Shown here: positions 1 through 64,000 of the stretch, one piece after another
Layout: every line of letters starts with the position of its first letter
Position numbering within the stretch: position 1 is the stretch's first letter
NCBI GenBank assembly: GCA_965243135.1
Contig: OZ251539.1
Coordinates: forward strand, 2,848,001-2,912,000
From: Alphaproteobacteria bacterium
Lineage (GTDB): Bacteria > Pseudomonadota > Alphaproteobacteria > MPNO01 > UBA830
Length of the DNA: 64,000 nt
Direction of reading: 5' to 3'
Made by a program: the position numbers and the translations under genes
The notes under the pieces: model-generated
What the model was told of the DNA's origin: nothing
What the model saw: only the letters and a program-made list of their open reading frames with translations
Databases searched by the model: none

Positions 1-591
1 GTACCGGTTCACGATCCGCGAGAATCCTTCCTCGTGCACATGGACGACGACGGCGTCGGCCTCGTACCGGATTCGGAGGTCGTCCTGCTGGATCCGAAAA
101 ACCCACGCTATGTCTTCCAACCCGGTCAGTTCCTCGTCGTACGCCGTCCGCACCGACGCCCGCAACGCGCAGTTGGCGTTGTTGCAGAAAGGATGACCCG
201 TCTCGGGCGGAAACCATCGTCGCATGATCTCGAGCTCGGAAAAAGCGCTTCGTTCGTCGCCGGTCTGTCGCCCGTAAACGAGCGCGACGTCGTCAGGCGC
301 TTCCAGCGGCGCCGTCAGGCGCTCCAACCAATGTTCGTCGGCCGGCGGGCGCTGGCGAACACGAGAAGATCGCCCGACGCCGCCTCGCACCCGACGTTGA
401 GGGCGCGCCCGAAGGTGAACGCGGAAGGCGCGAACAACTCGCGCGCCGACCCGTTCACCGACCGAAGCGTCCGTCGATCCTGAATCGACGAGGACGATCT
501 TGTCGGGCTTGCGGGTCTGACGAGCTATGCCGTCGAAGAGCCGGGGCAGGTGGGCGGCCTCGTTGAGAGCGCGGATGGAGATGCTGGCCAT
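1..591 (-). pseudogene. Family 2 glycosyltransferase (rhamnosyltransferase-like), eroded and cut by the window edge
   Basis: Manual minus-strand translation from ATG 591: MASISIRALNEAAHLPRLFDGIARQT..IVLVDSGSTD; a shifted frame gives FTFGRALNVGCEAASGDLLVFASA; then WLERLTAPL..VYGRQ..PFCNNANCA..YDEELTGLEDIAW. Absent from the ORF track. Confidence 0.75.
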
Positions 592-959
592 GCTGAGGGT
601 GCGAGAGTCTCCGTGTCGGAACGGCAGGCGGCGAGGCGGGCGACCGGAAAGGCTGTCTACATGTAGAGAAAGAGCCCTCCCGCCGCAACGGCCCGCCGAG
701 TAGATGATTGTCCGCTACGCATGCTCGCCAAGTTCAGCCCCCGGCTTGTTCGGGCCCGCAATTCGGTTGAGACCGACCCCGCCGCCGCGGTGCCTTGACC
801 CGCCCTCTCGACAGAGATTGTCGACTGCCTGCGTTGCGCTTCATGGTTGATAGCGGCGCCAGAAAGCCAGAGAAAAGCGCAGTGAAAAATGTGGAATCGC
901 GCCGCAACCCCGGCGTGGGACCGCTCTGTCCGTCGCACCGACATTGTGCCGCCCGGCGC

Positions 960-2008
960 GAACTCCTGGCCTCGCCGCCGCCGAGGCGGCGCGCAACGAG
1001 CCTAAACGCCTGAAGTCGGCCTCTTCGGCAAACGAACGGGCCGCCCGCGGCGAAGTCGAGGAAGCGACTCGACGAGCGACACCCGCGGCGCGCAAGCTTT
1101 ACAAGCGCGGGCGCGCGCCGCGCTTGCCCGGTTTTCGGGGAATGCCGCCGTCCGCGGCAAGCCTTGCGCGAAAAACGGAGAAAAGGTCTCCGGGCAGGTC
1201 GAGTTTCGCGCCTGCAAGCGGCGTTGTTGCCGGCCCCGCGCGCGCCAAAGCGGGAGGCGCGCCGGCGCCGCGGTTGGTCGCGAACGACAGCGCCGGTGCC
1301 GGGACTTGCGCTCCGTGCGACCGCGACAGTCGCTCAACTTCGAGGTCTCGCCGGCGGGGAACGGCGTCAGGCGCCCTTTGTTCCCGCCCCGTCGTCCGTT
1401 CGGCGACGGTTTCCGGCGCGGCGGTCTGGCAGCCGGCTATCAGCGCCTTGAGCGCCGTCATGTTCTCCTCGTGGCGGCGTTCGTCGGCTTCGCGCTGTTG
1501 CAGCATGGCTGTGCTCTGCTGCTGCGTGGCCGCGCGCTGTTGTTGCCCGCGTTCGTCGTTGGCGCGGACCATCGCGACCGTACGCCGACGGCCGCGGCGG
1601 CGTTGGCGGAAGCGACGGCGAGGTTGGCGATCGCGAAGGCAGTCATGAGCGTCCTTTCCAGAGACGGTTCCGGAGACAGTATCCGCGGCACCGATCGTCA
1701 AGAGAGAGACGCTTGCGCCAGGGCAAGAACGGGGCGGTGGCGTTCATTGCCAGGCTCTGTCCTTGAGGCTGCAGCAGGGGCGGCGCACGCATGCGCCGCA
1801 AGCGGCGAAACGCCTGAACTCCAGCCTGCGGTTCCGTCGAACGGGAGCGTCGTCCGGTCGAGCGAGGCGGACTTTCGCCGTCGAACCTCCAGGGTTCGCT
1901 CGAAGCCATGGGTGGAAAGCCTGAGGAAACATGCAACCAGCGTGGGCCTGCCCTGCTTCGGGACTGGAGACGGAACGGGCAGGTGTCACCCCGCGACCGA
2001 ACGCTTAC
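960..2008 (+). mobile_element. IS66-family remnant (tnpC 5' fragment and right terminal IR)
   Basis: 981-1037 matches the tnpC-like segments at ~20672 and ~39803; GAACGCTTAC at 1999-2008 is the reverse complement of the GTAAGCGTTC end seen at 5758 and 39589. Left boundary uncertain. Confidence 0.55.
1400..1646 (-). pseudogene. Small hypothetical coiled-coil protein, frameshifted; second copy at ~40310-40500
   Basis: MTAFAIANLAVA.. then shifted ..MVRANDERGQQQRAATQQQ..RRHEENMTALKALI; near-identical peptide at 40.3-40.5 kb. Confidence 0.4.
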
Positions 2009-2360
2009 GTGTTTTTTTGCCGATATGATCCAAAGGATCAATTCAACATAAAAACAAGGATGTTTATCGACGACGCAACTTAATGTGAAGGTCTTTGTCG
2101 CGGCCTGCGAAAAATGTGCCTGCGGCTCGGCCTCGTGACGGTGGTCATGATGGGGATGGCGCTCGGCATCTGCGGGCGGAACGTCGGAACCACATGCGGT
2201 CACTGGCCGCTCCGGTCGAGCTGCGCGACACGGGATGACCGCTGCGGTCGTCTGACCGCCCCCAAACTGGCTGCCTGCGTTCAGGCCACGCTTGGCTCGC
2301 CCCGGGTTTGCGGTGAGGCGATGCGGCATGTCACCGTGGCCCCGAACGGAGAATGGGTAG

Positions 2361-5270
2361 CTATGCATTATCAACTGAGCCGTTAAAAAGCGCAACCATT
2401 TTATACAATCGATTTTCGCTTTCTTTAATCATTTCAGAATATACTGCATTGTTGAATCCCCACAAAACAGAATCGTATTTTTCGTTTTGTCTAACAAGAA
2501 ACGGCAGGGTTACAACGACCTTGAGATTTGGCAAATTCTCGATAAATCTATCAATAGTGTTTTCTGAGTTCAAATTGTCAAAATCCCACGAAACAATACG
2601 TTGAAACAATCTTTCATTATATATACAGAATACAGTCGATGTCATTTTATCTATAGTAACGAACGTCGTTCCATCGAAAACTTCGACAGACAGAATTTTA
2701 GTATTTGAATTTAGGTCAGATATAAGTCCGCAAAATAAATCCCATGAACCTTCTTTTTGATCAAGAAATTTGTGTACCGATTTGATCTTTGTCGGAAAAT
2801 CCTTTCCAAACACTACGTCATCTTCCGCAACCTGAATTCGCTTCATTCCGCTAATCTGTGCATAGCGCGCAATTACATAATGACTCATACCACAACCGAT
2901 CCAGCTAGGCTGTCGGCGTATACCATCAAATACGGTCCATTCATTAAATAAAAATTCCCCAATCATGTCATTCCGCCGCATGAACGTTTCTGGCATAGAA
3001 ATGAGAATCTTGTCACCTGACAGTACGGGAGGACATATTTCTCTAATATATGAACTCGGAAGAATACCAATAGCGATCAAAAACCTGTCGAACATGAATG
3101 AAAATCTTTCGTTAGACGCTTTTACGGAAAGTGACATTTTTTGTTTCGACGGGGGGTTTTTCAGTGCATCTTCCACAGCATACAGCATAGAAGCGACAGA
3201 TCCTTGTCCAAAGAATGTCACTACGCCCTCAAGCTCTGGATAATCTTTCTGATCACTTGAGGATTCCGAAACGACTGGGGTTCCTAGCGAAAGGCACTGC
3301 CAAATTCGCGGAACTTCTAGAAGCCCATTTTCATAGTGATGCAGATTAATGACAACTCGTGCAGATTGAATTATTTCTTCCAAGGGAGAGCCAAATACGT
3401 CATTGACTATCAAAACGTTATATTTCTTCTTCAGTTCTGACAGCAAGCGTTGTCGTCTAGGGGAACTGAGGTTATCTCCATAAAACAGGATCTCACATGT
3501 TTTTCTGGCCTCATTCTTCGCACCCTCGTAAGAAGGTAGACCACAAATGGGGAGATAGTGGACGTGTGGGAAAGCTATCTTCATTTCATTAAGAAAGGGA
3601 AAGTTATGAGTTGCATATTCGAGAACAGAAAAAGAGTTATTCAATATATATAAATATTTTTCGTCAAACCAGCGAGAAGAAACTGTCTGTTCCACTTGAA
3701 ACGATATGAGTTTATCAAAAGGTGGAAGCTTTTCAAAAAATTGAGGACATATCACAATGTAATAGGCTAGAGAAAAATCATCGGGAGGACTCGTCGTCGT
3801 ATGGACGTTCCAACCATGCGCCTGTAATCGGCGTTCGATAGCTTTTGCTATGAATAAAGTATGAGGCGTTGCCATAATGCCCCAAGAAATCGGATATTTT
3901 TTTCTCTCGTATAATCCGGTAATTTGTTTCTCCACCTTCCAAGCGTTGTATCTGCCAGAGTGCTTTAGAAACGGCAATGGTGTTCGTTCAAAAATTAGAT
4001 TCCTTACTCGAATTTTAGTTGCTGAAGAGAGCGGTATTTGGCGCCATACCACGCGGACAGTTCTAGCTATTGTTCTACGCACGCCCCAACCCAGCGCAAC
4101 CGACAATCGTCGTAGACCCCGAAGCGGGGCAGTCACACGCCAACTCTTGGATATGTATATACTTTCGATCTCGCCGTCGCGCTTCGCCAGCGCATCCCCC
4201 AACGTTCCGATCCGGGCGTTCAGTTCCGCGATCTCGCCGTCGCGCTTCGCCAGCGCATCCCCCAACGTTCCGATCCGGGCGTTCAGTTCCGCGATCTCGC
4301 CGTCGCGCTTCGCCAGCGCATCCCCCAACGTTCCGATCCGGGCGTTCAGTTCCGCGATCTCGCCGTCGCGCTTCGCCAGCGCATCCCCCAACGTTCCGAT
4401 CCGGGCGTTCAGTTCCGCGATCTTGATGTCTGGTTTTATGGCGTCGAAGTTGGATTTTATTCGACGGAGCTTATCTAAATCTCCGCTGTTCATATCACCA
4501 TATGACCAACGGTTAAATATCTCGAAACTTGATACGAGCAGAGGCGAGAGGGTTGGATCTGTTTCTAACTCCGTGCAATCGGTGTGATGATGGCGTAATT
4601 CCAACGACAAAAAATCTTCAACCTCGGTTTGGATATTTGCTGACATATGCTTCGGCCATGTAACCCCCAAGGCATTTTCGAGTCTATTCATAACCTCATA
4701 CGGCCGTGAAAGAACTTCGTCGTAGCTCAACCAAGCTCGCCGAAAGTCCCGTGTTTTCTCGTCAACATCAAGAAAATGTCTTAGCCACAAATTATGCGCG
4801 ATCCATGGTTCGATTCCATCACGGATATAAAGGGATGCAGCGACATCCAGAGGATTGCGTATTGGTGAGACGATGAGGGGGGTGGCACCAAAGGTCGACA
4901 AGACCTCGATCCAGAACGGCAGTAGACGGCATATTCGAGGATCTTTCAGGGCAAATAGAGAACTGTCTCCGAAATCTTCGTCAAGCGCAATTAGCGCTCG
5001 TTCCATAAATTTGTTTTCCAGCTGATAATCGTGCCAACATGAATCCAAATTTGCCCAGTCATCCCAAGAAGAGTGCATAGATGCGAGAATTTCTTCGTTT
5101 AGATTAACCACTCTTAGTGGTTCCCAATATCCACTAATGTTGCTCCAATTAGCTGGCACTAGCAATTTTGGAAGATCGCAGCCAAACAGTCCTAGAAGGC
5201 GCGTGATTGCCGATGTACCGCTTCGGTGCATGCCGGCGACGAGAATGACAGTTTTGTTCTTTTCGCGCAT
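2361..5270 (-). CDS. Sulfotransferase-family / coiled-coil / glycosyltransferase fusion protein (~969 aa)
   Basis: ATG 5270 preceded by GGAG; GMHRSGTS PAPS-binding loop and LKDPR motif; 4x21-aa heptad repeat ending in SKSWRVTAPLR; GT-B-like region (ARVVINLHHYENGLLEVPRIWQCLSLGTPVVSE); C-terminal GT25-like motifs (GCGMSH..VAEDDV). AT-richer than flanks. Confidence 0.8.
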   Translation of the reverse strand: MREKNKTVILVAGMHRSGTSAITRLLGLFGCDLPKLLVPANWSNISGYWEPLRVVNLNEEILASMHSSWDDWANLDSCWHDYQLENKFMERALIALDEDFGDSSLFALKDPRICRLLPFWIEVLSTFGATPLIVSPIRNPLDVAASLYIRDGIEPWIAHNLWLRHFLDVDEKTRDFRRAWLSYDEVLSRPYEVMNRLENALGVTWPKHMSANIQTEVEDFLSLELRHHHTDCTELETDPTLSPLLVSSFEIFNRWSYGDMNSGDLDKLRRIKSNFDAIKPDIKIAELNARIGTLGDALAKRDGEIAELNARIGTLGDALAKRDGEIAELNARIGTLGDALAKRDGEIAELNARIGTLGDALAKRDGEIESIYISKSWRVTAPLRGLRRLSVALGWGVRRTIARTVRVVWRQIPLSSATKIRVRNLIFERTPLPFLKHSGRYNAWKVEKQITGLYERKKYPISWGIMATPHTLFIAKAIERRLQAHGWNVHTTTSPPDDFSLAYYIVICPQFFEKLPPFDKLISFQVEQTVSSRWFDEKYLYILNNSFSVLEYATHNFPFLNEMKIAFPHVHYLPICGLPSYEGAKNEARKTCEILFYGDNLSSPRRQRLLSELKKKYNVLIVNDVFGSPLEEIIQSARVVINLHHYENGLLEVPRIWQCLSLGTPVVSESSSDQKDYPELEGVVTFFGQGSVASMLYAVEDALKNPPSKQKMSLSVKASNERFSFMFDRFLIAIGILPSSYIREICPPVLSGDKILISMPETFMRRNDMIGEFLFNEWTVFDGIRRQPSWIGCGMSHYVIARYAQISGMKRIQVAEDDVVFGKDFPTKIKSVHKFLDQKEGSWDLFCGLISDLNSNTKILSVEVFDGTTFVTIDKMTSTVFCIYNERLFQRIVSWDFDNLNSENTIDRFIENLPNLKVVVTLPFLVRQNEKYDSVLWGFNNAVYSEMIKESENRLYKMVALFNGSVDNA
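4166..4423. repeat. Perfect intragenic tandem repeat, 4 x 63 bp
   Basis: Unit cgatctcgccgtcgcgcttcgccagcgcatcccccaacgttccgatccgggcgttcagttccg at 4166, 4229, 4292, 4355; encodes IAELNARIGTLGDALAKRDGE. Confidence 0.97.
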
Positions 5271-5439
5271 TTCCAAACTCCGGCACTCTGTGCAGCATGT
5301 AACCGGGAACTTGTTGAGTGGGCGCAATCCCCGTATATTCCCCGTGTGGTCAAAGTCCACCAAATTGTTTTTATTGTCAAGTGTGAGATGTCGGGCGTTT
5401 GTGGTGTGCCATTTTTTGTCGGCTTGGCACCCGGCTGGC

Positions 5440-5720
5440 ACCCTACGGATCGCCTTGATCGCCCTTCGGCACGCAGGGTCGCACGGACGACTGGTTCCGA
5501 TCCCTGTCCCCGTCGGGGCGAAGCGGAACCATGACGCCATCGAGCGAGACGGTGCACGAAGCCGCTTCCTCCTGCACCGTTTCCACCTCGGACGTCCCTA
5601 GCCGTCCTTTCCTTCTCGTTCCAGCGCTCGCCGCCCTCGTCGACAGACGCGCAACTGGACGGGCCTCCCGGCTCCGTTCGTCGGCGTGCGGTGGCGCAGG
5701 AGCATCGCTGCGAGCCGCCG
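5440..5720 (-). pseudogene. Probable ISKra4-family transposase fragment
   Basis: Minus-strand peptide VQEEAASCTVSLDGVMVPLR resembles the first catalytic-Asp motif of ISKra4 transposases; stops nearby. Confidence 0.4.
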
Positions 5721-5989
5721 GTTTCTACAGCCTCGGGCTTTCGGCGTCCACGCCAAGGTAAGCGTTCGCTGCCCGGGGGACGAAAAAAATTTGCCCCGGG
5801 GACAGGAAACGATTCGCTGACCCCTGTATATCGCCTTTATGGAGTTGGCGACACCAGATTACGCACCTTCGGTGCTTTTTTGATTCCAACCCTTTGATAT
5901 AGCGCGTTCTTTTCTCGCGAACCGATAGATCGGGAAGGCAGAGGATTCCTCCTGCTTCCCCGGTTGCAACAGCTTCGGGGGAAAGAATC

Positions 5990-7090
5990 ATGGTCCGTCT
6001 CAACCAGCGCAGGGTCGACGCCCTCAAGCCGCGCAAGTCCGCTTACGACGTTCGCGACGACGATCTCAAAGGGTTCGGCGTCCGGGTGCTGCCGTCCGGC
6101 GGAAAACGATACTTCGTCCACAGCCAGCACGAAGGACGGCGCGTCTGGAAGGTCGTCGGTAAAGACATCGCCGAGGAGGAGGCCCGCGCGCGGGCGAAGG
6201 CCGCCCTGGCGGCGATCCGAAACCGGACGTCGGCGATCGTGCCGGAACAGACCCTGTTCGAGGCGGTTGCCGAGGAGACGTTCGAGCGTTACGGGCGGAA
6301 CTGGAAACCGCAGACGTTCGAGGTCAACCGCGGGTACTACAGGAACCATATCCTGCCGTGGTTCGGGGGACGCCAGATCGCCGAGATCGCGCGGCGGGAC
6401 GTCCGGCGCTGGTTCGCTTCGTTGCGCGATACGCCGGCGGCGGCGGATCGCTCGGCGCCGGTCCTGTCGGTGATCATGCGGCAGGCGGAGGTCTACGGCT
6501 ACCGGACGGAAGGCAGCAATCCGTGCACGGGCATCCGGCGCTATCGGCGGCAGGGGCGCGAGCGGTTCCTGACGGCGGCGGAACTCCGCCGCCTCGGAGC
6601 GGTCCTGGCGAGCCGCGAACCCGACTGGCGGGTCGCGGCGGTGCGGCTTCTGCTGCTGACCGGTTGCCGCAAGAGCGAGATCCTGACCCTGCGATGGATC
6701 GGCTACCGCGAAGGCAATCTGTTCCTGGAGGACAGCAAGACGGGGCCGCGAACGGTCTGGCTGTCGTCGGCCGCCCGGCAGGTTCTGGACGGGCTGGAGC
6801 GACGAAGCAGGTGGATCTTTCCATCTCCAGCGAAGGACGGCGCCCTGAGCGCGGAAGCGATCGGGCGTTTCTGGCGGAAAGCGAGGGCGGAAGCCGGACT
6901 GCAGGACGTCCGGCTGCACGATCTGCGCCATACCTACGCCAGCGTGGCGCTTCGGCACGGCGAGACCGTGCTGACCATCGGCCGGTTGCTCGGCCACAAC
7001 GATCCGGGGACGACCCTCAAGTATGCGCATCTTGCCGACGCGGCGGTCCACGAAGCGGTCGAGGCGGTTGGCGCGGTCTTGGAGGGATGA
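5990..7090 (+). CDS. Tyrosine recombinase/integrase with arm-type DNA-binding N-terminus
   Basis: DDDLKGFGVRVLPSG N-terminus; TGCRKSE, DSKTG, HDLRH, LLGH and terminal Tyr (TTLKYAH). Confidence 0.93.
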   Translation: MVRLNQRRVDALKPRKSAYDVRDDDLKGFGVRVLPSGGKRYFVHSQHEGRRVWKVVGKDIAEEEARARAKAALAAIRNRTSAIVPEQTLFEAVAEETFERYGRNWKPQTFEVNRGYYRNHILPWFGGRQIAEIARRDVRRWFASLRDTPAAADRSAPVLSVIMRQAEVYGYRTEGSNPCTGIRRYRRQGRERFLTAAELRRLGAVLASREPDWRVAAVRLLLLTGCRKSEILTLRWIGYREGNLFLEDSKTGPRTVWLSSAARQVLDGLERRSRWIFPSPAKDGALSAEAIGRFWRKARAEAGLQDVRLHDLRHTYASVALRHGETVLTIGRLLGHNDPGTTLKYAHLADAAVHEAVEAVGAVLEG

Positions 7091-7093
7091 GAC

Positions 7094-8188
7094 ATGCGGA
7101 CTCGTCTGACCGACGCCAAGATCGCCGCGCTGCGGCCGCGCGAACGGGAGTACACGGTCTGGGACGAGCGGATCTCCGGGCTCGGGGTTCGCGTGCGTCC
7201 GTCCGGGCATCGCAGCTACGTTTTTCTCCGCAACGGTCGCAGGGCATCGCTCGGCCCGGCAGCGCTCAAGGCGGTCGACGAGGCGCGCCGCGAATGCCTC
7301 GAGGGCGTCGCGCCTGCGGAAACGGCACCGTCGTTCGGGGATTTCGTCGCGAACCAGTGGAAAACCGCCTGCTGCATGCATTTCAAGCCGTCGACGCAAC
7401 GGACGGTGAACTCCATTCTGAACAGCCAGTTGCTGCCGACCTTCGGTTCCACGCCGCTCGACCGGATCACCGCGGCGGAAGTCGGCCGCTGGTTCGACCG
7501 GTACAGCCGGACGGCGCCCGGCGGAGCCAACGGGACGCTGGACATATTACTGCAGATAATGAACCATGCGATCATGCGCGGTCACATCGAAAGGAATCCG
7601 GCGCAAGGCATCAAGCGGAACAGGCGTCCAAGGATCACCCGCTTCCTGTCGCGAGAGGAACTCCGTCGTCTCCATGCGGAACTGGACGTTTGCGGGCGCG
7701 GGACGCGCAAGCAGCAGGCGGACATCATCCGTCTTCTGCTGGCGACCGGCTGCCGGAAGAACGAAATCGTGAAGCTGCAATGGCGCGAAGTGGACGAAAC
7801 CGCGCTCAATCTCGCGGACAGCAAGACGGGACCGCGAAAGGTCTTTCTGAACGCGCAGGCCCGCGCCATCGTCGAGCGCCAGATCCGGACCGGGAGCCCA
7901 TACGTCTTTCCGTCGGCATCGGACCCGCGGCTCCCGCAATCGGACAAGCTTCCGCTCTGGCACGAGGCGAGGAAGCGGGCGGGGATCGAAGATGTCCGCC
8001 TGCACGATCTGCGGCATACCTTCGCCAGCCACGCCGTCATGCAGGGGGTTCCGCTGCCGGTCGTGGCGCGGCTGCTCGGTCATCGGGACGTGCAGATGAC
8101 TTTGCGCTACGCGCATGTCGCCGACAGGGATGTCGAGGCGGCGGCGGAACGGATAGGAAGCACAATCTCAGGTCTTCTGGACGGTTAG
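7094..8188 (+). CDS. Second tyrosine recombinase/integrase, paralogue of the upstream gene
   Basis: WDERISGLGVRVRPSG; TGCRKNE, DSKTG, HDLRH, LLGH, MTLRYAH; starts 3 nt after the first. Confidence 0.93.
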   Translation: MRTRLTDAKIAALRPREREYTVWDERISGLGVRVRPSGHRSYVFLRNGRRASLGPAALKAVDEARRECLEGVAPAETAPSFGDFVANQWKTACCMHFKPSTQRTVNSILNSQLLPTFGSTPLDRITAAEVGRWFDRYSRTAPGGANGTLDILLQIMNHAIMRGHIERNPAQGIKRNRRPRITRFLSREELRRLHAELDVCGRGTRKQQADIIRLLLATGCRKNEIVKLQWREVDETALNLADSKTGPRKVFLNAQARAIVERQIRTGSPYVFPSASDPRLPQSDKLPLWHEARKRAGIEDVRLHDLRHTFASHAVMQGVPLPVVARLLGHRDVQMTLRYAHVADRDVEAAAERIGSTISGLLDG

Positions 8189-8343
8189 CCCCATCTGCAC
8201 ACCAGCGCGATCCAGCCAGATACGGAACCGTCCGTTAAACTTTCGACCGCCGCAAGAGTTCCAATTTGGCCGGACGATCCTGAAACAGGAACTGATAGAT
8301 CGTAAAGAACGATGGATGTTCCTGCCGCAACCATTTCCGAATG

Positions 8344-9558
8344 TCATTCTGTCCTGCAGCCGTTATGCGGATTCCAAATTAATCTTCCTTCCGGTTCCAT
8401 TTTCGAGGGATTTTCCAAAAAGGCCAAGCCATCTCTGTACATGACATATTCGGTACCTCGGAGTTCCGTTGAAGAAAAACCGGCAATTTCGGACTTGGGA
8501 ATATCAGGATGTTCCGTCGGAATTTCTCTCTCTACACCAATTATATGGCTCAAATAATCTAGAAAATTTTGACAAACTTGTTTTGCGATAGCGAAATTCC
8601 CAAAGATTTGGGGAGCAATTTCGTAGTAATATCTTGGAAAAAAGTGATATCTTGGAAAAAAGTGATAGGGATCTGAAAAAATAACAAATTCCTTATCGAC
8701 GTAACGCAAAATTTCAAATTCTAAATCATAATCCTCTGGGCGGTCTATATGGAACAGGATCCACTCAATCCATCTTACGATTTCCGTTGCGCCCAAGAGA
8801 GAGAAATTAGAGCGAAACGTCGCCATAACGGGCGGCATCGGCGGATTTTCGGATTTCGAACCAGCTGAAGACGATCCGGAAGGCTGCGTCACGGGATTGG
8901 ATGTGTCCGCGACGCATAAAAATGAACCCGACCTGTTGGGTCTCGATCCAAATCCGATACTGTAACCGTTTATCACGTTTCCGTACTGGGAATGGACAGC
9001 CAAATTTGGCGTCACCTGCCTTTCGAGTTTTTTTATTGTCCTTCTCCTTATTTCTTTCGATGTAATTTTTTTGGCGAAGGATCCATGCGCTTCCACGATT
9101 ACGATCCCATGCCCGGCAGCGGGACCATCGCCGTAAATGAAATCCGGACGCGGCCTAGAAGTTGAAAATGAGCTCTCTCCGTTGTCGCGCCATGTATATC
9201 CCAGCTGATTCATGACCAGATCGGCGATCCCTGCTCCTACGCTGCCTGCAAAGGACGCCCTTGCCGCATCGGCTAGACCTCCAAAGTCAGGTGAAAGAGT
9301 GAATGAATGCCTGTTTTCGATCAACAATAAGGCTTCAATGAAGGATTTTATGCCCAAAAAAACAAGCATTCCGGGGGACGCCTGCCGCAGTGTTTCGGTT
9401 CTTGCTATCGATGCCGCAAGAGCGATCCGGTTAAAGGTCAGTTTCGCGGGAAGACCCGGAGGACGAAAGCCGGGGGTAACCCGGCTGACGCCGGCATGGC
9501 AGCGGTCAATTGGATTTACCTCAATCGGGGTAGGCAGGCTGGCGACCGGCCTGTTCAT
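8344..9558 (-). CDS. Hypothetical protein with possible PD-(D/E)XK-like nuclease motif
   Basis: ATG 9558 overlaps the stop of the type ISP gene (ATGA); RPDFIYG..IVIVEAHG resembles PD..ExK; AT-richer; 18-bp duplication (YHFFPR x2) at ~8629-8664. Confidence 0.6.
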   Translation of the reverse strand: MNRPVASLPTPIEVNPIDRCHAGVSRVTPGFRPPGLPAKLTFNRIALAASIARTETLRQASPGMLVFLGIKSFIEALLLIENRHSFTLSPDFGGLADAARASFAGSVGAGIADLVMNQLGYTWRDNGESSFSTSRPRPDFIYGDGPAAGHGIVIVEAHGSFAKKITSKEIRRRTIKKLERQVTPNLAVHSQYGNVINGYSIGFGSRPNRSGSFLCVADTSNPVTQPSGSSSAGSKSENPPMPPVMATFRSNFSLLGATEIVRWIEWILFHIDRPEDYDLEFEILRYVDKEFVIFSDPYHFFPRYHFFPRYYYEIAPQIFGNFAIAKQVCQNFLDYLSHIIGVEREIPTEHPDIPKSEIAGFSSTELRGTEYVMYRDGLAFLENPSKMEPEGRLIWNPHNGCRTE

Positions 9559-12500
9559 GATCGGCCTTCCGTAAAGACATCGGGGAGATTTCGGACAGTG
9601 CTGTCGGTTTCGACGCTGACGTGGACGATGCGGCGAATGGCGGCGATCAGGTCGCACGGGTCTTCGAACCAACCATTTGGGTCGTTGACTATGCCGCTCT
9701 TGCTATCCTGTACGATCCTGTATCGGTCGATAAACCATTCCAGCGGCGTTCTTCCGTTGATCTGATATCGGTGAGCGGCATCGGGAATGCCGCTCAGGCG
9801 GACATGATCGTTTATCCGCAGGGTCGTTTTTTCTTCGCCGATGAACCGCATTGCCCGCTCGCCGAAGCGAAAATGTTCCGGTCGAGGCTCTCCGGAACCG
9901 GAAAACTCGACATCGAGCGGGTACTCGTCGCAGTTCTCGTATTGAAGATGAAGATCGGCGAGTCTGCATCCGGCCTCGGCGAAAGCATGGAAATCCGCCG
10001 CGAACGGTATGCGAGGCAATTCCTTGGTCAAGTCGTTCGCGAAACGCTCCCGATAATCCGGATGATGCAGGACTGCGTAGACGTAATCGAATATCGCGTC
10101 TTTCGAGATGGAGTTGTCGCCGTATTTTATGCGAAACACGCGAAGGGCCGTATCGGTGACGTTGTCCGCTCGTTCGAGTTCCGGTTCAAGCCCCGGAAGC
10201 TCGTTCTGCGCGTTTTCCGAGCGCTGATAGCGGTATCGCGGAAAGCACTGACCGAATTCGATCAAATGAAGATCCGGTATCGAATCCACAATCAATGCGG
10301 AAAACGGCTTTGTAGAACCCATACCAGGAAGGCATATGGCCACGTTCCGCTGCGACCTGCCCGGAAAAATCGAGTCGATCTGATATTTCCTTTGAGCGAA
10401 GAAATGATCGGCATATAAATTCATCGCAATAAACGGACGATAAGTTGTCTTGCAGATGTTGTTTTCTTCGAACGTTCTGTATTTTCTTCTTCTCAGATTA
10501 TCCTTTAGCGTTTGATCCCAATGCAGCCTGGAAGAAGATACGACGACGTCGACGATTTGATTTATTTCCAACTTTGAAACACTTTTCTTGTTTTGCAGAG
10601 CTTTCTCGAATTTCTTGAGTGCGTCACAGTAGTCGTCAACCATCCTACGCGCTTTCTCCGTGCAAGCAGAGCGAGAAAAATTGTACACATACGCATCCCT
10701 GCCGGTCTTGTAACCGTTGCTGAACAGTTTGAATATCGCCTCGTCCGTTTTGCCGGCCTTCGCGTCCTTCGAACCTATCGGATAGAGGTTCCCGAACTCC
10801 TCGCTGCGTTGTCCGATCCAGTCGTGATGGCGGTCGGGCGCGATTTCCTTCCAGTCGTCGATGCCCGCGATCGATCCCTTTTCCTGCAGGAAGGTCAGCT
10901 TCTCCTCGCGCGTCAGGTAGTCCCCGACGTCGCGATAGAGGATGCGGCAGCCGTCGCGGTCCGCCTTCGGGTTGCGGACCAGCACCGTGATCGCCACCGG
11001 CGCGCGGGATCCCTGCCCGAATACGTTATCTCCCTCCTTGCGTCGCAGTTCTCCCGAAGTCCTCGCGTTGCCCCGCAGGTTCAGGACGTGGATGGACGTG
11101 AACTCCTCGGCGAGGCAGGCCCGCACGCCGGAATCGACATGGCTGTCGATCCACGAGCCGTTGGTGACGACGGCGACGACGCCCTGCTCGCCGATGCGGT
11201 CGGACGCCCAGCGGATCGCCATCTTGTAGGTGTCGTAGAGGCTGTTCTTGTTCGTCGCCCGCGATCGCGCGGCGTAGGTCTCGGCGACCCGGCGTTCGAG
11301 TTCCGGATAGTCGACGTTCGGATTGTCGTCGGCTGAACTCTTCTGCCATGCCGACCAAGGCGGGTTGCCGACGACGACCTGGATCGGCAGGTTCTGCTGC
11401 CGTTCCACGCGCTCGCTGTTGCCGGGAAGCCATTCCTTCGGAAAACCGGTCCGCTCCGTGTGAAGGTTGAAGGTGTCGGCAAGCGCGATGCCATTGAACG
11501 GTTCGTACCCCCCCCCCCCCCCCCGCCGGCCGTGGAAGGCCTCTTCGATATGGACCGCCGCGATGTAGTAGGCGAGGAGAACGATCTCGTTGGCGTGAAG
11601 TTCCCCGCGGAACTTCCGTTCCAGATCGGCGTCCGCGATCAGCGCGGACTGGAGAAGCCGGACGAGGAAGATGCCGGTGCCGGTGAACGGGTCGAGCACG
11701 TTGACGCCCTCGTCGCTCAGCGAGCGACCGAATTCCTCCCTCGATACATGGTCGGCGCTGCGCAGGATGAAGTTCACCACCTCGACCGGCGTATAGACGA
11801 TGCCGAGCTTGTCCGCCTCCTTCTTCAGCGCCGTCGCGAAGAACTTCTGGTAGAGTTCCATCAGCACATGCTGGCGCGCGTCGCTGTTGTCGAGGCCGCG
11901 AGCGCGCATTCGGACGCTCTCGTAGAAGCTCTCCAGACCCTCCAGTTCGTTTCCCAATCCGAATTCCCCGAAATCCTCCCGCAACGCGTCCAGCGCCTGC
12001 GCCACCGGATTGCTCTTCGCGAATTCGTAATGCTCGAACAGCGCCTCGAAGACCGGCTGCGTCAGGACATGCTGCGCCATCATGTCGACGGCGCCGACGC
12101 GGGTAATCGACTCGTTGATCGACGCCTTGAGTTCGCCGAGAAAGGCGTCGAACCATTCCCGCAGGGTCTCGTTGGCAGAATCGTCCAGAAGGTTTCCGAT
12201 CCGGAGGACCAGACGCGCGAAGATGTCGGCGACGTCCTTCGCCCAGCTTTCCCAGTACCGCCGGTCGCCGCATTTCTCGACGACCCCGGCGAAGATCGCG
12301 CCGGGCGGAACGTCGAGCGGCGGAAAGGGCAGCGTCCGTTCGGAGGGTTCGTCGTTCCCGGCGGATCCGCCGTTTCCGTCCCAGATGACGATTCGCGGGG
12401 TAGGCGTGTTGTTGAGGTCGATCCTGTTGATCTCGGCGTCGAACCGGTCGTCGTGGGAACGCAGGGAGCGCAACACGCCCCAGACGGCGGCGAACCGCTC

Positions 12501-14312
12501 GTTGTCGTCCAGAGCGCGGTCCGGATCGACATCGGGCGGAACGGCGACCGGCAGCACGATGTAGCCGTATTCCTTGCCCTCGGCCTTGCGCATGGCCCGA
12601 CCGACCGCCTGCACGATGTCGACCTGGGAGTTGCGCGGACTCATGAACAGCACCGCGTCGAGCGCCGGCACGTCGATCCCCTCCGACAGGCAGCGCGCGT
12701 TGGTCAGTATTCGGCAGGCGCTCCGATCGCCCTCCTTCAGCCATTCGATCCGCCGCTTGCGGTCGAGCGCGTTGTGCTGTCCGTCGACGTGCTTGGTCTC
12801 GCACCGGAAATCCGCAGGACGCTCGTCCTCGGGCAACAGTTCCATGGCCTGCGCGACGATCGGTCCCCAATGCCGCTCCAGTTTCTGCGAATCCTTGATC
12901 CTGCCGTTGAACGCGATCGCCCGGCCCAGCGGCATAGATTCGTCGGCGTTCTCCGGATTCTGAAGCACCCGCCAGCACCCGACGATCTTCGCCGCGTCGG
13001 TCAGGTTGATCTCGCCGTCGCCCTCGGCCAGATGCGCCCGGAGCGCCGGATCCGCCGCATCCTCCCGCACCACGAGGATCACCACCTTGTAGTCGGACAG
13101 CAGGTTCCGTTCGATCGCCCGCGAAAACGGCAGACGATGGAATTCGGGGCCGAAAGTCTCCTCGTCGTCCATCGAGAACACTTCGACGGCCCGGTTCGCC
13201 GCTTTCGCCTTCGCCCCCTCGGCATAGATGCGCGGCGTCGCGGTCATGTACAGCCGCTTTTCCGCCGCAATCTTCTCCGCGTCGTGGATCAGCACGAACG
13301 GAGACGTCGACTTGTCGGGGATTTCCACGCCGGTCGTCCGGTGGGCTTCGTCGCAGATCGCGAGATCGAACCCGGGAGCGCCCTGCGCCTGCGCCCGCTC
13401 CACCAGAGGCAGCGACTGGTAGGTGCAGAAAACCACCGTCATCGCGTCGTTCCCCGCGCCCCGAAGCGCTTCCAGGATCGCGTCCGGATTCGTGGTGACC
13501 GGAATTTCCAGTTCCTCCATCGAGGCGTCCTCGTTCGTGCGGCCGGCCCGCGTGTCGGAGCAGATCCCGACGTAGCGGTGCGGAATCTCCCGGTGGGTCG
13601 CCCACTCGCGCATCGATTGCTGGAAGAGGGAGATCGACGGAACCAGATAAAGCACCCGCCGGCCGACGCCGGCAACGGCTTCCGCGATGCGCAGCGCCGT
13701 GAAGGTCTTGCCGGTGCCGCAGGCCATGACGAGCTTGCCGCGGCCGCGGTTCCTGAAACCCCCGACCGCGTCGTCGAAAGCCTCCCGCTGATGCGGGCGC
13801 AGGCTGAACGCCTCGCCCCGCCACGAAAGATTCTCGGGTTCCTCGCTGGCCAGATCCGGCCAGTCGAAAGGCCGGCCGGCCAGATCGCCGAAACGCAGGA
13901 CGCCGCAAGACGGCTTCAGGCCCTTGACGATCTTGAGAGCGTTGGGCCCCCAGCCGTCGCCGGTGTCGACGACGATGCGGGCCGTGAAGGGATCGCGCGC
14001 CGACGCGGAAATGAAAGAATCGAGATCGGGCTTCGAAATTCGCGTATCGGAGGCGTAGCACTTGCACTGGATGGCGCAGAAGCCGCCGTCCCGCTCATCG
14101 GCGACGAGATCGATTCCGATGTCTCGTCCGTCGAAGTCCGGCCTGATTTCCGCCCATTCGGACCACAACCAGACATTCGAAAAGCGTTCCGCATAGAGAG
14201 GATCCCTGACGAAGAAGGTCTTCATCAGCCGCTCGAACAGACGGCCCTTCTCCGCCTGCGACTCGGCGATCGCCCGGATGTGGTCCAGCGTTCTCTGAAA
14301 TCCGTCGATCAT
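9555..14312 (-). CDS. Type ISP restriction-modification enzyme (Mrr-like nuclease, SF2 helicase, N6-adenine MTase, TRD; LlaGI/LlaBIII-like)
   Basis: GIDLVA..AIQCKCY nuclease; MACGTGKT, DEAH, MTATP, QAVGRAMR helicase motifs; VYTP, DPFTGTG, GNPPW MTase motifs; GAGG RBS before ATG 14312. Confidence 0.93.
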   Translation of the reverse strand: MIDGFQRTLDHIRAIAESQAEKGRLFERLMKTFFVRDPLYAERFSNVWLWSEWAEIRPDFDGRDIGIDLVADERDGGFCAIQCKCYASDTRISKPDLDSFISASARDPFTARIVVDTGDGWGPNALKIVKGLKPSCGVLRFGDLAGRPFDWPDLASEEPENLSWRGEAFSLRPHQREAFDDAVGGFRNRGRGKLVMACGTGKTFTALRIAEAVAGVGRRVLYLVPSISLFQQSMREWATHREIPHRYVGICSDTRAGRTNEDASMEELEIPVTTNPDAILEALRGAGNDAMTVVFCTYQSLPLVERAQAQGAPGFDLAICDEAHRTTGVEIPDKSTSPFVLIHDAEKIAAEKRLYMTATPRIYAEGAKAKAANRAVEVFSMDDEETFGPEFHRLPFSRAIERNLLSDYKVVILVVREDAADPALRAHLAEGDGEINLTDAAKIVGCWRVLQNPENADESMPLGRAIAFNGRIKDSQKLERHWGPIVAQAMELLPEDERPADFRCETKHVDGQHNALDRKRRIEWLKEGDRSACRILTNARCLSEGIDVPALDAVLFMSPRNSQVDIVQAVGRAMRKAEGKEYGYIVLPVAVPPDVDPDRALDDNERFAAVWGVLRSLRSHDDRFDAEINRIDLNNTPTPRIVIWDGNGGSAGNDEPSERTLPFPPLDVPPGAIFAGVVEKCGDRRYWESWAKDVADIFARLVLRIGNLLDDSANETLREWFDAFLGELKASINESITRVGAVDMMAQHVLTQPVFEALFEHYEFAKSNPVAQALDALREDFGEFGLGNELEGLESFYESVRMRARGLDNSDARQHVLMELYQKFFATALKKEADKLGIVYTPVEVVNFILRSADHVSREEFGRSLSDEGVNVLDPFTGTGIFLVRLLQSALIADADLERKFRGELHANEIVLLAYYIAAVHIEEAFHGRRGGGGGYEPFNGIALADTFNLHTERTGFPKEWLPGNSERVERQQNLPIQVVVGNPPWSAWQKSSADDNPNVDYPELERRVAETYAARSRATNKNSLYDTYKMAIRWASDRIGEQGVVAVVTNGSWIDSHVDSGVRACLAEEFTSIHVLNLRGNARTSGELRRKEGDNVFGQGSRAPVAITVLVRNPKADRDGCRILYRDVGDYLTREEKLTFLQEKGSIAGIDDWKEIAPDRHHDWIGQRSEEFGNLYPIGSKDAKAGKTDEAIFKLFSNGYKTGRDAYVYNFSRSACTEKARRMVDDYCDALKKFEKALQNKKSVSKLEINQIVDVVVSSSRLHWDQTLKDNLRRRKYRTFEENNICKTTYRPFIAMNLYADHFFAQRKYQIDSIFPGRSQRNVAICLPGMGSTKPFSALIVDSIPDLHLIEFGQCFPRYRYQRSENAQNELPGLEPELERADNVTDTALRVFRIKYGDNSISKDAIFDYVYAVLHHPDYRERFANDLTKELPRIPFAADFHAFAEAGCRLADLHLQYENCDEYPLDVEFSGSGEPRPEHFRFGERAMRFIGEEKTTLRINDHVRLSGIPDAAHRYQINGRTPLEWFIDRYRIVQDSKSGIVNDPNGWFEDPCDLIAAIRRIVHVSVETDSTVRNLPDVFTEGRS
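11508..11524. repeat. C17 homopolymer (G17 on the coding strand) inside the type ISP gene
   Basis: Counted directly; currently in frame, encoding RGGGGG. Confidence 0.9.
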
Positions 14313-14459
14313 TTGTTTTCCTCGCGGCAACCGTCTGACTTCCTTTATCCTGACGCTCGTTCGTAAAGTCGAATCCCGATGCCGGGTCTGCCGAAGCGGC
14401 GCCGCGGGCCGGAGGCGGGTTCCCGCGGCAAGCGGGGTGCGGCGGACAGTCCGCGCCGC

Positions 14460-15125
14460 TCAAGGCCAGACGATCTCGCAGCGCGCGTTTTTTCCCGCCC
14501 GGCGCGCCGCGGCGATGCAGTCCCGGAGTTCGGGGCCGTAGCGGTACCAGAGATAATCCCGCCAGCCGTCCGAGGGGTCCGGGAGAACGCCGCGGTCGCG
14601 CTGAAGCAGCGCGCCGGCGTACGCGGCGGCAGCCACGGCCGCAGCGACGGCGAGGGCCAGCGCCAACCGGCGGAGAAAGGAGCGCCAACCGGCGCGGGGC
14701 CGCAGAGATTCCTGAAGGTCCGCCACGTTGTCGGCGAGGCGGCTCTCGCGCGCGGCGCGGTCGCGGATCTCCTTCAGGACCTCCGAAGCGGGCAGCGCGC
14801 GCTCGGCGACGGCGGCGATGCCGGCGGCGAGCCGGCCTTCCGTTTCGGCGAGGAGGAGGCGGAGGTCTCTCCGGTTCAGCGGCGGGTCCGCCGGAGCCGG
14901 CGCAGTCCGGGAGGCCGCCTCGCCCGGCGCCGGATCCGCGCCGGAGACTCCGCCGTGCAGCGCGGGAGGCGCGGCAGGGCTCGAGTCCCGCTTTTCGCCG
15001 CGCGGCGGCGGGGCCGCCCGCTCGCGCCTGCGGAGTTCCTCTTCGATCCTGCGGTCTTCGTCCACCGGCGGAACGTCTCCGTCGTGGTAGGATGGCGGGA
15101 TGGTCGCGACCGTCACCGCCATCAC
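14460..15125 (-). CDS. Hypothetical membrane-anchored protein (true start probably near 15064)
   Basis: Open frame divergent from the relaxase with one hydrophobic helix (LALALAVAAAVAAAAYAGALL). Confidence 0.5.
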   Translation of the reverse strand: MMAVTVATIPPSYHDGDVPPVDEDRRIEEELRRRERAAPPPRGEKRDSSPAAPPALHGGVSGADPAPGEAASRTAPAPADPPLNRRDLRLLLAETEGRLAAGIAAVAERALPASEVLKEIRDRAARESRLADNVADLQESLRPRAGWRSFLRRLALALAVAAAVAAAAYAGALLQRDRGVLPDPSDGWRDYLWYRYGPELRDCIAAARRAGKNARCEIVWP

Positions 15126-18100
15126 GTCGTCGTCCTCGACAGTGCACTATTTCGAGAAGGACGGCTACTACGCGAAGAACGATCCCGAGCACCGGCGCGC
15201 CAGCCGCTGGCGCGGCAGCGGCGCGAAGGAGCTCGGGTTGCGCGGACAGGTCGATCCCCGCAGGTTCGAGCGGATCCTGCAGGGCCACGTTCCCGGAACC
15301 GATCTCCGTCTCGGGCGCGTCCGCGACGGGGAGCACCAGCACCGTCCGGGGGTGGACGTGACGTTTTCGGCGCCGAAGTCGGTGTCGCTCCAGGCGCTGC
15401 TGCACGGCGACGAGGCGGCGATGCGGGCGCACGACGAGGCGGTCGCGGCGACGCTGGAGTTCATCGAGGCGCGGCTGCTGGAGACCAGGGTCTACGACCC
15501 GAAGACCGGGCGGCGGAACCGGACGCGGTCGCGGAGCCTGGTGGCGGCGACGTTCCGCCACGTGGCGAGCCGCAACCTCGACCCGCAGCTGCACACGCAT
15601 TGCGTGATCGCGAACATGACGCGGGGGCCGGACGGGAAGTGGCGGAGCGTCGAGGCGACTTCCCTGCACCGGAACGCCCGGCTGATCGGGACGCATTACC
15701 GCAACGAACTGGCGAAGCGGTTGCGGGACCGCGGCTACGCGCTGGCGCCGGCGATGGTGGGCAAGATTCCGGGATTCGAGATCGCGGGCTACGGGAAGTC
15801 GACGCTGGAGGCGTTTTCGAGTCGTCGGCGCGAGGTTCTGGACTACATCCGGAAGAAGGGATGGACGTACGACGCGGCGCGGGCGCAGGCGGCGACGCTT
15901 GCGACGCGGCGGCGCAAGGCGGAGCCGCGCCGGGAGGAGCTGGAGGCGCTGTGGCGGCAGCGCGCCCGGGATCTTGGAATCGCGACCGGGGGACGGCGGC
16001 AGCGGCCGGGGCGAACGGGAAGCGGGCCGTCGGCGCTGGAGATCGTGAGCCGGGCGGCGGAGCGTCTGGAGGAGCGGAGTTCGGTGCTCGCGGCAAGCGA
16101 GCTGACGGCGCTGGCGCTGGCCCATTCTCCGGGGCGGCACGGGATCGCCGACATCGACGCGGCGATCCGGCAGCTTCAGCGCGACGGCCACCTGATCGCG
16201 GCGAAACGGTCGCGGACGGGGCCGGCGTTCGTCACCGACCGGGCGGCGCGGGCGAAGAAAGAGATCGCCTCCCGAATGAAGAAGGCGCTCGGCGCCGCGG
16301 CGCCGCTGGCTTCGGAACGAGCGGTCGAGGAACGGCTGGCGGGAACCGACCTCTTCGCCGGACAGAAGGACGCGGTTCGAACGATCCTGCTGAGCGCCGA
16401 CCGGGTGGTCGGGGTGGAAGGCTATGCCGGGGCCGGGAAGACGGCGACGCTGCGTTGCGTCCTCGATCTCGCCGGCGATCGCCCGGTTCTCGGCCTCGCG
16501 CCGTCGGCGAGCGCCGCCCGCGCCCTGGCGCGCGAGAGCGGCATCCCGGCCCGGACCTTGCAGTCCTTTCTCTGCCGGCACCGCGACGTCGCCGACAACG
16601 CGGCGAACGCCGAAACCCTGGCCGTCCGGCGCGCGGAGTTCGGCGGCGCGTTGCTGGCGGTCGACGAGATGTCGCAGGCGAGCGCGGCGCAGGCGCGCGA
16701 CCTGATGCGGATCGCCGACCGGCTCGGCGTCGGGCGGCTGGCGCTGATCGGCGACAGGAAGCAGTTGCGGGCGGCGGAGGCCGGCCAGCCCTTCCGGCAG
16801 TTGCAGGCGGCGGGGATGAAGACGACGGACCTGCGGCAGCGCTGCCCGGACCTGAAGGCGGCGGCGCTCGACGCGGGCCGTCCGGCGGCGCCCGGCAGGT
16901 TCGGCGACAACCTTCACGAGGTTCCGGCCGACGAGCTCGGCGGCGCGGCGGCGGCGATCTGGCTGCGGCTGTCGCCGGAGGACCGGGCGGAGACCGCGAT
17001 CCTCGCGCCGACCCGCGAACTGCGGGCGGCGATCAATGACGCGGTGCGCGAGGGGCTGGCGCAGGAAGGCGCGCTGCGCGGGCGGGAACTGGAGATCGAG
17101 ACCCTGGTCGATCTCGGCATGACGCGGGCGCAGAAGGGCGACGTCCGCAACTGGCGGGAAGGCGACGTGGCGGTGTTCGCGTACGACCTCTACCCGTACC
17201 GCATCCGGGCCGGGGAGGCCTGCGCGGTGACCGGGATCGCGGACGGCCGGGTGACGCTGGCCCATCCGGACGGCAGGCCGCGGCGGATCGACCCGTCGGG
17301 CTACCTCCGCTACCGGCTGGACCTGTTCGAGGCGCGCCCGATCCGCATCCGGGCGGGGGACGCGATCCGCTGGACGCGCAACGACGTCCGGCGCGGGCTG
17401 ATCGACGGCGAGCGGGCCGAGACGCTCCGGATCGGCACCCGCGCCCTGCGGCTGCGGATCGCGGGCGGCGGGGAGTTGACGTTGCGGCGCGACGATCCGC
17501 ATCTGCGGCACGTCGCGCACGCCTGGGCATCGCCGGCGGCGCAGGGGATCGGGCGGAACAACGTGATCGCGGCGCTGGATTCGGGGCACGGGCAGCTGAG
17601 CGACCAGCGGACGCTCTACATGGAGATCAACCGGGCGCGGCGAAACGCGGTGGTGCTGACCGACAACCGGGAGGCGCTGATGGAGGCGCTCGAGGCCGGC
17701 GAGCGGCTGGCGGCGGGGGAGGATCTCCGGCCGGCGCCCGGCAAGAAGCTGGCGCCGGTCCGCCGTCCGGGCCCGAGCCGGGCGGAGGTCTACCGCCAAT
17801 GGCGGACGGACCGCGATCGGCACGCCGGGGCGGCGGCGCGGGCCGGGCTGCATCCGATCCATCTTCCCGGCTACGAAGCGCTGCGCGCCCGGCTGGGGGA
17901 TCTCGCGCTGCCGCCGCGCCTTCCGGAAAGTCTCCGTCGGCAGGTCGCGGGCGAAATCGTCCGGCACGACGAGGCGGTCGCGGAGGCGGCGCGCGCGGCG
18001 CGATGTCTGGAAAGCGTCGAGACCGGTCTGGCGCGGCGCGAGGCCGGATTGGCGCCCGCGTCATACGAAGACTGGCGCTTCGAACTGGAGTCGGCCGTCG

Positions 18101-19002
18101 CCGCCGGGCGCGGCGTTCTGGAATTCCTGGAACCGGATCGGCGGGCGCGGATGGAGCGCGGCATCGAGGAAGCGGAAGGCCATCTCGCCCGCGACGACGC
18201 CGCGTTCGCCGAAAGGACCGCGGTCGACCGCTTCAGGGAATGGGAGGAACGCGGCGACATCGGGGAGGCGCGGACGCTCGCCGCCGACCCGGCGTTGCCC
18301 GAGGAGCTCCGGCAGCGCGCGGAACGGGTCGTTCGCGCGCTGGAGGAACCCCGCCGGGAAGCGGGGACGGAGCGCGAAGTGGAACGGAGGGCGCGAACGG
18401 CGCGGCAGGCGCCGGCGCGGCGAGAAGCCGAACGGGCGCGGGCGGCGCTGGACGCGAGCGCCGAGACGGTCTCTCGCGGACGTCGGGCGGTCGCGAACCG
18501 TGCCTTGTCGGAGGCCGAACGCAGGCGGCGCGAAGACGCTTTCGAACGCGCCGGGGAGGCGCTCGACCGGCGCTGGCGCGACCTCCGCAGCGGCTGGAAA
18601 AGTTACCGGGACGAAGTCCGGGCCGAAGGCGGCCATCCCTTCGCCCGCGACGACTGCAAGCCCTGGATCGACGCGGCGCGGGCGCTCGCCGCGGAACCGC
18701 GCCTGCCGGACGGCAGGCGCCGCCTGCTCGCGGACTTTCTTCGCGGCCGCGACGAAGCATGGCCCGCCGACCGCGAGCGTCTGGCGGCCCTGCGGGACGA
18801 CTGGAAAGCGGTGCGCGACGAAGCGCGGCGGCAGCGGGCGTCTCCCTTCGAAATGCCCGAATGCGCGGCGGTGATCGACCGCATGCGGGACATGGAACGG
18901 TCCGACAACCTCGCCGAAAGCGAGAAGCGCGGCCTGCGGGAAATCGTCGGCGACCACGACGAGCATGTCTCCCGGCAGCGCGGGAGATCTTGGGGCGCGT
19001 AG
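15100..19002 (+). CDS. MobF-family (TrwC/TraI-like) relaxase-helicase
   Basis: YFEKDGYY catalytic tyrosines, DVTFSAPKSVS, HVASRNLDPQLHTH HUH motif, FSSRR, helicase Walker A GYAGAGKT, LIGDRKQL. Confidence 0.93.
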   Translation: MVATVTAITSSSSTVHYFEKDGYYAKNDPEHRRASRWRGSGAKELGLRGQVDPRRFERILQGHVPGTDLRLGRVRDGEHQHRPGVDVTFSAPKSVSLQALLHGDEAAMRAHDEAVAATLEFIEARLLETRVYDPKTGRRNRTRSRSLVAATFRHVASRNLDPQLHTHCVIANMTRGPDGKWRSVEATSLHRNARLIGTHYRNELAKRLRDRGYALAPAMVGKIPGFEIAGYGKSTLEAFSSRRREVLDYIRKKGWTYDAARAQAATLATRRRKAEPRREELEALWRQRARDLGIATGGRRQRPGRTGSGPSALEIVSRAAERLEERSSVLAASELTALALAHSPGRHGIADIDAAIRQLQRDGHLIAAKRSRTGPAFVTDRAARAKKEIASRMKKALGAAAPLASERAVEERLAGTDLFAGQKDAVRTILLSADRVVGVEGYAGAGKTATLRCVLDLAGDRPVLGLAPSASAARALARESGIPARTLQSFLCRHRDVADNAANAETLAVRRAEFGGALLAVDEMSQASAAQARDLMRIADRLGVGRLALIGDRKQLRAAEAGQPFRQLQAAGMKTTDLRQRCPDLKAAALDAGRPAAPGRFGDNLHEVPADELGGAAAAIWLRLSPEDRAETAILAPTRELRAAINDAVREGLAQEGALRGRELEIETLVDLGMTRAQKGDVRNWREGDVAVFAYDLYPYRIRAGEACAVTGIADGRVTLAHPDGRPRRIDPSGYLRYRLDLFEARPIRIRAGDAIRWTRNDVRRGLIDGERAETLRIGTRALRLRIAGGGELTLRRDDPHLRHVAHAWASPAAQGIGRNNVIAALDSGHGQLSDQRTLYMEINRARRNAVVLTDNREALMEALEAGERLAAGEDLRPAPGKKLAPVRRPGPSRAEVYRQWRTDRDRHAGAAARAGLHPIHLPGYEALRARLGDLALPPRLPESLRRQVAGEIVRHDEAVAEAARAARCLESVETGLARREAGLAPASYEDWRFELESAVAAGRGVLEFLEPDRRARMERGIEEAEGHLARDDAAFAERTAVDRFREWEERGDIGEARTLAADPALPEELRQRAERVVRALEEPRREAGTEREVERRARTARQAPARREAERARAALDASAETVSRGRRAVANRALSEAERRRREDAFERAGEALDRRWRDLRSGWKSYRDEVRAEGGHPFARDDCKPWIDAARALAAEPRLPDGRRRLLADFLRGRDEAWPADRERLAALRDDWKAVRDEARRQRASPFEMPECAAVIDRMRDMERSDNLAESEKRGLREIVGDHDEHVSRQRGRSWGA

Positions 19003-19032
19003 CGCGCGCCTCTTCCCGTGCGCCGCGAAGAA

Positions 19033-19544
19033 CTATCGCCGGTTCCGTTCGTAGACCGCGGTGCCGATTCGCTCCGCCCTTTCGGCGTCGAACACCTCGT
19101 CGAGCAGCGCCTTCATCTCGGCGTAGCGCCCCCTTCGCGTCATCTCGTCGAGCTTCGTCTCGAACAGGACGCGCACCGCATTGGCCATGTTCGGCGACCC
19201 CGCCGCGTCCTGGAACATCTGTCCCGACATGTCCGCCGCAATGCGCGTCACGGCGTCGCAAAGCGCGCGCTGCTCGTCCGCGCCGAGGACCAATTGCGCG
19301 TCCTTTTCCGGGTCGCGGGGCTCCCGCGTCAGCGCGCGGTCGACGACGTAGCGCGACATCGACTTGCCCTCGGCCGCGGCCCGCTCGCGGATGCGTTCCC
19401 ACTCCGCTGGCGTGCACGAAATCGAGTGGACCGCGACATCGACTTGCCCTCGGCCGCGGCCCGCTCGCGGATGCGTTCCCACTCCGCCGGCGTGCACGAA
19501 ATCGAGTGGACCGCGGCCCGAACCTTGCCCGGCTGCCGGCTCAC
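19033..19544 (-). pseudogene. Ribbon-helix-helix (MobC/NikA-like) protein frameshifted by an 80-bp tandem duplication
   Basis: GTG 19544 overlaps the upstream stop; VHSISCTPAEWERIRERAAAEGKSMSRY; unit repeated at 19352 and 19432; removing 80 bp gives 432 nt, a whole number of codons. Confidence 0.7.
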
Positions 19545-19897
19545 TTCCCGCCTCCGTCGAAGAGTCCGGGAAGGACGTCCCGCACTTCGTTTCGAGGCGG
19601 TGCCGTCCGCATCTTGCGCTCCGCCCGGTACAGGAACTCCACCGCCTCGCGCAGCGTGACCTCGCTCCCGGGAAGCGGCCGGAGAAGATCCTGGGTCGCC
19701 ATTAAAAGGAGGTTGACCCGGTTGTAGAGAGCGCGCTGCTCCTCCTCCGAAAGCGCCAGCCGGTGCGCCGCGCCGTCGTCCAGCGCGCACCCCAGAACGA
19801 ACCGCGAGACGCTCGTTCCCGCCGCCGCCGCCCGCTCCCGGATCGTCTCCCATTCGAGCGGCATGCAACTCACGCTGTACTGCCGGGACCGCGCCAT
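19541..19897 (-). CDS. Ribbon-helix-helix (MobC/NikA-like) protein
   Basis: MARSRQYSVSCMPLEWETIRERAAAAGTSVSRFVL; GAGAGG RBS upstream. Confidence 0.7.
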   Translation of the reverse strand: MARSRQYSVSCMPLEWETIRERAAAAGTSVSRFVLGCALDDGAAHRLALSEEEQRALYNRVNLLLMATQDLLRPLPGSEVTLREAVEFLYRAERKMRTAPPRNEVRDVLPGLFDGGGK

Positions 19898-20220
19898 CTT
19901 TCCTCTCCCGCGATCTCGGCGTCCGCCGCCGCGACGATCCCGTTCCAGTCCTCGACCGCGCCCGCTTCGCCGTAGCGCAACTCCTCGATGCGCGACAGGA
20001 CCAGCACGTCCCGCGCCATCCGGCGCTGCAGCGAAACCGGCAGCGGGCCGTCGTCCCGCGGCGGGTCCAGCAGCCGCTCGACGACGAATCGGGAGATCGT
20101 CTTGCCGGCCGCTTCGGCGCGTTCGGCGATCCGCCGCCACTCGCTGTCGGTGGCCATGACGCAGCGCGCCTTGCGCTTTTGACCGCCGAAATCCCCGGAC
20201 GGTTTTGCTTCCTTGACCAT
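19870..20220 (-). CDS. Ribbon-helix-helix (MobC/NikA-like) protein
   Basis: ARCVMATDSEWRRIAERAEAAGKTISRFVVERLL, same pattern as the two downstream genes. Confidence 0.7.
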   Translation of the reverse strand: MVKEAKPSGDFGGQKRKARCVMATDSEWRRIAERAEAAGKTISRFVVERLLDPPRDDGPLPVSLQRRMARDVLVLSRIEELRYGEAGAVEDWNGIVAAADAEIAGEERWRGPGSTA

Positions 20221-20488
20221 ATGGTTTCATTTGCCTCTACAATGGTTACGCCCTGAAAAGAAAAAAGGATTGCTTGCTTTTCCGGGCGCCTGATTGTAGA
20301 TAGCGGAATCGTCCCAGGATGTCACGGACGGCCCGGCCGGGAGTCGTCTTGTAGATTCCCCGCCTGTCGGAAAGTCTCTTGACATGCGCCGTAAAGGAAT
20401 GTATATACAGCATATTCGCGAGGAAGGGAACCGCTGCCGGCAGGCTTATATATCGACAGGGCGAAGGATGGGTTGTCCACACCAGATT

Positions 20489-21160
20489 TTTGATGCGACC
20501 GACCGACAGTGGGTCTTGCTGCTGGCAATGACCCTCGGGCAGCGGGACGAGGCGATTCGGCAGCGGGACGAGGCGCGCCAGGAAGCGGAGGCGTCGCGCT
20601 GGAAGGAGGTAAGCGCTCGTCAGCAGGCGACGTTCTGGAAAACGCAGCACCGCCGGGCGCGGGCGCGTGCAGAGGCGGCGCGCAACGAGCTGAAACGCCT
20701 GAAGTCCGTCTCTTCGGTGAACGAGCTCAAGCGGGAAGCGGGCCGCCTTCGGCACGAGCTTGAGAGCAACACATTCTTCGACGACGCGAGGCGGCAACTC
20801 GACGACCTGCGAGGCGCCGCAGTGCAAGCCGTTGCAGTCCTTGCTGCGTCAAGGCTTGGAGGTCTTCGTCGACAGCCGTGCCGATGGACAACAACCTTGC
20901 CGAGCGCGCCCTGCGCGGCGCGGCTGTTGGGCGCAAGCTCTCGTTCGGCTCGTTCAGCGAGGCGGGCGCGCAACTGACCGGGCTGCTCTTCTCCGTGTAC
21001 GCTTGAACTGGCCGGCCTCTCGCCGCACCACTGGCTCCGCGATTATCTGCAAGCCTGCGCCGAACATGGCGGACGAGCGCCCGAAGAGGCGCATGCCTGG
21101 CTTCCCTGGGGCGCCGACCCGAAGCGCGTCCGCACCTGGCGCGCCGCGGCTCCGCAGGGG
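20489..21160 (+). pseudogene. IS66 transposase TnpC remnant with large internal deletion
   Basis: N-terminal coiled coil joined to C-terminal GLEVFVD..PMDNNLAERALRGAAVGRKLSFGS; frameshifted. Confidence 0.8.
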
Positions 21161-21960
21161 CCATGAGCTCTGCGGGCGGGCCGAGGACGAACTCAACCTG
21201 ATTCGCGACCGCGCAATGGAACCCGCCTCTCAAACGCACGCCCCTTTCACGCGTGCGAGCGTCTCGACTGGCGCAAACCCAACGGCGGCGTCAAAGACAT
21301 GAGCGCCCGCGTCGCCCTGTTGCGGATGGAACGCGACGGCCTCTGCCGCCGTCGCAGGTCCGCCCGCGTTCGCCGCTCCGCCGTCTCCCGAAACCGAACC
21401 GCCCCCGTTCCCAACTCCCGACCGTCTCGACCAGGTCCGTCCGCTGCGCACCGAACCCGTCCGCAACGCCAGCGAGGGCCGTCTCTGGAACGCCTTCCCG
21501 CTACCTCGGCTTTACGCCCATGCCCGGCGCACAGCACTTCGTCCGCTCCGCAGAGGGCGAACCGCTGGCCGCGCTCGGCTTCGGCGCCGCCGCGTGGAAG
21601 ATTGCGCCACGGGACAAGCTGATCGGTTGGGACCTCGAATGCCGCGGCCGCAATCTGCCCTTCGTCGTCAACAACGCAAGGTTCCTCCCCTGGGTCAGAA
21701 TCAAACGCCTTGCATCCCATGTCCTCGCACAGGTCGAGCAACGTTTGCCCGACGACTGGGACCGCCGCTACGCTCTGCGTCCCGTACTGCTCGAGACCTT
21801 CTGCGAAACGCAGCGATGGAACCTGCTACCGTGCGGCCAACTGGATCCGGGTCGGCAAAACGCAGGGCCGCGGCAAACTCGACGTGAAAAACGAGTATGC
21901 GCTGCCGGTCAAGGATGTTGAAGCCCCTGCGGCGGGACTGGAAAAAGATCCTCAATCGCA
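21160..21960 (+). pseudogene. DUF4338 (DruA-like domain) protein, eroded
   Basis: KDMSARVALLRMERDG, YLGFTPMPGAQ, LGFGAAAWKIAPRDKLIGW, VVNNARFL, LASHVL, PVLLETF, GTCYRAANWIRVGKTQGRG. Confidence 0.8.
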
Positions 21961-21989
21961 GACCATCACCCGGGTAGCGAACACTTACG

Positions 21990-22375
21990 CCGAAGGTGCG
22001 CCCACAGGTGTGGAACACGATGCTGGAGGAGGAGCATCCGTGTGGTGCGGTGCCGGTCCGTTGGTCGGTTGTCAGTTACGGAACCTGGTGGGGTCGGCGC
22101 ATGGCTGGCTGAGGGCTGTCGGGTTCGCGGCCTCTGCGCACAAGCTCGAGTGCCGCGCCCTTCGGCTGGGACGACGCGGGAAGGTGCGCAGAGAACTCGT
22201 GTGGCAGCGTCTGGAGGTCGAACGTTCCTCGGTGCGCAACGGCGCCCGAGATCGGAAGGCCCGCGACGCACGGGTCGCTCTGCGCTGGTGTACGGTGGAC
22301 CTGCCGGTACAGGTGCGGAAAGAGGAACCGGCTTCCCTTTCCGCACTAGCGCAGGTCTCCCACGCTGCAAGAACG
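21990..22375 (+). pseudogene. Fragment of DUF4338-fused IS4-family transposase
   Basis: WNTMLEEEH..GAGPLVGCQLRNLVGSAHGWLRAVGFAASAHKLECR matches 54620-54780. Confidence 0.6.
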
Positions 22376-22552
22376 AAGTGCACCACCTGATCGCGCCGCC
22401 GCCGATTGAGGAACTTCTCGTCCGCGCAGTGCGCCTGAAAAAAGCGCTTGCCCAAGTCTAGCCCGACCATGCTAATATCTTCCATGGATGCTCCCCTCGT
22501 CTGTGGTTCATGGCGTGCCGCAAGAGGTGGGGGGGGGGGGGGTCCATCCTAC
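22376..22552 (-). mobile_element. IS110/IS1111-family left end and transposase N-terminal fragment
   Basis: MEDISMVGLDLGKRFFQAH from 22485; short upstream non-coding end (ATGGACCCCC..GAGGGGAGCATCCATG on minus) containing a G14 run at 22529-22542. Confidence 0.65.
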
Positions 22553-22818
22553 CGGAGTTGATAGGGGAAGTTCAAAACGGTCTCGACAGGCGGCGGGACA
22601 GCAAGGCGAATCCGAGAACGGTTCGGCTGAGGGAGGCGTTCATTGCCAAGCGCTGCTCGCGAGGAGGCGGTAGCGGTGCGAGAGTGCGAGAGTTTCCACC
22701 TTGACTTTCGGTGCTCTGTTTGCCACCATGCTGTCCTCTGAAGCGAGGTTGCAACTATTGCGCGAATTTCTTGATCAGGACGTCAGTAAAAAATCCTTAA
22801 GGATATCAGGATAAGGTA

Positions 22819-24909
22819 ATGATGGTCATGGTGAAGAATCGGATGATTTTTACTGCTGCTAGAATTGTATACGGTTGCTTTTTTTTGGTCTTTTTCAGCC
22901 AAGTTTCTCTAGCTAACATCATTTCAGAAAAGAGATGGCCTGCGTTTCAAAAGGATTTTCGAAATATTTACGAATTGATCGTATCTCGCGATCCCGTTGT
23001 ATCTTCTGTGTTTAACATATTCCTCATAGGGAATACGCTATTCTATGTGAAAGAACCGTGCGAGTTTGCGGACGTTGACGCGAAAATGATTTTACATATT
23101 ATTCCGTCCAATAAAGAAGATCTTCCTGAGCATAGAAAAAATTATAGTTTTGACAATTTGGACTTTGATTTCATAAGCAAGGGGATGATGTTCTCTGGCA
23201 AGTGCATAACCGCATCCGGTCCGCTTCCCGATTATGACATCTCGGCTATCCGTATCGGCCAATATATTCCCGGGAATGAAAAACCGGTTTGGGTTAAAGA
23301 ATTCGCTTTCCCGGACAAAGACAGCGAGGACGAGAAGAAACTAAACACGCATTTGTACTCTCTAGGGGTAACGGAAATAAAATTAAAAAAATTTAACGGT
23401 GTGGGGGGAGCAATAGAAAAATTTGGCGATAACTTATTGCTAGCTACTCCGGACGGGAGCTTTGCTTTGGTTCACGCAGATGGTACGGTGCGGTATCTTG
23501 ACGAGAGAGTTCCAATGGGGCTGGAGGACGTCAAACAGAATACTACTTATCTTGAGGATTATCCGGCGCATCGCCGGCTTCGAGTGAGTGATATTCTTGT
23601 TCGACGACAATCACAAACGCAGTTTGACTTGTTCGTTACTCATCATTATTACACCGGGCGATGTGTTGTATTCAGATTATCGCAGGCGACTTTGCACTAT
23701 GAGAATAACGATATTCTTTTATCGCAGCCATTCAGGACGGTATTTGACGCATCTCCTTGCATCTCTCTGCCGTTCGACCCACATCAGTCAGGTGGGAAAA
23801 TAGTGGACGATAACGATTTTTTGTTGATTATCATCGGGGATCATGGACAGGATGGATGGCATAAAGAAGATCAATATGTCCTAGCAAACGACTTGCAATC
23901 TCAACATGGAAAACTTGTCCGTGTCGAAATCGAAACGGGAAAGGCGGAAACGCTGACAATTGGCCATAGAAATCCACAAGGGCTTGTAAGAGATCAAGAT
24001 GGAAACCTGTGGGCTGTAGAGCATGGACCACAGGGAGGCGACGAATTGAACCTGTTGTTGCCTAACAGAAATTATGGTTGGCCTTCAGTCACTTATGGTG
24101 TCGACTACGGTGGAAGAATACCCATCCGGTCGAATGCTAATGAGAAAGTTGGCTCGCACGATGGTTTTACAAGGCCGCATTACGCTTGGGTTCCATCGAT
24201 TGGTGTTGCCAGTATCGCAGTCAACAGAACCGAGAATTTTCCGTTATGGAAAGACGATTTGTTGATTACATCACTTGCGTCACCAGCGGGTGGTGATCTA
24301 TTCCGAGTTAGGCGTCATGGACGTAATATACAATATGTAGAGCGGATCAAAATCTCGGAAAGAATTCGGGATATTGCACATACGAGTGATGGTCGTATCG
24401 CGTTGCTCCTTGACAAATCGTCGATTATGTTTCTAGCACGATCCGACGATTACTGTCACGAGAAGTTCCGACGCAATCGAAGTGTTTATGCGCTACATTG
24501 TTGGGGAGCTTCCAACGACAACGCGGCGGCGAATATTCAGAAGGATGTGCGAAAATCCGCCAAACCTACCAAAATAGTGGATCTCCCAAGCGTAACGAGG
24601 CCTGCTGTTGGTGAACAGTTGTTCGGTACTCATTGCGGTACCTGTCATCGCCTGAACGAGGGAGAACATGATGTCGGTCCACACCTTCACGATGTGATCG
24701 GGCGTCGTGCTGGGGAAGTTGATGGCTATTTCAATTTTTCTCCTTTTCTTCAATTTTCGAATGTTATCTGGACGAAGGACAATCTTAAAAAATACATTGC
24801 TAGCCCACAGCGACTCATTCCGGGGACAACTATGCCTGCCTCGGACATTACTGAGAAAGAAGCAGATTCTATAGTTGAATTCCTGAGCAGGCTTAGCGAT
24901 GGACTTTAG
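22819..24909 (+). CDS. PQQ-dependent glucose/sorbosone dehydrogenase-like protein with C-terminal cytochrome c
   Basis: N-terminal hydrophobic signal; GHRNPQGL, EHGPQGGDELN, NYGWP motifs; CGTCH haem motif, GPHL, IPGTTM. Confidence 0.88.
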   Translation: MMVMVKNRMIFTAARIVYGCFFLVFFSQVSLANIISEKRWPAFQKDFRNIYELIVSRDPVVSSVFNIFLIGNTLFYVKEPCEFADVDAKMILHIIPSNKEDLPEHRKNYSFDNLDFDFISKGMMFSGKCITASGPLPDYDISAIRIGQYIPGNEKPVWVKEFAFPDKDSEDEKKLNTHLYSLGVTEIKLKKFNGVGGAIEKFGDNLLLATPDGSFALVHADGTVRYLDERVPMGLEDVKQNTTYLEDYPAHRRLRVSDILVRRQSQTQFDLFVTHHYYTGRCVVFRLSQATLHYENNDILLSQPFRTVFDASPCISLPFDPHQSGGKIVDDNDFLLIIIGDHGQDGWHKEDQYVLANDLQSQHGKLVRVEIETGKAETLTIGHRNPQGLVRDQDGNLWAVEHGPQGGDELNLLLPNRNYGWPSVTYGVDYGGRIPIRSNANEKVGSHDGFTRPHYAWVPSIGVASIAVNRTENFPLWKDDLLITSLASPAGGDLFRVRRHGRNIQYVERIKISERIRDIAHTSDGRIALLLDKSSIMFLARSDDYCHEKFRRNRSVYALHCWGASNDNAAANIQKDVRKSAKPTKIVDLPSVTRPAVGEQLFGTHCGTCHRLNEGEHDVGPHLHDVIGRRAGEVDGYFNFSPFLQFSNVIWTKDNLKKYIASPQRLIPGTTMPASDITEKEADSIVEFLSRLSDGL

Positions 24910-25900
24910 AAACAACTCGTGTTTCCTCTCCGTTGTCGTCCCCTGCTTCAATGAGGAAGAGGTCGTCCGCGAAACCCATCGCCGTCTCGTCGGCGCGCTT
25001 GCGGGTATCTCTAACCTGGATTTCGAAATCGTCTATGTGGACGACGGCAGCCGCGACAGCACGCTGGATATCCTGCGGGAGCTCAGAACCGCCGATTCGC
25101 ATGTGCGGGTCATCGCGTTGTCGCGTAATTTTGGGCACCAGATCGCCTTGACAGCCGGTTTGGCCGAGGCTGCCGGCGATGCGGTCGCCGTCATCGATGC
25201 AGACCTTCAGGATCCGCCCGAAGTTATCCCGGAGATGGTGGCGCGCTGGCGCCAAGGCGTCGACGTCGTTTACGGCGTGCGCGACGAACGCGAGGACGAG
25301 ACCGCCTTCAAACGTTGGACCGCCAAGGCATTCTACAGGCTTCTCAACCGCGTCGCTGACATCTCCATCCCGCTCGACACCGGTGACTTCCGGCTGATGG
25401 ATCGCCGGGTAGTCGATGCGTTCCTCAACATGCCGGAACGCGACCGCCTCGTGCGCGGCATGGTCGCCTGGATAGGCTTTCGCCAGGAGCCCGTTCACTA
25501 CCGCAGGGCGCCCCGGTTGGCGGGGAAGACGAAATACCCGTTGAGGAAGATGCTGCGCTTGGCCACGGACGGCATTCTGTCTTTCTCCCTCGCTCCGCTG
25601 CATCTGGCGACTTGGCTCGGCTTCCTCGTCGCGGGGCTGGCTCTGAGCGGGATCATATATGCCCTCTTCCTCCGTTTGACCACTGACTTATGGGTCAGCG
25701 GCTGGACGCTGCTCTTCATCGCCATCCTATTTCTCGGAGGGGTGCAGCTCATGCTTGTCGGCGTGCTTGGAGAGTATCTGGGCCGCGTTTACGCGGAAGT
25801 GAAACGCCGCCCGCTCTATCTGGTTCGAGAACGGCTCGGTCGCGCTCCCGCAAGCCATCGAGCGGCGGCGCGGGACGAACCGGCACCGGCGGATGAGTAA
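24899..25900 (+). CDS. GtrB-like polyprenyl-phosphate glycosyltransferase (GT2)
   Basis: SVVVPCFNEE, VDDGSRD, LSRNFGHQ, DADLQDPP, GDFRLMDR; two C-terminal TM helices; GEYLGR..KRRPLY. Confidence 0.93.
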   Translation: MDFRNNSCFLSVVVPCFNEEEVVRETHRRLVGALAGISNLDFEIVYVDDGSRDSTLDILRELRTADSHVRVIALSRNFGHQIALTAGLAEAAGDAVAVIDADLQDPPEVIPEMVARWRQGVDVVYGVRDEREDETAFKRWTAKAFYRLLNRVADISIPLDTGDFRLMDRRVVDAFLNMPERDRLVRGMVAWIGFRQEPVHYRRAPRLAGKTKYPLRKMLRLATDGILSFSLAPLHLATWLGFLVAGLALSGIIYALFLRLTTDLWVSGWTLLFIAILFLGGVQLMLVGVLGEYLGRVYAEVKRRPLYLVRERLGRAPASHRAAARDEPAPADE

Positions 25901-26882
25901 AGGTCGGTGGCTGAAACTCGCCGTGGGCTGTGCTGCGACCACGGGTTTCGCGTGGCTGTTCGCCATCGAACTGGACGTGGACTCGTTGGGTCGGGCGTTC
26001 GCCGGCCTGTCGGCGCTAGCCATCGTCCTCGCCTTGGCCTGCATCGCCATCGGTGTCGCGGTACGCCTCGTGCGCTGGTGGTGGATGCTGCGTGCGCTGG
26101 AGCCGGGCCTACCGGTCGGTGCCTGCATCCGCCCATTCCTTGCTAGTATGGCTGTCAACAACGTGCTGCCGTTCCGGGCCGGCGACATGCTTCGAGTCGT
26201 TGGGTTCCGTCGGCAGCTCCGGTCTCCGGCCACGCGGACGCTCGGAACGCTCGTGATCGAGCGTGCCTTGGATGTGGTCGTCCTGTCGGGTTTTTTTTTC
26301 GTCTGCTTGCTCGGGTTGCCGAACGATGCCCTACCTCGTGGAATCGTAGTTGCGGCGATATGGCTGGCTAGTGCGGGCGCGGCTGCGATACTCGCTTCGA
26401 TGCTGCTCCTGCCCTTGTTCGAGCGTTTCCGGTGGCACCTGCCCGGACGCAGATTCCTTGCGGCACGGCGCTGGGCGGGGGTGGTCTCTAGGCATGGCGC
26501 GCATCTGATCGGGGCGCTCAGCCTCATGCGCTCGCTGCCAAGGTCGCTCGTGCTTGGCGTGTTGTCGGTGGCCGCCTGGCTCTGCGAGGGTGCTGCCTTC
26601 GCTATCGTGGCTACCGCACTCGGGGCAGATGCCAAACCACTCGGTCCATGGTTGTCGCTCTCTGCAGGTTCGCTGGCGACGGCCATCCCTAGTGCGCCGG
26701 GCTATGTTGGAACCTTTGATTATTTTGCCGCCCAAGGCCTCGCTGCCTACGGCGCGGCTCCCGAAACCGCTGCCGCTTTCGCGCTGACCATACATGTGCT
26801 ATTGTGGGCACCGTTAACTGTCGTAGGACTTCTTCTTCTGCTTTTCCACAGAAGCCGCCAAGGGTACGGTTCCGATGAGTGA
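25893..26882 (+). CDS. Lysylphosphatidylglycerol synthase TM-domain / putative flippase (UPF0104-like)
   Basis: RW, NNVLPFRAGDMLR, ERALD, IPSAPGYVGTFD motifs; polytopic. Confidence 0.85.
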   Translation: MSKGRWLKLAVGCAATTGFAWLFAIELDVDSLGRAFAGLSALAIVLALACIAIGVAVRLVRWWWMLRALEPGLPVGACIRPFLASMAVNNVLPFRAGDMLRVVGFRRQLRSPATRTLGTLVIERALDVVVLSGFFFVCLLGLPNDALPRGIVVAAIWLASAGAAAILASMLLLPLFERFRWHLPGRRFLAARRWAGVVSRHGAHLIGALSLMRSLPRSLVLGVLSVAAWLCEGAAFAIVATALGADAKPLGPWLSLSAGSLATAIPSAPGYVGTFDYFAAQGLAAYGAAPETAAAFALTIHVLLWAPLTVVGLLLLLFHRSRQGYGSDE

Positions 26883-28767
26883 ATACGAAGAAAACAACCA
26901 AGGAGACAAACAGGGAAGAATCGTTAAGGCTGTTGCAAAATTTCGTTCGACTTCGTTTGAAAACTGGTTATCCGTATCGGTTTTTTTGGGGTGCTTTTTT
27001 CTTCTCTTAGCGACAACCTACTATATTACACCCATTGTTCTTCTACATGACGGCTCCTACAATTTTCAGGTCGTCGATTCATTAGTAAAGGGCGAGGGTT
27101 ATGCTAGCTACGGAGCGTTACGGGGAGGCGGAAAATGGTTGTTCGATCCTCACGTAACTACCGGACCCGCCGTTCTCATTCCGCTATCCCTCGTCTGGTA
27201 CGTTACAGGAAAAAGCATTCTTGCAATACATATAACTCTTGCCTTCACTCTTTGGTTGTATGCGGTCGGTTTGTTCTTCGTGCTCAGAAATTGGAGCGCT
27301 GAATCTGCTCTTCTGCCCGCTGCTTTGGCGACCGGCGTTTCGCTATGTGCCGTTCCTAATGTAGTAGGCGAGATTTTGGGAGAAATTCCAGGAGCGGCAG
27401 CTATCGTTTGGGCTGCTTGGGCCGTCGGAAAAAACAAGCCTGCTGTTGCGGCGGTGTTCGCGGGCATTGCCGTACAAATGAAAGTCCTATTCGTAATTCC
27501 CGGAATATCTCTAATTCTGATCTATTTCGTATGGGATTTAATGAAAAACCATAGAATCCGAATTAAGAAAATTTTAACTTGTGGTTTGATTTTCATTTTG
27601 CCAACGCTTTTATTTGAGATATACCGTTTCTTCTCCGTTGGAAGTGTTGAAAACTACCTGCATTCCGTGGAAGAGTACCAATGGTTCACGGCCCAATATA
27701 GCGTCCATCATGTGGGAAAATGGTTTTCTCCCGAGGTAATCGGAGGAAAGCTATCCACACTCTACGAATCCCTCCATGATTTGGCTTGGATGGCGTGCGT
27801 CGTGTCTCTATTATTATGCTTGCCGATATTTATTTTCTCTTTGCGATTTAGAAAAAACTCTTATGAGCGTCAAGGTTCAGATAAAGAGGAACTCGTTCGT
27901 GCGGGTTTGGTCAGTTTGATGGTTGGCGGGTTAGCTATTGCCGTCATGTGGACGCAGATTAAAGTTGCGAATCACCGTCTTTCGATGGTCACTTTGTTGT
28001 TATTTATGCCAGCATTCATGGCGATCTGTGGATACAATTATATCCTACTGTTGAAATTTTTTAGGGTGAGGAAGAGTATAAAGATATGCTTACGAACGGT
28101 CCTTGCGTTGTGCGTCTCTCTTTTGATCTCAGCTCTTGTCGAGAAGGCCTTGACAGTTCGTCAAGATAGTTGGATTCGGACTGAATTATCTGTGGAACAA
28201 AGGCGGGTTTTTGATCTGATCGTCGCCGAACGGCCGACATCCTTATATGTGGACGGATGGCATCAGAACCCGAATTATTTGCTGTTGACCGGAATTCAAG
28301 GTATACCGGCGAAGACAGGCGAAAATCAGATTATGGTAATTCAAAAATATCAAACTAGGGAATTGAACAAAAGTTTTGAGAAATATAAAGACGAATGCAA
28401 CAATATACTGTATTTTTCAATGCTGACGCTCGTATGTCGGCTGCCAGATTACCATTTAATAGATGATGATTTGCACGTTATGGATTGGGGACCCCGAAAT
28501 ACTCTATCCGGCTTCGTTCCCAACAGAAACTTTGATGGCAGCATGGGTATTTGGGTGCGTGTCGACAAAGTGGATCGTAGGAGTTTCGGTCCGGTGCGGA
28601 TTTATTTTGCCGGATACCCGGCCATACACGGGCATTTCCGCGGAGGCGATATCGCCACAGGGGCTTTTCCTCCACGGCGAGTTCGGGAATCGGGGAAGTA
28701 CGAGGTGACGATCAAACAAACGGCGACGGGCCGCGTGTTTCATGTAGGATATTTTATCGTCGAGTAA
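26875..28767 (+). CDS. Polytopic membrane protein, probable GT-C fold glycosyltransferase
   Basis: About 10-11 TM segments, HDGSYN after TM1, FDPHVTTGP, GE motif; AT-rich; follows GtrB and flippase genes. Confidence 0.65.
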   Translation: MSEYEENNQGDKQGRIVKAVAKFRSTSFENWLSVSVFLGCFFLLLATTYYITPIVLLHDGSYNFQVVDSLVKGEGYASYGALRGGGKWLFDPHVTTGPAVLIPLSLVWYVTGKSILAIHITLAFTLWLYAVGLFFVLRNWSAESALLPAALATGVSLCAVPNVVGEILGEIPGAAAIVWAAWAVGKNKPAVAAVFAGIAVQMKVLFVIPGISLILIYFVWDLMKNHRIRIKKILTCGLIFILPTLLFEIYRFFSVGSVENYLHSVEEYQWFTAQYSVHHVGKWFSPEVIGGKLSTLYESLHDLAWMACVVSLLLCLPIFIFSLRFRKNSYERQGSDKEELVRAGLVSLMVGGLAIAVMWTQIKVANHRLSMVTLLLFMPAFMAICGYNYILLLKFFRVRKSIKICLRTVLALCVSLLISALVEKALTVRQDSWIRTELSVEQRRVFDLIVAERPTSLYVDGWHQNPNYLLLTGIQGIPAKTGENQIMVIQKYQTRELNKSFEKYKDECNNILYFSMLTLVCRLPDYHLIDDDLHVMDWGPRNTLSGFVPNRNFDGSMGIWVRVDKVDRRSFGPVRIYFAGYPAIHGHFRGGDIATGAFPPRRVRESGKYEVTIKQTATGRVFHVGYFIVE

Positions 28768-28861
28768 TGGCGCTTTTGTGTGTTTTGCGATGGTCTTTGG
28801 ATGTTGCCGGGGCTGCATGCGTGTGGCGTCGTTAATGCGAGGGTAAGGCGAGGAATCGGAG

Positions 28862-30259
28862 ATGAGAACTAGCGGTAACTATAAGATGATGTGCGAGGGT
28901 TCCGGACGGGAGGCACCCGGACCGCATGTCGCTGTCATCGGCGCTGGTTTCTGCGGCCTCGCTGCGGCATACGAGCTCGCCCTCCGGGGTGTTCGGGTCA
29001 CCGTTCTGGAACAGGACGCCGAGGTCGGCGGGCTGGCCGGTAGTTTCATCGCTGGCGGAGCGCGGCTGGAAAAATTCTATCACCATTGGTTTACCAGCGA
29101 CCACCACATCATGCATCTCATTGCCGAACTAGGCTTGTCAGATCGTGTCTTGGAACGTCCCACACGCACCGGTATGTACTACGCCCACAACTTCTTTAAG
29201 CTCTCGACGCCCGCCGACCTGTTGCGCTTTTCTCCGCTGTCCTTAGGGAGCCGTCTCCGGCTAGGACTTCTGGCACTGCGGGCACGTCGGGTTCAGGACT
29301 GGCGGGCACTCGAAGACATCACAGCCGCTGACTGGTTGCGGCGCCTCGGCGGGGAGTGCGTCTGGCGGGTTGTCTGGGAGCCCCTGCTGCGGGGCAAGTT
29401 CGGCGACTTGGCGGAGGAAGTGGCAGCAGTCTGGTTCTGGAACAAACTCAAGCTGCGTGGTTCGAGCCGCGGCAATGGCGGCGAGGAACGGCTTGCCTAT
29501 TTCCGCGGCGGCTTCGCCGCTCTCGCCGACGCCCTCTCGGATGCTGTCCGCGCTCGCGGCGGAGAGGTGAGGATCGGGTTCCGGGCGACGGGCTTGAGGG
29601 TGGAGGATGGACGCGTCGCCGGGATCATCGGGCCGGACGGAACCGTCACCGCCGACGCGGTGATCGCGACGCCAGCGTTGCCGGTCGTCTCGGCCCTCGT
29701 CGAACCGCATGTGCCGCCAAGTTACACTGCGCGCCTGCGGCGCATCCGCTATCTCGCCAATGTCTGCATCGTCTTGGAACTGAACCGCAGCCTGTCGGAC
29801 CTGTACTGGCTGAACGTCAACGACCCGGATTTCCCCTTCGTGGGGGTGATCGAACACACGAATTTCGAGCCCGCGTCGAGCTATGGCGGGCGGCACATAG
29901 CATATCTCTCAAAGTATCTGCCGGAGACCGATCCGTTCTACCGAATGCCGAACGGCGAGGCGGTCGACTTCGCGCTCGGCCATCTGCGCCGGATGTTTCC
30001 ACGGCTGACGGACAATCAAGTCCTGGCTGCCCATGTCTGGCATGCCCGCTATGCGCAGCCCGTAGTGGAGTGCGGCTACAGTCGATTGATTCCTGATACG
30101 AAAACTCCTCTGCCGGGCTTGTTCTTGGCTACCATGGCACAAATTTATCCAGAAGACCGGGGGACAAATTACGCTGTCCAGCAAGGGCGGAACACCGCTC
30201 GAATATGTGCCGAGGAACTCGGGGCCGCAGACGGCAACCGTTCCCACCGTTCAGTTTGA
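28862..30259 (+). CDS. FAD-dependent oxidoreductase (amine oxidase / protoporphyrinogen oxidase-like)
   Basis: VAVIGAGFCGLAAA Rossmann motif, GGLA, LEKFYHHWF, QIYPEDRGTNYAV. Confidence 0.88.
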   Translation: MRTSGNYKMMCEGSGREAPGPHVAVIGAGFCGLAAAYELALRGVRVTVLEQDAEVGGLAGSFIAGGARLEKFYHHWFTSDHHIMHLIAELGLSDRVLERPTRTGMYYAHNFFKLSTPADLLRFSPLSLGSRLRLGLLALRARRVQDWRALEDITAADWLRRLGGECVWRVVWEPLLRGKFGDLAEEVAAVWFWNKLKLRGSSRGNGGEERLAYFRGGFAALADALSDAVRARGGEVRIGFRATGLRVEDGRVAGIIGPDGTVTADAVIATPALPVVSALVEPHVPPSYTARLRRIRYLANVCIVLELNRSLSDLYWLNVNDPDFPFVGVIEHTNFEPASSYGGRHIAYLSKYLPETDPFYRMPNGEAVDFALGHLRRMFPRLTDNQVLAAHVWHARYAQPVVECGYSRLIPDTKTPLPGLFLATMAQIYPEDRGTNYAVQQGRNTARICAEELGAADGNRSHRSV

Positions 30260-30522
30260 CCGTTTGCAGTGTCGCCGTAAGCTTGGATTTCTTAAACCTG
30301 TCGCGGAGTTAGGGTTTTGGCGCGTGGTTGTTTCGGGAGTGGGCCTGTACAAAGGCTATGTAGCGTTTTGAGCGTTTGTTCAAGTGGCTGCCGTTTGTCG
30401 GATGGGTTATTCCGACGCTGCTTCGATCTTGTCGAGGGGATAAATTGAGCGGGATGCAACACCTCAAACTGCGGCACGCTATGCGACTAAGTGGTTGAAC
30501 GGACCGTCAGGTCGGCCAGAGC

Positions 30523-31413
30523 TTATTGCCGGAACAGCCTTTCGTCCACCTCGCTGGCCAGCTGCAATAGATACTTCCCGTATGTGCTCTTGCGCAGATC
30601 GCGTCCGAGCTTGGCCAGATCGTCGCTTCCGATCCAGCCGTTGAGGAAAGCTATCTCTTCGGGAACCGCGATTTTCTGTCTCTGACGCTTCTCGACGGTC
30701 TGGACGAAGCTGGCGGCCTCCAGAAGACTGTCGCTGGTTCCCGTATCGAACCAGGCGAATCCGCGCCCGAGCAGCTCCACGTGAAGTTCGCCGCGTTCGA
30801 GATAGTGCGCGTTGACGTCGGTGATCTCCAGCTCGCCGCGCGCGCTCGGTTCGATTTCGGACGCGACGCGGACCACTTCGTTGTCGTAGAAATAAAGACC
30901 CGTAACCGCCCACTGCGACTGGGGACGGACAGGCTTTTCCTCTATGGCGGTCGGGCGGCCGGACGCGTCGAGTTCGACCACGCCGTAGCGCTCCGGATCC
31001 GGAACCCCGTAGCCGAAAACCGTCGCCCCCTTGCGCCGGGAAGCCGCGTTTCGCAATTTCTCCGTCAGGCCGTGCCCGTAGAAGATGTTGTCCCCGAGAG
31101 CCAGGGCGCAGGAATCGTCGCCGATGAAGTCCTTGCCGATGAGGAAGGCCTGCGCCAGCCCTTCGGGGCGCGGCTGCACGGCATGGCGGAGCGCGAGGCC
31201 CCACTGGCTGCCGTCGCCGAGCAGCCGCTTGAAGGCCGCGGCGTGCTGCGGCGCGCAGATCACCAGAATGTCCCGAATTCCCGCCAGCATCAGCGTGCTC
31301 AGCGGATAGTAGATCATCGGCTTGTCGTAGACCGGCAGGAGCTGCTTGCTTACCGCGCTCGTCACGGGATGCAGACGCGTCCCTTCCCCTCCGGCCAGGA
31401 TGATGCCTTTCAT
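30523..31413 (-). CDS. rfbA: Glucose-1-phosphate thymidylyltransferase
   Basis: [59 protein letters not shown]; 296 aa. Confidence 0.96.
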
Positions 31414-31975
31414 CGCGGCGCTCCTCCGGGGAACGCGCCGCCCGCCGCCGGTCCGCCGTGCCCCTTGGCGTAGCGCTCGAGCGCTTCCTGCCGCAGGCCG
31501 CCGAACGCGGCCGGGATCCTGGCGTTGTCGAGCGCGCTGTACCGGGGGCGCAGGGCGCGGGCAGGGCGCTCGTCGCTCGCGCAGGGCGTCACCACGGCCT
31601 CGATTTCCGCCATTTCGTTGGCGCGGGACGGTATCGTGCCGCTGTTTCGTCGGCGACGACGCCCTCCTCCTGAAAACCGTAGATGCTGCGCGACGACGGG
31701 TATCGGCGCACGCCCGCTTCCTTGGCCGTGCGGGCGTTTCGAACCCGCGAATCCCGGCTCCCGGGTCGCCTCCTGAAACGGTTCGCCCGACGGGTCGTTG
31801 GGCAGCGAGGCGCCGCGTCGACGCCCCGCTCGCGGGTTGCGGTTGTCTTCGGCCTGCAAGCCGTTCCGCCTCCGGCATGCCGCCCGAAGAAGAACTGTCC
31901 ACGGCCTTGACGGCGTGGTTTGCCCAAGCGGGGAACAAGGGTGTCCGCCCACGCCGGTCACCAAAACCTTCAAGC
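31410..31975 (-). pseudogene. rfbD: dTDP-4-dehydrorhamnose reductase remnant
   Basis: C-terminal [16 protein letters not shown], matching 36650-36830; a [10 protein letters not shown]-terminus-like peptide near 31970; middle unrecognisable. Confidence 0.5.
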
Positions 31976-32360
31976 TCGTCCGCGGAACGGTGAGTTTCCT
32001 GCCCTCGGCGGGAAGGTTGGCCCTTTGGCGCGCGGCATGCCGCCCTTGCGCGGGCTGGCGCCTGCGGCGGTCGCTTTCCTTCCCAAGAGGCATGGACTGT
32101 CTCGACATGAACGGAAACGAACGGCGGAATGCCGGAACTTTGGGACCAAAGCAACCGTCCCGCAGCGCGTCCGAACGCCCGCGCCCGTCCGCCCTCCAAG
32201 AGTATACCCGTTCCCGCTCGAGCGAGGCGGCGTTATGCGAAGCGGGCGCGAGGTTCCCCGCCCGCCCCTCGCCGTCGCTCCGCCTTCCTGACGAAGGCCA
32301 CGTCGCCGACCCCGCTCGTCCATCGGCGGAATCTCGGGCGCAGGCCGCGAACGCCGGTCG

Positions 32361-32702
32361 CAGGCCGGCGCGCCTCTCCGTCGCCGCCAGCTGCCGTTCC
32401 ACGAAGTCCGGGGAGTTGCCTCCGCCGAAGCTAAGCCGCGCGACGGCGCGCCGACCAGTCCCGCTTGCCGTGCACGGCGAGGCCCCGGAACGGCTCCTCG
32501 CTTCCCAGCTCCTGCAGCGTGTCCACCAGCAAGTTCTTGCCGAACCGGCGCGGACGCGACAGGAAATAGTACTGACCCCCTCTCGACGAGGCGGCGCGCA
32601 TGGTCCGTCTTGTCGACGTAGCAGCAGCCCAGCTCCCGGATTTTCCGGAGGGATGTCAAGCCGGTCGGAAGCAAGCGTCTCGTCAGAGGGTAGGCCGCAA
32701 TG
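32361..32702 (-). pseudogene. AAA-ATPase/PD-(D/E)XK gene copy A0, eroded 5' fragment
   Basis: LPTGLTSLRKIRELGC..VDKT..SRPRRFGK with several short deletions. Confidence 0.85.
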
Positions 32703-32891
32703 CCCGTCAAGGAAGGGGCGGAGGCCGCCGGCCCGGAGTTCCCGCGCCGACGCGTCCCGTCGGGCGGTCGGCGCGCAAGGCGGCGACCCGGCGGAAACAA
32801 CGGCGGTCCCAGACGAAGGGCATGGCGACCTGCGGCGCGGTCCGCCGACGCCTTTCGCGGAGGCACCGCCTGCGCGGGACGGCTCCCGGCT

Positions 32892-34457
32892 TCAGACGGT
32901 CTCGAACTCGAACCCGACGATGTTGCGCTCCTCCCGGCCGAACTCGATGCCGATCAGGTGAACCGGCACGCCCGGACGCCGGTACTTGTCCGCGTAGCCG
33001 CGCGCCCGAATCTGCGCCAGCGCCCGGCCTTCCGGCTTCCCGTCCGCGACCTTGAACTCGAACAGGTAGACGTTGCCGCCGTACAGGACCGTCAGGTCCG
33101 AGCGGCCGCGCGCCGTGCTCTCCTCGGCGCGGACGTCCATCCCCGCCGCCACGAAGTGCGAGTAGAACACGCTCGCGTAGTGCGCCTCGTAGCCCGCCAT
33201 CCCCGTGTTCGCGTACCACTCGTTCGGAATGCTCGCCAGAAACGCCCGGAACCGCCGCTCGAGGCCCGCGAAGTCGTTCGTCCGCATCAGGCGGCGCAGC
33301 TCCCGGCTCTCCGCCGCGACCGTGATATCCGGCGCCATCGCCTTCAGCAGGAGCGCGTTCAGGCTGCGCTTCACCTCCCGGTTCGGGTAGTCCAGCCGGA
33401 AGAGACGAACGCCCTCGTCCTGCTCTTCGCCGACGATGGTCAGGTAGCCGGTCTGGAACAAAAGCGTCTCGACGGGTATGCGGTCGATATCGATGGCCGA
33501 CAGCAGATCGTCGTCCGCGACCAGGTCCTCCAGGGCCGGCGGCGCGAACCGGCGCCGGGACAGAAGGTCGGCGAGGAAGGTCGGCGTGCCGCTCAGGAAC
33601 CAGTGGTTGCCGAACTCGTGCGTTTCGAAGAGAAGGAGGATGTCGAACGGGTTGTAGACCTTCTCCGCGCCGCGCCAGTTGTAGCCGTTGTACCAGCGCC
33701 GGACTTCGTTCCGGTCCAGGCCCTCGAGTTCCGGAGCGAAGACCGCGTCCAGTTCCGCGTCCGTGTAGCCGCAGATGGCGCCGAACCGCGGATCGAGGGT
33801 GATGTCGCGCAGGTTGTTCAGGCCCGAGAACAGGCCCGCCTGCGAGAACTTGCTCACGCCGGTAAGGAAGGCGAACCGGATATGCGCGTCGCAGTCCTTG
33901 ACGACGCTGTAGAAGCCGCGCAGGAAGTCGCGGTTGGCCAGCGCCCGTTCCCGGTCGCCGAGCGCGTCCAGGATCGGCTTGTCGTACTCGTCCACCAGCA
34001 CGACCACGCGCCGCCCGGACCGCTCGTGCAGTTCGGAGATCAGATGGTGAAGGCGGTCGGAGGCGTCCGGGTAGCCGCATCGGACGCCGGCGCGCTTTTC
34101 GGCGGCGTCGAGCTGCATCATCGCGTTCCTGTGCAGCCGGTCAGGGTCGCCGAGATTGCCGGAACCGAAACTGATCCGCACGACCGGATGGCGCGCCGAC
34201 CAGTCCCACTTGCCGTGCACGGCGAGGCCCCGGAACAGCTCTTCGCTTCCCTCGAATAACTCCTGCAGCGTGTCCACCAGCAAGCTCTTGCCGAACCGGC
34301 GCGGACGCGACAGGAAATAGTACTGACCCCCTTCGACGAGGCGGCGCACATGGTCCGTCTTGTCGACGTAGTAGCAGCCCAGCTCCCGGATTTTGCGGAG
34401 GGAGGTCAAGCCGGTCGGAAGCATGCGTCTCGTCATCAGAAGAGGGTAGGCCGCCAT
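32892..34457 (-). CDS. AAA-ATPase-like + PD-(D/E)XK nuclease protein, copy A1 (intact, 521 aa)
   Basis: YVDKT, RPRRFGKS Walker A, LVDEYDKP Walker B, TGVSKF, WYNGY, YNP, QTGYLTI, YPNxEV; nuclease E..GRSD..FEFK..QI..Y (Pfam AAA-ATPase_like + PDDEXK_9 architecture, from recall). Confidence 0.93.
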   Translation of the reverse strand: MAAYPLLMTRRMLPTGLTSLRKIRELGCYYVDKTDHVRRLVEGGQYYFLSRPRRFGKSLLVDTLQELFEGSEELFRGLAVHGKWDWSARHPVVRISFGSGNLGDPDRLHRNAMMQLDAAEKRAGVRCGYPDASDRLHHLISELHERSGRRVVVLVDEYDKPILDALGDRERALANRDFLRGFYSVVKDCDAHIRFAFLTGVSKFSQAGLFSGLNNLRDITLDPRFGAICGYTDAELDAVFAPELEGLDRNEVRRWYNGYNWRGAEKVYNPFDILLLFETHEFGNHWFLSGTPTFLADLLSRRRFAPPALEDLVADDDLLSAIDIDRIPVETLLFQTGYLTIVGEEQDEGVRLFRLDYPNREVKRSLNALLLKAMAPDITVAAESRELRRLMRTNDFAGLERRFRAFLASIPNEWYANTGMAGYEAHYASVFYSHFVAAGMDVRAEESTARGRSDLTVLYGGNVYLFEFKVADGKPEGRALAQIRARGYADKYRRPGVPVHLIGIEFGREERNIVGFEFETV

Positions 34458-34737
34458 GCCGGAACCGTCAAGGAGAGCGTCATTAACGCGTCAGTATGTC
34501 CGGTCCATGTACCAAATGTCTGTGTCCACCTTGCCGCCGGCCTCGGGCGTGTGGTGCCGGTGTGACCGCTCCGACACCCGAACTGACGGCAACCCTAACC
34601 CGGCGCGCGTCCCTTTCCCGCGAATATCCGTGAATTTACGGCGGGTTGCGGCGGACGGCACATCCCTTTTTTCGGGGCGTCGGAGAGAGTTGCGTTCGGG
34701 GAACTTTTCCGCGATACGCCGAACTTGCGCAGCGCTC

Positions 34738-35450
34738 GTAGCGTTCGCTACCCGGGTGATGGTCCGCATTGAGAACCGTCTTTCAGTCCCGCCGCAGGGG
34801 CTTCGGCATCCTTGACCGGCAGCGCGTTTTTCACGTCGAGCTTGCCGCGGCCCTGCGGTTTGCCGACCCGGACCCAGTTGGCTGCGCGGTAGTCAAGTGC
34901 CCGCGAATCGGGGGCTTTCGCAGAAGGTCTCAAGCAGTGCGGGACGCAAGGCGTAACGAAGGTTCCAGTCGTCGGGCAAACATCGTTTGCGCGAAGGGAT
35001 GCAAGATGTTTGATTCTGACCCGGGGCAGTAACCTTGCGTCGTTGACGACGAAAGGTGCACTGGCGGCGCACCGATGAACTTGTCCCGTGGCGCAATCTT
35101 CCACGCGGCGGGCGCGGCCAGCGGTTCGCCCTCTGCGGAGCGGACGAAGTGCTGCGCGCCGGGCATGGGCGTAAAGCCGAGGTAGCGGGAAGGCGGCCCG
35201 ACTCTCGCTGGCGTTGCGGACGGGTGTGCAGCGGACGGACCTGACGTTCGGGAGTTGGGAACAAGGGCGGTTCGGGAGACTGCGGAACGGCAAACGCGGG
35301 TGGACCGGCGCTGCGACAGCCGCAGAGGCCGTCGCGTTCCAGCAGAAACGCGGGTGCCTTTCAGGCCGCCGTTGGGCTTGCGCCAGTCGAGACGTTCGCG
35401 CGCGCGACAGGTGGGTTCCGTTGCGCGAGCCGGTATGAGCAGTCACGATA
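34738..35450 (-). mobile_element. IS66 right end with eroded DUF4338 gene (inverted copy of 21160-21988)
   Basis: GTAGCGTTCGCTACCCGGGTGATGGTC at 34738 matches the reverse complement of 21961-21988; YRAANWVRVGK.QGRGKLD, PALLETFCE. Confidence 0.8.
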
Positions 35451-35884
35451 ATCGGCAGTTTCAGGTGCAAAATAATCAAGGATGCCGCGCTGGGAGGCGT
35501 TTCCGTTTCCTCTCGCGCCTGAGAGTGACGGGGCCGGGAAACGCCATTTTCTTTCAACGCAGCCCCGCAGCGCCATGGCGCGGCCCTGAAGGCAACCGGT
35601 GAACTCGTGGCTGCTGTCAAGAGCCTTTGATCGGGTTCTCCAAATGTCTCATGCCCGTGCACACCCGCCTACGAAGGCTGCGGTTGCGTGGTTGAACGCC
35701 GCCGCTACCGCGTGACCGGAATCGCCCTATGTTATCAACGGATTGATCGTCGCGTTCTCAGCCCCGCTCCTGGCGCGGTCTTCGACGAACAAAAATGGCT
35801 CGCTCGCGCTTCGACCACGAGATTCAGCGCCTCTGGGAAGGGCATTCCGTTGCCAGTTGGCTCAACGTATTCGGTTCTTTCAAG

Positions 35885-36652
35885 GTGTCTAGCCGCAAAA
35901 GATACTCCCCGCTCTTGTGCAGACTACGCCCGAGCTCGGCGTCGCTTCCAGCCGTTGAGGAAAGCGATCTCTTCCGCGATTTTCTGCCTCTGACGCTTCT
36001 CGACGGTCTGCACGAAGCTGGCGGCCTCCAGAAGACTGTCGCTGGTTCCCGTACAGGCGAATCCGCGGCCGAGCAACTCCACATGAAGTTCGCCGCGTTA
36101 ATGCGCGTTGACGTCGGTGATCTCCAGCTCGCCGCGCGCGCTCGGCGCGATTTCGGACGCGACGACCTCGTTGTCGTAGAAATAAAGGCCCGTAACCGCC
36201 CACTGCGACTGGGGGCGGGCGGGCTTCTCGGCGACCGCGCGGCCGGACGCGTCGAGCTCGACCACGCCGTAGCGCTCCCGGAACCCCGTAGCCGAAAACC
36301 GTCGCCCCCTTGCGCCGGGAAGCCGCGTTTCGCAATTTCTCGGTCAGGCCGTGCCCGTAGAATATGTTGTCCCCGAGGGCCAGGGCGCAGGAATCGTCGG
36401 AAGTCCCTGCCGATGAGGAAGGCCTGCGCCAGCCCTTCGGGGCGCGGCTGCACGGCATGGCGAAGCGCGAGGCCCCACTGGCTGCCGTCGCCGAGAAGCC
36501 GCTCGAAGGCCGCGGCGTGCTGCGGCGCGCAAGAATGTCCCGAATTCCCGCCAGCGTGCTCAGCGGATAGCATCGGCTTGTCGTAGACCGGCAGGAGCTG
36601 CTTGCTTACCGCGCTCGTCAGCAGGCGCGTTCCTTCCCGCCGATGCCCTTCA
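35885..36652 (-). pseudogene. rfbA: Second, eroded copy of glucose-1-phosphate thymidylyltransferase
   Basis: Colinear with 30523-31413 but with many short deletions. Confidence 0.92.
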
Positions 36653-37330
36653 TCGCGGCGCTTCTCCGGGGAACGCGCCGCCCGCCGCCGGCCTGCGGTG
36701 CCCCTTGGCGTAGCGCTCGAGCGCTTCCTGCCGCAGGCCGCCGAACGCGGCCGGGATCCTGGCGTTGTCGAGTGCGCTGTACCGGGGGCGCAGGGCGCGG
36801 GCAGGGCGCTCGTCGCTCGCGCAGGGCGTCACGACGGCTCCGGCGAGGCGGACGATTTCGCGGGCGACCAGGTCGCCGCGCCGTCGTTGACCGCGTGATA
36901 AGGGACGCAGCCGCTCGCGAGAATCCGCAGAACGACGCGCGCCGCGTCCGCGGTGACGGTCGGCGACATGGTCTGGTCGTCGACCACCCGCAGCGCTCTC
37001 TTCCCCCTCCCGGCTATCGTTTCGACGAAATTCCCCCCCCCCCCCTTGCCGCTCGCTCCCGCCGTCCCGAACAGGGACGCCACGCGAAGGATGACGATGT
37101 TCTCGCAGTCCGGCCAGAGTTTCCCCCATCGCCCTGGAGGCGCCGTAGACGTTGACCGGCGCGAACGGATCCCGGTTCGAGGCCGGTGCGCCGGCCTCGC
37201 AGTCGTCGAGCGAGGTGAACCCCTCGGCGGTCCGTTCGGGGATTTCCGGAGGCATGAGGAAGACTCCGCGCGCCGTGAGGTTTTCCGTAAGGGCCGAGGG
37301 CGAACGGCGCGGCCGTCCTTCCCCGGCGGT
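36650..37330 (-). pseudogene. rfbD: dTDP-4-dehydrorhamnose reductase pseudogene
   Basis: [57 protein letters not shown]; C13 run at 37033-37045. Confidence 0.85.
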
Positions 37331-37631
37331 TCGCGCGCCCCGACGCCGACCGGTAGATTCCTGCGAGCGGCGGCGGCGTCTTGCCCGCGCCGTTCGCGCT
37401 GGCCAGCCCGGCGCGGAAGACTGTTCTCGAGCGAGCGGCTGTCCGCGCCGCAAACGGCCACGGTCGCGGCGTCGAGCCGCAGTTCGGCGCGCGCGACCCG
37501 CCAGGCGCGGTGCATGGCCGGCGTCGCCGCCCGGCTCCAGGAAGCGGCAGTGGCGGCCGCCGCGAGCGCGCGGTCGGTCGGCGCTTTTCGCGGAGGCGCC
37601 GCCTGCGTCCGAACGGCAACGGCTCCCGGCC

Positions 37632-39197
37632 TTAGACGGTCTCGAACTCGAACCCGACGATGTTGCGCTCCTCCCGGCCGAACTCGATCCCGATCAGGTG
37701 GATCGGCACGCCCGGACTCCGGTACTTGTCCGCGTAGCCGCGCTCCCGTATCTGCGCCAGCGCCCGGCCTTCCGGCTTCCCGTCCGCGACCTTGAACTCG
37801 AACAGGTAGACGCCGCCGCCGTGCAGGACCGCAAGGTCCGAGCGTCCGCGCGCCGTGCTCTCCTCGGCGCGGACGTCCATCCCCGCCGCCACGAAGTGCG
37901 AGTAGAACACGCTCGCGTAGTGCGCCTCGTAGCCTGCCATGCCCGTGTTCGCGTACCACTCGTTCGGGATGCTCGCCAGGAACGCCCGGAACAGCGCCTC
38001 GAGGCCCGCGAAGTCGTTCGTGCGCATCAGGCGGCGCAGTTTCCGGCTTCCCGCTGCGACCGTGACGTCCGGCGCCATCGCCTCCAGCAGGAGCGCGTTC
38101 AGGCTGCGCTTCACCTCATGGTTCGGGTAGTCCAGCCGGTAAAGAAGCGCGTCGTCGTCCAGTTCCTCGTCGGCGATGGTCAGGTAGCCGGTCTGGAACA
38201 GAAGCGCCTCGACGGGGATGCGGTCGACGTCGATCGCCGACAGCAACGCGTCGTCCGCGATCATGCCCTCCAGGTCCGGCGCCGCGACCTGGCGCCGCGA
38301 CAGAAGGTCGGCGAGAAAGGTCGGCGTGCCGGTCCGGAACCAGTGCGCCTCGAACCGGCGGCGCCGGAAAAGCAGCAGAATATCGTGCGGGTTGTAGACC
38401 CTCTCCGGTCCGAGCCAGTTGTAGCCGTTGTACCAGCGGCGGATCTTGTCCCGGTCCAGGCCCTCGAGTTCCGGGGCGAAGACCGCGTCCAGTTCCGCGT
38501 CCGTGTAGCCGCAGATGGCCGAGAACTCCGGCTCCAGCGTGACGTCGATCAGGTTGTTCAGGCCCGAGAACAGGCCCGCCTGCGAGAACTTGCTCACCCC
38601 CGTCAGGAAAACGAAACGGAGATGCCTGTCGTTGTCCTTGATCATCGCGTAGAAGCCGCGCAGGAAATCGCGGTTGGCCAGCGCCAGTTCCCGGTCGCCG
38701 AGCGCGTCCAGAATCGGCTTGTCGTATTCGTCGACCAGCACGACCGCCTGCTGCCCGGTGCGCTCGTGCAGGGCCTCGATCAATTCCCCGAAACGGTTCG
38801 ACGCCTCGACAGCGCCCGGTTCGAGGCCGGCGCACCTCTCCGCCGCCGCCAGCTGCCGTTCCACGCTTCTCCGAACGAAGTCCGGGGAGTCGAAATTGCC
38901 GCCGCCAAAGCTGATCCGCACGACAGGATGGCGCGCCGACCAGTCCCACCTGCCGTGTACGGCGAGATCACGAAACAGTTCCTCGCTTCCCTCGAACAGT
39001 TCCTGCAGCGTGTCCACCAGCAGGGTCTTGCCGAACCGGCGCGGACGCGACAGGAAATAGTAATCGCCCTCTTCGACGAGGCGGCGCGCATGGTCCGTCT
39101 TGTCGACGTAGTAGCAGTCCCTCGTCCGGATTTTCCGGAGGGAGGTCAAGCCGGTCGGAAGCATGCGTCTCGTCATCCGGAGAGGATAGGCCGCCAT
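37632..39197 (-). CDS. AAA-ATPase + PD-(D/E)XK nuclease, copy A2 (intact, 521 aa)
   Basis: All motifs as A1; start MAAYPL at 39197 by alignment with A1/A5. Confidence 0.93.
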   Translation of the reverse strand: MAAYPLRMTRRMLPTGLTSLRKIRTRDCYYVDKTDHARRLVEEGDYYFLSRPRRFGKTLLVDTLQELFEGSEELFRDLAVHGRWDWSARHPVVRISFGGGNFDSPDFVRRSVERQLAAAERCAGLEPGAVEASNRFGELIEALHERTGQQAVVLVDEYDKPILDALGDRELALANRDFLRGFYAMIKDNDRHLRFVFLTGVSKFSQAGLFSGLNNLIDVTLEPEFSAICGYTDAELDAVFAPELEGLDRDKIRRWYNGYNWLGPERVYNPHDILLLFRRRRFEAHWFRTGTPTFLADLLSRRQVAAPDLEGMIADDALLSAIDVDRIPVEALLFQTGYLTIADEELDDDALLYRLDYPNHEVKRSLNALLLEAMAPDVTVAAGSRKLRRLMRTNDFAGLEALFRAFLASIPNEWYANTGMAGYEAHYASVFYSHFVAAGMDVRAEESTARGRSDLAVLHGGGVYLFEFKVADGKPEGRALAQIRERGYADKYRSPGVPIHLIGIEFGREERNIVGFEFETV

Positions 39198-39588
39198 GCC
39201 GGAACCGTCAAGGAGAGCGTCATTAACGAGCCGTTTGCGCTGTGCCATTTTTTGTCGGCCTGCCGCCCGGCCGGCACCCCGCGAACCGCTCCGCCCGCCC
39301 GCCGGCAGCCCGCAAGGGCCTCGCGGGTGCTCAGTCTTGAGAACAAAAGTCGAATAACCGGTTGCCGCGCCGCAAACCCGGTGCAAGCCGGGCCGTGGCC
39401 TGAACACAGGCGGCCAATCGGGGGGGACGGCGGCTGGCCGGCCGTGGGGTGGAATCTGCGAAAATCGCAGTCCCGGCGCGGAGAATTCGCAGTTTTCCGT
39501 ACCCGAATCGGGGTAAAAAAAATTCCGCACCCCGGAAAGCTGTCCGCATTTCAAGATCTTACGAACAGCGCACGCGGCTCTTAACTCG

Positions 39589-39930
39589 GTAAGCGTTCGC
39601 TACCCGGGGGACGAAAAAATTCGTCCGGGGACCGGACACGGGATCCTTCGCCCCTCATTTTTGCTTCGAGGCGACCGACAGACAGCGGGTCTTGCTGCTG
39701 CCAACGACCCCCCGGCGGCGGGACGAGGCGCGCCAGGAAGCGGAAACGGCGCACGGAGGCAAGTCGGCAGGCGACGTTCCGGAAAACGCGGCGGGCGCGT
39801 GTCGAGGCGGCGCGCAACGAGCCGCCTGAAGTCGACCTCTTGGCGAACGGGATCGAGCGGGCCGCCCACGGCGGAGTCGAGGGAGCGACTCGACGAACGC
39901 GGCAACGCCCGCGGCGCGCAAGCTTAACAA
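39589..39930 (+). mobile_element. IS66 left end and eroded tnpC 5' fragment
   Basis: GTAAGCGTTCGCTACCCGGGGGACGAAAAAA matches 5758; continues into sequence matching 20485-20740. Confidence 0.75.
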
Positions 39931-40549
39931 GTTCGAGAGCGAACGCGCCCGACGCGCGCAGGAGAGCGGCTCGGAACGAGAGGCCCTGCGGCGGGCGATA
40001 GCCCGGGTCGCCGTCGCGCGCGCCGCGCTTGCCGGGTTTCCGGGCTGCTGTCCGCGGCAAGCCTTGCGCCGGAGAAAAGGTCGCTCGTCGAGTTTTGCGC
40101 CTGCAAGCGGCGGCGTCGCCGGCTCCCGTTCGACATGATTGCCGAAGCGGGAGGCGCGCCGGCGCCGCGGTTGGTCGCGAACGACGGCGCCGGGCCTTGC
40201 GCCCCGCGCGACCGCGACAGTCGCTCGACTTCGAGGTCTCGCCGGCGGGGAACGGCGTCAGTCGCCCCTTGTTCCCGCCCCGTCGTCCGTCGGCGTCGTT
40301 CGTTCGGCGACAGTTTCCGGCGCGGCGGTCCGGCGGCCGGCTATCAGCGCCTTGAGCGCCGTCATGCTCTCCTCGTGGCGGCGTTCTTCGGCTTCGCGCT
40401 GTTGCTGCATGGCTGCGCTCTGCTGCTGCGTGACCGCGCGCTGTTGTTGCCCGCGTTCGTCGCTGGCGCGGATCATCGCGGCCATACGCCGACGGCCGCG
40501 AAACGGCGCGCCGCCGAAAACGGACGGCCGCAACTCCGGAAGAGCCGCG

Positions 40550-40880
40550 TCACCGCGCAGCATGGCGACCAGCGGGCGGTCGGCGGGGGGTAGGCGTCGA
40601 GGCGCGTCGGCTTCACCCACGCGACCTGCTGTCCTTCCGTTCACGCGGCCTCCCCATTTCCGGCAGACGTAAAGCGGCCAGATCGTCGTAGCGGTGAGAC
40701 GCGAAGGTGAACGGCGAAAGGCAGCTCTCGTCGACGTCGAGTTCCTCCCGAAGCTCCCGGGCCCGGCGTCCCTCCGCCGCCGGCCGCCGGGGAATTCCCC
40801 CGCTCCGCCCTGCGGCCGCCGCGCGACGCGCCCGTCGACGAGGGCCGCCGCGACGGCGAGAACGACCGGTTCTCCCGCCC
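40550..40880 (-). pseudogene. mutT: MutT/NUDIX 8-oxo-dGTP diphosphatase pseudogene
   Basis: Across frames: VVLAVAAALVDGR..EFPGG..ARELREELDVD.SCLSPFTFASHRYDD..PLYVCRKW..PPADRPLVAML. Confidence 0.8.
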
Positions 40881-41061
40881 TGCGGCGCGGGACCCGGAGA
40901 CGCGCCCGGCCCGCGAGCGCCTGCAGGAAGACGCCGCCGGACGCGGCCTCCTCGGCCGGGCGGCTCGTCAAGCCGCGCGACGAACCGGCGGAACCGGCTG
41001 TCGTCGCGGGCCGAACCGCGGGCGGCGTTCTTTCGCGGAGGCGGCCGTGACGGGAAGCCGT

Positions 41062-43350
41062 TCAGGCGGGCTCGCAGCCGACGACGTTGCGCTCCTCGCG
41101 GCTGAACTCCACCAGGTGGACCGAACGCCCGAAGCGGCGGTACTTGTCCGCGTAGCCCTTCTCCCGCAGCTGCGCGAGCGCGGTCCCCTCCCGCCCGCGC
41201 TCCACCACCTTGAACTCGAACAGGTAGACGCGCCCGCCGGCGCGGATCGCCATGTCGGCGCGCCCCCGGCTGCCGCTGTCCTCCGCCACCGGCTCTAGGC
41301 CCTCCATCAGGAAGCAGCTGTGGATGACGCTCGCGTAGTGGGCCTCGTACTTCGCGACCGGGCTGTTCATGTACCACTGGTGCGGGGCGAAGACGCCGCG
41401 GAACAGGGTTTCGAGACGCTCGAAGTCGTTCGCCGCCAGCACCCAGCCGCAGGTTCTCCGTCTCCTCGCGGGCCTCGTCCGGGAGCAGTTCTTCCAGCAG
41501 GGCCTCGCCCAGGCTCTGGCGCACCTCGAGGTTCGGGTAGTCCAGCCGGTAGCGCCCGTCCTCCTCGCCGGCGATGGGTAGAGTCGAGGACTGGCGCGTT
41601 AGCTTTAGGGTCCGGGTTCCGTCGCTTTCGCTCCGGGCCTCAGTCCGGCTCCCGTGGCCACGTTTCCAGTCCCCGCTCTCCGAACCGGACGTGCGGATTT
41701 CCCGCGCCTCCAGCCCTCGCCCACGGATGGATTGTCAGCGTTCCCAAAAACGGCCGGTTTTCCGGACCCGGGAGTTGCACCGTCTCCCATATTTTCCGCC
41801 TGTTCTCGCTTTCCAACCCGTCGCCGAACCTGTTTACGCCTCGACGACCCCGGCCTCTCGACCGGGTTCCTTCGCTTGTGACGCTTCCGGGATCTCTGGC
41901 ATGTAGTCGGTTGTTAGGCATAGCCAGATCCCTTCTCCCTTGCGGCGCCCTTCCTCGCGCCCCTTTCCTCCGCCGGCGTTACCCGGCTTCTCCGGTACTA
42001 CGGGCCTCTCCGCCACCCGCCGGCCTGCCCCTCGCGGGGTTCCGGTTGACTCGTGCGCGTCACCGACAGGGCTTCCCGTGTTGCTGCTTCCTTCATCTTC
42101 CATGCGTGCCGACACCCCGGCGGAAACGGTCGGTGCTCTTGTCGTTCTCTTCCCGACCGTCGGCGGCTTTCCCCTAGGAGGGTCAGCTCCCGCATTGACC
42201 GTTTCGAGGCCTGGTTCACTGCTCGTTTCGGCCCGCATGTTCGCTGAGCGGCCTTCGCCGCCCTTTCCCAGAGTGCTTCAGCCTACCCTCCGTAAACCGC
42301 CCTGGCCGCTACCAACCGGAACGACAGTTGTTGGGTGGGATTCGCACCCACGAAAGCGCCTTTCCACGGCGCACTGAGGTAGCCGGTCTGGAACAGAAGG
42401 GCCTGGACCGACATCCTGTCCACGTCGAAGGCCGAGAGCAGGCTCTCGCCATGCCGTCCAGGCGAGGAGTGGGCAGGTCGCGGCGCGCCAGCGTCTCCAC
42501 CAGGAAGGTCGGCGTGCCGCTCTCGAACCAGTACGGGCGGAACTCGCGCCGCCGAAACAGCAGCAGGAGGCCGAACGGATTGTAGACCCTCTCCGGCCCG
42601 CGCCAGTTGTAGCCGTTGTACCAGCGACGGACCTCGTCCCGGTCCAGGCCATCGAGTTCCGGGGCGAAGACCGCGTCCAGTTCCGCGTCCGTGCAGCCGC
42701 AGATATCCGAGAATTCCGGCTCCAGCGTGACGCAGGTTGTTCAGGCCCAGAACAGGCCCGCCTTCGAGAATTTGCTCACTCCCGTCAGGAAAACGAAACG
42801 GAGATGCCTGTCGCAGGCCACCCCGTACAGGCTGCGCAGGAAGTCCCGGTTGGCCCGCGCCAGCTCCCGGTCGCCGAGCGCGTCCAGAATCGGCTTGTCG
42901 TACTCGTCCACCAGAACCACCGCCCGCTGCCCGGTGCGTTCGTGCAGGTCCGCGATCAGTTCCCGGAAGCGGACCGAAACTCTGGCGCCGCCCGGCGCCG
43001 GCCCGCCTCTCCGCCGCCTTCAGTTGCGATTCCGTTTCTTCCCGAACTCCGTCCGGGTCGCCGAAATCGCCCCCGCCGAAATCCAGCCGCACGACAGGAT
43101 GACGCATCGACCAGTCCCACCTGCCGTGCACGGCGAGGCCCCGGAACAGCTCCTCGTTTCCCTCGAACAACTCCTGCAGCGTGTCCACCAGCAGGGTCTT
43201 GCCGAACCGGCGCGGACGCGACAGGAAATAGTACTTGCCCCATGAGGCGGCGCGCATGCTCCGTCTTGTCGACGTAGTAGCAGTCCATCCCCCGGATCTC
43301 CCGGAGGGAGGAAAAGCCGAGCATGCGTTTCGTCAGAGGGTAGGCCGCCG
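41062..43350 (-). pseudogene. AAA-ATPase/PD-(D/E)XK copy A3, eroded, interrupted by a group II intron; divergent nuclease end
   Basis: 5' exon ends ..QTGYL-A at 42375; 3' exon resumes CC-IAGEEDGRYRLDYPN at 41577; C-terminus AEDSGSRGRADMAIRAGGRVYLFEFKVVE. Confidence 0.88.
41578..42374 (-). ncRNA. Group II intron remnant lacking an intact RT ORF (797 nt)
   Basis: 5' GTGCG; DIII-like CCCGTAGTACCGGAGAAGCCGGGTAACGCCGGCGGAGGAAAGGG; DV-like GGGAAATCCGCACGTCCGGTTCG; 3' end CTCGACTCTAC; precise removal restores the host Thr codon. Confidence 0.88.
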
Positions 43351-43398
43351 CGCCCGTCAAGAAGTCGGCGGCGGCAGGCCTGTCCGCGTCCCCTGGCG

Positions 43399-44195
43399 CT
43401 GCCTGTGCCCCGTTTTGCTGGACTGACAGTATTCATCTTGAAGTTCCTGAAGGAAAGCCATAGCGGCGAGTTGAGCGTAGCCGACCGGTTGCGAACCTGG
43501 CGGGTTGCGCTTGAAGTGGCCGCCCAAGGCCTGCCTGTCCCCCACAATTTGATGCTGAACGCTACTAACAATATTCATCCCGAAGTTCCTGGTGAAAGGC
43601 CGCGAGTTGGAGGTAGCCGTACCACATCAACTCCGCGCCTGGCGGGTCTCGCTTGCGCTTGAAGTGGCCGCCGAGGGTGGCGACCAGGAAGACAGCCTCT
43701 CCGAGGTTTTTCGGTGCGCTCTTGCGCCGCGGCGAACAGCGTCAGCACCTGGAGTTCGACGTCCGAGAACAGGATCTCGGGCGGCAGGTCAGGTAATTCC
43801 CGTCCGAGGCGTGCCATGAATGCGCCAAGCGACGACCATGGCGGTGGCGCGCTGCAGGCGCTCGGCCGTCCGGTTCTCGAGTTCCTTGCAGCCGGACTTC
43901 AAGACGCGAAAATAATCTTCAATTCTCCAGCGCAGGCCGTACCAGGGCGTTCGGCGTTGTCGGCGCTTTCGACCGGCAGCGTCGTCAACAGGAACCACTC
44001 CAGGCGTTCGGCGCGGGGGAGCTTTCTCGCGGACATGGACGATCGTCACGGGGGCCTTGCGCTTCGCCGGCAATTCGACTTTGAGGTAGCGCAGCCGTGG
44101 CCTGACGCTTTGGTCGCATGGCCCTCGCGGCCTGCTTGCTTGCGCGTGCGCTCAGACGCTTGACCTCGACGACCCGCTTGCCCTGCGCCGGGCTC
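43399..44195 (-). mobile_element. IS4-family transposase 3' fragment with terminal IR
   Basis: WYGLRWRIEDYFRVLKSGC motif; end CTGCCTGTGCCCCGTTTTGCTGGACT as at 53038. Confidence 0.8.
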
Positions 44196-45502
44196 TCCTC
44201 CGCGCGGACGTCCATGCCCGCCGCCACGAAGTGCGAATAGAACACGCTCGGGTAGTGCGCCCCGGCCATGCCCGTGTTCGCGTACCACTCGTGGCTCGCC
44301 AGGAACGCCCGGAACGGATTCTCGAGGCCCGCAAAGTCGTTCGCCCAGGCGGCGCAACTCCCGGCTCTCCGCCGCGACCGTGACCTCCGGCGCCATCGCC
44401 TTCAGCAGGAGCGCGTTCAGGCTGCGCTTCACCTCCTGGTTCGGGTAGTCCAGCCGGTAGAGGCGCGTGTCCTCGTCCCGCTCCTCGTCGACGATGGTCA
44501 GGTAGCCGGTCTGGAACAGCAGCGCCTCGACGGGAATGCGGTCGACGGCCGACAGCAGCGCGTCGTCCGCGACCAGATCCTCCAGGGCCGGCGGCGCGAA
44601 CCGGCGGCGCGAACCGGCGGCGCGAACCGGCGCCGCGACAGAAGGTCGGCGAGAAAGGTCGGCGTGCCGGTCCGGAACCAGTGCGCCTCGAACTCGCGCG
44701 TTTCGAAAAGAAGGAGGATGTCGAACGGGTTGTAGACCCTCTCCGGCCCGCGCCAGTTGTAGCCGTTGTACCAGCGCCGAACCTTCTCCCGGTCCAGGCC
44801 CTCGAGCTCCGGGGCGAAGACCGCGTCCAGCTCCGCGTCCGTGTAGCCGCAGATGGCGCCGAAACGCGGGTCGAGGGTGATGTCGCGCAGGTTGTTCAGG
44901 CCCGAGAACAGGCCCGCCTGCGAGAACTTGCTTACGCCGGTAAGGAAGGCGAACATGCGCGTCGCAGTCCTTGATCGCCCCGTACAGGCCGCGCAGGAAG
45001 TCGCGGTTGGCCCGCGCCAGTTCCCGGTCGCCGAGCGCGGACCGGCTTGTCGTACTCGTCCACCAGCACGACCGCCTGTTGTCCGGCGCACTCGTGCAGG
45101 ACCAATTCCCCGAAACGGTTCGACGCCTCGACGGATCCCGGTTCGAGGCCGGCGCGCCTCTCCGTCGCCGCCAGTTGCCGTTCCACGGTTATCCGAACCC
45201 CGTCCGGGATTACGAAATTGCCCCCGCCGAAGCTGATCCGCACGAAGGCGCACCGACCAGTCCCGCTTGCCGTGCACGGCGAGGCCCCGGAACAACTCCT
45301 CGCTTCCCAGCTCCTGCAGCGTGTCCACCAGCAGGGTCTTGCCGAACCGGCGCGGACGCGACAGGAAATAATACTGACCACCCTCGACGAGGCGGCGCAC
45401 ATAGTCCGTCTTGTCGACGTAGCAGCAGCCCAGCTCCCGGATTTTCCAGAGGGAGGTCAAGCCGGTCGGAAGCAAGCGTCCCGTCAGAGGGTAGGCCGCC
45501 AT
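44186..45502 (-). pseudogene. AAA-ATPase/PD-(D/E)XK copy A4, eroded and 3'-truncated
   Basis: Colinear with A1/A5; fused to the IS4 fragment at shared GCGCCGnGCTCT; 13-bp triplication at ~44588-44626. Confidence 0.9.
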
Positions 45503-45527
45503 GCCCGTCAAGGAGAGCGTCGGGCGC

Positions 45528-45551
45528 GCGTCAATTTCTTTGCATTGACGC
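45528..45551. promoter_or_regulatory. Palindromic putative operator GCGTCAAT-N8-ATTGACGC upstream of array genes
   Basis: Perfect 8-bp arms here and at 51211-51234, imperfect at 47460-47484; ~25-50 bp before the starts; overlaps a TTGACG. Confidence 0.45.
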
Positions 45552-45812
45552 CAGGGAGGGCCTGCGCTTTCTACATGTACGCGCCGTGTCCACATCCCAA
45601 GACTTGAAACCATTCTGCGGCCGGCGTCTCCGCCGGTTGTCCTGAGATCTTCGCCGGCGGACCGCCCAATTCCGCAGATGCCCAAACCCAGTTGCAACCG
45701 GGGCATGGGCCGTGCCTTCAACTAACTCGAAAGGTGAACGGCGAGACGGGTCCGCTGCCGCGGAAACGGCCGTTCCCGACGAAGGGCATGGCGACCTGCG
45801 GCGCGGGCGGCC

Positions 45813-45833
45813 GGCGCCTTTCGCGGAGGCGCC
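45813..45833 (-). terminator. Conserved GC hairpin downstream of array genes
   Basis: GGCGCCT-TTCGCGG-AGGCGCC ~20-35 bp after the stop of A5, A6, A8, with variants after A1, A2, A3, A7; no U-tail, so function uncertain. Confidence 0.35.
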
Positions 45834-45863
45834 GCCTGCGTCCGAACGGGACGGCTCCCGGCT

Positions 45864-47429
45864 TCAGGCGGTCTCGAACTCGAACCCGACGATGTTGCGC
45901 TCCTCCCGGCCGAACTCGATCCCGATCAGGTGGACCGGCACGCCCGGTCGCCGGTACTTGTCCGCGTAGCCGCGCTCCCGAATCTGCGCCAGCGCCCGGC
46001 CTTCCGGCTTCCCGTCCGCGACCTTGAACTCGAACAGGTAGACGTTGCCGCCGTACAGGACCGCGAGGTCCGAGCGGCCGCGCGCCGTGCTCTCCTCGGC
46101 GCGGACGTCCATCCCCGCCGCCACGAAGTGCGAGTAGAACACGCTCGCGTAGTGCGCCTCGTAGCCTGCCATGCCCGTGTTCGCGTACCACTCGTTCGGA
46201 ATGCTCGCCAGGAACGCCCGGAACAGATTCTCGAGGCCCGCGAAGTCGTTCGCCCGCATCAGGCGGCGCAACTCCCGGCTCTCCGCCGCGACCGTGACCT
46301 CCGGCGCCATCGCCTTCAGCAGGAGCGCGTTCAGGCTGCGTTTCACCTCCTGGTTCGGGTAGTCCAGCCGGTAGAGGCGCGTGTCTTCGTCCCGCTCCTC
46401 GTCGGCGATGGTCAGGTAGCCGGTCTGGAACAACAGCGCCTCGACGGGAATGCGATCGACGTCAATGGCCGACAGCAGGTCGTCGTCCGCGACCAGATCC
46501 TCCAGGGCCGGCGGCGCGAACCGGCGCCGCGACAGAAGGTCGGCGAGGAAGGTCGGCGTGCCGGTCCGGAACCAGTGCGCCTCGAACTGGCGGCGCCGGA
46601 AAAGCAGCAGGACATCGTACGGGTTGTAGAGTTTCTCCGCGCCTCGCCAGTTGTAGCCGTTGTACCAGCGGCGGACCTCGTCCCGGTCCAGGCCGTCGAG
46701 TTCCGGGGCGAAGACCGCGTCCAGCTCCGCGTCCGTGTAGCCGCAGATGGACGAGAACTCCGGCTCCAGCGTGATGTCGATCAGGTTGTTCAGGCCCGAA
46801 AACAGGCCCGCATGCGAGAACTTGCTCACCCCCGTCAGGAAAACGAAACGGAGATGCCTGTCGCAGTCCTTGATCGCCCCGTACAGGCCGCGCAGGAAGT
46901 CGCGATTGGCCCGCGCCAGTTCCCGGTCGCCGAGCGCGTCCAGGATCGGCTTGTCGTACTCGTCCACCAGCACGACCGCCTGTTGTCCGGCGCGCTCGTG
47001 CAGGGCCTCGATCAATTCCCCGAAACGGTTCGACGCCTCGACGGATCCCGGTTCGAGGCCGGCGCGCCTCTCCGTCGCCGCCAGCTGCCGTTCCACGGTT
47101 ATCCGAACCCCGTCCGGGACGACGAAATTGCCCCTGCCGAAGCTGAGCCGCACGACCGGATGGCGCGCCGACCAGTCCCACCCGTCGTGCACGGCGAGGC
47201 CCCGGAACAACTCCTCGCTTCCCTCGAACAGCTCCTGCAGCGTGTCCACCAGCAAGCTCTTGCCGAACCGGCGCGGACGAGACAGAAAATAGTAATCGCC
47301 CCCTTCGACGAGCCGGCGCACATGCTCTGTCTTGTCGACGTAGTAGCAATCCCTCGTCCGGATTTTCCGGAGGGAGGTCAAGCCGGTCGGAAGCATGCGT
47401 CTCGTCATCTGAAGAGGGTAAGCCGCCAT
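45864..47429 (-). CDS. AAA-ATPase + PD-(D/E)XK nuclease, copy A5 (intact, 521 aa)
   Basis: All motifs as A1. Confidence 0.93.
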   Translation of the reverse strand: MAAYPLQMTRRMLPTGLTSLRKIRTRDCYYVDKTEHVRRLVEGGDYYFLSRPRRFGKSLLVDTLQELFEGSEELFRGLAVHDGWDWSARHPVVRLSFGRGNFVVPDGVRITVERQLAATERRAGLEPGSVEASNRFGELIEALHERAGQQAVVLVDEYDKPILDALGDRELARANRDFLRGLYGAIKDCDRHLRFVFLTGVSKFSHAGLFSGLNNLIDITLEPEFSSICGYTDAELDAVFAPELDGLDRDEVRRWYNGYNWRGAEKLYNPYDVLLLFRRRQFEAHWFRTGTPTFLADLLSRRRFAPPALEDLVADDDLLSAIDVDRIPVEALLFQTGYLTIADEERDEDTRLYRLDYPNQEVKRSLNALLLKAMAPEVTVAAESRELRRLMRANDFAGLENLFRAFLASIPNEWYANTGMAGYEAHYASVFYSHFVAAGMDVRAEESTARGRSDLAVLYGGNVYLFEFKVADGKPEGRALAQIRERGYADKYRRPGVPVHLIGIEFGREERNIVGFEFETA

Positions 47430-47797
47430 GCCGAAGCCGTCAAGGAGAGCGTCGGGCGCGCGTCAATTTCTTGAGATTTGACGCCAGGGAGGGCCGGCGC
47501 TTTCTGCATGTACGCGCCGTGTCCACGTCCCAAGACTTGGAAACCATTCTGCGGCCGGCGTCTCCGCCGGTTGTCCGGAGATCTTCGCCGGCGGACCGCC
47601 CAATTCCGCAGATGCCCAAACCCGGTTGCGACCGGGGCATGGGCCGTGCCTTCAACTAACTCGAAAGGTGAACGGCGAGACGGGTCCGCTGCCGCGGAAA
47701 CGGCCGTTCCCGACGAAGGGCATGGCGACCTGCGGCGCGGGCGGCCGGCGCCTTTCGCGGAGGCGCCGCCTGCGTCCGAACGGGACGGCTCCCGGCT

Positions 47798-49358
47798 TCA
47801 GGCGGTCTCGAACTCGAACCCGACGATGTTGCGCTCCTCCCGGCCGAACTCCACCCCGATCAGGTGGACCGGCACGCCCGGACGCCGGTACTTGTCCGCG
47901 TAGCCGCGCTCCCGAATCTGCGCCAGCGCCCGACCTTGCGGCTTCCCGTCCGCGACCTTGAACTCGAACAGATAGACGTTGCCGTTGTACAGGAGCGTCA
48001 GGTCCGAGCGGCCGCGCGCCGTGCTCTCCTCCGCACGGACGTCCATGCCCGCCGCCACGAAGTGCGAATAGAACACGCTCGCATAGTGAGCCTCGTAGCC
48101 CGCTATGCCCGTGTTCGCGTACCACTCGTTCGGAATGCTCGCCAGGAACGCCCGGAACAGATTCTCGAGGCCCGCGAAGTCGTTCGCCCGCATCAGGCGG
48201 CGCAACTCCCGGCTCCCCGCCGCGACCGCGACGTCCGGCGCCATCGCCTTCAGCAGAAGCGCGTTCAGGCTGCGCTTCACCTCCTGGTTCGGGTAGTCCA
48301 GCCGGTAGAGGTGCGTGTCCTCGTCCCGCTCCTCGTCGACGATGGTCAGGTAGCCGGTCTGGAACAGCAACGCCTCGACGGGAATGCTGTCGACGTCGAT
48401 GACCGACAGCAGGTCGTCGCCCGCGGCCAGGTCCTCCAGGGCCGGCGGCGCGAACCGGCGCCGCGACAGAAGGTCGGCGAGGAAGGTCGGCGTGCCGGTC
48501 CGGAACCAGTGCTCCTCGAACTCGCGGCGCCGGAAAAGCAGAAGGACATCGTACGGGTTGTAGAGTTTCTCCGCGCCTCGCCAGTTGTAGCCGTTGTACC
48601 AGCGGCGGACCTTGTCCCGGTCCAGGCCCTCGAGTTCCGGGGCGAAGACCGCGTCCAGTTCCGCGTCCGTGTAGCCGCAGATGGACGAGAACTCCGGCTC
48701 CAGCGTGACGTCGATCAGGTTGTTCAGGCCCGAGAACAGGCCCGCATGCGAGAACTTGCTCACCCCCGTCAGGAAAACGAAACGGAGATGCCTGTCGTTG
48801 TCCTTGATCATCGCGTAGAAGCCGCGCAGGAAGTCGCGGTTGGCAAGCGCCAGTTCCCGGTCGCCGAGCGCGTCCAGAATCGGCTTGTCGTATTCGTCCA
48901 CCAGCACGACCACGCGTCGCCCGGCGCGCTCGTGCAGGGCCTCGATCAATTCCCCGAAACGGTTCGACGCCTCGGCAGCGCCCGGTTCGAGGCCGCCGCG
49001 CCTCTCCGCCGCCGCCAGCTGCCGTTCCACGCTTCTCCGAACGAAGTCCGGGGAGTCGAAATTGCCGCCGCCGAAGCTGATCCGCACGACGGCGCGCCGA
49101 CCAGCCCCACCCGTCGTGCACCGCGAGATCACGAAACAGCTCCTCGCTTCCCTCGAACAGTTCCTGCAGCGTGTCCACCAGCAGGGTCTTGCCGAACCGG
49201 CGCGGACGCGACAGGAAATAGTACTGGCCCCCTTCGACGAGGCGGCGCACATGGTCCGTCTTGTCGACGTAGTAGCAGTCCAACTCCCGGATTTTCCGGA
49301 GAGAGGTCAAGCCGGTCGGAAGCATGCGTCTCGTCATCTGGAGAGGATAGGCCGCCAT
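47798..49358 (-). pseudogene. Copy A6, full length except one 5-nt deletion near 49090
   Basis: 1561 nt versus 1566 nt for intact copies; HP codons of SARHPVVR lost. Confidence 0.9.
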
Positions 49359-49429
49359 GCCGGAACCGTCAAGGAGGAGGCGGAGTCCGTCGGCCGAACG
49401 TCGGCCCGGAGTTCCCGTGTCGGCGCGGG

Positions 49430-49636
49430 AGACTGTTCTTGAGAGAGCGGCTATCCGTGCCGCAAACGGCCACGGTCGCGGCGTCGAGCCGCAGTTCGGC
49501 GCGCGCGACCCGCCAGGCGCGGTGCATGGCCGGCGTCGCCGCCCGGCTCCAGGAAGCGGCAGTGGCGGCCGCCGCAAGCGCGCGGTCGGTCGGCGCTTTT
49601 CGCGAAGGCGCCGCCTGCGCGGGACGGCTCCCGGCC
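49430..49636. repeat. ~200-bp spacer shared with 37420-37631
   Basis: Near-identical sequence downstream of A2 and A7. Confidence 0.85.
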
Positions 49637-51159
49637 TTAGACGGTCTCGAACTCGAACCCGACGATGTTGCGCTCCTCCCGGCTGAACTCCACCCCGATC
49701 AGGTGGACCGGCACGCCCGGACGCCGGTACTTGTCCGCGTAGCCGCGCTCCCGAATCTGCGCCAGAGCCCGGCCTTCCGGCTTCCCGTCCGCGACCTTGA
49801 ATTCGAACAGGTAGACGCCGCCGCCGTGCAGCACCGCAAGGTCCGAACGGCCGCGCGCCGTGCTCTCCTCCGCGCGGACGTCCATCCCCGCCGCCGCGAA
49901 GTGCGAGCACGCTCGCGTAGTGGACCTCGTAGCCCGCCATGCCCGTGTTCGCGTACCACTCGTTGCTCGCCAGGAACGCCCGGAACCGCCGCTCGAGGCC
50001 CGCGAAGTCGTTCGTCCGCATCAGGCGCCGCAACTCCCGGCTCTCCGTCGCGACCGCGACGTCCGGCGCCATCGCCTCCAGCAGGAGCGCGTTCAGGCTG
50101 CGCTTCACCTCATGGTTCGGGTAGTCCAGCCGGTAGAGGGGCGCGTCCTCGTCCCGCTTCTCGTCGGCGACGGTCAGGTAGCCGGTCTGGAACAGCAGCG
50201 CCTCGACGGGAATGCGGTCGACGGCCGACAGCAGGTCGTCGTCCGCGATCATGCCCTCCAGGGCCGGCGCCGCGACCCGGCGCCGCGCCAGAAGGTCGAC
50301 GAGAAAGGTCGGCGTGCCGCTCTGGAACCAGTACGGGCGGAATCTGCGCTTGTCGAACAGCAGCAGGATGTCGTGCGGATTGTAGACCCTCTCCGGTCCG
50401 AGCCAGTTGTAGCCGTTGTAGCAGCGGCGGACCTTGTCCCGGTCCAGGCCGTCGAGTTCCGGGGCGAAGACCGCGTCCAGCTCCGCGTCGGTGTAGCCGC
50501 ATACGGCGCCGTAGCGCTCGTCCAGCGTGATGTCGTTCAGGTTGTTCAGGCCCGAGAACAGGCCCGCCTGCGAGAACTTGCTCACCCCCGTCAGAAAAAC
50601 GAAGCGGAGATGCTCGTCGCAATCCTTGATCGTTCCGTACAGGCTGCGCAAGAAGTCGCGGTTGGCCCGCGCCAGTTCCCGGTCGCCGAGCGCGTCCAGG
50701 ATCGGCTTGTCGTACTCGTCCACCAGAACGACCGCCCGCTGCCCGGTGCGCTCGTGCAGGGCCTCAATCAATTCCCCGAAACGGTTCGACGCCTCGACGG
50801 ATCCCGGTTCGAGGCCGGCGCGCCTCTCCGCCGCCGCCAGCTGCCTTTCCACGGTTATCCGAACCCCGTCCGGGACGACGAAATTGCCCCTGCCGAAGCT
50901 GAGCCGCACGACGGCGCGCCGACCAGTCCCACTCGCCGTGCACGGCGAGGCCCCGGAACAGTTCCTCGCTTCCCTCGAACAGCTTCTGCAGCGTGTCCAC
51001 CAGAAGAGTCTTGCCGAACCGCCGCGGACGCGACAGGAAATAGTACTTGCCCCTCTCGACGAGGCGGCGCGCATGGTCCGTCTTGTCGACGTAGTAGCAG
51101 TCCATCCCCCGGATCTCCCGGAGGGAGGAAAAGCCGATCGGAAGCATGCGTTTCGTCAT
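49637..51159 (-). pseudogene. Copy A7, frameshifted
   Basis: MTKRMLPIGFSSLREIRGMD start; short deletions near 50912, 50220, 49965, 49908. Confidence 0.9.
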
Positions 51160-51555
51160 TCGAAGAGGGTAGGCCGCCGCGCCGGAGCCGTCAAGGAGAG
51201 CGTCGGGCGCGCGTCAATTTCTTTGCATTGACGCCAGGAAGGGCCTGCGCTTTCTGCATGTACGCGCCGTGTCCGCGTCCCAAGACTTGGAAACCATTCT
51301 GCGGCCGGCGTCTCCGCCGATTGTCCGGAGATCTTCGCCGGCGGACCGCCCAATTCCGCAGATGCCCAAACCCGGTTGCGCAATGGGACCGGGGCATGGG
51401 CCGTGCCTTCAACTGACTCGAAAGGTGAACGGCGAGACGGGTCCGCTGCCGCGGAAACGGCCGTTCCCGACGAAGGGCATGGCGACCTGCGGCGCGGTCG
51501 GCCGGCGCCTTTCGCGGAGGCGCCGCCTGCGCCCGAACGGAACCGGCTCCCGGCT

Positions 51556-52990
51556 TCAGACGGTCTCGAACCCGACGATGTTGCGCTCCTCCCGGCCGAA
51601 CTCGATCAGGTGGACCGGCACGCCCGGACGCCGGTACTTGTCTGCGTAGCCGCGCTCCCGAATCTGCGCCAGCGCCCGGCCTTGCGGCTTCCCGTCCGCG
51701 ACCTTGAACTCGAACAGGTAGACGCCGCCGCCGTACAGGACCGCAAGGTCCGAACGGCCGCGCGCCGTGCTCTCCTCGGCGCGGACGTCTATCCCCGCCG
51801 CCGCGAAGTGCGAGCACGCTCGCGTAGTGCGCCCCCGCCAAGCCCGTGTTCGCGTACCACTCGTTGCTCGCCAGGAACGCCCGGAACAGCCGCTCGAGGC
51901 CCGCGAAGTCGTTCGCCAGGCGGCGCAGCTCCCGGCTCTCCGCCGCGACCGCGACGTCCGGCGCAGCAGGGGCGCGTTCAGGCTGCGCTTCACGGTTCGG
52001 GTAGTCCAGCCGGTAGAGGGGCGCGTCCTCGTCCTGCTCTTCGCCGGCGACGGTCAGGTAGCCGGTCTGGAACGGCAACGCCTCGACGGAAATGCGGTCG
52101 ACGGCCGACAGCAGGTCGTCGTCCGCGAACATGCCCTCCAGGGCCGGCGCCGAGATCCGGCGCCGCGCCAGCGTCTCGACCATGAAGGTCGGCGTACCGC
52201 TCAGGAACCAGTAGTTGCCGAACCCGCGCTCGGCGAGCAGCAGCAGGATGCCGAACGGATTGTAGAGCCTCTCCGGCCCGCGCCAGTTGTAGCCGTTGTA
52301 CCAGCGGCGGATTTTCTCCCGGTCCAGGCCATCGAGTTCTGGAGCGAAGACCGCGTCCAGCTCGTCGTCCATGTAACCGCAAATGTCCGAGAACTCCGGC
52401 GCCAGCGTGATGTCGCGCAGGTTGTTCAAGCCAGAGAACAGGCCCGCCAACTTGCTCACCCCCGTCAGGAAAACGAAACGGAGATGCCTGTCGTTGTCCT
52501 TGATCATTGCGTAGAAGCCGCGCAGGCAGTTGCGGTTCGCCAGTTCCCGGTCGCCGAGCGCGAACCGGCTTGTCGTACTCGTCCACCAGCACGACCGCCC
52601 GCTGCCCGGTGCGCTCGTGCAGGACCAATTCCCCGAAACGGTTCGACGCCTCGACGGGTTCGAGGCCGGCGCGCCTCTCCGTCGCCGCCAGCTGCCGTTC
52701 CACGAGGTCCGGGGAGTTGCCGCCGCCGAAGCTGATCCGCACGACGGCGCGCTGACCAGTCCCACCCGCCGTGCACGGCGAGGCCCCGGAACAACTCCTC
52801 GCTTCCCAGCTCCTGCAGCGTGTCCGCCAGCAAGCTCTTGCCGAACCGGCGCGGACGCGACAGGAAATAGTACTTGCCCCACGAGGCGGCGCGCATGCTC
52901 CGTCTTGTCGACGTAGTAGCAGTCCATCCCCCGGATCTCCCGGAGGGAGGAAAAGCCGAGCATGCGTTTCGTCAGAGAGTAGGCCGCCGC
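51556..52990 (-). pseudogene. Copy A8, heavily eroded
   Basis: Colinear, many short deletions; 5' end and IS4 junction nearly identical to those of A3. Confidence 0.9.
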
Positions 52991-53037
52991 GCCCGTCAAG
53001 AAGTCGGCGGCGGCAGGCCTGTCCGCGTCCCCTGGCG

Positions 53038-55155
53038 CTACCTGTGCCCCGTTTTGCTGGACTGACAGTATTCATCTTGAAGTTCCTGAAGGAAAGCCAT
53101 AGCGGCGAGTTGAGCGTAGCCGACCGGTTGCGAATCTGGCGGGTTGCGCTTGAAGTGGCCGCCCAGGGCGGCGATCAGGGAGACGGCCTCTCCGAGATTT
53201 TTCGGCGCGTGCTTGCGGCGCGGCGAAGATCGCCAGCATCCGGAGTTCGACGTCCGAGAACGGGATCTCGGGCGGCAGGTCGGACAATTCCCGTCCGGGG
53301 CGGGCCCGAATCCGCCAGGCGACGACCATTGCGGCGGCGCGCTGCAGGCGCTCGGCCGTCCGGTTCTCCAGGCAGCCGGACTTCAGGACCCGGAGATAAT
53401 CTTCAATTCCCCAACGCAGGCCGTACCACGGCGTTCGGCGTCGTCGCCATTCTCGACCGGCAGCGTCGTCAACAGGAACCGCCGGTCGGCTTCGGTTGGC
53501 GGGTTTTTCTCGCGGACATGCATGATCGTCACCTCGACGGGCGCCTTGCCCTTCGCCGGCAACTCGACCTTGAGGTAACGCAGCGCGACCGCGGCCTGAC
53601 GGGGCTCTCGCACGGCCTTCGCGGCCTGCTTGCTGGCGCGCGCGCTCAAACGCTTGAGGACGCGCTTGCCCCGCGCCGGGCTCTTCCGCACCTTGTCGAA
53701 CAGCTTGTCGGCATCGTCCTTGCCGAGAACCCGGTTCGTCTTCGCCCACACCAGGAGTTCCACTCCCGGCGTCCGCTCGCGGCACTCGACGAACGGCGAA
53801 GTCCGCCTCCCGGGACGCCGACCGCCTGCACGCCGTCGAGCGCCGCGGCAGCCTCGGCGCTGCGGCAGCCTCGGCGCTGCGGCAGCCTCGGCGCTGCGGC
53901 CCTCGGCCCTTCTTCTTCTCGCGAGGCTTGTCCTTCTCCGCGCCCGGCTGCGGCGCGTCGAACGCCGCCCGCAGAACCCCAAGCGGCAGCCCTTCCGCGT
54001 TCACCGCGGCGTGCAGGTTCAGACCGCGGGCCCCGGCGCCGGTCTGGTCCCCAACCCTTCCCCCACTTCGCGAAGTTCAGCGCGCTGCTGTCCTGCACGC
54101 ACAGCACCGTCCTTTCCCCCTGCCCGCAGCGTCTGGCGCCGGTGCAGGATGTCCTCCACCGTCACCGCTTCGCTGTCCGGCGTGCAGACGGTAGTAAGCC
54201 CTGGCTCGGTTCCCCCTCGCGGCGCCCGTGAATGCCGACGCCTCCGCCTGGCGCCAGGTCACCAGGCGCGCATCCCGGCGCACCGCCGAACTCCTGCTCC
54301 GCCCAGTTCTCCCGACCGGCGCCAACCTCCAACGGCACAAGTGGCGCGCGAGGCTCGCGCGCCCGCCAGTCCGCGTTCGTGACAGCCTTCGGCGTTGCCG
54401 CGTGGCCCTGTCGCCCCCGGCCGGCGGTCTCGCCACGCCGCCGCCCGAAAACTCGTTCCCGCATGCTGGTCTTTGTCTCCGGACGGGCGGTAGCGTTCCT
54501 CGAAATCGCCCCCCACCCTGCGGACCACGCCGCCCAGCACATGCGAGGTGCGGCACTCGACGCCGGGCCGGAAAGCGGCGCAAGCCGGCCGCCCGGTGCA
54601 AATGGGCGCGCCTTCCCGCGTCGTCCCAGCCGAAGGTCGCGGCACTCGAGCCTGTGCGCAGAGGCTGCGAACCCGACGGCCCCCAGCCAGCCATGCGCCG
54701 ACCCTGCCAGGTGCCGCAATTGACAACCGACCAACGGACCGGCGCCGCGCTCCTCCTCCGGCATCGTGTTCCATGCGCCGCTCGTCACCGGCGCCAGCTC
54801 CGGACCCTCGACCGCACCGACTTCCTCCGGTACGCTCTTCGGCGGAGGAACCGGTTCCGCAAGACGCCGCGGGCGCCGTGCGCCGCCGCCCGTCGGCAAC
54901 GGCAGCGAAATCCGCCCCGCCGCCTCGAACTCCGCCAACGCCTTCAGGCAGCCCGCTCGCTGCAGGCGGCCAAGCCCGTCCCGAAACCCGAACGCTACGC
55001 GACCTCGCTGCGACGAGCGAAGACCTCGTTCGCCAGCAAGCCTTGCAAGCGCGTAAAATCGCCCTGAAGGCTTTGCCGAATCTGATTCTGAACCTCCATG
55101 CCGGGCACCGTAGCGAATCGGCTGGCCAGAGTTCAGCAAAACGGGGCAACGGCAG
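53038..55155 (-). mobile_element. IS4-family element encoding an eroded DUF4338-transposase fusion
   Basis: 26-bp imperfect TIRs (CTACCTGTGCCCCGTTTTGCTGGACT / AGTTCAGCAAAACGGGGCAACGGCAG); GAGPLVGCQLR, WAEQEFGGA, LCVQDSSALNF, READF, YGLRWGIEDY.RVLKSGC; 17-bp triplication at 53845-53895. Confidence 0.85.
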
Positions 55156-55239
55156 GGCAAGCCGAAGGTCAAGGCCGACGACGACGGCAAGCCGCGGGCG
55201 ACGTCTCCGGAACCTCGCAGCGCGGCTCCCGGGAGCCAC

Positions 55240-55950
55240 AACTTCTCCCGGTCCAGGCCCTCGAGTTCCGGGGCGAAGACCGCGTCCAGCTCCGCGTCAG
55301 TGTAGCCGCAGATGGACGAGAACTCCGGCTCCAGCGTGACGCAGGTTGTTCAGGCCCGAGAACAGGCCCGCATGCGAGAACTTGCTCACGCCGGTAAGGA
55401 AGGCGAACATGCGCGTCGCAGTCCTTGACGACGCTGTAGAAGCCGCGCAGGAAGTCGCGGTTGGCCAGCGCCCGTTCCCGGTCGCCGAGCGCGGACCGGC
55501 TTGTCGTACTCGTCCACCAGCACGACCGCACGCCGCCCGGCGCACTCGTGCAGTTCGGAGATGGTGAAGGCGGTCGGAGGCGTCCGGGTAGCCGCATCGG
55601 ACGCCGGCGCGCTTTTCGGCGGCGTCGAGCTGCATCATCGCGTTCCTGTGCAGCCGGTCGGGATCGTCGAGCTTGCCGGAACCGAAGCTGATCCGCACGA
55701 CGGTGCGCCGACCAGTCCCACCCGCCGTGCACGGCGAGGCCCCGGAACAGCCCCTCGCTCCCCTCGAACAGCTCCTGCAGCGTGTCCACCAGCAGGCTCT
55801 TGCCGAACCGGCGCAGACGCGACAGGAAATAGTACTTACCCCCCTTCGACGAGGCGGCGCGCATGGTCCGTCTTGTCGACGCAGTCCATCCCCCGGATCT
55901 CCCGGAGGGAGGAAAAGCCGAGCATGCGTTTCGCCGCGAGAGTAGGCCGC
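55240..55950 (-). pseudogene. Copy A9, eroded 5' half
   Basis: Carries the A1-type block DPDRLHRNAMMQLDAAEKRAGVRCGYPDASDR with the A7/A8-type N-terminus. Confidence 0.88.
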
Positions 55951-56079
55951 CCCGCCCGTCAAGGAGGAGGCGGGTCTGCAGGCCGAACGCCGCGCCGGAG
56001 TTCCCACGCCTCCCCTGGCGGCGCGTCCCGTCGTGCCGCCTGCCGAAACGTCCGAACGGGACGTCGGCGGCTCCCGGCT

Positions 56080-57516
56080 TCAGACGGTCTCGAACTCGAA
56101 CCCGACGATGTTGCGCTCCTCCCGGCCGAACTCGATGCCGATCAGGTGGACCGGCACGCCCGGACTCCGGTACTTGTCCGCGTAGCCGCGTTCCCGAATC
56201 TGCGCCAGCGCCCGGCCTTCCGGCTTCCCGTCCGCGACCTTGAACTCGAACAGGTAGACGCTGCCGCCGTACAGGACCGCAAGGTCCGAACGGCCGCGCG
56301 CCGTGCTCTCCTCCGCGCGGACGTCCATCCCCGCCGCCACGAAGTGCGAGTAGAGCACGCTCGCATAGTGCGCCTCGTAGCCCGCCATGCCCGTGTTCGC
56401 GTACCACTCGTTCGGAATGCTCGCCAGGAACGCCCGGAACAGCCGCTCGAGGCCCGCGAAGTCGTTCGCCCGCATCAAGCGGCGCAACTCCCGGCTCCCC
56501 GCCGCGACCGCGACGTCCGGCGCCATTGCCTCCAGCAGAAGCGCGTTCAGGCTGCGCTTCACCTCATGGTTCGGGTAGTCCAGCCGGTAAAGAAGCGCGT
56601 CGTCGTCCAGTTCCTTGTCGGCGATGGTCAGGTAGCCGGTCTGAAACAAAAGCGCCTCGACGGGAATGCGGTCGATGTCGATGGCCGACAGCAGCGCGTC
56701 GTCCGCGATCATGCCCTCCAGGGCCGGCGCCGAGACCCGGCGCCGCGACAGAAGGTCGGCGAGGAAGGTCGGCGTGCCGGTCCGGAACCAGTGCGCCTCG
56801 AACTGGCGGCGCCGGAAAAGCAGCAGGATGTCGTGCGGGTTGTAGACCCTCTCCGATCCGAGCCAGTTGTAGCCGTTGTACCAGCGCCGGACCTTGTCCC
56901 GGTCCAGGCCATCGAGTTCCGGAGCGAAGACCGCGTCCAGCTCCGCATCCGTGTAGCCGCAGATGGCCGAGAACTCCGGCTCCAGCGTGACATCGATCAG
57001 GTTGTTCAGGCCCGAGAACAGGCCCGCCTGCGAGAACTTGCTCACCCCCGTCAGAAAAACGAAACGGAGCTGCCTGTCGCAGGCCTTGATCGCCCCGTAC
57101 AGGCTGCGCAGGAAGTCGCGGTTGGCCAGCGCCAGTTCCCGGTCGCCGAGCGCGTCCAGAATCGGCTTGTCGTATTCGTCGACCAGAACGACCGCCCGCT
57201 GCCCGGTGCGCTCGTGCAGCGCCTCGATCAATTCGTGGAAACGGACCGCCGCCCCGGCGGGGCCCGGTTCGAGGCCGGCGCGCCTCTCCGCCGTCGCCAG
57301 CTGCCTTTCCACGGTTCCCCGAACTCCGTCCGGGCCGTCGAAGCGGCCCACGCCGCTGAAATCCAGCCGCACGACCGGGTGGCGTGCCGACCAATCCCAC
57401 CTGCCGTGCACGGCGAGGCCCCGGAACAGCTCCTCGCTCCCCTCGAACAACTCCTGCAGCGTGTCCACCAGCAGGCTCTTGCCGAACCGGCGCGGACGCG
57501 ACAGGAAATAGTACAT
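56080..57516 (-). CDS. Copy A10, open but lacking the first ~40 residues
   Basis: Homology begins at YYFLSRPRRFGKS; in-frame ATG at 57516; remainder has no frameshift. Confidence 0.82.
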   Translation of the reverse strand: MYYFLSRPRRFGKSLLVDTLQELFEGSEELFRGLAVHGRWDWSARHPVVRLDFSGVGRFDGPDGVRGTVERQLATAERRAGLEPGPAGAAVRFHELIEALHERTGQRAVVLVDEYDKPILDALGDRELALANRDFLRSLYGAIKACDRQLRFVFLTGVSKFSQAGLFSGLNNLIDVTLEPEFSAICGYTDAELDAVFAPELDGLDRDKVRRWYNGYNWLGSERVYNPHDILLLFRRRQFEAHWFRTGTPTFLADLLSRRRVSAPALEGMIADDALLSAIDIDRIPVEALLFQTGYLTIADKELDDDALLYRLDYPNHEVKRSLNALLLEAMAPDVAVAAGSRELRRLMRANDFAGLERLFRAFLASIPNEWYANTGMAGYEAHYASVLYSHFVAAGMDVRAEESTARGRSDLAVLYGGSVYLFEFKVADGKPEGRALAQIRERGYADKYRSPGVPVHLIGIEFGREERNIVGFEFETV

Positions 57517-57580
57517 AAGGCACGGGCAGTCGTAGCGCCGACCAACGTTCACGCCGCCAAAGTGAACGGAGTTCGGCCAG

Positions 57581-59110
57581 GTGTCAAGACCGTTCGCGGC
57601 GATTCTGCCGTTCCTGCCCGTCCTGCTGGCGGCCTGCGGTCAACCGGAGCTTCGAACCGCCGACCGGGCGGCGGCGGAGGCCGGCCGCGCGATCGCGGAA
57701 CGGCTCGAGGCGCCGCCGGACCGCTATTCGTCGATTCGCGTCGCTGACCGTCCCTGGGTCGGCATGACGGCGCTTCCGGAGGACCGGCAGCGCCGCGATC
57801 TCCTCTCCGCCGAGCCGGTTACGCTGCCGCTGCGCGGCGACGAGACGGACGGGGTGCTGGCGCGGCGGCTCGAGGCCGCGCTCGACGGAATGCGGATTTC
57901 GTTCGCGGGTTCCGCGCCCGAAGGAGTTTCCCCGGCGATCGGGGTTTCGCGGGACGCGCTGTCGCCGGCGGGCGATCTGTGGACCGGCCCCCCGGCGGAC
58001 CTGCTCGACGCCTGGACGGCGGCGCGCGGCTACGAATGGCGCTACGATCCCGACGGAATGCGGATCGCCGTCCTGCGCTCGCGAACCGTGGTGTTCCGGA
58101 TCGCCGCCCTTGCCGGCGTACAGACATGGGCGGTGAGTTCGTCGGCCCGGGACCGGGAAGGCCAGGACGGCAGCGCCAATCTCACCAGTCAGCAGGTTTC
58201 GGCGGAGGCCCGGTACGAGCCGTGGCAGGAGATCGCGGCGCAGCTGAAGACGCTGGCCGGCGAGGGGACGCGCATCTCGGTGGCGCCGTCCTCGGCGTCG
58301 GTCACGGTGCGCGGCCTGCCGCGCGAGATCGCGCGCGTGCGGAACTTCCTGGCGCATCTCAACCGGGAAGTCCTGCGCCCGGTGACGATTACGGCGCACG
58401 TCTACACCGTGCGCTACGAGCGGTCGGCCGACTACGAACTCGGCATGCTCGCCGCGCTGCAAAGGATCGGCACTGGCGCCGGCGGCGGCTTCGACGTCGA
58501 GGTCGGCCAGGGCCGGATCGGGATCGTCAAGCCGGGGACCGGCGCCGAGGACACCCTGCAGGCGACTCTGCGGGCGCTGTCGCAGGCGGGCACGGCGTCG
58601 CGGGTGCTGAGCGCCGACGTGCCGAGTCTGAACGGGAGGCCGGCGCAGTTCTTCGAGCTGTTCCGCGAGAGCTACCTGAAGGAGATCCGCACCACGGTTT
58701 CGGACGGCGCGCCCCAGACCCAGCTCATTCCCGGCACGATCTCCTCCGGCTTCTCCCTGTCCTACCTGCCGCGGATCACGGCCTCCGACGAAGTGCTGGT
58801 CCGGCTGTTCGCCTCGCTGCAGGACCGCCCCGCGTTCACGGAGTTCGCGTCGGCGTCGCAGCGCATCCAGCTGCCGGCCTACGCCGCCCGCGCCGTCCAG
58901 GTGACGCAGCGAGTGCGGCACGGCGAGACGCTGGTGATCACCGGGTTTCGCGACCGCGCCGCGTCGTCGGAACGGGCGGGCACGTTCCTGTCCGCGCTGC
59001 CGTTTCCCGAGGGCAAGCGCGAAGCCGGGCAGCGGCGCTTCGAGCAGGTCCTTCTCGTCACGGCGCGGATCGGCGATCCGCTCGGGATTTCCGAGGGAGA
59101 AGAGCTGTGA
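57581..59110 (+). CDS. pilN: Type IVb pilus secretin, PilN-like lipoprotein
   Basis: Lipobox LLAAC; secretin-like C-terminus (SLNGRPA, YL, PGTISSGFSL..LPRI, IQLP, GETLVITGF). Confidence 0.78.
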   Translation: MSRPFAAILPFLPVLLAACGQPELRTADRAAAEAGRAIAERLEAPPDRYSSIRVADRPWVGMTALPEDRQRRDLLSAEPVTLPLRGDETDGVLARRLEAALDGMRISFAGSAPEGVSPAIGVSRDALSPAGDLWTGPPADLLDAWTAARGYEWRYDPDGMRIAVLRSRTVVFRIAALAGVQTWAVSSSARDREGQDGSANLTSQQVSAEARYEPWQEIAAQLKTLAGEGTRISVAPSSASVTVRGLPREIARVRNFLAHLNREVLRPVTITAHVYTVRYERSADYELGMLAALQRIGTGAGGGFDVEVGQGRIGIVKPGTGAEDTLQATLRALSQAGTASRVLSADVPSLNGRPAQFFELFRESYLKEIRTTVSDGAPQTQLIPGTISSGFSLSYLPRITASDEVLVRLFASLQDRPAFTEFASASQRIQLPAYAARAVQVTQRVRHGETLVITGFRDRAASSERAGTFLSALPFPEGKREAGQRRFEQVLLVTARIGDPLGISEGEEL

Positions 59111-60318
59111 GCGTCGTCGTTCTCGCGGGCGAACGCTACGCGGCCGGCCTCGACTGGATGGATCGCCGCGGCGACGCGGAAACCGCGCGCCGCGCCCGCG
59201 AGTACGACCGGCCCTACGTCGTGCACTGGCGCTCGCAGACCGGCTACGGTCCCGGCGAGCCGGAAAGCGCGGAGGGCCTGCCGAGTCTGGCGGCGGCGCT
59301 GTCGGCCCATCTCGACGCGGCGTCCTTCGTGGCGCTGGTCGAGGGCCAGGGCGGCCGCTTCGCGCTGGTGCGCTCCCGCAACGGGCTGATCCTGGCCGAC
59401 GGCGACGAGACGTTCGACGCCCGCGAGGCGGCGATCGCCGCCTTCGAGCGCGCCCGCCAGGCGGGCGGCTGGGGGCTCCACGCCACGCCGGGCCTGGTCG
59501 AGGGAGCGGTCGATCTGGACCGTCCACCGCCTGCGGAGGAACACCGGTTGTCCGCGGCGCCGCGGGTCCGGTCGCCCGCCGCGCCGCTCGCCGCGGGCGG
59601 CCTCCTCGTTCTGCTTCTGGCGGCCGGCGCCGCCTGGCACTGGCAGGAGACCCTGCGGCGCTGGTACGCGGGGCCGCCGCCCGTTCCTCCGAAGCAGGCG
59701 CCGGCGCCGGAGCCGCAAGTCCTCGCCGCGTTCGATCCGGTCGCCCTGATCGAAGGCTGCCGAAGGGAGATCGAACGCCGCCCGCCCTGGCTGCCGGCCT
59801 GGCAGCTGCACAGCCTGACCTGCGAGGCGGCGTTCGCCGACGCCGGGCTGGCGCCGTTGCACCCGGAAATCCGCGGCCGGCCGGCGCTGGCGGCGCGGTG
59901 GACGCTTCCGGGGGATCGCCCGCGGCCGCTGCACCGGCAGATCGCCGAGGCCCGCCTCGCCGACTGGCCCTCGGCGGCGGTGGTCGACGCCACCGCCTGG
60001 GCGCTGGCCTCGCTTTCCCCGGTGCTGCGGATCGCGGCGGAGGAGCCGCCGACCTTCCGCCAGCTGCGGCGCGCCCTCGACCGCAGGCTGGGCACGGCGG
60101 GAGTGGAGCTCCGCTACGCCCCGAAGGAGCGCCGCGTGACGCTGCGCACCGGGCATCCGCTGCCGCGGATCGCCGCGCTCGCCGCCGCCGTTCCGGGCCT
60201 GGAAATCACGAGCCTTTCTCGCGAGGGCGGCGGCTGGCGGCTGGAAGGCCGCCCGCTCCGGCCGGCCTCGCTGCCCGAATCGCGGTTCCGCGAACTGACA
60301 GGGGAGACCCTCCGATGA
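59107..60318 (+). CDS. pilO: Type IVb pilus accessory protein, PilO-like
   Basis: GTG overlaps pilN stop; YAAGLDW, SLAAAL, RNGLILADGD; central TM; position matches R64-type pil order. Confidence 0.68.
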   Translation: MSVVVLAGERYAAGLDWMDRRGDAETARRAREYDRPYVVHWRSQTGYGPGEPESAEGLPSLAAALSAHLDAASFVALVEGQGGRFALVRSRNGLILADGDETFDAREAAIAAFERARQAGGWGLHATPGLVEGAVDLDRPPPAEEHRLSAAPRVRSPAAPLAAGGLLVLLLAAGAAWHWQETLRRWYAGPPPVPPKQAPAPEPQVLAAFDPVALIEGCRREIERRPPWLPAWQLHSLTCEAAFADAGLAPLHPEIRGRPALAARWTLPGDRPRPLHRQIAEARLADWPSAAVVDATAWALASLSPVLRIAAEEPPTFRQLRRALDRRLGTAGVELRYAPKERRVTLRTGHPLPRIAALAAAVPGLEITSLSREGGGWRLEGRPLRPASLPESRFRELTGETLR

Positions 60319-61667
60319 CCTTCCGCGCCGTCCTTCTTTCCGGCGCCGTCCTGGCCGCGGCGGCCTCCGCGGCGGCGGCGCAAACCCCGGATCTGCGGGT
60401 CTTTCGCGAAGAGGCGCTGGCCCATGCGCTGGCGCTGGAGAACGCCTTTCGCCGTCTCGAGGAGCACATTCTCGCCCGGTCCGCCGCCGCGACCGCGTGG
60501 ACCGGCTCGACGCCGCCGGCCTCGACCGGCTGGAGGGACGCGTGGACCGCGCGCGGCCTGCGGGCGCGGTACTGCGGCGACGTGCTGCTGGTCTACTACG
60601 AGCCGGCGCGCCTGAAGGGGGTGGGGACCGACCACGGCGCGGTGCGGGCGGCCCCGTGGACGTACGCTCCGCGGACGCAACGCGCGCCGGCGCTGCACCG
60701 GCTCGACGGCAACGTCGCCCGCGGCGGCGTCGGGCGCGGCGACACGGCCCTCCCCGCCTGCCTTTCGGGCGCGGCTTTCGGCGGCGCGCTGCCCTCGGGG
60801 CGCGCGGCGCGCGCGGGACGGGTGCTCGATCCGTTCGTGCACACCCGCACCCGCGCGGCCTTCGAGACTCGCGTGCAGCCCTGCCCGGCGGGCTTCCATG
60901 CGTCGCACGCCGCAGGGGCGGGACGGACGGTCGGACGATCGCAGATCCGCGAGGTCCGGCAGACCGTGACCCGGCGGGGCGTCGACGTCGGCGGTCCGGT
61001 CCGCGGCGCCTGGCGAACCGTCGCCGACAACTGCCGCGCGGACTACGCGGTCGAGGAGACCGGCACGCAGGCCTGTCCGGCGCCGGCGGGCTGGCAGGGC
61101 GGCGAGGCGGAACTGCCGCAGCGCGTCCGGCGGCGGACCGGGACGGTCACGGCGTCGGGAACGGCATGGGGCGCATGGCGGATCGTGGAGGACAACTGCT
61201 GGGTCGCCACGGCGGCGGCCGATCCGTCCGCGACGGTGACGGTTCGGGCGGGCGCGCGGGAGACGCGGGCGATACCGTGCCCGCCGGGCTGGCCGGGGAC
61301 CCCGGGACTGGAAGCGCGGACGGGGCCGGGCAGCCGGAAGATCGATTATTCGTTCGGCGGAAGTTCGACCGGGACGATCGCAGCCGCCCCGTGGGCGACG
61401 ATCCGCGCCGCGAACTGCTCGCGGCCGCCGCTGCCGCCCGCTTCCTCCGGGCCAGGAAGTTCCGGAAGCGCGTCGTCCGGCGGCGCGGGCGGGCCGGGAG
61501 GTTCCGGAAGCGCGTCGTCCGGCAGCGGCCCGATGGGCGGGCCCGGCGGCGTCGACGCCGGCTACGACTACGACACCGGCGGCAGCAACGCGGACGACGG
61601 GGACGACGGCGGCGACTCGCCGGACGACTCGGGAGACGACGCCGGCATGGGCGGAGAGGACGTTTAG
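60315..61667 (+). CDS. Secreted Cys-containing protein with Gly/Ser/Asp-rich tail, possible adhesin
   Basis: Signal peptide ending AAAQ; three C-P-x-G..W..NC modules; translationally coupled to pilO. Confidence 0.6.
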   Translation: MTFRAVLLSGAVLAAAASAAAAQTPDLRVFREEALAHALALENAFRRLEEHILARSAAATAWTGSTPPASTGWRDAWTARGLRARYCGDVLLVYYEPARLKGVGTDHGAVRAAPWTYAPRTQRAPALHRLDGNVARGGVGRGDTALPACLSGAAFGGALPSGRAARAGRVLDPFVHTRTRAAFETRVQPCPAGFHASHAAGAGRTVGRSQIREVRQTVTRRGVDVGGPVRGAWRTVADNCRADYAVEETGTQACPAPAGWQGGEAELPQRVRRRTGTVTASGTAWGAWRIVEDNCWVATAAADPSATVTVRAGARETRAIPCPPGWPGTPGLEARTGPGSRKIDYSFGGSSTGTIAAAPWATIRAANCSRPPLPPASSGPGSSGSASSGGAGGPGGSGSASSGSGPMGGPGGVDAGYDYDTGGSNADDGDDGGDSPDDSGDDAGMGGEDV

Positions 61668-61687
61668 GAAGCGCGGGAGGAAGGAAC

Positions 61688-62269
61688 ATGACCGGATTGC
61701 CCGGCGTCCGGCCGGCGACGCTTCTCTTTTTTCTCGGGGCGCTTGCGGTTCCGGCCGGCGAGACCCGGGCGGCGGATCCGCCGACGCCCGCGCGGGACGC
61801 GCCCGCAGCCCGGGAGGGGATGGCCGCGCCGGCTTCCGGCGGCGCGCCATGTCCGATGGCGCTTCTGCGCGAGATGCTCGGGTCGGCGGCCGAAGGCGGC
61901 GGGGTGGTTTCGGCGCTGGCGATCGAGCGCGAGGCGCTGATCCTGTGCGCGCGGCGCGAGGAGGCGGCGAAGCGCGTGCTGGAACTGGAGAGCGAACTCC
62001 GCGCCTTCCTGCCGCGACCCGAGGCTCCCGCGCCGGCCGCGCGGCCGGAGCGGCCGGAGCGCTCGGCGCCGAACTACGGCTGGTTCTCGATCCTCGGTTC
62101 CGGCGACCGTCTGCGGGCCGGGGTGACCGACGGACGGCGCAACTGGTTCGTGCGCCCCGGCGACCGGTTGCCGGGCGGCGCGCGCATCGGCGCGGTCCGT
62201 CCGTCCGGAGTGAGCCTGTCGGGGGGCGGCCTCCTGCCGTACCGGGCGCCGCCGGGACGGGCGCCGTGA
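61688..62269 (+). CDS. pilP: PilP-like pilus biogenesis protein
   Basis: GGAGGAAGGA RBS; signal peptide, coiled coil, SILGSGDRLRA..VRPGDRLPGGARI..V.PSGV. Confidence 0.6.
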   Translation: MTGLPGVRPATLLFFLGALAVPAGETRAADPPTPARDAPAAREGMAAPASGGAPCPMALLREMLGSAAEGGGVVSALAIEREALILCARREEAAKRVLELESELRAFLPRPEAPAPAARPERPERSAPNYGWFSILGSGDRLRAGVTDGRRNWFVRPGDRLPGGARIGAVRPSGVSLSGGGLLPYRAPPGRAP

Positions 62270-63813
62270 ACTTCCGCCGCAGGAAGCCGGCGGCCGGCCC
62301 GCCGCGGCTGGCGGCGGCGCTGGATCCCGCGCTGCGGCCGCATTGCGCGCTGTGGACGGACGGGCGGTGCAAGATCGCCGCCGGCCACGAATACGATCCG
62401 GCGCTGCGGACGGCGCTGCTGGAATTGCGGCGCTCGGGCGCGGTCGCGGGAGATCTCGTCGAGGAAACCGCCGCCCCCGGGGAGATCGCGGCCGCATGGC
62501 GCGGCTTGCAGGCCGCCGACGGCGCCGACCCGGCGATCCTCGACCGGGTGCGGTCCCTGTTCTCGGCCGCCGCCCGCGCGCGCGCCTCGGACGTGGCGTT
62601 CGAGCTCGCCGCCGGCGAGTGCCGGGTCTACGCCATCGTCAACGACCGCAAGCTGCCGCTGGCCGCGCCGCTGGCGCCGGAAACCGGCCGGCGGGCGATG
62701 GGTTACCTCTTCCACTCGAAGGACGAGGGCTCGGGGCAGACCAGCTACCAGCGCCACTCGTTCCAGGGGTTCTCGATCCGCGGCGACGGCCCCGTTCCGC
62801 TGCCGGAGGAGGTGTCGGCCCTGCGCTGCCAGCGCGGTCCGCACGAACCGGACGGCGACCACCTGTTCGCGCGCATCTTCTACCGCGACACCCTGGCGTC
62901 GAACGCCACCCTGGAGCAGCTGGGGTTCTCCGGCGAGGAGGCGGCGGCGTTCGCCGGCATCCGGGCCGCGCTGCAAGGCGGCGTGTTCATCGGCGGCTCG
63001 ACCGGCGACGGCAAGTCGACGACCCTCGCGACCAACCTCGCCCTGCAGATGGCGGAGACCGGCGGCGCCCTCAACATGGTGACGCTGGAAGACCCGGTGG
63101 AGTATCCGATTCCCGGCGCGGTGCAGATCGCGGTGCCGACGTCGGGTTCGGGCGAGGAGCGGTCGCGCCATTACAAGGAGGCGCTGTCGCATTTCTGCCG
63201 GGTGCACCCGGCGTCGGGCATGGTGTCGGAGATCCGCGACGCCGAGGGCGCGCGCCAGGTCCTGCAGTTCGTCGACACCGGCCACCAGATCTGGACCACC
63301 ATCCACGTCGACAACGCGAACGCGATCCTGTTCCGGCTGCTCGACCTCGGCGTGTCGGCGGCCGAGGTCTGCAAGCCGGGCAACATCGCGCTGCTGATGA
63401 AGCAGACGCTGCTTCCCGAGTTGTGCCCGTCCTGCGCGCTGGCGGAGCCGACGGGTCCGCTGCCGCCCCTGCCGGGGCTGCGCTCGCGGCCGCAGGTGCG
63501 GTTCCGCAACCCGGCGGGCTGCGAACGCTGCAGCCGCGCCGCCGACGGCGAGATCGCCGAGAAGGCGTGGAACGGCTACGCCGGGCAGACCGCGCTGGCC
63601 GAGTCCATCCGTCCCGACGACGGCTATCTCGACCTGGTGCGGCGGGCGGAGCCGGGCGCCGCCAGGCGGTACTGGACCGGGGAGCTCGGCGGCGTGCCGA
63701 TCGGCCGGAAGATCTGGGAGCGGGTGGCGCAGGGCCGCGCCGACCCGCGCGACGCGCTGCTCAAGGGCGCGCGTCCGGAGCGGACCGGCCTGCGGGCGGC
63801 GGACGCGGCATGA
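62266..63813 (+). CDS. pilQ: Type IV pilus assembly ATPase (PilQ/GspE family)
   Basis: GSTGDGKSTT Walker A, TLEDPVEY, SEIRD, TGH..TTIH, CxxC pairs. Confidence 0.9.
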   Translation: MNFRRRKPAAGPPRLAAALDPALRPHCALWTDGRCKIAAGHEYDPALRTALLELRRSGAVAGDLVEETAAPGEIAAAWRGLQAADGADPAILDRVRSLFSAAARARASDVAFELAAGECRVYAIVNDRKLPLAAPLAPETGRRAMGYLFHSKDEGSGQTSYQRHSFQGFSIRGDGPVPLPEEVSALRCQRGPHEPDGDHLFARIFYRDTLASNATLEQLGFSGEEAAAFAGIRAALQGGVFIGGSTGDGKSTTLATNLALQMAETGGALNMVTLEDPVEYPIPGAVQIAVPTSGSGEERSRHYKEALSHFCRVHPASGMVSEIRDAEGARQVLQFVDTGHQIWTTIHVDNANAILFRLLDLGVSAAEVCKPGNIALLMKQTLLPELCPSCALAEPTGPLPPLPGLRSRPQVRFRNPAGCERCSRAADGEIAEKAWNGYAGQTALAESIRPDDGYLDLVRRAEPGAARRYWTGELGGVPIGRKIWERVAQGRADPRDALLKGARPERTGLRAADAA

Positions 63814-64000
63814 TCCGGTTGCTGGGAGCGCTGGCGCTGCCGCGGTCGGCGCGCATCGACGCCTACCGCACGATCGCGGGGCTGCTGGAGGCGGGCCGGG
63901 ATCTGGAATCGGCGCTCCTGGCCGCCTCGCGTTCGGCGCGGGGCCAGGGGCAGCGGCTGCGCGCCCTGGCGCTGGAACGCTGGCGGCGGGCGCTGAGGGA
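63810..64000 (+). CDS. PilR/GspF-like inner-membrane platform protein, partial
   Basis: ATG overlaps pilQ stop; RIDAYRTIAGLLEAG resembles GspF N-terminus; cut by window end. Confidence 0.55.
   Translation, partial: MIRLLGALALPRSARIDAYRTIAGLLEAGRDLESALLAASRSARGQGQRLRALALERWRRALR

Follow-up and report, generated by a model that had tools for sequence, protein, structure and literature searches.

An IS66-family insertion sequence (IS) within a 64,000-nt stretch of an alphaproteobacterial genome (the window) is split by foreign DNA, which raises the question of what that DNA is, where it begins and ends, and what it targets. An IS66-type left end begins GTAAGCG... at 5758 and the same IS finishes ...CACTTAC at 21988; the two parts are separated by ~14.6 kb of foreign DNA here and are adjacent in a diverged IS66 relative at 39589. 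The original prediction had recognized this split, although it ended the left IS sequence at 5826 and not at 5860. The analysis indicates that 5861-20488 is very probably a 14,628-bp integrative mobilizable element, that a pair of tyrosine integrase genes, int1 and int2, is its integration module, and that its family behaves like a low-specificity tyrosine-recombinase transposon.

The split IS66 copy and the boundaries of the insert

The left IS66 part (5758-5860, + strand) comprises the terminal inverted repeat GTAAGCGTTCGC..., followed by an ATG at 5839 and the first seven codons of IS ORF1 (MELATPD), which in an intact copy begins MELATPDFSFEATDRQW. This left end was 92-97% identical over 69 nt to five other copies in the same genome, four of which (at genome positions 637557, 5920660, 2840380 and 3572839) were colinear through 5860. 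These four intact copies were uninterrupted from TATATCG to ...GGCGACACCAGATT and on into TTTGC, with ...CGCCTT(T/C)ATGGAGTTGGCGACACCAGATT running directly into TTTGCTTCGAAGCGACC. Because they read straight through TATATCG, the insert was assigned to 5861-20488, with breakpoints at 5860/5861 and 20488/20489 and an exact 10-bp repeat, ACACCAGATT, flanking it. The left repeat (5851-5860, +) is native IS66 sequence at codons 5-8 of ORF1 and would contain the crossover region; the right repeat (20479-20488, +) forms the final bases of the insert. Exactly two occurrences of ACACCAGATT were found in the window against 0.02 expected, two matches arose in none of 100 shuffles, and the IS66 parts abut to the base once the insert and one repeat copy are removed.

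The fifth close IS66 copy (2511198) is truncated, its left end stopping after GGCGACAC, within the target motif; next to it lies another repeat family and not an element arm, and this cut was treated as coincidence. An extended likeness of the right arm of the element to the IS target was not above chance, the 40 nt left of each repeat scoring 7 against a null of 5.6 ± 1.1 from shuffled sequence (P ~0.17).

Excision was sought in assembled Logan contigs, which drop rare forms. Neither a circle junction nor an empty site of this locus was seen. Contigs from runs X1, X6 and X9 joined 5860 to 20495 through letters typical of other IS copies and therefore represent paralogues, not excision, although as paralogous empty sites they support the boundaries. 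In the contig over the left junction the IS side was only 30 letters long, too short for the bridging threshold. The best-matching public runs may be the source sample itself.

The rest of the IS66 copy (20489-21988, +) has kept a DruA-like ORF (21253-21921) and the right inverted repeat, and has undergone an internal deletion of ~1 kb that removed the DDE_Tnp_IS66 part; in an intact copy, L079, this domain was matched in ORF 1118-2005 (PF03050, 1.9e-38). The canonical IS66 layout has three genes, with tnpA and tnpB as accessory genes. No TnpB-type match was obtained in the four L079 ORFs scanned, which yielded only the DDE_Tnp_IS66 ORF and a DruA-like (PF14236) ORF, and the host IS is therefore a non-canonical IS66 member. 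Terminal inverted repeats starting GTAAGCG are typical of the family, as is a target duplication of 8 bp. Both were seen in the copy at 637557-640299, whose 20-bp inverted repeat is GTAAGCGTTCGCTACCCGGG and which has ATCAGGCT on either side. The window copy has no such duplication (ACGCCAAG on the left versus GCCGAAGG on the right), because the IS landed in an older element and deleted part of it.

Genes carried by the insert

The left arm (5861-5989, +) contains the hairpin GCACC-TTC-GGTGC (5863-5875) and an inner inverted repeat (~5901-5921) that pairs with its partner in the right arm (20415-20435, +); the left arms of two relatives in the same genome were 75% identical. The arm is followed by int1 (5990-7090, +), encoding a tyrosine integrase of 366 aa (Pfam Phage_integrase 7e-20, Arm-DNA-bind_3, Phage_int_SAM_3) with an N-terminal arm-DNA-binding domain and all of the R, K, HxxR, H and Y motifs. 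Starting 3 bp past int1, int2 (7094-8188, +) encodes a second tyrosine integrase of 364 aa (Pfam Phage_integrase 9e-27) that has kept the catalytic motifs and is ~37% identical to the first.

A hypothetical ORF, listed as 442 aa, lies in a 49%-GC stretch (8344-9672, -), its start uncertain because of overlap with the next gene; it had no match in Pfam, NCBIfam or PADLOC and resembled clusters of similar-length hypothetical proteins (score 0.96). The next gene (9555-14330, -) encodes a Type ISP restriction-modification enzyme, a cargo protein of 1591 aa that combines Mrr-like nuclease, helicase, coupler, N6 methylase and specificity domains in a single polypeptide. It was matched by Pfam (Type_ISP_C 8e-94, ISP_coupler 2e-39, Mrr_cat_2, ResIII and N6_Mtase) and over its full length by PADLOC REase_MTase, and its codon-position GC is 0.63/0.43/0.78. 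An ORF of 968 aa at 11460-14366 (+) was rejected as a gene, being the opposite-strand shadow of the Type ISP gene.

A MobF/TrwC-type relaxase-helicase of 1300 aa is encoded at 15100-19002 (+; Pfam TrwC 1e-81, AAA_30), with an NCBIfam MobF score of 280 bits against a cut-off of 100. Downstream are two to three small NikA-like ribbon-helix-helix ORFs (19033-20220, -; Pfam NikA-like 2e-8, 4e-7 and 6e-5), located at 19033-19497, ~19541-19900 (inside ORF 19541-20230) and 19870-20220, in a region that includes an 84-bp tandem duplication (19352-19515). Their products are likely relaxase accessory proteins. No match to a coupling protein or type IV secretion gene was found among the other ORFs scanned, where the 442-aa ORF was unmatched, and no Rfam RNA family in 5000-23000. 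The element is single copy in the genome, and full-length ORFs without interruption encode both integrases, the relaxase and the restriction-modification enzyme. Its target is an IS ORF and not the 3′ end of a tRNA-type gene as in tRNA/tmRNA-targeting P4-type islands. Judged from its sequence, the insert is an integrative mobilizable element, with its own recombinase, direct repeats that match the empty site, a relaxase and no transfer apparatus of its own. The earlier interpretation of a discrete, direct-repeat-bounded mobilizable element with tyrosine integrases in an IS66 left end thus stood; its att sites and its IS66 targeting did not.

The int1-int2 family and its targets

An Int2 search of genome contigs returned 141 relatives, of which 78 loci were retained, with at most 10 from any one isolate. 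In 75 of the 78, int1 lay directly upstream of int2, and 72 of these 75 had a left-end hairpin GCACC-N3-6-GGTGC at the same distance from int1. ACACC was found 6-8 nt outside the hairpin in 69 of the 72 loci, the other three having ACACT or AGACC in its place, and among 63 distinct flanks no position was conserved besides ACACC. DNA similarity among divergent members ends after int2, so that conservation across loci is confined to int1 and int2. Single assemblies contained 6-10 of the fetched loci; the family is large and multi-copy in Alphaproteobacteria-type genomes. No description of it was found in print. A Shewanella oneidensis megaplasmid carries an integrase pair (~41% identity) with ACACC upstream and no clear hairpin.

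Inner inverted repeats were present at matching offsets in the window element and in L029, L007, L002 and L047. A TrwC homologue lies downstream of int2 in the same orientation in L002, L023, L068 and L075, and NikA-like matches lie close to the right end of L002, L006 and L068. Within the 10 kb fetched per locus, just 8 of the 69 relatives offered a candidate right end, and those of L018 and L025 look weak. The flanks of 8 relatives were also joined in silico and submitted to a reading-frame test, in which long open frames were too common at this GC to be telling. L029 and L031 are sister copies with 99.8% identity that differ in their flanks and N5. Within one copy the two ends agreed, with 0-1 mismatch in L029 and L031 and more in L039. 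Such agreement within copies whose sisters differ in N5 is not what the classical identical-overlap model predicts, nor what the coupling-sequence model of Tn916 predicts.

Exact 10-bp ACACC-N5 repeats were found at both ends in all three cases whose empty site was verified. L007 has ACACCGCGCC at each end, where an IS5-type repeat of its genome reads ..CCACACCGCGCCGGTCTTCG.. in 11 of the 12 copies fetched; L006, L007 and L022, from this one genome, occupy the same site of that repeat. A second element in the same genome as the window (5925887 to 5917227, -) has ACACCAGGCG at each end and interrupts an IS4-like repeat of 2.38 kb; three other, near-identical copies of this repeat are uninterrupted and have ATACC, not ACACC, at the site. 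A further copy holds the remnant of an older family member, namely its left junction (21989-22011, -; ACACCTGTGG meeting GCGCACCTTCGG), cut within its own hairpin by the IS66 right end. A second ACACCTGTGG, which would mark the right end of this older element, was present neither in the window nor in the 48 kb upstream of it in the genome. Judged from these ends and flanks, the family appears to behave as a low-specificity tyrosine-recombinase transposon and not as a tRNA-type or IS66-specific island.

In the proposed mechanism, site-specific recombination would have put the element into codons 5-8 of ORF1, leaving ACACCAGATT at both ends. The products of int1 and int2 may act jointly on the joined ends, as suggested solely by their constant pairing. 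The circular joint is predicted to run from the right arm through ACACC-N5 to the CGCACC hairpin arm. Inner inverted repeats would lie 40-75 bp in from each end, and the joint would recombine with any DNA offering ACACC, the crossover probably lying inside the 10-bp repeat. With the relaxase and NikA-like proteins, the excised circle could be transferred through the mating apparatus of another element, the Type ISP gene travelling as cargo.

Rival readings and known systems

The original prediction placed the crossover at TATATCG and regarded the element as specialised on IS66 left ends. TATATCG does occur at both junctions (5827-5833 and 20451-20457; 17 and 21 nt before ACACCAGATT), and L047 lies directly at an IS66-type right end. 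Sharing of this 7-mer is, however, within chance (P ~0.17), TATAT is absent from three of the five close IS66 copies, and the four intact copies keep 5834-5860 between TATATCG and the continuation. Consequently the predicted empty site CCCTGT-ATATCG-ACAGGG, which intact relatives had been expected to carry, is found in none of them, and the same copies contradict the predicted circle dyad AGGC-TTATATATC-GCCT. The expectation that homologous integrase pairs would be flanked by IS66 ends failed as well: ACACC is the only target feature conserved in the 69 related loci, L047 is the only other one beside an IS66-like element, and most relatives are not in IS66 ends. A TATATCG core in an IS66 specialist is thus very improbable. 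Still harder to credit is that the 14.6 kb is chromosomal DNA which a rearrangement, or homologous recombination, trapped between a pair of partial IS66 copies. The missing 8-bp duplication would fit, as would the 1-kb internal deletion, from which it follows that the locus has been rearranged; but the former is accounted for by the landing of the IS in the older element, the IS parts abut to the base, and the insert ends show the family hairpin, inner inverted repeats and ACACC-N5 repeat.

Several observations would suit a mechanism that truly prefers other mobile elements (ISs, group II introns) beyond the need for ACACC. All three target-resolved insertions in this genome sit in ISs (one IS66-type, two copies of one IS4-like repeat), three relatives share one IS5-type repeat site, and domains of a transposase, a Mu-type transposase or an intron reverse transcriptase are encoded in ~18 of the 69 left flanks. 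Yet 15-20% of this genome is repeated DNA, most other Pfam-matched left flanks are ordinary metabolic or transport genes (dioxygenase, short-chain dehydrogenase, MFS, DctM, ketoacyl synthase and many more), no sequence is conserved around ACACC, and all four intact IS66 copies have ACACCAGATT but stand unoccupied. Insertions in redundant ISs cost the host nothing and hence persist, and such survivorship accounts for the IS excess as well as preference does; the preference itself seems rather improbable. The element could also be an immobile fossil that has the right architecture and has lost excision or transfer, as its single copy in this genome, the lack of an excision product in the contigs and the surrounding graveyard of broken elements might suggest. 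This is unlikely, though a serious possibility: the 10-bp repeats are perfect, both integrase ORFs and those of the relaxase and restriction-modification enzyme are intact, and rare circles would be invisible in contigs, hence their absence is uninformative.

As an integrative mobilizable element, the insert resembles those with a MOBF/TrwC relaxase in having an integrase module at one end, a relaxase with small ribbon-helix-helix accessory genes, direct repeats at both ends, defence cargo and no mating-pair apparatus. It differs from them in three respects: two adjacent, mutually divergent integrases replace Int with or without Xis, a 5-bp motif that serves at hundreds of different sites replaces a tRNA or single-gene target, and a single isolate supplied up to 10 of the fetched loci. 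Elements of the Tn916 and CTnDOT/NBU type use one integrase plus Xis, and their end sequences (coupling sequences) come from different sources and differ. They likewise spread in a transposon-like manner to short-consensus sites by means of a tyrosine recombinase, but the present family has two integrases and the same 10 bp at both ends (all three verified empty sites). XerC and XerD, two paralogous tyrosine recombinases that form a heterotetramer with each on one half-site, perform a housekeeping function at dif and serve as a model of how a need for two integrases might arise; Int1 and Int2, whose best NCBIfam scores against Xer models were 55-95 bits, fall far below the cut-offs of 220-335.

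Among multi-recombinase elements, SEs (IntA-Tfp-IntB-Srap), GInts (GinA-D), RITs (RitA-C) and Tn554 (TnpA-TnpB-TnpC) need a core of three or four genes, among them one for a non-catalytic fold protein or a small auxiliary protein, and one of their recombinases is large (PMC10214605). They share with the present family more than one tyrosine recombinase gene in a left-end operon, imperfect terminal inverted repeats and transposon-like behaviour; they are set apart from it by its two integrases of ~365 aa, separated by 3 bp, and by its lack of a conserved third gene. SEs and Tn554 have a 6-bp footprint and ends with different hexamers of different sources, SEs and GInts are described as non-mobilizable, and SE insertion into IS genes is reported (PMC10214605). 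By comparison, the int1-int2 family has a duplicated 10-mer in the three empty-site cases, and a subset of its members carries a relaxase. The bipartite module (BIM) of Cupriavidus is also a two-gene recombinase module of unproven mobility; it was rejected as a match, since it pairs one tyrosine recombinase with an unrelated conserved protein (PMC3414803) and not with a second recombinase.

The locus illustrates that att-site reconstruction from a single locus, though plausible, can mislead, and that paralogous empty sites decide. Tentatively, int1-int2 may represent an undescribed class of tyrosine-recombinase transposon that needs only ACACC in its target, ends with five further target bases on both sides and multiplies in IS-rich symbiont-type genomes. 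It may serve as a chassis for relaxases, giving rise to integrative mobilizable elements, or for defence genes, in mutual nesting with ISs, landing in them while they land in its end hairpin. The matching ends within a copy, set against differing sister copies, pose a concrete puzzle of strand exchange. If the proposed mechanism is true, this two-integrase type with near-random targets would join the short list of tyrosine-recombinase transposons. In metagenome genomes of Alphaproteobacteria type it would be an abundant one, moving genes for restriction-modification and for mobilization.

Boundaries and gene content of the insert

In the genome holding the window (6.1 Mb, 65% GC, single contig), an IS66-type left end (GTAAGCGTTCGC...) begins at window position 5758, and its right-hand counterpart (...GCGAACACTTAC) finishes at 21988. 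BLAST against the genome identified five more copies of the 69-nt left end at 92-97% identity and four colinear copies of the right part. In a side-by-side comparison, the IS66 copies at 637557, 5920660, 2840380 and 3572839 read ...GCTGACCCCTG(TATAT)CGCCTT(T/C)ATGGAGTTGGCGACACCAGATT, directly continuing into TTTGCTTCGAAGCGACCGACCGACAG. The window matches these four copies up to 5860, departs at 5861 (ACGCACCTTCGG...) and resumes at 20489, and the insert was therefore assigned to 5861-20488 (14,628 bp). The 10-mer ACACCAGATT is present at 5851-5860 and 20479-20488 and absent elsewhere in the window (0.02 matches expected); the 40-nt stretches left of its two copies were no more alike than shuffles (P ~0.17). 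The nesting of the element in an IS66 copy, as originally predicted, is thus real, with IS parts at 5758-5860 and 20489-21988 enclosing the insert. The reconstruction of att sites with crossover at TATATCG is wrong, since it would remove 27 nt present in every intact copy and three of five copies are without TATAT. Logan contigs of three runs connect 5860 to 20495 via TTTGCTTCGAA, TTAGCTTCGAA or TAGCTTCGAA; these joints match the variants of the other IS copies exactly and represent the uninterrupted form of the IS, not excision here.

Genes of the insert were assigned by Pfam, NCBIfam, PADLOC and codon-position GC. The adjacent genes int1 (5990-7090) and int2 (7094-8188) each encode a full-length tyrosine integrase with the R, K, HxxR, H and Y motifs, the two being ~37% identical. 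Also present are a hypothetical ORF of 442 aa, a Type ISP restriction-modification gene (9555-14330, minus strand, 1591 aa), a MobF/TrwC relaxase (15100-19002; 280 bits, cut-off 100) and two or three NikA-like ribbon-helix-helix ORFs (19033-20220, minus strand). Pfam, NCBIfam and PADLOC scans found no coupling protein or secretion genes in the insert. A gene set with integrases and a relaxase and without a transfer apparatus identifies the insert as an integrative mobilizable element, in agreement with the original prediction. The Type ISP gene and ~1.9 kb beside it have a second copy at 87% identity (window 9606-14366; genome 738318-743025), and a NikA-like ORF contains an 84-bp tandem duplication, 99% identical, at 19352-19515.

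The interrupted IS66 and an older element beneath it

The intact IS66 copy at 637557-640299 is bounded by 20-bp terminal inverted repeats and an 8-bp duplication (ATCAGGCT) and contains an ORF with DDE_Tnp_IS66 (1.9e-38), followed by an ORF with a DruA-like domain. Because its first ORF begins MELATPDFSFEATDRQW, the insertion in the window falls within codons 5-8 of the ORF on the transposase side and not in a non-coding end. The window copy is ~1 kb shorter, having lost the DDE part among other sequence, and is not flanked by a target duplication (ACGCCAAG versus GCCGAAGG). On the minus strand, 21989-22011 reads ...GTGTTCCACACCTGTGG|GCGCACCTTCGG, the left junction of a second element of the same family, severed by the IS66 end within the left-end hairpin of that family, and 5501-5722, left of the IS66, is homologous to the stretch after int2 of a sister element located at 5.92 Mb. 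These junction and homology data indicate that the IS66 landed in an older element of the family, which accounts for the missing target duplication; a deletion removed the integrases of the older element. A 1059-aa ORF at 2361-5540 (minus strand, 41-53% GC), with weak glycosyltransferase and sulfotransferase matches and a coiled coil, may be cargo of this older, decapitated element. The window as a whole is a GC mosaic (41-77%).

Two IS families were found inserted inside the left-end hairpins (GCACC..GGTGC) of two family elements, namely the window IS66 (right end at 21989) and an IS of at least 1.48 kb at genome 3016281-3016283 that is present at least 12 times at ≥94% identity; either chance or targeting of the hairpin could explain the two cases. 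At genome 2511198-2511266, a solo left end of IS66 breaks off after GGCGACAC, within ACACC, and is followed by another repeat family of ~300 bp. The DruA-like (PF14236/DUF4338) domain recurs within insertion sequences, either as a separate ORF after an IS66-type transposase or at the N-terminus of an IS4-like transposase ORF (2002-2889 of L079, an intact IS66 copy; 250-1374 of L097, from an IS4-like repeat; window 21253-21921; and 7740-8675 of L047, a relative of the element).

A family of paired integrases and its targets

A search with Int2 against one genome per species returned 141 relatives, of which 78 loci were kept (55-63% identity). Almost all belong to genomes with the label Alphaproteobacteria, Defluviicoccus or Rhodospirillales; a single isolate contributed as many as 10 loci, and one chromosome carried 6. 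The integrases are paired, int1 lying immediately upstream of int2 in 75 of 78 loci. A hairpin, GCACC-N3-6-GGTGC, always preceded by C, stands ~125 bp before int1 in 72 of these 75, and ACACC lies 6-8 nt outward of the hairpin in 69 of the 72, the remaining three having ACACT or AGACC. The 63 distinct flanks left of ACACC were unrelated, with no position exceeding 0.25 bit and a three-base periodicity explained by the location of most of them in coding DNA. At positions -20 to -1 before ACACC in these 63 loci, G/C is enriched every third base, so the usual reading frame through the motif in coding DNA is NAC-ACC, probably a consequence of codon usage where genomic GC is high.

Mobility of the family was proved by the sister copies L029 and L031, whose sequences match at 99.8% identity for at least 7.2 kb while their flanks differ. 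A relaxase is carried by this element and by no fewer than four others of the family (L002, L023, L068 and L075). A search for ACACC plus the same six bases (at most one mismatch, within the 10 kb fetched) proposed right ends in 8 of 69 loci, and in six of the eight ACACC follows a common T-rich run or similar context. An inner inverted repeat lies 40-80 bp inside both ends in the window, L029, L007, L002 and L047. The cargo of the sister elements L028, L029, L031 and L039 contains a (GCGAGGC)n array at ~15880-16100 with 6, 13, 21 and 25 copies, which marks it as a fast-changing heptamer repeat. This genome has two more tandem integrase pairs (4037400-4039625 and 3016406-3018587), 62-70% identical to int2; the 4.04-Mb pair has a different left arm and no hairpin. 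More distant pairs (~40% identity), annotated only as site-specific integrases, occur on Shewanella, Vibrio and Photobacterium plasmids.

Further empty sites were available for comparison. On its left, L007 is flanked by a repeat that has 30 matches in the same genome and encodes an IS5/DDE_Tnp_1-type transposase; 11 of 12 fetched copies read ...CTTCTTCCACACCGCGCCGGTCTTCGCG, and the element ends read ...ACACCGCGCC|CGCACCGG on the left and ...TTTTACACCGCGCC|GGTCTTCGCG on the right. A second element in this genome (5925887 to 5917227, minus strand, ACACCAGGCG at both ends) interrupts a 2.38-kb repeat encoding a DruA-like domain, Tnp_DNA_bind and DDE_Tnp_1, of which three 99.8%-identical copies are uninterrupted. 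The element of the window is discrete, with fixed ends and an end repeat that matches the empty site. In each of the three verified cases, the window included, this repeat is 10 bp long to the base, ACACC followed by five more.

The original prediction had also held the element to be specialised on IS66. To characterize the targets, the left flanks of all 69 loci were translated in the two best frames and scanned with Pfam (E ≤ 1e-5), and 60 families were matched. Among the matches listed (25 of the 60), DDE_Tnp_1 was found at four loci, Zn_ribbon_IS1595 at three, Transposase_mut, RVT_1 and Mu-transpos_C_2 at two each, and Y2_Tnp and DruA at one each; with HTH_Tnp_1 at 2e-5 in three more flanks, these listed matches gave ~18 of 69 mobile-element flanks, the other families listed being ordinary enzymes and transporters. 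Specialisation on IS66 was wrong, as only L047 lies beside an IS66-type element and ACACC is the only common target feature. A true preference of the family for IS elements in general would fit the three of three resolvable insertions in this genome that lie in IS copies, but is unlikely given that repeated DNA makes up 15-20% of the genome and that ACACCAGATT stands unoccupied in each of the four intact IS66 copies. The IS-located insertions are instead read as the harmless ones that survive. The genome is unusually IS-laden: 20% of it is matched by one or more other copies (≥300 bp, ≥80% identity) and 10% by at least four.

Relation to known systems and proposed mechanism

As far as the consulted part of PMC3414803 describes them, BIM elements have one recombinase and another protein, whereas the present family has two integrases. 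The SEs, GInts, RITs and Tn554, in the portion of PMC10214605 consulted, have three or four core genes and footprints that are 6 bp or untested, in contrast to the two integrases and 10-bp repeat seen here. The word 'tandem' is absent from the main text of the tyrosine-recombinase classification paper PMC8138268, and full-text searches, supplementary tables aside, yielded no description of a two-integrase, ACACC-targeting family. On sequence grounds, these loci appear to form a family of tyrosine-recombinase mobile elements for which no published description was found.

The five bases after ACACC vary between sister copies (e.g. AGCGA, CGAGA, GGTGA); at the two ends of one copy they agree, exactly so in the three verified cases and with a single mismatch each in L029 and L031. 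Recombination across an identical overlap would hold the five bases constant, and coupling of the Tn916 type would make the two ends differ. Variation between sisters with agreement within a copy fits neither rule.

XerC and XerD work together, and int1 and int2 may act jointly in the same manner. The element would be excised as a circle whose joint reads right arm, ACACC-N5, hairpin arm, with the crossover predicted to fall inside the 10 bp, and the circle would then be mobilized by a helper.

Follow-up and report, generated by a model that had tools for sequence, protein, structure and literature searches.

Knizewski et al. (2007; PMC1913061) defined the DUF1703 protein family, which Steczkiewicz et al. 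(2012; PMC3424549) later catalogued. The available text of the defining paper describes a layout of two AAA+ domains, a helical region and a nuclease, four domains in all, with a non-canonical Walker A motif (RPRRFGKS), a Walker B motif (DEYD) and PD-(D/E)XK motifs I-IV corresponding to E, D, ExK and Q. The available parts of these two papers mention nine copies for Methanospirillum hungatei and gene duplication among Bacteroidetes, but nothing at the present scale. Siozios et al. (2019; PMC6387759) described 25 DUF1703 paralogs, with inter-paralog recombination, in Cardinium hertigii cCpun, and an expansion in a midge Rickettsia; as far as the available text extends, the Cardinium and Rickettsia proteins share with those analyzed here the same two Pfam domains, a length of ~520 aa, many diverged paralogs per genome and a reticulate, recombining evolution, and no function is assigned to them there either. 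No functional test of the DUF1703 family was found in the literature searched. In the archaeal-type ATPase families of PF01637, which are multicopy too, a nuclease-fold module likewise follows the ATPase at the C-terminus. In STAND anti-phage proteins an NTPase switch is coupled to an effector nuclease, a logic that the protein studied here would share, but Avs/STAND proteins have a C-terminal repeat sensor and an N-terminal effector, whereas our protein is 514 aa long, has no C-terminal repeat or sensor domain recognised by Pfam and has its nuclease at the C-terminus. The ATPases of RADAR (RdrA), PARIS and Old-tin are assigned to PF09820 in the available part of a review table (PMC10952713); the copies analyzed here, however, are without a deaminase or other partner gene, and the three intact ones of the window had no PADLOC matches.

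The locus analyzed here lies in a 64,000-nt stretch (the window) of Alphaproteobacteria bacterium GCA_965243135.1 (OZ251539.1:2848001-2912000) and comprises 11 minus-strand copies of a 514-aa ATPase-nuclease gene at window positions 32340-57513. To count the copies, the window was searched by tblastn with the 521-aa ORF 32892-34457(-) and, as six-frame pieces, with a family HMM; the 12 resulting pieces all lie on the minus strand and represent 11 copies: three intact, one with one frameshift, one N-truncated and six eroded. The array is thus mostly dead (8/11 copies), and both the eleven co-oriented copies in ~25 kb and this same tally had already been proposed in a sequence-only reading of the DNA.

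The three intact coding sequences, each of 514 aa, are c2 (32892..34436, followed by a stop; tblastn, Pfam and HMM), c3 (37632..39176, promoter 39183-39212) and c6 (45864..47408, promoter 47415-47444), labelled A1, A2 and A5, respectively, in the sequence-only reading. Their start codons were misplaced there: the true ATGs are at 34436, 39176 and 47408, seven codons further downstream, because the upstream ATG falls within the promoter spacer. Two other copies are full length and retain intact promoters, namely c7 (A6; 47801..49337, promoter 49344-49373), with one frameshift near HMM positions 82-98, and c8 (49640..51159, promoter 51166-51195), with two. Copy c9 (51565..52975), although broken into five pieces, extends over the full-length range (HMM 1-511) and has no recognisable promoter when three mismatches are allowed. 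The remaining minus-strand copies found with the HMM include an N-terminal remnant, c1 (32340..32686, HMM 1-125, three pieces with two frameshifts, also found by tblastn), the C-terminally truncated and eroded c5 (44159..45484, HMM 2-452, six pieces) and the eroded N-terminal half c10 (55209..55934, HMM 2-257). Copy c4 is a single gene in seven pieces, interrupted by a 797-nt insert and by further frameshifts; its 5' part (42375..43336, HMM 1-333) has several frameshifts and its 3' part (41071..41577, about HMM 334-511, placed by HMM and by reading across the junction) a further one. Lastly, c11 (A10; 56083..57513, Pfam and HMM) is one open piece (HMM 39-515) within the ORF 56080-57552; residues 1-38 and the family promoter are missing, and the copy adjoins a divergent secretin gene.

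The array is flanked on the left by a nucleotidyl-transferase gene on the minus strand (30523..32199; PF00483, E 7e-73) and on the right by the plus-strand secretin-like gene (57581..59110; PF00263), after which comes a T2SSE ATPase (61849-63813). The proposal that the copies are joined by reused spacers was upheld for the four spacers from c5 to c9, each of which has two to four homologous pieces in the array, but not for the others, which hold unrelated dispersed repeats, sugar-nucleotide gene remnants and a group II intron. The remnants were recognised by domain matches on the minus strand of the spacer at 35824..37632, as a weak NTP_transferase fragment (35824-36573, E 1.5e-4) and an RmlD fragment (36829-37632, E 7e-11).

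Both domains and both sets of motifs place the family in DUF1703 (PF09820 plus PF08011). In the four window copies tested, Pfam recognised PF09820 AAA-ATPase_like (E 1e-59 to 9e-46; 157-202 bits, gathering score 26.1) as well as PF08011 PDDEXK_9 (E of about 1e-18 to 1e-19; 67-70 bits, gathering score 25.5), in agreement with the AAA-ATPase and PD-(D/E)XK architecture read from the sequence, and the protein does not differ from DUF1703 as defined in the available text of Knizewski et al. (PMC1913061). In c2 the Walker A motif is SRPRRFGKS, the Walker B motif is VDEYDKP and the nuclease residues are E438, D447, E460-x-K462 and Q475 in 514-aa numbering. Across 95 intact copies of the genome the Walker A S-R-P-R-R-F-G-K and Walker B D-E-Y-D-K are invariant, as are E445, E467-F-K469 and Q482 (521-aa numbering); in 30 sequences from other phyla E438, D447, E460-F-K462 and Q475 are invariant and the Walker motifs invariant or nearly so. 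In the protein, an Orc1/Cdc6- or STAND-like AAA+ ATPase is joined through a helical middle part to a PD-(D/E)XK nuclease at the C-terminus. No recombinase or transposase domain and no C-terminal repeat domain were found in it with Pfam, nor any hypervariable sensor-like domain.

No PDB chain had a sequence match at E <= 1. Structural comparisons used an AlphaFold model (pLDDT 72.9; an attempt at the middle domain reached pLDDT 41). The closest solved fold to the ATPase part is the archaeal-type PAB2304 (2qen; Z 8.0, 186 aligned, rmsd 5.0), and SSO1545 (2fna), likewise of PF01637, scored Z 6.8; both differ from our protein in Walker A variant and nuclease family. BrxC (9zdx; Z 7.7), ORC (7.5), MalT (8bob; 7.5) and Avs3 (8dgc; 7.3) have a similar ATPase fold, in a Z range that the search tool calls common, and the matches to Avs3, MalT, Apaf-1 and NLRs (Z 6-7.5) are no better than that to ORC/Cdc6. 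For the nuclease and preceding helices (residues 354-514), the best structural matches are the Wolbachia modules CidB ND1-ND2 (7esy_B; Z 11.2, rmsd 3.1, 143 aligned) and CinB (7esz_A; Z 10.3), at 10-13% sequence identity; unlike our protein, these cytoplasmic-incompatibility (CI) factors lack an AAA+ ATPase, carry their nuclease modules in tandem and are paired with a cognate antidote gene.

Every family copy is organised as a self-contained cassette, with a predicted private sigma-70-type promoter ahead of the coding sequence. The promoter of c2 (34443..34472, minus strand) has a -35 box TTGACG, a 17-nt spacer and a -10 box TACCCT whose end is separated from the ATG by 6 nt, and no Shine-Dalgarno sequence is present upstream of c2. 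Genome-wide, 106 sites of this promoter were found, every one directly upstream of a family locus and 104 with the same 6-nt distance, and 79 of the 98 intact copies possess it. From promoter geometry alone, the family mRNA is predicted to be leaderless.

The window array is the largest cluster of a family with 168 loci in the 6.1-Mb genome (98 intact, 32 broken and 38 partial), which together amount to 222 kb, or 3.6% of the chromosome. Apart from 50 singletons, the loci are grouped into 34 multi-copy clusters, of which 26 have a uniform orientation. The earlier description of the copies as multicopy and co-oriented is supported; the genome-wide counts, like the 3/11 intact copies of the array, also bear out the birth-and-death evolution suggested earlier. 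In the available text of Siozios et al. (PMC6387759) the comparable figures are 25 paralogs with a mean identity of 39% in an insect endosymbiont, versus 168 loci with a median identity of 71% within one clade in an alphaproteobacterium from sponge-labelled metagenomes; that text also does not report a promoter/leaderless cassette, an intron homing site or phylum intermixing for Cardinium or Rickettsia. With ~170 copies, ~100 of them intact, the family of this sponge-associated bacterium is probably the largest such expansion yet seen. The locus is not an undescribed system, for which the sequence-only reading had named it the best candidate in the window, given that the family, its four-domain architecture, its expansions and recombination between paralogs are already in the published record, even in the portions available (PMC1913061, PMC6387759).

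Almost all intact copies (95/97) form one clade with a support of 0.999, which points to a single in-situ expansion, and the copies taken from a genome of the same genus (10/10) and from one of the same order (7/7) each form a clade of their own. The idea of a locally amplifying locus fits c3, c6 and c7, which are mutual closest relatives, but not five of the eight window copies that could be placed, which are closest to loci 0.1-2 Mb away; in the tree, 52 of 132 tips descend from the common ancestor of these eight. All intact copies differ from one another: amino-acid identity reaches at most 97%, and nearest neighbors are mostly at 88-96%. Some pairs appear to exchange sequence, as judged by conversion-like identical tracts: 84 of 4461 pairs exceeded the 99.9th percentile of tract length in a site-heterogeneous simulation, where 0.1% was expected. 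Purifying selection acts on the intact copies: in 73 nearest pairs of intact copies the median dN/dS was 0.32 (range 0.19-0.76), with regional values from 0.18 (nuclease) to 0.57 and no segment above 1, by the Nei-Gojobori method, whose estimates are rough at 90% GC3 with ongoing gene conversion. Taken together, ~100 open copies, invariant catalytic residues and dN/dS near 0.3 show that selection acts on the enzyme activity of individual copies.

Relatives are widespread, being encoded by 521 of 540 candidate stretches among genome contigs. The best 80 of these 521, at 57-62% identity, come from MAGs whose labels name eight different phyla or orders; on the tree these labels are intermixed, with short branches. 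Five other MAGs have 7-35 family matches each, the family was also detected in Bacteroides and Methanosarcina control genomes, and relatives were found in 65 of 72,556 plasmid records, among whose hosts are the free-living Azotobacter, Sphaerotilus, Hydrogenophilus and Moraxella. No conserved partner gene was found, the largest neighbor cluster occurring at 7 of 80 foreign loci and consisting of unrelated enzymes. With regard to habitat, sponge metagenome-labelled runs contain 26-36% of the sampled words of the array, and one such run covers all 30 array bins at >= 97% identity.

Our preferred reading, to which we give a probability of roughly 0.45, is that the array is the largest cluster of a lineage-specific DUF1703 expansion of a stand-alone ATP-gated nuclease that takes part in genetic conflict and undergoes birth-and-death evolution. 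One founder gave rise to the ~170 loci of the alphaproteobacterial genome, as co-oriented tandem clusters and scattered singletons, with copies dying by frameshift, truncation and insertion. The protein would act alone as an ATP-gated DNA nuclease, its most likely role being in genetic conflict, by attack on incoming or non-self DNA, and a set of many slightly different copies, or simply a large number of them, may be an advantage where DNA and phages abound. Portability (an own promoter, a predicted leaderless start and no partner gene) would explain the trade between phyla and on plasmids. Among known and candidate system models, PADLOC-DB 2.0.0, which includes RADAR, matched none of the three intact copies at E <= 0.1, and NCBIfam gave no matches either. 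As there is no dN/dS > 1 and no hypervariable sensor-like or repeat domain, a diversified recognition repertoire is not demonstrated.

The main rival, possible though on balance doubtful, is that the gene is a selfish, gene-sized element that spreads within genomes and, on plasmids, between them, and persists by propagation without benefit to the cell, perhaps by way of breaks made by its own nuclease and then duplicative repair. The extreme copy number with 70 of 168 loci dead, the independent in-situ expansions in at least three genomes and the tens of matches in each of five unrelated MAGs are what such an element would produce, as are relatives of different phyla intermixed on the tree, the family's presence on plasmids, and a promoter for every copy with no conserved partner gene. 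In addition, dispersed pairs of 91-96% DNA identity lose homology close to the cassette, at ~40-54 bp before the ATG and, for the most part, 4-150 bp beyond the stop; such sharp ends, however, also match the limits of functional constraint and possible conversion tracts, leaving defined element ends unproven. Copies of active insertion sequences are usually near-identical, whereas here even the closest intact pair differs, no terminal inverted repeats are common to the three intact window copies and the protein has no recombinase or transposase domain. A dN/dS of 0.32 and invariant catalytic residues in 95 copies further argue that each copy was selected after duplication. Judged by terminal inverted repeats, protein domains and identity between copies, the gene does not qualify as an insertion sequence or transposon.

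Much less probable is that the proteins are host-directed nuclease effectors of an animal symbiont, comparable to the CI nucleases of Wolbachia, as the match of residues 354-514 to CidB and CinB, the sponge-labelled runs containing this genome's DNA, and the expansions in Cardinium and a midge Rickettsia, where the available text of PMC6387759 gives secretion as predicted, might suggest. Yet the N-terminus (MTRRMLPTG...) is the conserved first ATPase strand without a hydrophobic leader, the family occurs on plasmids of free-living bacteria and in the Bacteroides and Methanosarcina controls, and an Orc/STAND-like ATPase-nuclease fusion is not a feature of CI toxins in that text (PMC6387759). 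Nor is the array an assembly artefact. That strain variants of one gene were concatenated by the assembler has a negligible probability, even if no contig spans the array in four runs (unitigs of 80-900 nt), so that the order of the copies over long distances depends on the single-contig assembly, and joints skipping one or two units are present in the runs compared. The copies differ by ~8-40% in DNA, far beyond strain differences, and have different spacers, an intron and different lesions; clusters of like organisation number 34 in this single-contig genome and occur in other complete genomes; and spacer-specific unitigs with 0-4 differences were found in all four runs, from four studies, with all 30 bins covered.

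The insert of c4 (41578..42374, minus strand) is an ORF-less group II intron in sense orientation, matching Rfam RF02003 at 66 bits (gathering score 49); in the same Rfam comparison of the insert, domains V-VI gave no match at the gathering threshold. Its sense strand starts with GTGCG and ends with CTAC, in keeping with the group II rule (5' GUGYG, 3' AY). The intron interrupts the conserved FQTGYLT|I motif inside its Thr codon, and excision of the intron in silico restores the frame at the c4 junction. Contigs without the intron, with short flanking sides of 21-22 nt, were seen in three of four runs.

Twelve pieces of the DUF1703 family, every one on the minus strand, were located at 32340-57513 of the window by tblastn with the open reading frame 32892-34457(-) and by application of the family HMM to six-frame pieces. 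Because an insert divides one copy into two of these pieces (41071-41602 and 42373-43336), the 12 pieces represent 11 copies, and the tally of the sequence-only reading was confirmed by both searches. The intact copies number three (32892-34436, 37632-39176 and 45864-47408); a fourth copy (47801-49337) carries one frameshift, a fifth (56083-57513; HMM 39-515) lacks its N-terminus but remains open, and the other six, also within 32340-57513, are eroded or partial. The two-domain architecture proposed at the same time held as well, with AAA-ATPase_like (PF09820) and PDDEXK_9 (PF08011) being found by Pfam in all four copies tested. The start codon, in turn, had been placed seven codons too far upstream, at an ATG that sits in the promoter spacer, the conserved start of the family being the ATG of M-T/A-K/R-R-M-L-P. 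No unitig spanning the array was obtained from the four short-read runs examined, and some joints were seen to skip roughly one or two units (~1.8, 2.2, 3.8 and 3.9 kb), one such joint recurring in two studies; the joints have sides of only 20-30 nt, may stem from paralogs and were not counted as copy-number variation. In practice, an origin of the array by misassembly can be dismissed.

Fragments of NTP-transferase and RmlD genes lie between the first two intact copies (35824-37632, minus strand), and an intact nucleotidyl-transferase gene (30523-32199) adjoins these sugar-nucleotide fragments; the array appears to have grown inside a sugar-nucleotide gene cluster, breaking it up. Eight of the 10 spacer ORFs had no Pfam family at E <= 0.01. 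Other dispersed families with 20-70 genomic hits each occupy the spacers at 34700-35700, 39200-40450 and 52980-55200; fewer than half of these hits are near a family locus, the ORFs that were tried have no Pfam match, and these sequences are repeats or dead mobile elements.

The array had been proposed to be amplifying locally, and a purely local amplification was not borne out. In the genome that contains the window (a single contig of 6.10 Mb, 65% GC, with the window at 2,848,001-2,912,000), the family HMM identified 168 loci, comprising 98 intact, 32 full-length but broken and 38 partial copies, which together make up 222 kb or 3.6% of the chromosome; a phmmer census counted 100 uninterrupted full-length frames. 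Fifty loci stand singly and the rest are grouped in 34 clusters, of which the window array is the largest (12 pieces); in 26 of the clusters all members point the same way. Co-orientation with the GC-skew replichores (113 of 168 loci) was unremarkable. Among related genomes the Pfam domain was present in 5 of 31, and this genome had 198 first-look candidates, compared with 23, 9 (split matches), 1 and 0 matches in its congeners and 9 in one genome of the same order. At 1910800-1914084 and 1920928-1924212, two blocks 10 kb apart are built identically, each from one broken copy, one partial copy and the group II intron described below; they point to a recent segmental duplication of several genes within the 1.9-Mb cluster region.

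Each unit carries its own promoter. The upstream consensus of the copies in this genome is CTTGACGG-N-TCCGGC-NN-GGCGGC-N-TAYYCT followed by 6 nt and the ATG, with a -35 element (TTGACG), a 17-nt spacer and a -10 element (TAYYCT), and without a Shine-Dalgarno sequence. With up to three substitutions allowed, the pattern occurs at five sites in the window, before the three intact, the one-frameshift and the two-frameshift copies, and at none in shuffled sequence. Across the genome it occurs at 106 sites, all 106 directly upstream of a family locus and 104 with exactly 6 nt between the -10 box and the ATG; 79 of the 98 intact copies carry it. From this geometry a leaderless mRNA is predicted, in which transcription would begin at or beside the A of the ATG. 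When the 40 nt upstream of homologues were read by eye, a -10-like hexamer was found 6-8 nt before the ATG in gammaproteobacterial and Binatia MAG homologues (foreign loci L001, L002, L003, L008, L012, L013, L018, L031, L034, L036, L043, L054 and L072), and SD-like leaders were found in other lineages, e.g. the same-order genome G030 and locus L033; the leaderless arrangement may thus recur in the family outside this genome.

Over all pairs of copies in the genome, homology typically ceases 36-48 bp before the ATG and a few bases past the stop codon, and even pairs at dispersed loci with 91-96% DNA identity have little more flank in common. Flank classes of ~150 nt exist, which partly track the two subfamilies. 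No neighbour gene is common to the 80 foreign family loci and, together with the restriction of homology to the unit, this means that the family gene stands alone. The 11.5-kb neighbourhood of a singleton matched four same-genus genomes over only the first 0.9 kb of flank (73-78%), a conservation so poor that insertion boundaries are undefinable there. Sequences resembling CCTCCGCGAAAG follow the stop codon in 50 of 100 copies, yet the stem found by RNAalifold is only 3 bp, and no claim is made for a 3' element. A motif like the end of an insertion sequence, GGACCGGACATATC...TGTTA, which also occurs as its reverse complement, closely precedes the family promoter in 8 of 97 intact copies (window ~34500-34560 and seven other intact copies).

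No two of the intact copies are identical (median pairwise identity 71%, maximum 97%), and the nearest relative of a copy is usually at a distant locus. In a protein tree of 97 copies from this genome and 96 foreign sequences, from which three aberrant rows of this genome were excluded, 95 of its copies formed one clade (support 0.999), and the 10 copies of the same-genus genome G004 and the seven of G030 each formed a clade of their own (10/10 and 7/7), from which it follows that the family expanded separately in each genome. Two tandem copies at 1565059-1568752, which are 41% identical to the intact window copy at 32892-34436, fall outside the main clade and represent a second, unexpanded lineage in the same genome. 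Only three of the eight placeable window copies cluster together, the other five being closest to loci at 0.93, 1.46, 2.07, 2.77 and 4.06 Mb.

The intact copies are under purifying selection, with a median nearest-pair dN/dS of 0.32 (n=73). The ratio is 0.18 in the nuclease and 0.53-0.57 between Walker A and Walker B and at residues 276-325, and it exceeded 1 in no region of the protein in the regional analysis of these copies. Walker A, Walker B and the nuclease E, ExK and Q residues are invariant across 95 copies, and at the synonymous divergence observed (0.03-0.3) an unconstrained 1.5-kb frame would be expected to have closed. Unusually long identical tracts were found in 84 of 4461 pairs versus the 0.1% expected from a site-heterogeneous simulation that ignores tree structure within identity classes; an iid version of the test, which flagged 429 of 4465 pairs, was discarded as blind to regional conservation. 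The long tracts are consistent with gene conversion, and exchange between DUF1703 copies is reported for Cardinium in PMC6387759.

The insert that splits the window copy is an ORF-less group II intron of ~0.8 kb (Rfam RF02003; 41578-42374, minus strand). In five full-length family loci it sits in sense orientation at an identical position, interrupting the conserved FQTGYLT|I motif within the Thr codon, the other four introns being at genome positions 1150702-1151571, 1934092-1934960, 3618447-3619309 and 4119187-4120049, and the same 3' junction was found at three more loci (1914060, 1924188 and 2665261). As 1.9-kb versions of the intron sit at unrelated sites, the ~0.8-kb form seems to use the multicopy DUF1703 family as its homing site. 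Two of the carriers are otherwise unbroken (1149713-1152098 and 3617911-3620295).

DUF1703 has been on record since 2007 as an ATPase-nuclease family with no assigned function, described in PMC1913061 as a fusion of an Orc/Cdc6-like AAA+ module with a PD-(D/E)XK nuclease. Our structural comparison of the predicted model with 48,161 chains (VIA-align) agrees with that assignment: residues 354-514 matched CidB ND1-ND2 (7esy_B, Z 11.2) and residues 368-511 matched CinB (7esz_A, Z 10.3), and the N-terminal ~265 residues matched PAB2304 (Z 8.0), BrxC (Z 7.7), ORC and MalT (both Z 7.5) and Avs3 (Z 7.3), although Z scores of 7-8 are common according to the tool's own warning. Foldseek against the PDB returned no match at E <= 1e-3 and phmmer against PDB sequences none at E <= 1; the model of the middle domain (residues 200-430) had a pLDDT of 41 and was unusable. 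A whole-library phmmer search at E <= 1e-3 returned 17,299 clusters at 50% identity, no PADLOC model matches the family, and the openly accessible literature yielded no functional study of the family and no report of it from sponge symbionts.

Relatives are encoded by 521 of 540 candidate stretches among contigs from one genome per species. The best 80 of the 521 are 57-62% identical and carry the labels Latescibacterota (29), Vicinamibacterales/Acidobacteriota (21), gammaproteobacterial (17), Binatia (5), Gemmatimonadota (4), Thermodesulfobacteriota/Deltaproteobacteria (2), Spirochaetia (1) and Opitutales (1). These phylum labels are intermixed on the tree, with inter-phylum branch lengths of a few percent, and recent horizontal transfer is therefore required. 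Five genomes of relatives have 7-35 family matches each, and 65 plasmid records hold a family gene, the best being a plasmid of Azotobacter chroococcum (57.9%). Matches in 32 of 50,697 phage records, all unannotated 'Bacteriophage sp.' contigs at no more than 37% identity, were too weak for a claim of phage carriage. The relatives of the T2SSE gene in the window place its host among the alphaproteobacteria. With respect to habitat, runs labelled as sponge metagenomes contain 26-36% of the sampled words of the array, and one such run covers all 30 array bins at at least 97% identity; there was no RNA run among the 22 runs listed. In one Vicinamibacterales MAG (L038), a gene for a 492-aa ankyrin-repeat protein (3059-4534, minus strand) adjoins a family copy.

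Taken together, the data show a predicted enzyme in which an ATP-binding switch is fused to a metal-dependent nuclease, with its putative activity preserved in ~100 independently promoted copies, and a gene that needs no partner and moves readily between unrelated bacteria. That ~100 open copies are each under purifying selection implies that the enzyme's activity is worth much to the cell or to the gene, and the trade of the same gene among unrelated phyla that apparently share a habitat, combined with this selection, makes the family a strong candidate for a conflict system. We propose, with moderate confidence, that it is a stand-alone ATP-gated nuclease in genetic conflict, i.e., defence against incoming DNA, evolving by birth and death. 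The main rival, a selfish gene that amplifies itself, explains just as well why the copies are so numerous, why some are dead and why the gene is promiscuous, but it is the poorer fit to the lack of near-identical copies, defined ends and a recombinase and to purifying selection having acted on every copy. An effector aimed at the host, like the Wolbachia cytoplasmic-incompatibility nucleases such as CidB and CinB, is a minor rival.

A more speculative extension of the conflict reading, which we consider unlikely, is that the ~100 intact copies serve as a germline-encoded repertoire for recognition, as a bacterial equivalent of the NLR clusters in plants. Every copy would be an ATP-gated nuclease with its own leaderless promoter, the more variable segments, located between the two Walker motifs and around the middle domain, would set target preference (dN/dS in these proposed recognition parts is 0.5-0.6 versus 0.18 in the nuclease), gene conversion would reshuffle them, and the same solution would have been horizontally acquired and expanded independently in many phyla sharing the sponge habitat. 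There is equal room for the alternative that the gene is a gene-sized selfish element of a new class, spreading with no recombinase. DUF1703 is already known, as are its architecture, expansions and recombination (PMC1913061 and PMC6387759); our analysis adds the scale, the private promoter and the leaderless start predicted from it, the mixing of phyla in what seems to be a single habitat and a group II intron that seems to home to a conserved site of the family. Taken alone, these add scale and anatomy to a described pattern and no new kind of system. For experiments on the proposed conflict nuclease, the window provides three intact copies with a defined promoter and fully conserved catalytic residues.

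Elsewhere in the window, tandem tyrosine-integrase genes (5990-7090 and 7094-8188), a Type ISP restriction-modification enzyme of 1591 aa (9555-14330, minus strand) and a TrwC relaxase (15100-19002) were identified, and the region 5990-19002 looks like an integrative mobilisable element with a defence gene. The GC content over the first 30 kb of the window swings from 43% to 75%.

Follow-up and report, generated by a model that had tools for sequence, protein, structure and literature searches.

Does a cluster of similar genes, whose variable blocks occur in changing combinations, work as a system of recombining cassettes? We addressed this question for the window, a 64,000-nucleotide stretch of the genome of a sponge-associated bacterium. 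Searches with tblastn and blastn located 12 loci of one gene, a member of the DUF1703 family, all on the minus strand between 32354 and 57516. The preliminary description had the array run from 32892 to 57516; its upper limit stands, and the start moves to 32354, at the fragment A0. Three genes of the array are intact, with 521 codons (A1, A2 and A5), and A0, A3a/A3b, A4, A7, A8 and A9 are broken or fragmentary.

32354 to 32713, minus strand: A0, DUF1703 N-terminal fragment, frameshifted
32892 to 34457, minus strand: A1, intact, 521 codons; AAA-ATPase_like domain at residues 14-210, PDDEXK_9 domain at 423-514
35891 to 37171, minus strand: duplicated rmlA and rmlD, both decayed, lying between A1 and A2
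37635 to 39197, minus strand: A2, intact DUF1703 gene
41018 to 41577, minus strand: A3b, C-terminal part, of the second (sub2) C-terminal type
41600 to 42370, unstranded: multi-copy repeat of ~800 nt that splits A3
42377 to 43364, minus strand: A3a, N-terminal portion of split A3; also broken by small deletions
44162 to 45502, minus strand: A4, broken; several 5-6-nt deletions, 3' truncation near codon 457
45864 to 47429, minus strand: A5, intact DUF1703 gene, the coordinate reference
47798 to 49358, minus strand: A6, full-length; a single 5-nt deletion at an ATCCG site, junction near 49090
49637 to 51180, minus strand: A7, broken by four deletions (5, 6, 6 and 5 nt)
51550 to 52990, minus strand: A8, heavily decayed
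53020 to 55190, unstranded: multi-copy repeat, unrelated, separating A8 from A9; many small gaps against its own copies
55200 to 55966, minus strand: A9, broken N-terminal fragment
56083 to 57516, minus strand: A10, lacks codons 1-44 as well as the promoter-like motif; the rest in frame

The family extends far beyond this array, which supplies 12 of its 166 loci in the genome and is their largest cluster; together the loci occupy 216 kb, or 3.5% of the genome. Pfam matches are limited to PF09820 (residues 14-210; 202 bits for A1 and 198.8 for A5, cut-off 26.1) and PF08011 (residues 423-514; 67.2 and 68.6 bits, cut-off 25.5). Relatives ~60% identical are present in sponge-type genomes of many phyla, some of them 92-96% identical at the DNA level across phyla.

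Mosaic genes and segmental exchange

Translations were aligned codon by codon to A5, which reproduced every block and copy assignment of the preliminary description. Block 1 reads DPDRLHRNAMM in A1 and A9, NFDSPDFVRRSV in A2 and A6, NFV(V/I)PDGVRITV in A5, A7 and A4, and RFDGPDGVRGTV in A10. Block 2 is FYSVVKDCD (A1, A9), FYAMIKDND (A2, A6, A8) or LYG(A/T)IK (A4, A5, A7, A10); block 3 is RDITLDPRFG (A1, A4), ID(V/I)TLEPEFS (A2, A5, A6, A10) or NDITLDERYG (A7); and block 4 is GAEKLYNPYDV (A5, A6) or ERVYNPHDI (A2, A7, A10). The last ~110 residues were said to be nearly constant, and few positions indeed differ among A1, A2, A5, A6, A7, A8 and A10. This constancy of the nuclease holds within one C-terminal type; genome-wide there are two, and the C-terminal half of A3b, with 55% amino acid identity to A1, is of the other, diverged type.

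Segmental recombination had been proposed to shuffle the blocks, and the PHI test, discordant block trees and the decay of linkage all bear this out. Block reassortment exceeds chance: PHI for seven copies was 0.424, against 0.510 ± 0.011 over 1000 permutations (p ≤ 0.001), a statistic that rate heterogeneity can inflate. Trees of the 5' blocks group (A2, A6, A8) and (A5, A7, A10), those of the 3' blocks group (A2, A10), (A7, A8) and (A5, A6), and this anticipated incongruence extends to AU tests, likewise open to inflation by rate heterogeneity, which reject the trees of the other half at p values of 2e-4 to 4e-4 one way and below 1e-50 in reverse. Across the family r2 falls from 0.34 at distances under 20 nt to 0.03 beyond 800 nt. 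Cramer's V between blocks was 0.26-0.90, compared with 0.28-0.50 after permutation; the blocks are not fully independent.

Exchange partners lie mostly outside the array. The best whole-gene identity of a copy is 91-95%, that of its 120-nt windows 97-100% with a partner that changes along the gene, and the nearest partner was inside the array for 27 of 175 windows. Homologous recombination (ectopic gene conversion) swaps segments between these copies and paralogs chromosome-wide, beyond the array alone. Differentiation of the two subfamilies, by an Fst-like index, is 0.01-0.09 over nt 1-810 and 0.34-0.74 over nt 811-1566; for A7, in windows over nt 1-240, three of four nearest relatives are sub2 by their C-terminal half. 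The first 270 codons form a single pool in which old allele classes mix freely, and the last 250 codons fall into two discrete types.

Constraint and the cassette question

The overall dN/dS is 0.46-0.50. Variable windows reach 0.6-1.15, as against 0.09-0.27 in the nuclease, and the highest 20-codon windows lie at 1.0-1.15, with none above ~1.15. Pairwise comparison of 20-codon windows, in which values near 1 can mask positively selected sites, found no clear non-synonymous excess in the variable blocks. Mean entropy is 0.91 for residues 97-150 and ~0.3 for the ATPase core. In block 1, pS (0.31-0.36) is raised along with pN, so its allele classes are old and have been kept. The constancy of the nuclease follows from purifying selection, which also holds the Walker motifs nearly unchanged; the helical insert (residues 97-150) and the linker (residues 270-330) seem to evolve near-neutrally. 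Recombination combined with this uneven constraint accounts for the mosaic pattern.

A further feature of the family is a promoter-like start. The consensus TTGACG-N17-TAYYCT-N6-ATG has 88 matches in the genome, five of them in the window, and none in controls.

34432 to 34471, minus strand: promoter-like motif of A1, TTGACG-N17-TACCCT-N6-ATG
39172 to 39211, minus strand: promoter-like motif of A2
47404 to 47443, minus strand: promoter-like motif of A5
49333 to 49372, minus strand: promoter-like motif of A6
51155 to 51194, minus strand: promoter-like motif of A7

The true start of A1 is likely the ATG at codon 8. Across the family, homology starts ~35 nt before the annotated ATG and runs to the stop codon, and each unit consists of a promoter-like element directly next to the start codon and a gene of 514-521 codons.

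In pilin and vlsE antigenic variation, new variants arise by gene conversion from silent cassettes, and the preliminary description had drawn an analogy between such systems and the array. Both share homology-driven segmental exchange among many similar copies, which yields combinatorial variants. The analogy nevertheless finds no support in the architecture, since 94 of the 125 near-full-length copies in the genome are intact and 88 promoter-like starts belong to the copies themselves; there is no single expression site fed by silent, promoter-less cassettes. Nor, unlike pilin or vlsE, does the protein play any evident part at the surface.

Conversion might still be selected for new combinations of ATPase recognition surfaces, with broken copies as a donor reservoir as in pilE/pilS or vlsE. 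In its favour are the 24, 10 and 14 allele classes in blocks 1, 3 and 4 and the 68 distinct four-block combinations in the 94 intact copies. Block 1 is predicted by the structural model to lie in a two-helix insert between the strand at residues 92-96 and the Walker B strand at 151-156, where Orc/Cdc6 proteins would carry their DNA-contacting initiator-specific motif, and balancing or diversifying selection acting on the family as a whole may be what has kept its old alleles. Intact copies also share windows 99-100% identical with broken copies, although such sharing gives no direction of transfer. Against adaptive shuffling stand the missing expression-site architecture, the ceiling of ~1.15 on window dN/dS, and the state of the broken copies, which lose promoter and start to small deletions and carry as many as 17 deletions in the 5-7-nt class; these losses indicate decay rather than maintenance. 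We consider adaptive shuffling unlikely. The broken copies are pseudogenes, with no expression-site or silent-cassette system, and the array, the largest cluster of the 166-locus DUF1703 family, is in our judgement probably the product of recombination, uneven constraint and pseudogene decay.

The predicted product

Array copies carry Walker A SRPRRFGK(S/T), Walker B VDEYD and sensor-2 G(A/P)E(K/R)(V/L)YNP motifs. These agree with the DUF1703 family description by Knizewski et al. 2007 (PMC1913061), which gives Walker A as the atypical RPRRFGKS, Walker B as DEYD and the sensor-2 region as GxxVYNP. All 31 aligned sequences share the PD-(D/E)XK residues D454, E467 and K469 (the D and ExK motifs) and the family glutamine Q482, and these are also found in A1, A2, A5, A6, A7, A8 and A10. 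Structural comparisons were made with VIA on an AlphaFold model (pLDDT 83, pTM 0.81), in which residues 11-367 superpose on the archaeal AAA+ ATPases SSO1545 (2fna, Z 15.0) and PAB2304 (2qen, Z 14.7), with 280 residues aligned at an rmsd of 4.0. Superposition is weaker (Z 10-12.6) on STAND proteins, a group including CED-4, Apaf-1, plant NLRs and Avs5, and on Orc/Cdc6: Z is 11-12.6 for CED-4, Apaf-1 and plant NLRs (RPP1), and 10-11 for Orc/Cdc6. Sequence identity to all these structures is 8-13%. Residues ~300-521 match the nuclease domains of CidB/CinB (Z 9.9-10.9). The product would thus be an Orc/Cdc6- or STAND-like P-loop ATPase with a helical/winged-helix middle and a C-terminal PD-(D/E)XK nuclease, a fusion that sets it apart from 2fna/2qen, Orc/Cdc6 and STAND proteins. 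Unlike Avs proteins and NLRs, it ends at residue 521, and neither Pfam nor the model contains a C-terminal repeat sensor (TPR, LRR or WD40).

PF09820 is also tabulated for RdrA of RADAR in a review (PMC10952713), and the RdrA ring 8hr8 is among the weak Foldseek matches (E 1.1e-3, TM 0.19). Identity with RADAR was ruled out because no PADLOC family matches A1 and no adenosine-deaminase partner (RdrB) lies beside the array, the neighbours being copies, repeats and rml pseudogenes; a fused nuclease takes the place of that partner. From fold and architecture we tentatively suggest, at somewhat less than even confidence, that the protein may be an ATP-driven oligomerising nuclease of the conflict or defence type, with the variable helical insert and the linker as its putative recognition surfaces.

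Decay by short deletions

Broken copies, the other repeats and the duplicated rmlA decay almost only through deletions of 5-7 nt; these are often AT-anchored, show no microhomology and keep appearing at hot spots. Relative to intact paralogs, the rmlA duplicate has 16 such deletions and the rmlD duplicate 10; A8 differs from its nearest intact copy by 21 deletions (4-12 nt) and 73 substitutions. The repeat that splits A3 adjoins split DUF1703 halves at several other places in the genome. Pseudogene copies decay mainly through this lineage-specific class of 5-7-nt deletions.

Mosaics, small deletions or both could instead be artefacts of assembly, arising from chimeric consensus, polishing errors or mixed strains of a metagenome-derived genome. 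The family has 166 similar loci, the contamination estimate is 3.08%, the genome is present in sponge metagenome runs and may itself be metagenome-derived, and the public contigs on the array, among those listed, measure at most ~310 nt, too short to phase distant blocks. However, contigs of four runs from four studies cover 29-30 of the 30 bins of 47600-53100 at ≥97%, with no inserted or deleted letters reported, at a threshold under which short contigs with a 5-nt difference would escape placement. In run X13, which may be the source sample, gap-free contigs among those listed span junctions A6-269, A8-201, A8-1267 and A8-1291, and in run X17, from another study, A7-1228 is spanned; none of those listed reaches 31 nt to either side of a junction at once. 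In addition, a given sequence context can be deleted in one copy and kept in another, homologues from other genomes show an ordinary indel spectrum when run through the same script, and the window's long single-copy ORFs are intact. An assembly artefact is in our view very improbable.

Two known sources of deletions were rejected. Ku-dependent end joining is ruled out by the absence of a Ku gene, PF02735 having no match in the 98.8%-complete genome (a Bacillus subtilis control was positive). Short deletions dependent on topoisomerase IB are ruled out by the lack of any PF01028 match in the genome and by the context of the events, of which 30 of 1526 are in tandem duplicates. Topoisomerase-1-dependent deletions remove 2-5 nt, and fungal repeat-induced point mutation is a sequence-biased process that introduces C-to-T changes into duplicated DNA. 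The decay seen here resembles both as a sequence-biased process seen mainly in duplicated or dispensable DNA, and resembles the topoisomerase-1 deletions in its short events without microhomology; it differs from the former in the size of 5-7 nt and the location outside tandem repeats, and from repeat-induced point mutation in consisting of deletions. An undescribed sequence-targeted deletion activity of this lineage, which we rate as possible but somewhat unlikely, would remove 5-7 nt, as a rule beginning at an AT or TT dinucleotide, and be the main inactivator of dispensable DNA, namely DUF1703 copies, insertion-sequence-like repeats and the duplicated rmlA/rmlD. It would act without microhomology, hairpins or tandem repeats, hitting the same hot spots repeatedly, for instance through two closely spaced cuts by a nuclease or recombinase with site preference and subsequent resealing.

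Recombining DUF1703 paralogs are already published for Cardinium hertigii cCpun, and the array is a further, much larger example. The report on cCpun (Siozios et al. 2019, PMC6387759) describes an expansion to 25 complete paralogs with intragenic recombination detected by RDP4, PHI and a split network, infers a horizontal origin, and predicts signal peptides, making the products putatively secreted nucleases. Both cases thus feature a PF09820 and PF08011 protein with many recombining paralogs in one host-associated bacterium. Set against that account, the genome analysed here has 166 loci rather than 25 complete paralogs, a protein identity of 62-88% rather than a mean of 39%, tandem arrays, a shared N-terminal allele pool combined with C-terminal halves of two types, and a promoter-like start that is conserved.

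What this example adds is scale, with 166 loci on 3.5% of a chromosome, and a population structure in which one shared pool of ATPase halves is joined to two types of nuclease half, singling out the insert at residues 97-150 and the linker as candidate specificity parts. If the deletion activity exists, it might curb the expansion of repeats. Its signature, if produced by a real enzyme activity, would represent a new bacterial mutational process and would alter how pseudogene formation in symbionts is read.

The DUF1703 array and the family it belongs to

Twelve loci of one gene, all on the minus strand, were located by tblastn and blastn between 32354 and 57516 of the window. The source genome is a single contig of 6.10 Mb with 65% GC, in which the window takes up positions 2848001-2912000. 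Positions within the gene are in the coordinates of copy A5.

A1: 32892-34457, minus strand, intact gene of 521 codons
A2: 37635-39197, minus strand, intact gene of 521 codons
A5: 45864-47429, minus strand, intact gene of 521 codons
A6: 47798-49358, minus strand, full length with a single 5-nt deletion
A10: 56083-57516, minus strand, first 44 codons missing
A0, A3a/A3b, A4, A7, A8 and A9: minus strand, broken copies or fragments

Units A4 to A8 stand in tandem with a period of ~1.8-1.9 kb, and the larger gaps between copies are filled by other multi-copy repeats and a decayed rmlA/rmlD duplicate. A repeat of ~800 nt (window 41600-42370) interrupts A3 near gene nt 1016-1056. The same repeat adjoins split DUF1703 halves at several further sites in the genome (e.g. 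near 1.15, 1.93, 3.62 and 4.12 Mb), and its recurrence beside split halves indicates that an interrupted DUF1703 copy was itself multiplied. The array ends at a secretin-family gene (57581-59110, plus strand; PF00263 with a weak PF03958 match), which lies divergently beside the truncated A10. Two stretches of low GC content, 2001-4000 (43%) and 22001-30000 (50-56%), stand out from a background of 65-75% and may be recently acquired DNA. An open reading frame of 1140 codons (47652-51074, minus strand) crosses A6 and A7 out of their frame. GC content by codon position shows it to be an alternative frame held open by high GC rather than a gene; it is not a fusion gene.

The encoded proteins match PF09820 (AAA-ATPase_like; 202 bits for A1, 199 for A5) and PF08011 (PDDEXK_9; 67 and 69 bits, respectively), the pair that defines the DUF1703 family. 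A Walker A motif (RPRRFGK(S/T)), a Walker B motif (DEYD), a sensor-2 region (GxxVYNP) and the nuclease residues D454, E467, K469 and Q482 are all present, and they fit the DUF1703 description given by Knizewski et al. 2007 (PMC1913061). Searches with A1 returned no PADLOC match, no NCBIfam match and no sequence-related solved structure. In an AlphaFold model built from 31 sequences (pLDDT 83, pTM 0.81), residues 11-367 gave their highest-scoring superposition with two archaeal AAA+ ATPases, 2fna and 2qen (VIA Z 15.0 and 14.7; 280 aligned residues; rmsd 4.0), followed by STAND proteins (Z 11-12.6) and then Orc/Cdc6 (Z 10-11), while residues ~300-521 superposed on the PD-(D/E)XK domains of CidB and CinB (VIA Z 9.9-10.9). 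The same model shows aa 97-150 as an insert of two helices that follows strand 92-96 and precedes the Walker B strand (151-156); aa 281-330 form a linker of low confidence. Our best guess, offered tentatively, is an ATP-driven, oligomerising nuclease of conflict or defence type whose recognition surfaces would be the insert and the linker. The array shares PF09820 with RADAR, for whose RdrA the domain is listed in the table of a review (PMC10952713), but otherwise does not fit that system, as judged by PADLOC and by neighbour genes.

Genome-wide, blastn located 166 loci with a combined length of 216 kb (3.5% of the genome), arranged in 81 clusters of which the window array is the largest. Among 125 near-full-length loci, 94 were intact, meaning one stop-free tblastn match spanning residues 12-512 or more, and 31 were broken. 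The family was detected in 5 of 31 genomes of the same order: 198 first-look candidates in the source genome, 23 matches in a member of the same genus (G004), 9 in G030, 1 in G003, and 9 pieces from broken copies in G002. Metagenome-derived genomes in which relatives with ~60% protein identity were seen carry the labels Vicinamibacterales, Latescibacterota, Gemmatimonadota, Pseudomonadales, Spirochaetia and Binatia. At the DNA level, some homologues from metagenome-derived genomes whose labels name different phyla share 92-96% identity across ~1.6-1.7 kb (L056/L065, L019/L025 and L018/L019), reflecting either very recent inter-phylum transfer or binning errors. Sequencing runs that hold array DNA came from six studies and are labelled as sponge metagenomes or with coded host organisms; a literature search on the DUF1703 family in sponge symbionts returned nothing relevant.

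Segmental recombination among copies

A preliminary description had listed sequence variants in four blocks of the gene and proposed that the copies are combinatorial mosaics, with broken copies as possible silent donors. When translations were aligned codon by codon to A5, every listed variant and its assignment to copies was reproduced, as was the near invariance of the last ~110 residues across those array copies in which they are present. Segmental recombination was borne out by PHI, incongruent block trees, AU tests and decay of linkage disequilibrium. For the seven alignable array copies PHI was 0.424, where 1000 site permutations gave 0.510 +- 0.011 (p<=0.001), and subsets of four and five copies gave the same result. 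Maximum-likelihood trees of four segments were incongruent: nt 140-480 and 481-780 grouped (A2,A6,A8) and (A5,A7,A10), whereas nt 781-1140 and 1141-1566 grouped (A2,A10), (A7,A8) and (A5,A6). The first segment rejected the 3' trees in AU tests (p 4e-4 and 2e-4), and the third rejected the 5' trees (p below 1e-50).

The best whole-gene relative of each array copy is 91-95% identical, while windows of 120 nt reach 97-100% identity to partners that switch along the gene. The nearest partner lay within the array for 27 of 175 windows, compared with ~5% expected (6 of 124 candidates), placing most exchange partners elsewhere in the chromosome; several of the nearest partners were broken copies. Across the 94 intact copies we counted 24, 5, 10 and 14 allele classes for blocks 1 to 4, the last of which is the sensor-2 region, and these occur in 68 distinct four-block combinations. 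In the same copies mean r2 is 0.34 for sites no more than 20 nt apart and drops to 0.03 beyond 800 nt, and residual association persists.

Identity to A1 divides intact copies into two subfamilies (32 and 57 copies) that are undifferentiated over nt 1-810 (Fst-like values 0.01-0.09) and strongly differentiated over nt 811-1566 (0.34-0.74). The family therefore combines a single pool of ATPase halves with C-terminal halves of two types, of which array copies carry one, the exception being fragment A3b.

Nei-Gojobori dN/dS was 0.46 and 0.50 overall. In the subfamily-1 nuclease (aa 411-520) it was 0.09-0.27 with pS of 0.10-0.18, and we attribute the near constancy of this domain to purifying selection. 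The highest values in windows of 20 codons were found at aa 91-110 (1.0), 281-300 (1.14) and 301-320 (1.15), and over aa 101-150 both pS (0.31-0.33) and pN (0.20-0.25) were elevated. Mean residue entropy was 0.91 for aa 97-150, ~0.3 for the ATPase core and 0.18 for the subfamily-1 nuclease. The variable blocks resemble old allele classes that are weakly constrained.

Homology across the family runs from ~35 nt upstream of the annotated ATG to the stop codon. The upstream piece reads TTGACG-N17-TAYYCT-N6-ATG, its ATG being codon 8, and homologues of other phyla begin at this codon. The motif occurs five times in the window (0 in 100 shuffles), with that of A6 also recovered by a consensus scan, and 88 times in the genome, always at the start of a DUF1703-family gene (reversed control 0).

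34432-34471, minus strand, promoter-like motif of A1
39172-39211, minus strand, promoter-like motif of A2
47404-47443, minus strand, promoter-like motif of A5
49333-49372, minus strand, promoter-like motif of A6
51155-51194, minus strand, promoter-like motif of A7

Judged by this consensus match, every copy seems to come with a promoter of its own; the motif ends 6 nt before the codon-8 ATG, and the mRNA is possibly leaderless. Deletions of 5-6 nt within the motif were seen in broken copies. The analogy with antigenic variation drawn in the preliminary description is not supported: 94 intact copies and 88 promoter-like starts do not fit a single expression site fed by silent cassettes.

A signature of 5-7-nt deletions

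In the 31 broken copies, comparison with the intact majority revealed 56 deletions of 5 nt, 54 of 6 nt and 4 of 7 nt, together with 27 deletions of 1-4 nt, 5 longer deletions and 7 insertions. In the 94 intact copies, 6-nt deletions (23) far outnumbered 3-nt deletions (2). The decayed copy A8 differs from its nearest intact relative by 21 gaps of 4-12 nt and 73 substitutions. Many deletions recur at hot spots.

Deletion hot spots in DUF1703 copies (A5 coordinates)
nt 269: ATCCG, 14 copies
nt 471: ATACG, 8 copies
nt 963: CATCGA-type, 7 copies
nt 1228: ATTCCG or ATCCCG, 6 copies
nt 1267: TACGA, 12 copies
nt 1291: differing deleted letters, 7 copies in both subfamilies
nt 1503: GATCGG, 7 copies

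Carriers of one deletion mostly lack a common flanking haplotype, so the events at these sites are recurrent. Gene conversion as the means by which single deletions spread was mostly rejected, since at five of eight hot spots the nearest flank neighbour of a carrier was itself a carrier in only 2/14, 0/8, 0/7, 0/7 and 0/8 cases; the deletion at nt 1267 is partly shared by flank (7 of 12 carriers). At two sites a deletion seemed to lengthen a palindrome.

The signature extends beyond the family. A self-comparison of the genome with DUF1703 masked located 2331 indels.

Indels in the masked self-comparison, by length
1 nt: 424
2 nt: 91
3 nt: 88
4 nt: 26
5 nt: 768
6 nt: 758
7 nt: 117
8-12 nt: 59

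Where DNA is repeated or dispensable, the vast majority of its indels are deletions of 5-7 nt, often anchored at AT or TT (e.g. 35891-37171, 44162-45502 and 49637-52990). The first of these intervals (minus strand, between A1 and A2) is a decayed second copy of rmlA and rmlD, with its counterpart at 30560-31598. Its rmlA (35891-36838) shows 16 gaps against the intact gene 5 kb away, all in the decayed copy and all of 5-7 nt, and its rmlD has 10 gaps of 5-7 nt against 1 in the partner. The deleted 5-mers ATCCG, ATTCG, ATCTG, ATCGA, TTCGA, ATCGG and ATGCG are enriched 10-25-fold, and a start at AT on one strand is possible for 278 of 443 five-nt and 234 of 410 six-nt events.

Several causes were considered. 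Hairpin-loop deletion at quasi-palindromes was rejected, as stems of at least 3 pairs closed the deleted segment in 1.2% of 1526 events genome-wide, compared with 2.3% of 7630 controls. Slippage was likewise rejected: tandem-duplicate context was found for 30 of the 1526 events, and 368 of 443 five-nt events show microhomology of no more than 1 nt. Transcription-strand bias was rejected as well: 157 events have AT at the sense 5' end and 148 have it at the 3' end. DUF1703 itself is unlikely to be the deletion agent, because its homologues in genomes of other phyla have an ordinary indel spectrum; the same kind of script applied to 242 homologue pairs from other genomes gave 736, 254, 106, 44, 13 and 15 gaps of 1 to 6 nt. 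Neither a Ku gene nor a type IB topoisomerase gene was found in the genome.

Among same-order relatives, four copies from G002 (L001-L004) have in common a 7-nt deletion at the nt-269 ATCCG hot spot (codons 87-92), so all four are broken. Gaps among them number 28 of 1 nt, 7 of 2 nt, 2 of 5 nt and 11 of 6 nt, in pairwise counts that are not independent. The one broken copy examined from G004 has gaps of 1 nt and 21 nt. Orthologous DNA of the source genome and G002-G004 is 65-73% identical, too distant for comparing 6-nt indels in single-copy genes.

Contigs from four runs in four studies cover 29-30 of the 30 bins of 47600-53100 at >=97% identity, with no inserted or deleted letters reported. 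Among the matches listed (32 of 3274), gap-free contigs cross 5 of 27 deletion junctions, four from run X13 and one from run X17 of another study, and no junction-crossing record listed has 31 nt on both sides. X13 is possibly the source sample, and a 5-nt difference would drop short contigs below the 97% threshold; the contigs are also too short for phasing the blocks. We hold with good, if not full, confidence that the small deletions are real.

Expansion and recombination of DUF1703 genes have a precedent. Siozios et al. 2019 (PMC6387759) describe 25 paralogs in Cardinium cCpun, with function reported as unknown, an inferred horizontal origin, and intragenic recombination detected by RDP4, PHI and network analysis. 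The present array adds a new and large case to such recombining expansions. A literature search on the deletion signature returned nothing relevant, and the AT-anchored loss of 5-7 nt is the most unusual observation made here.
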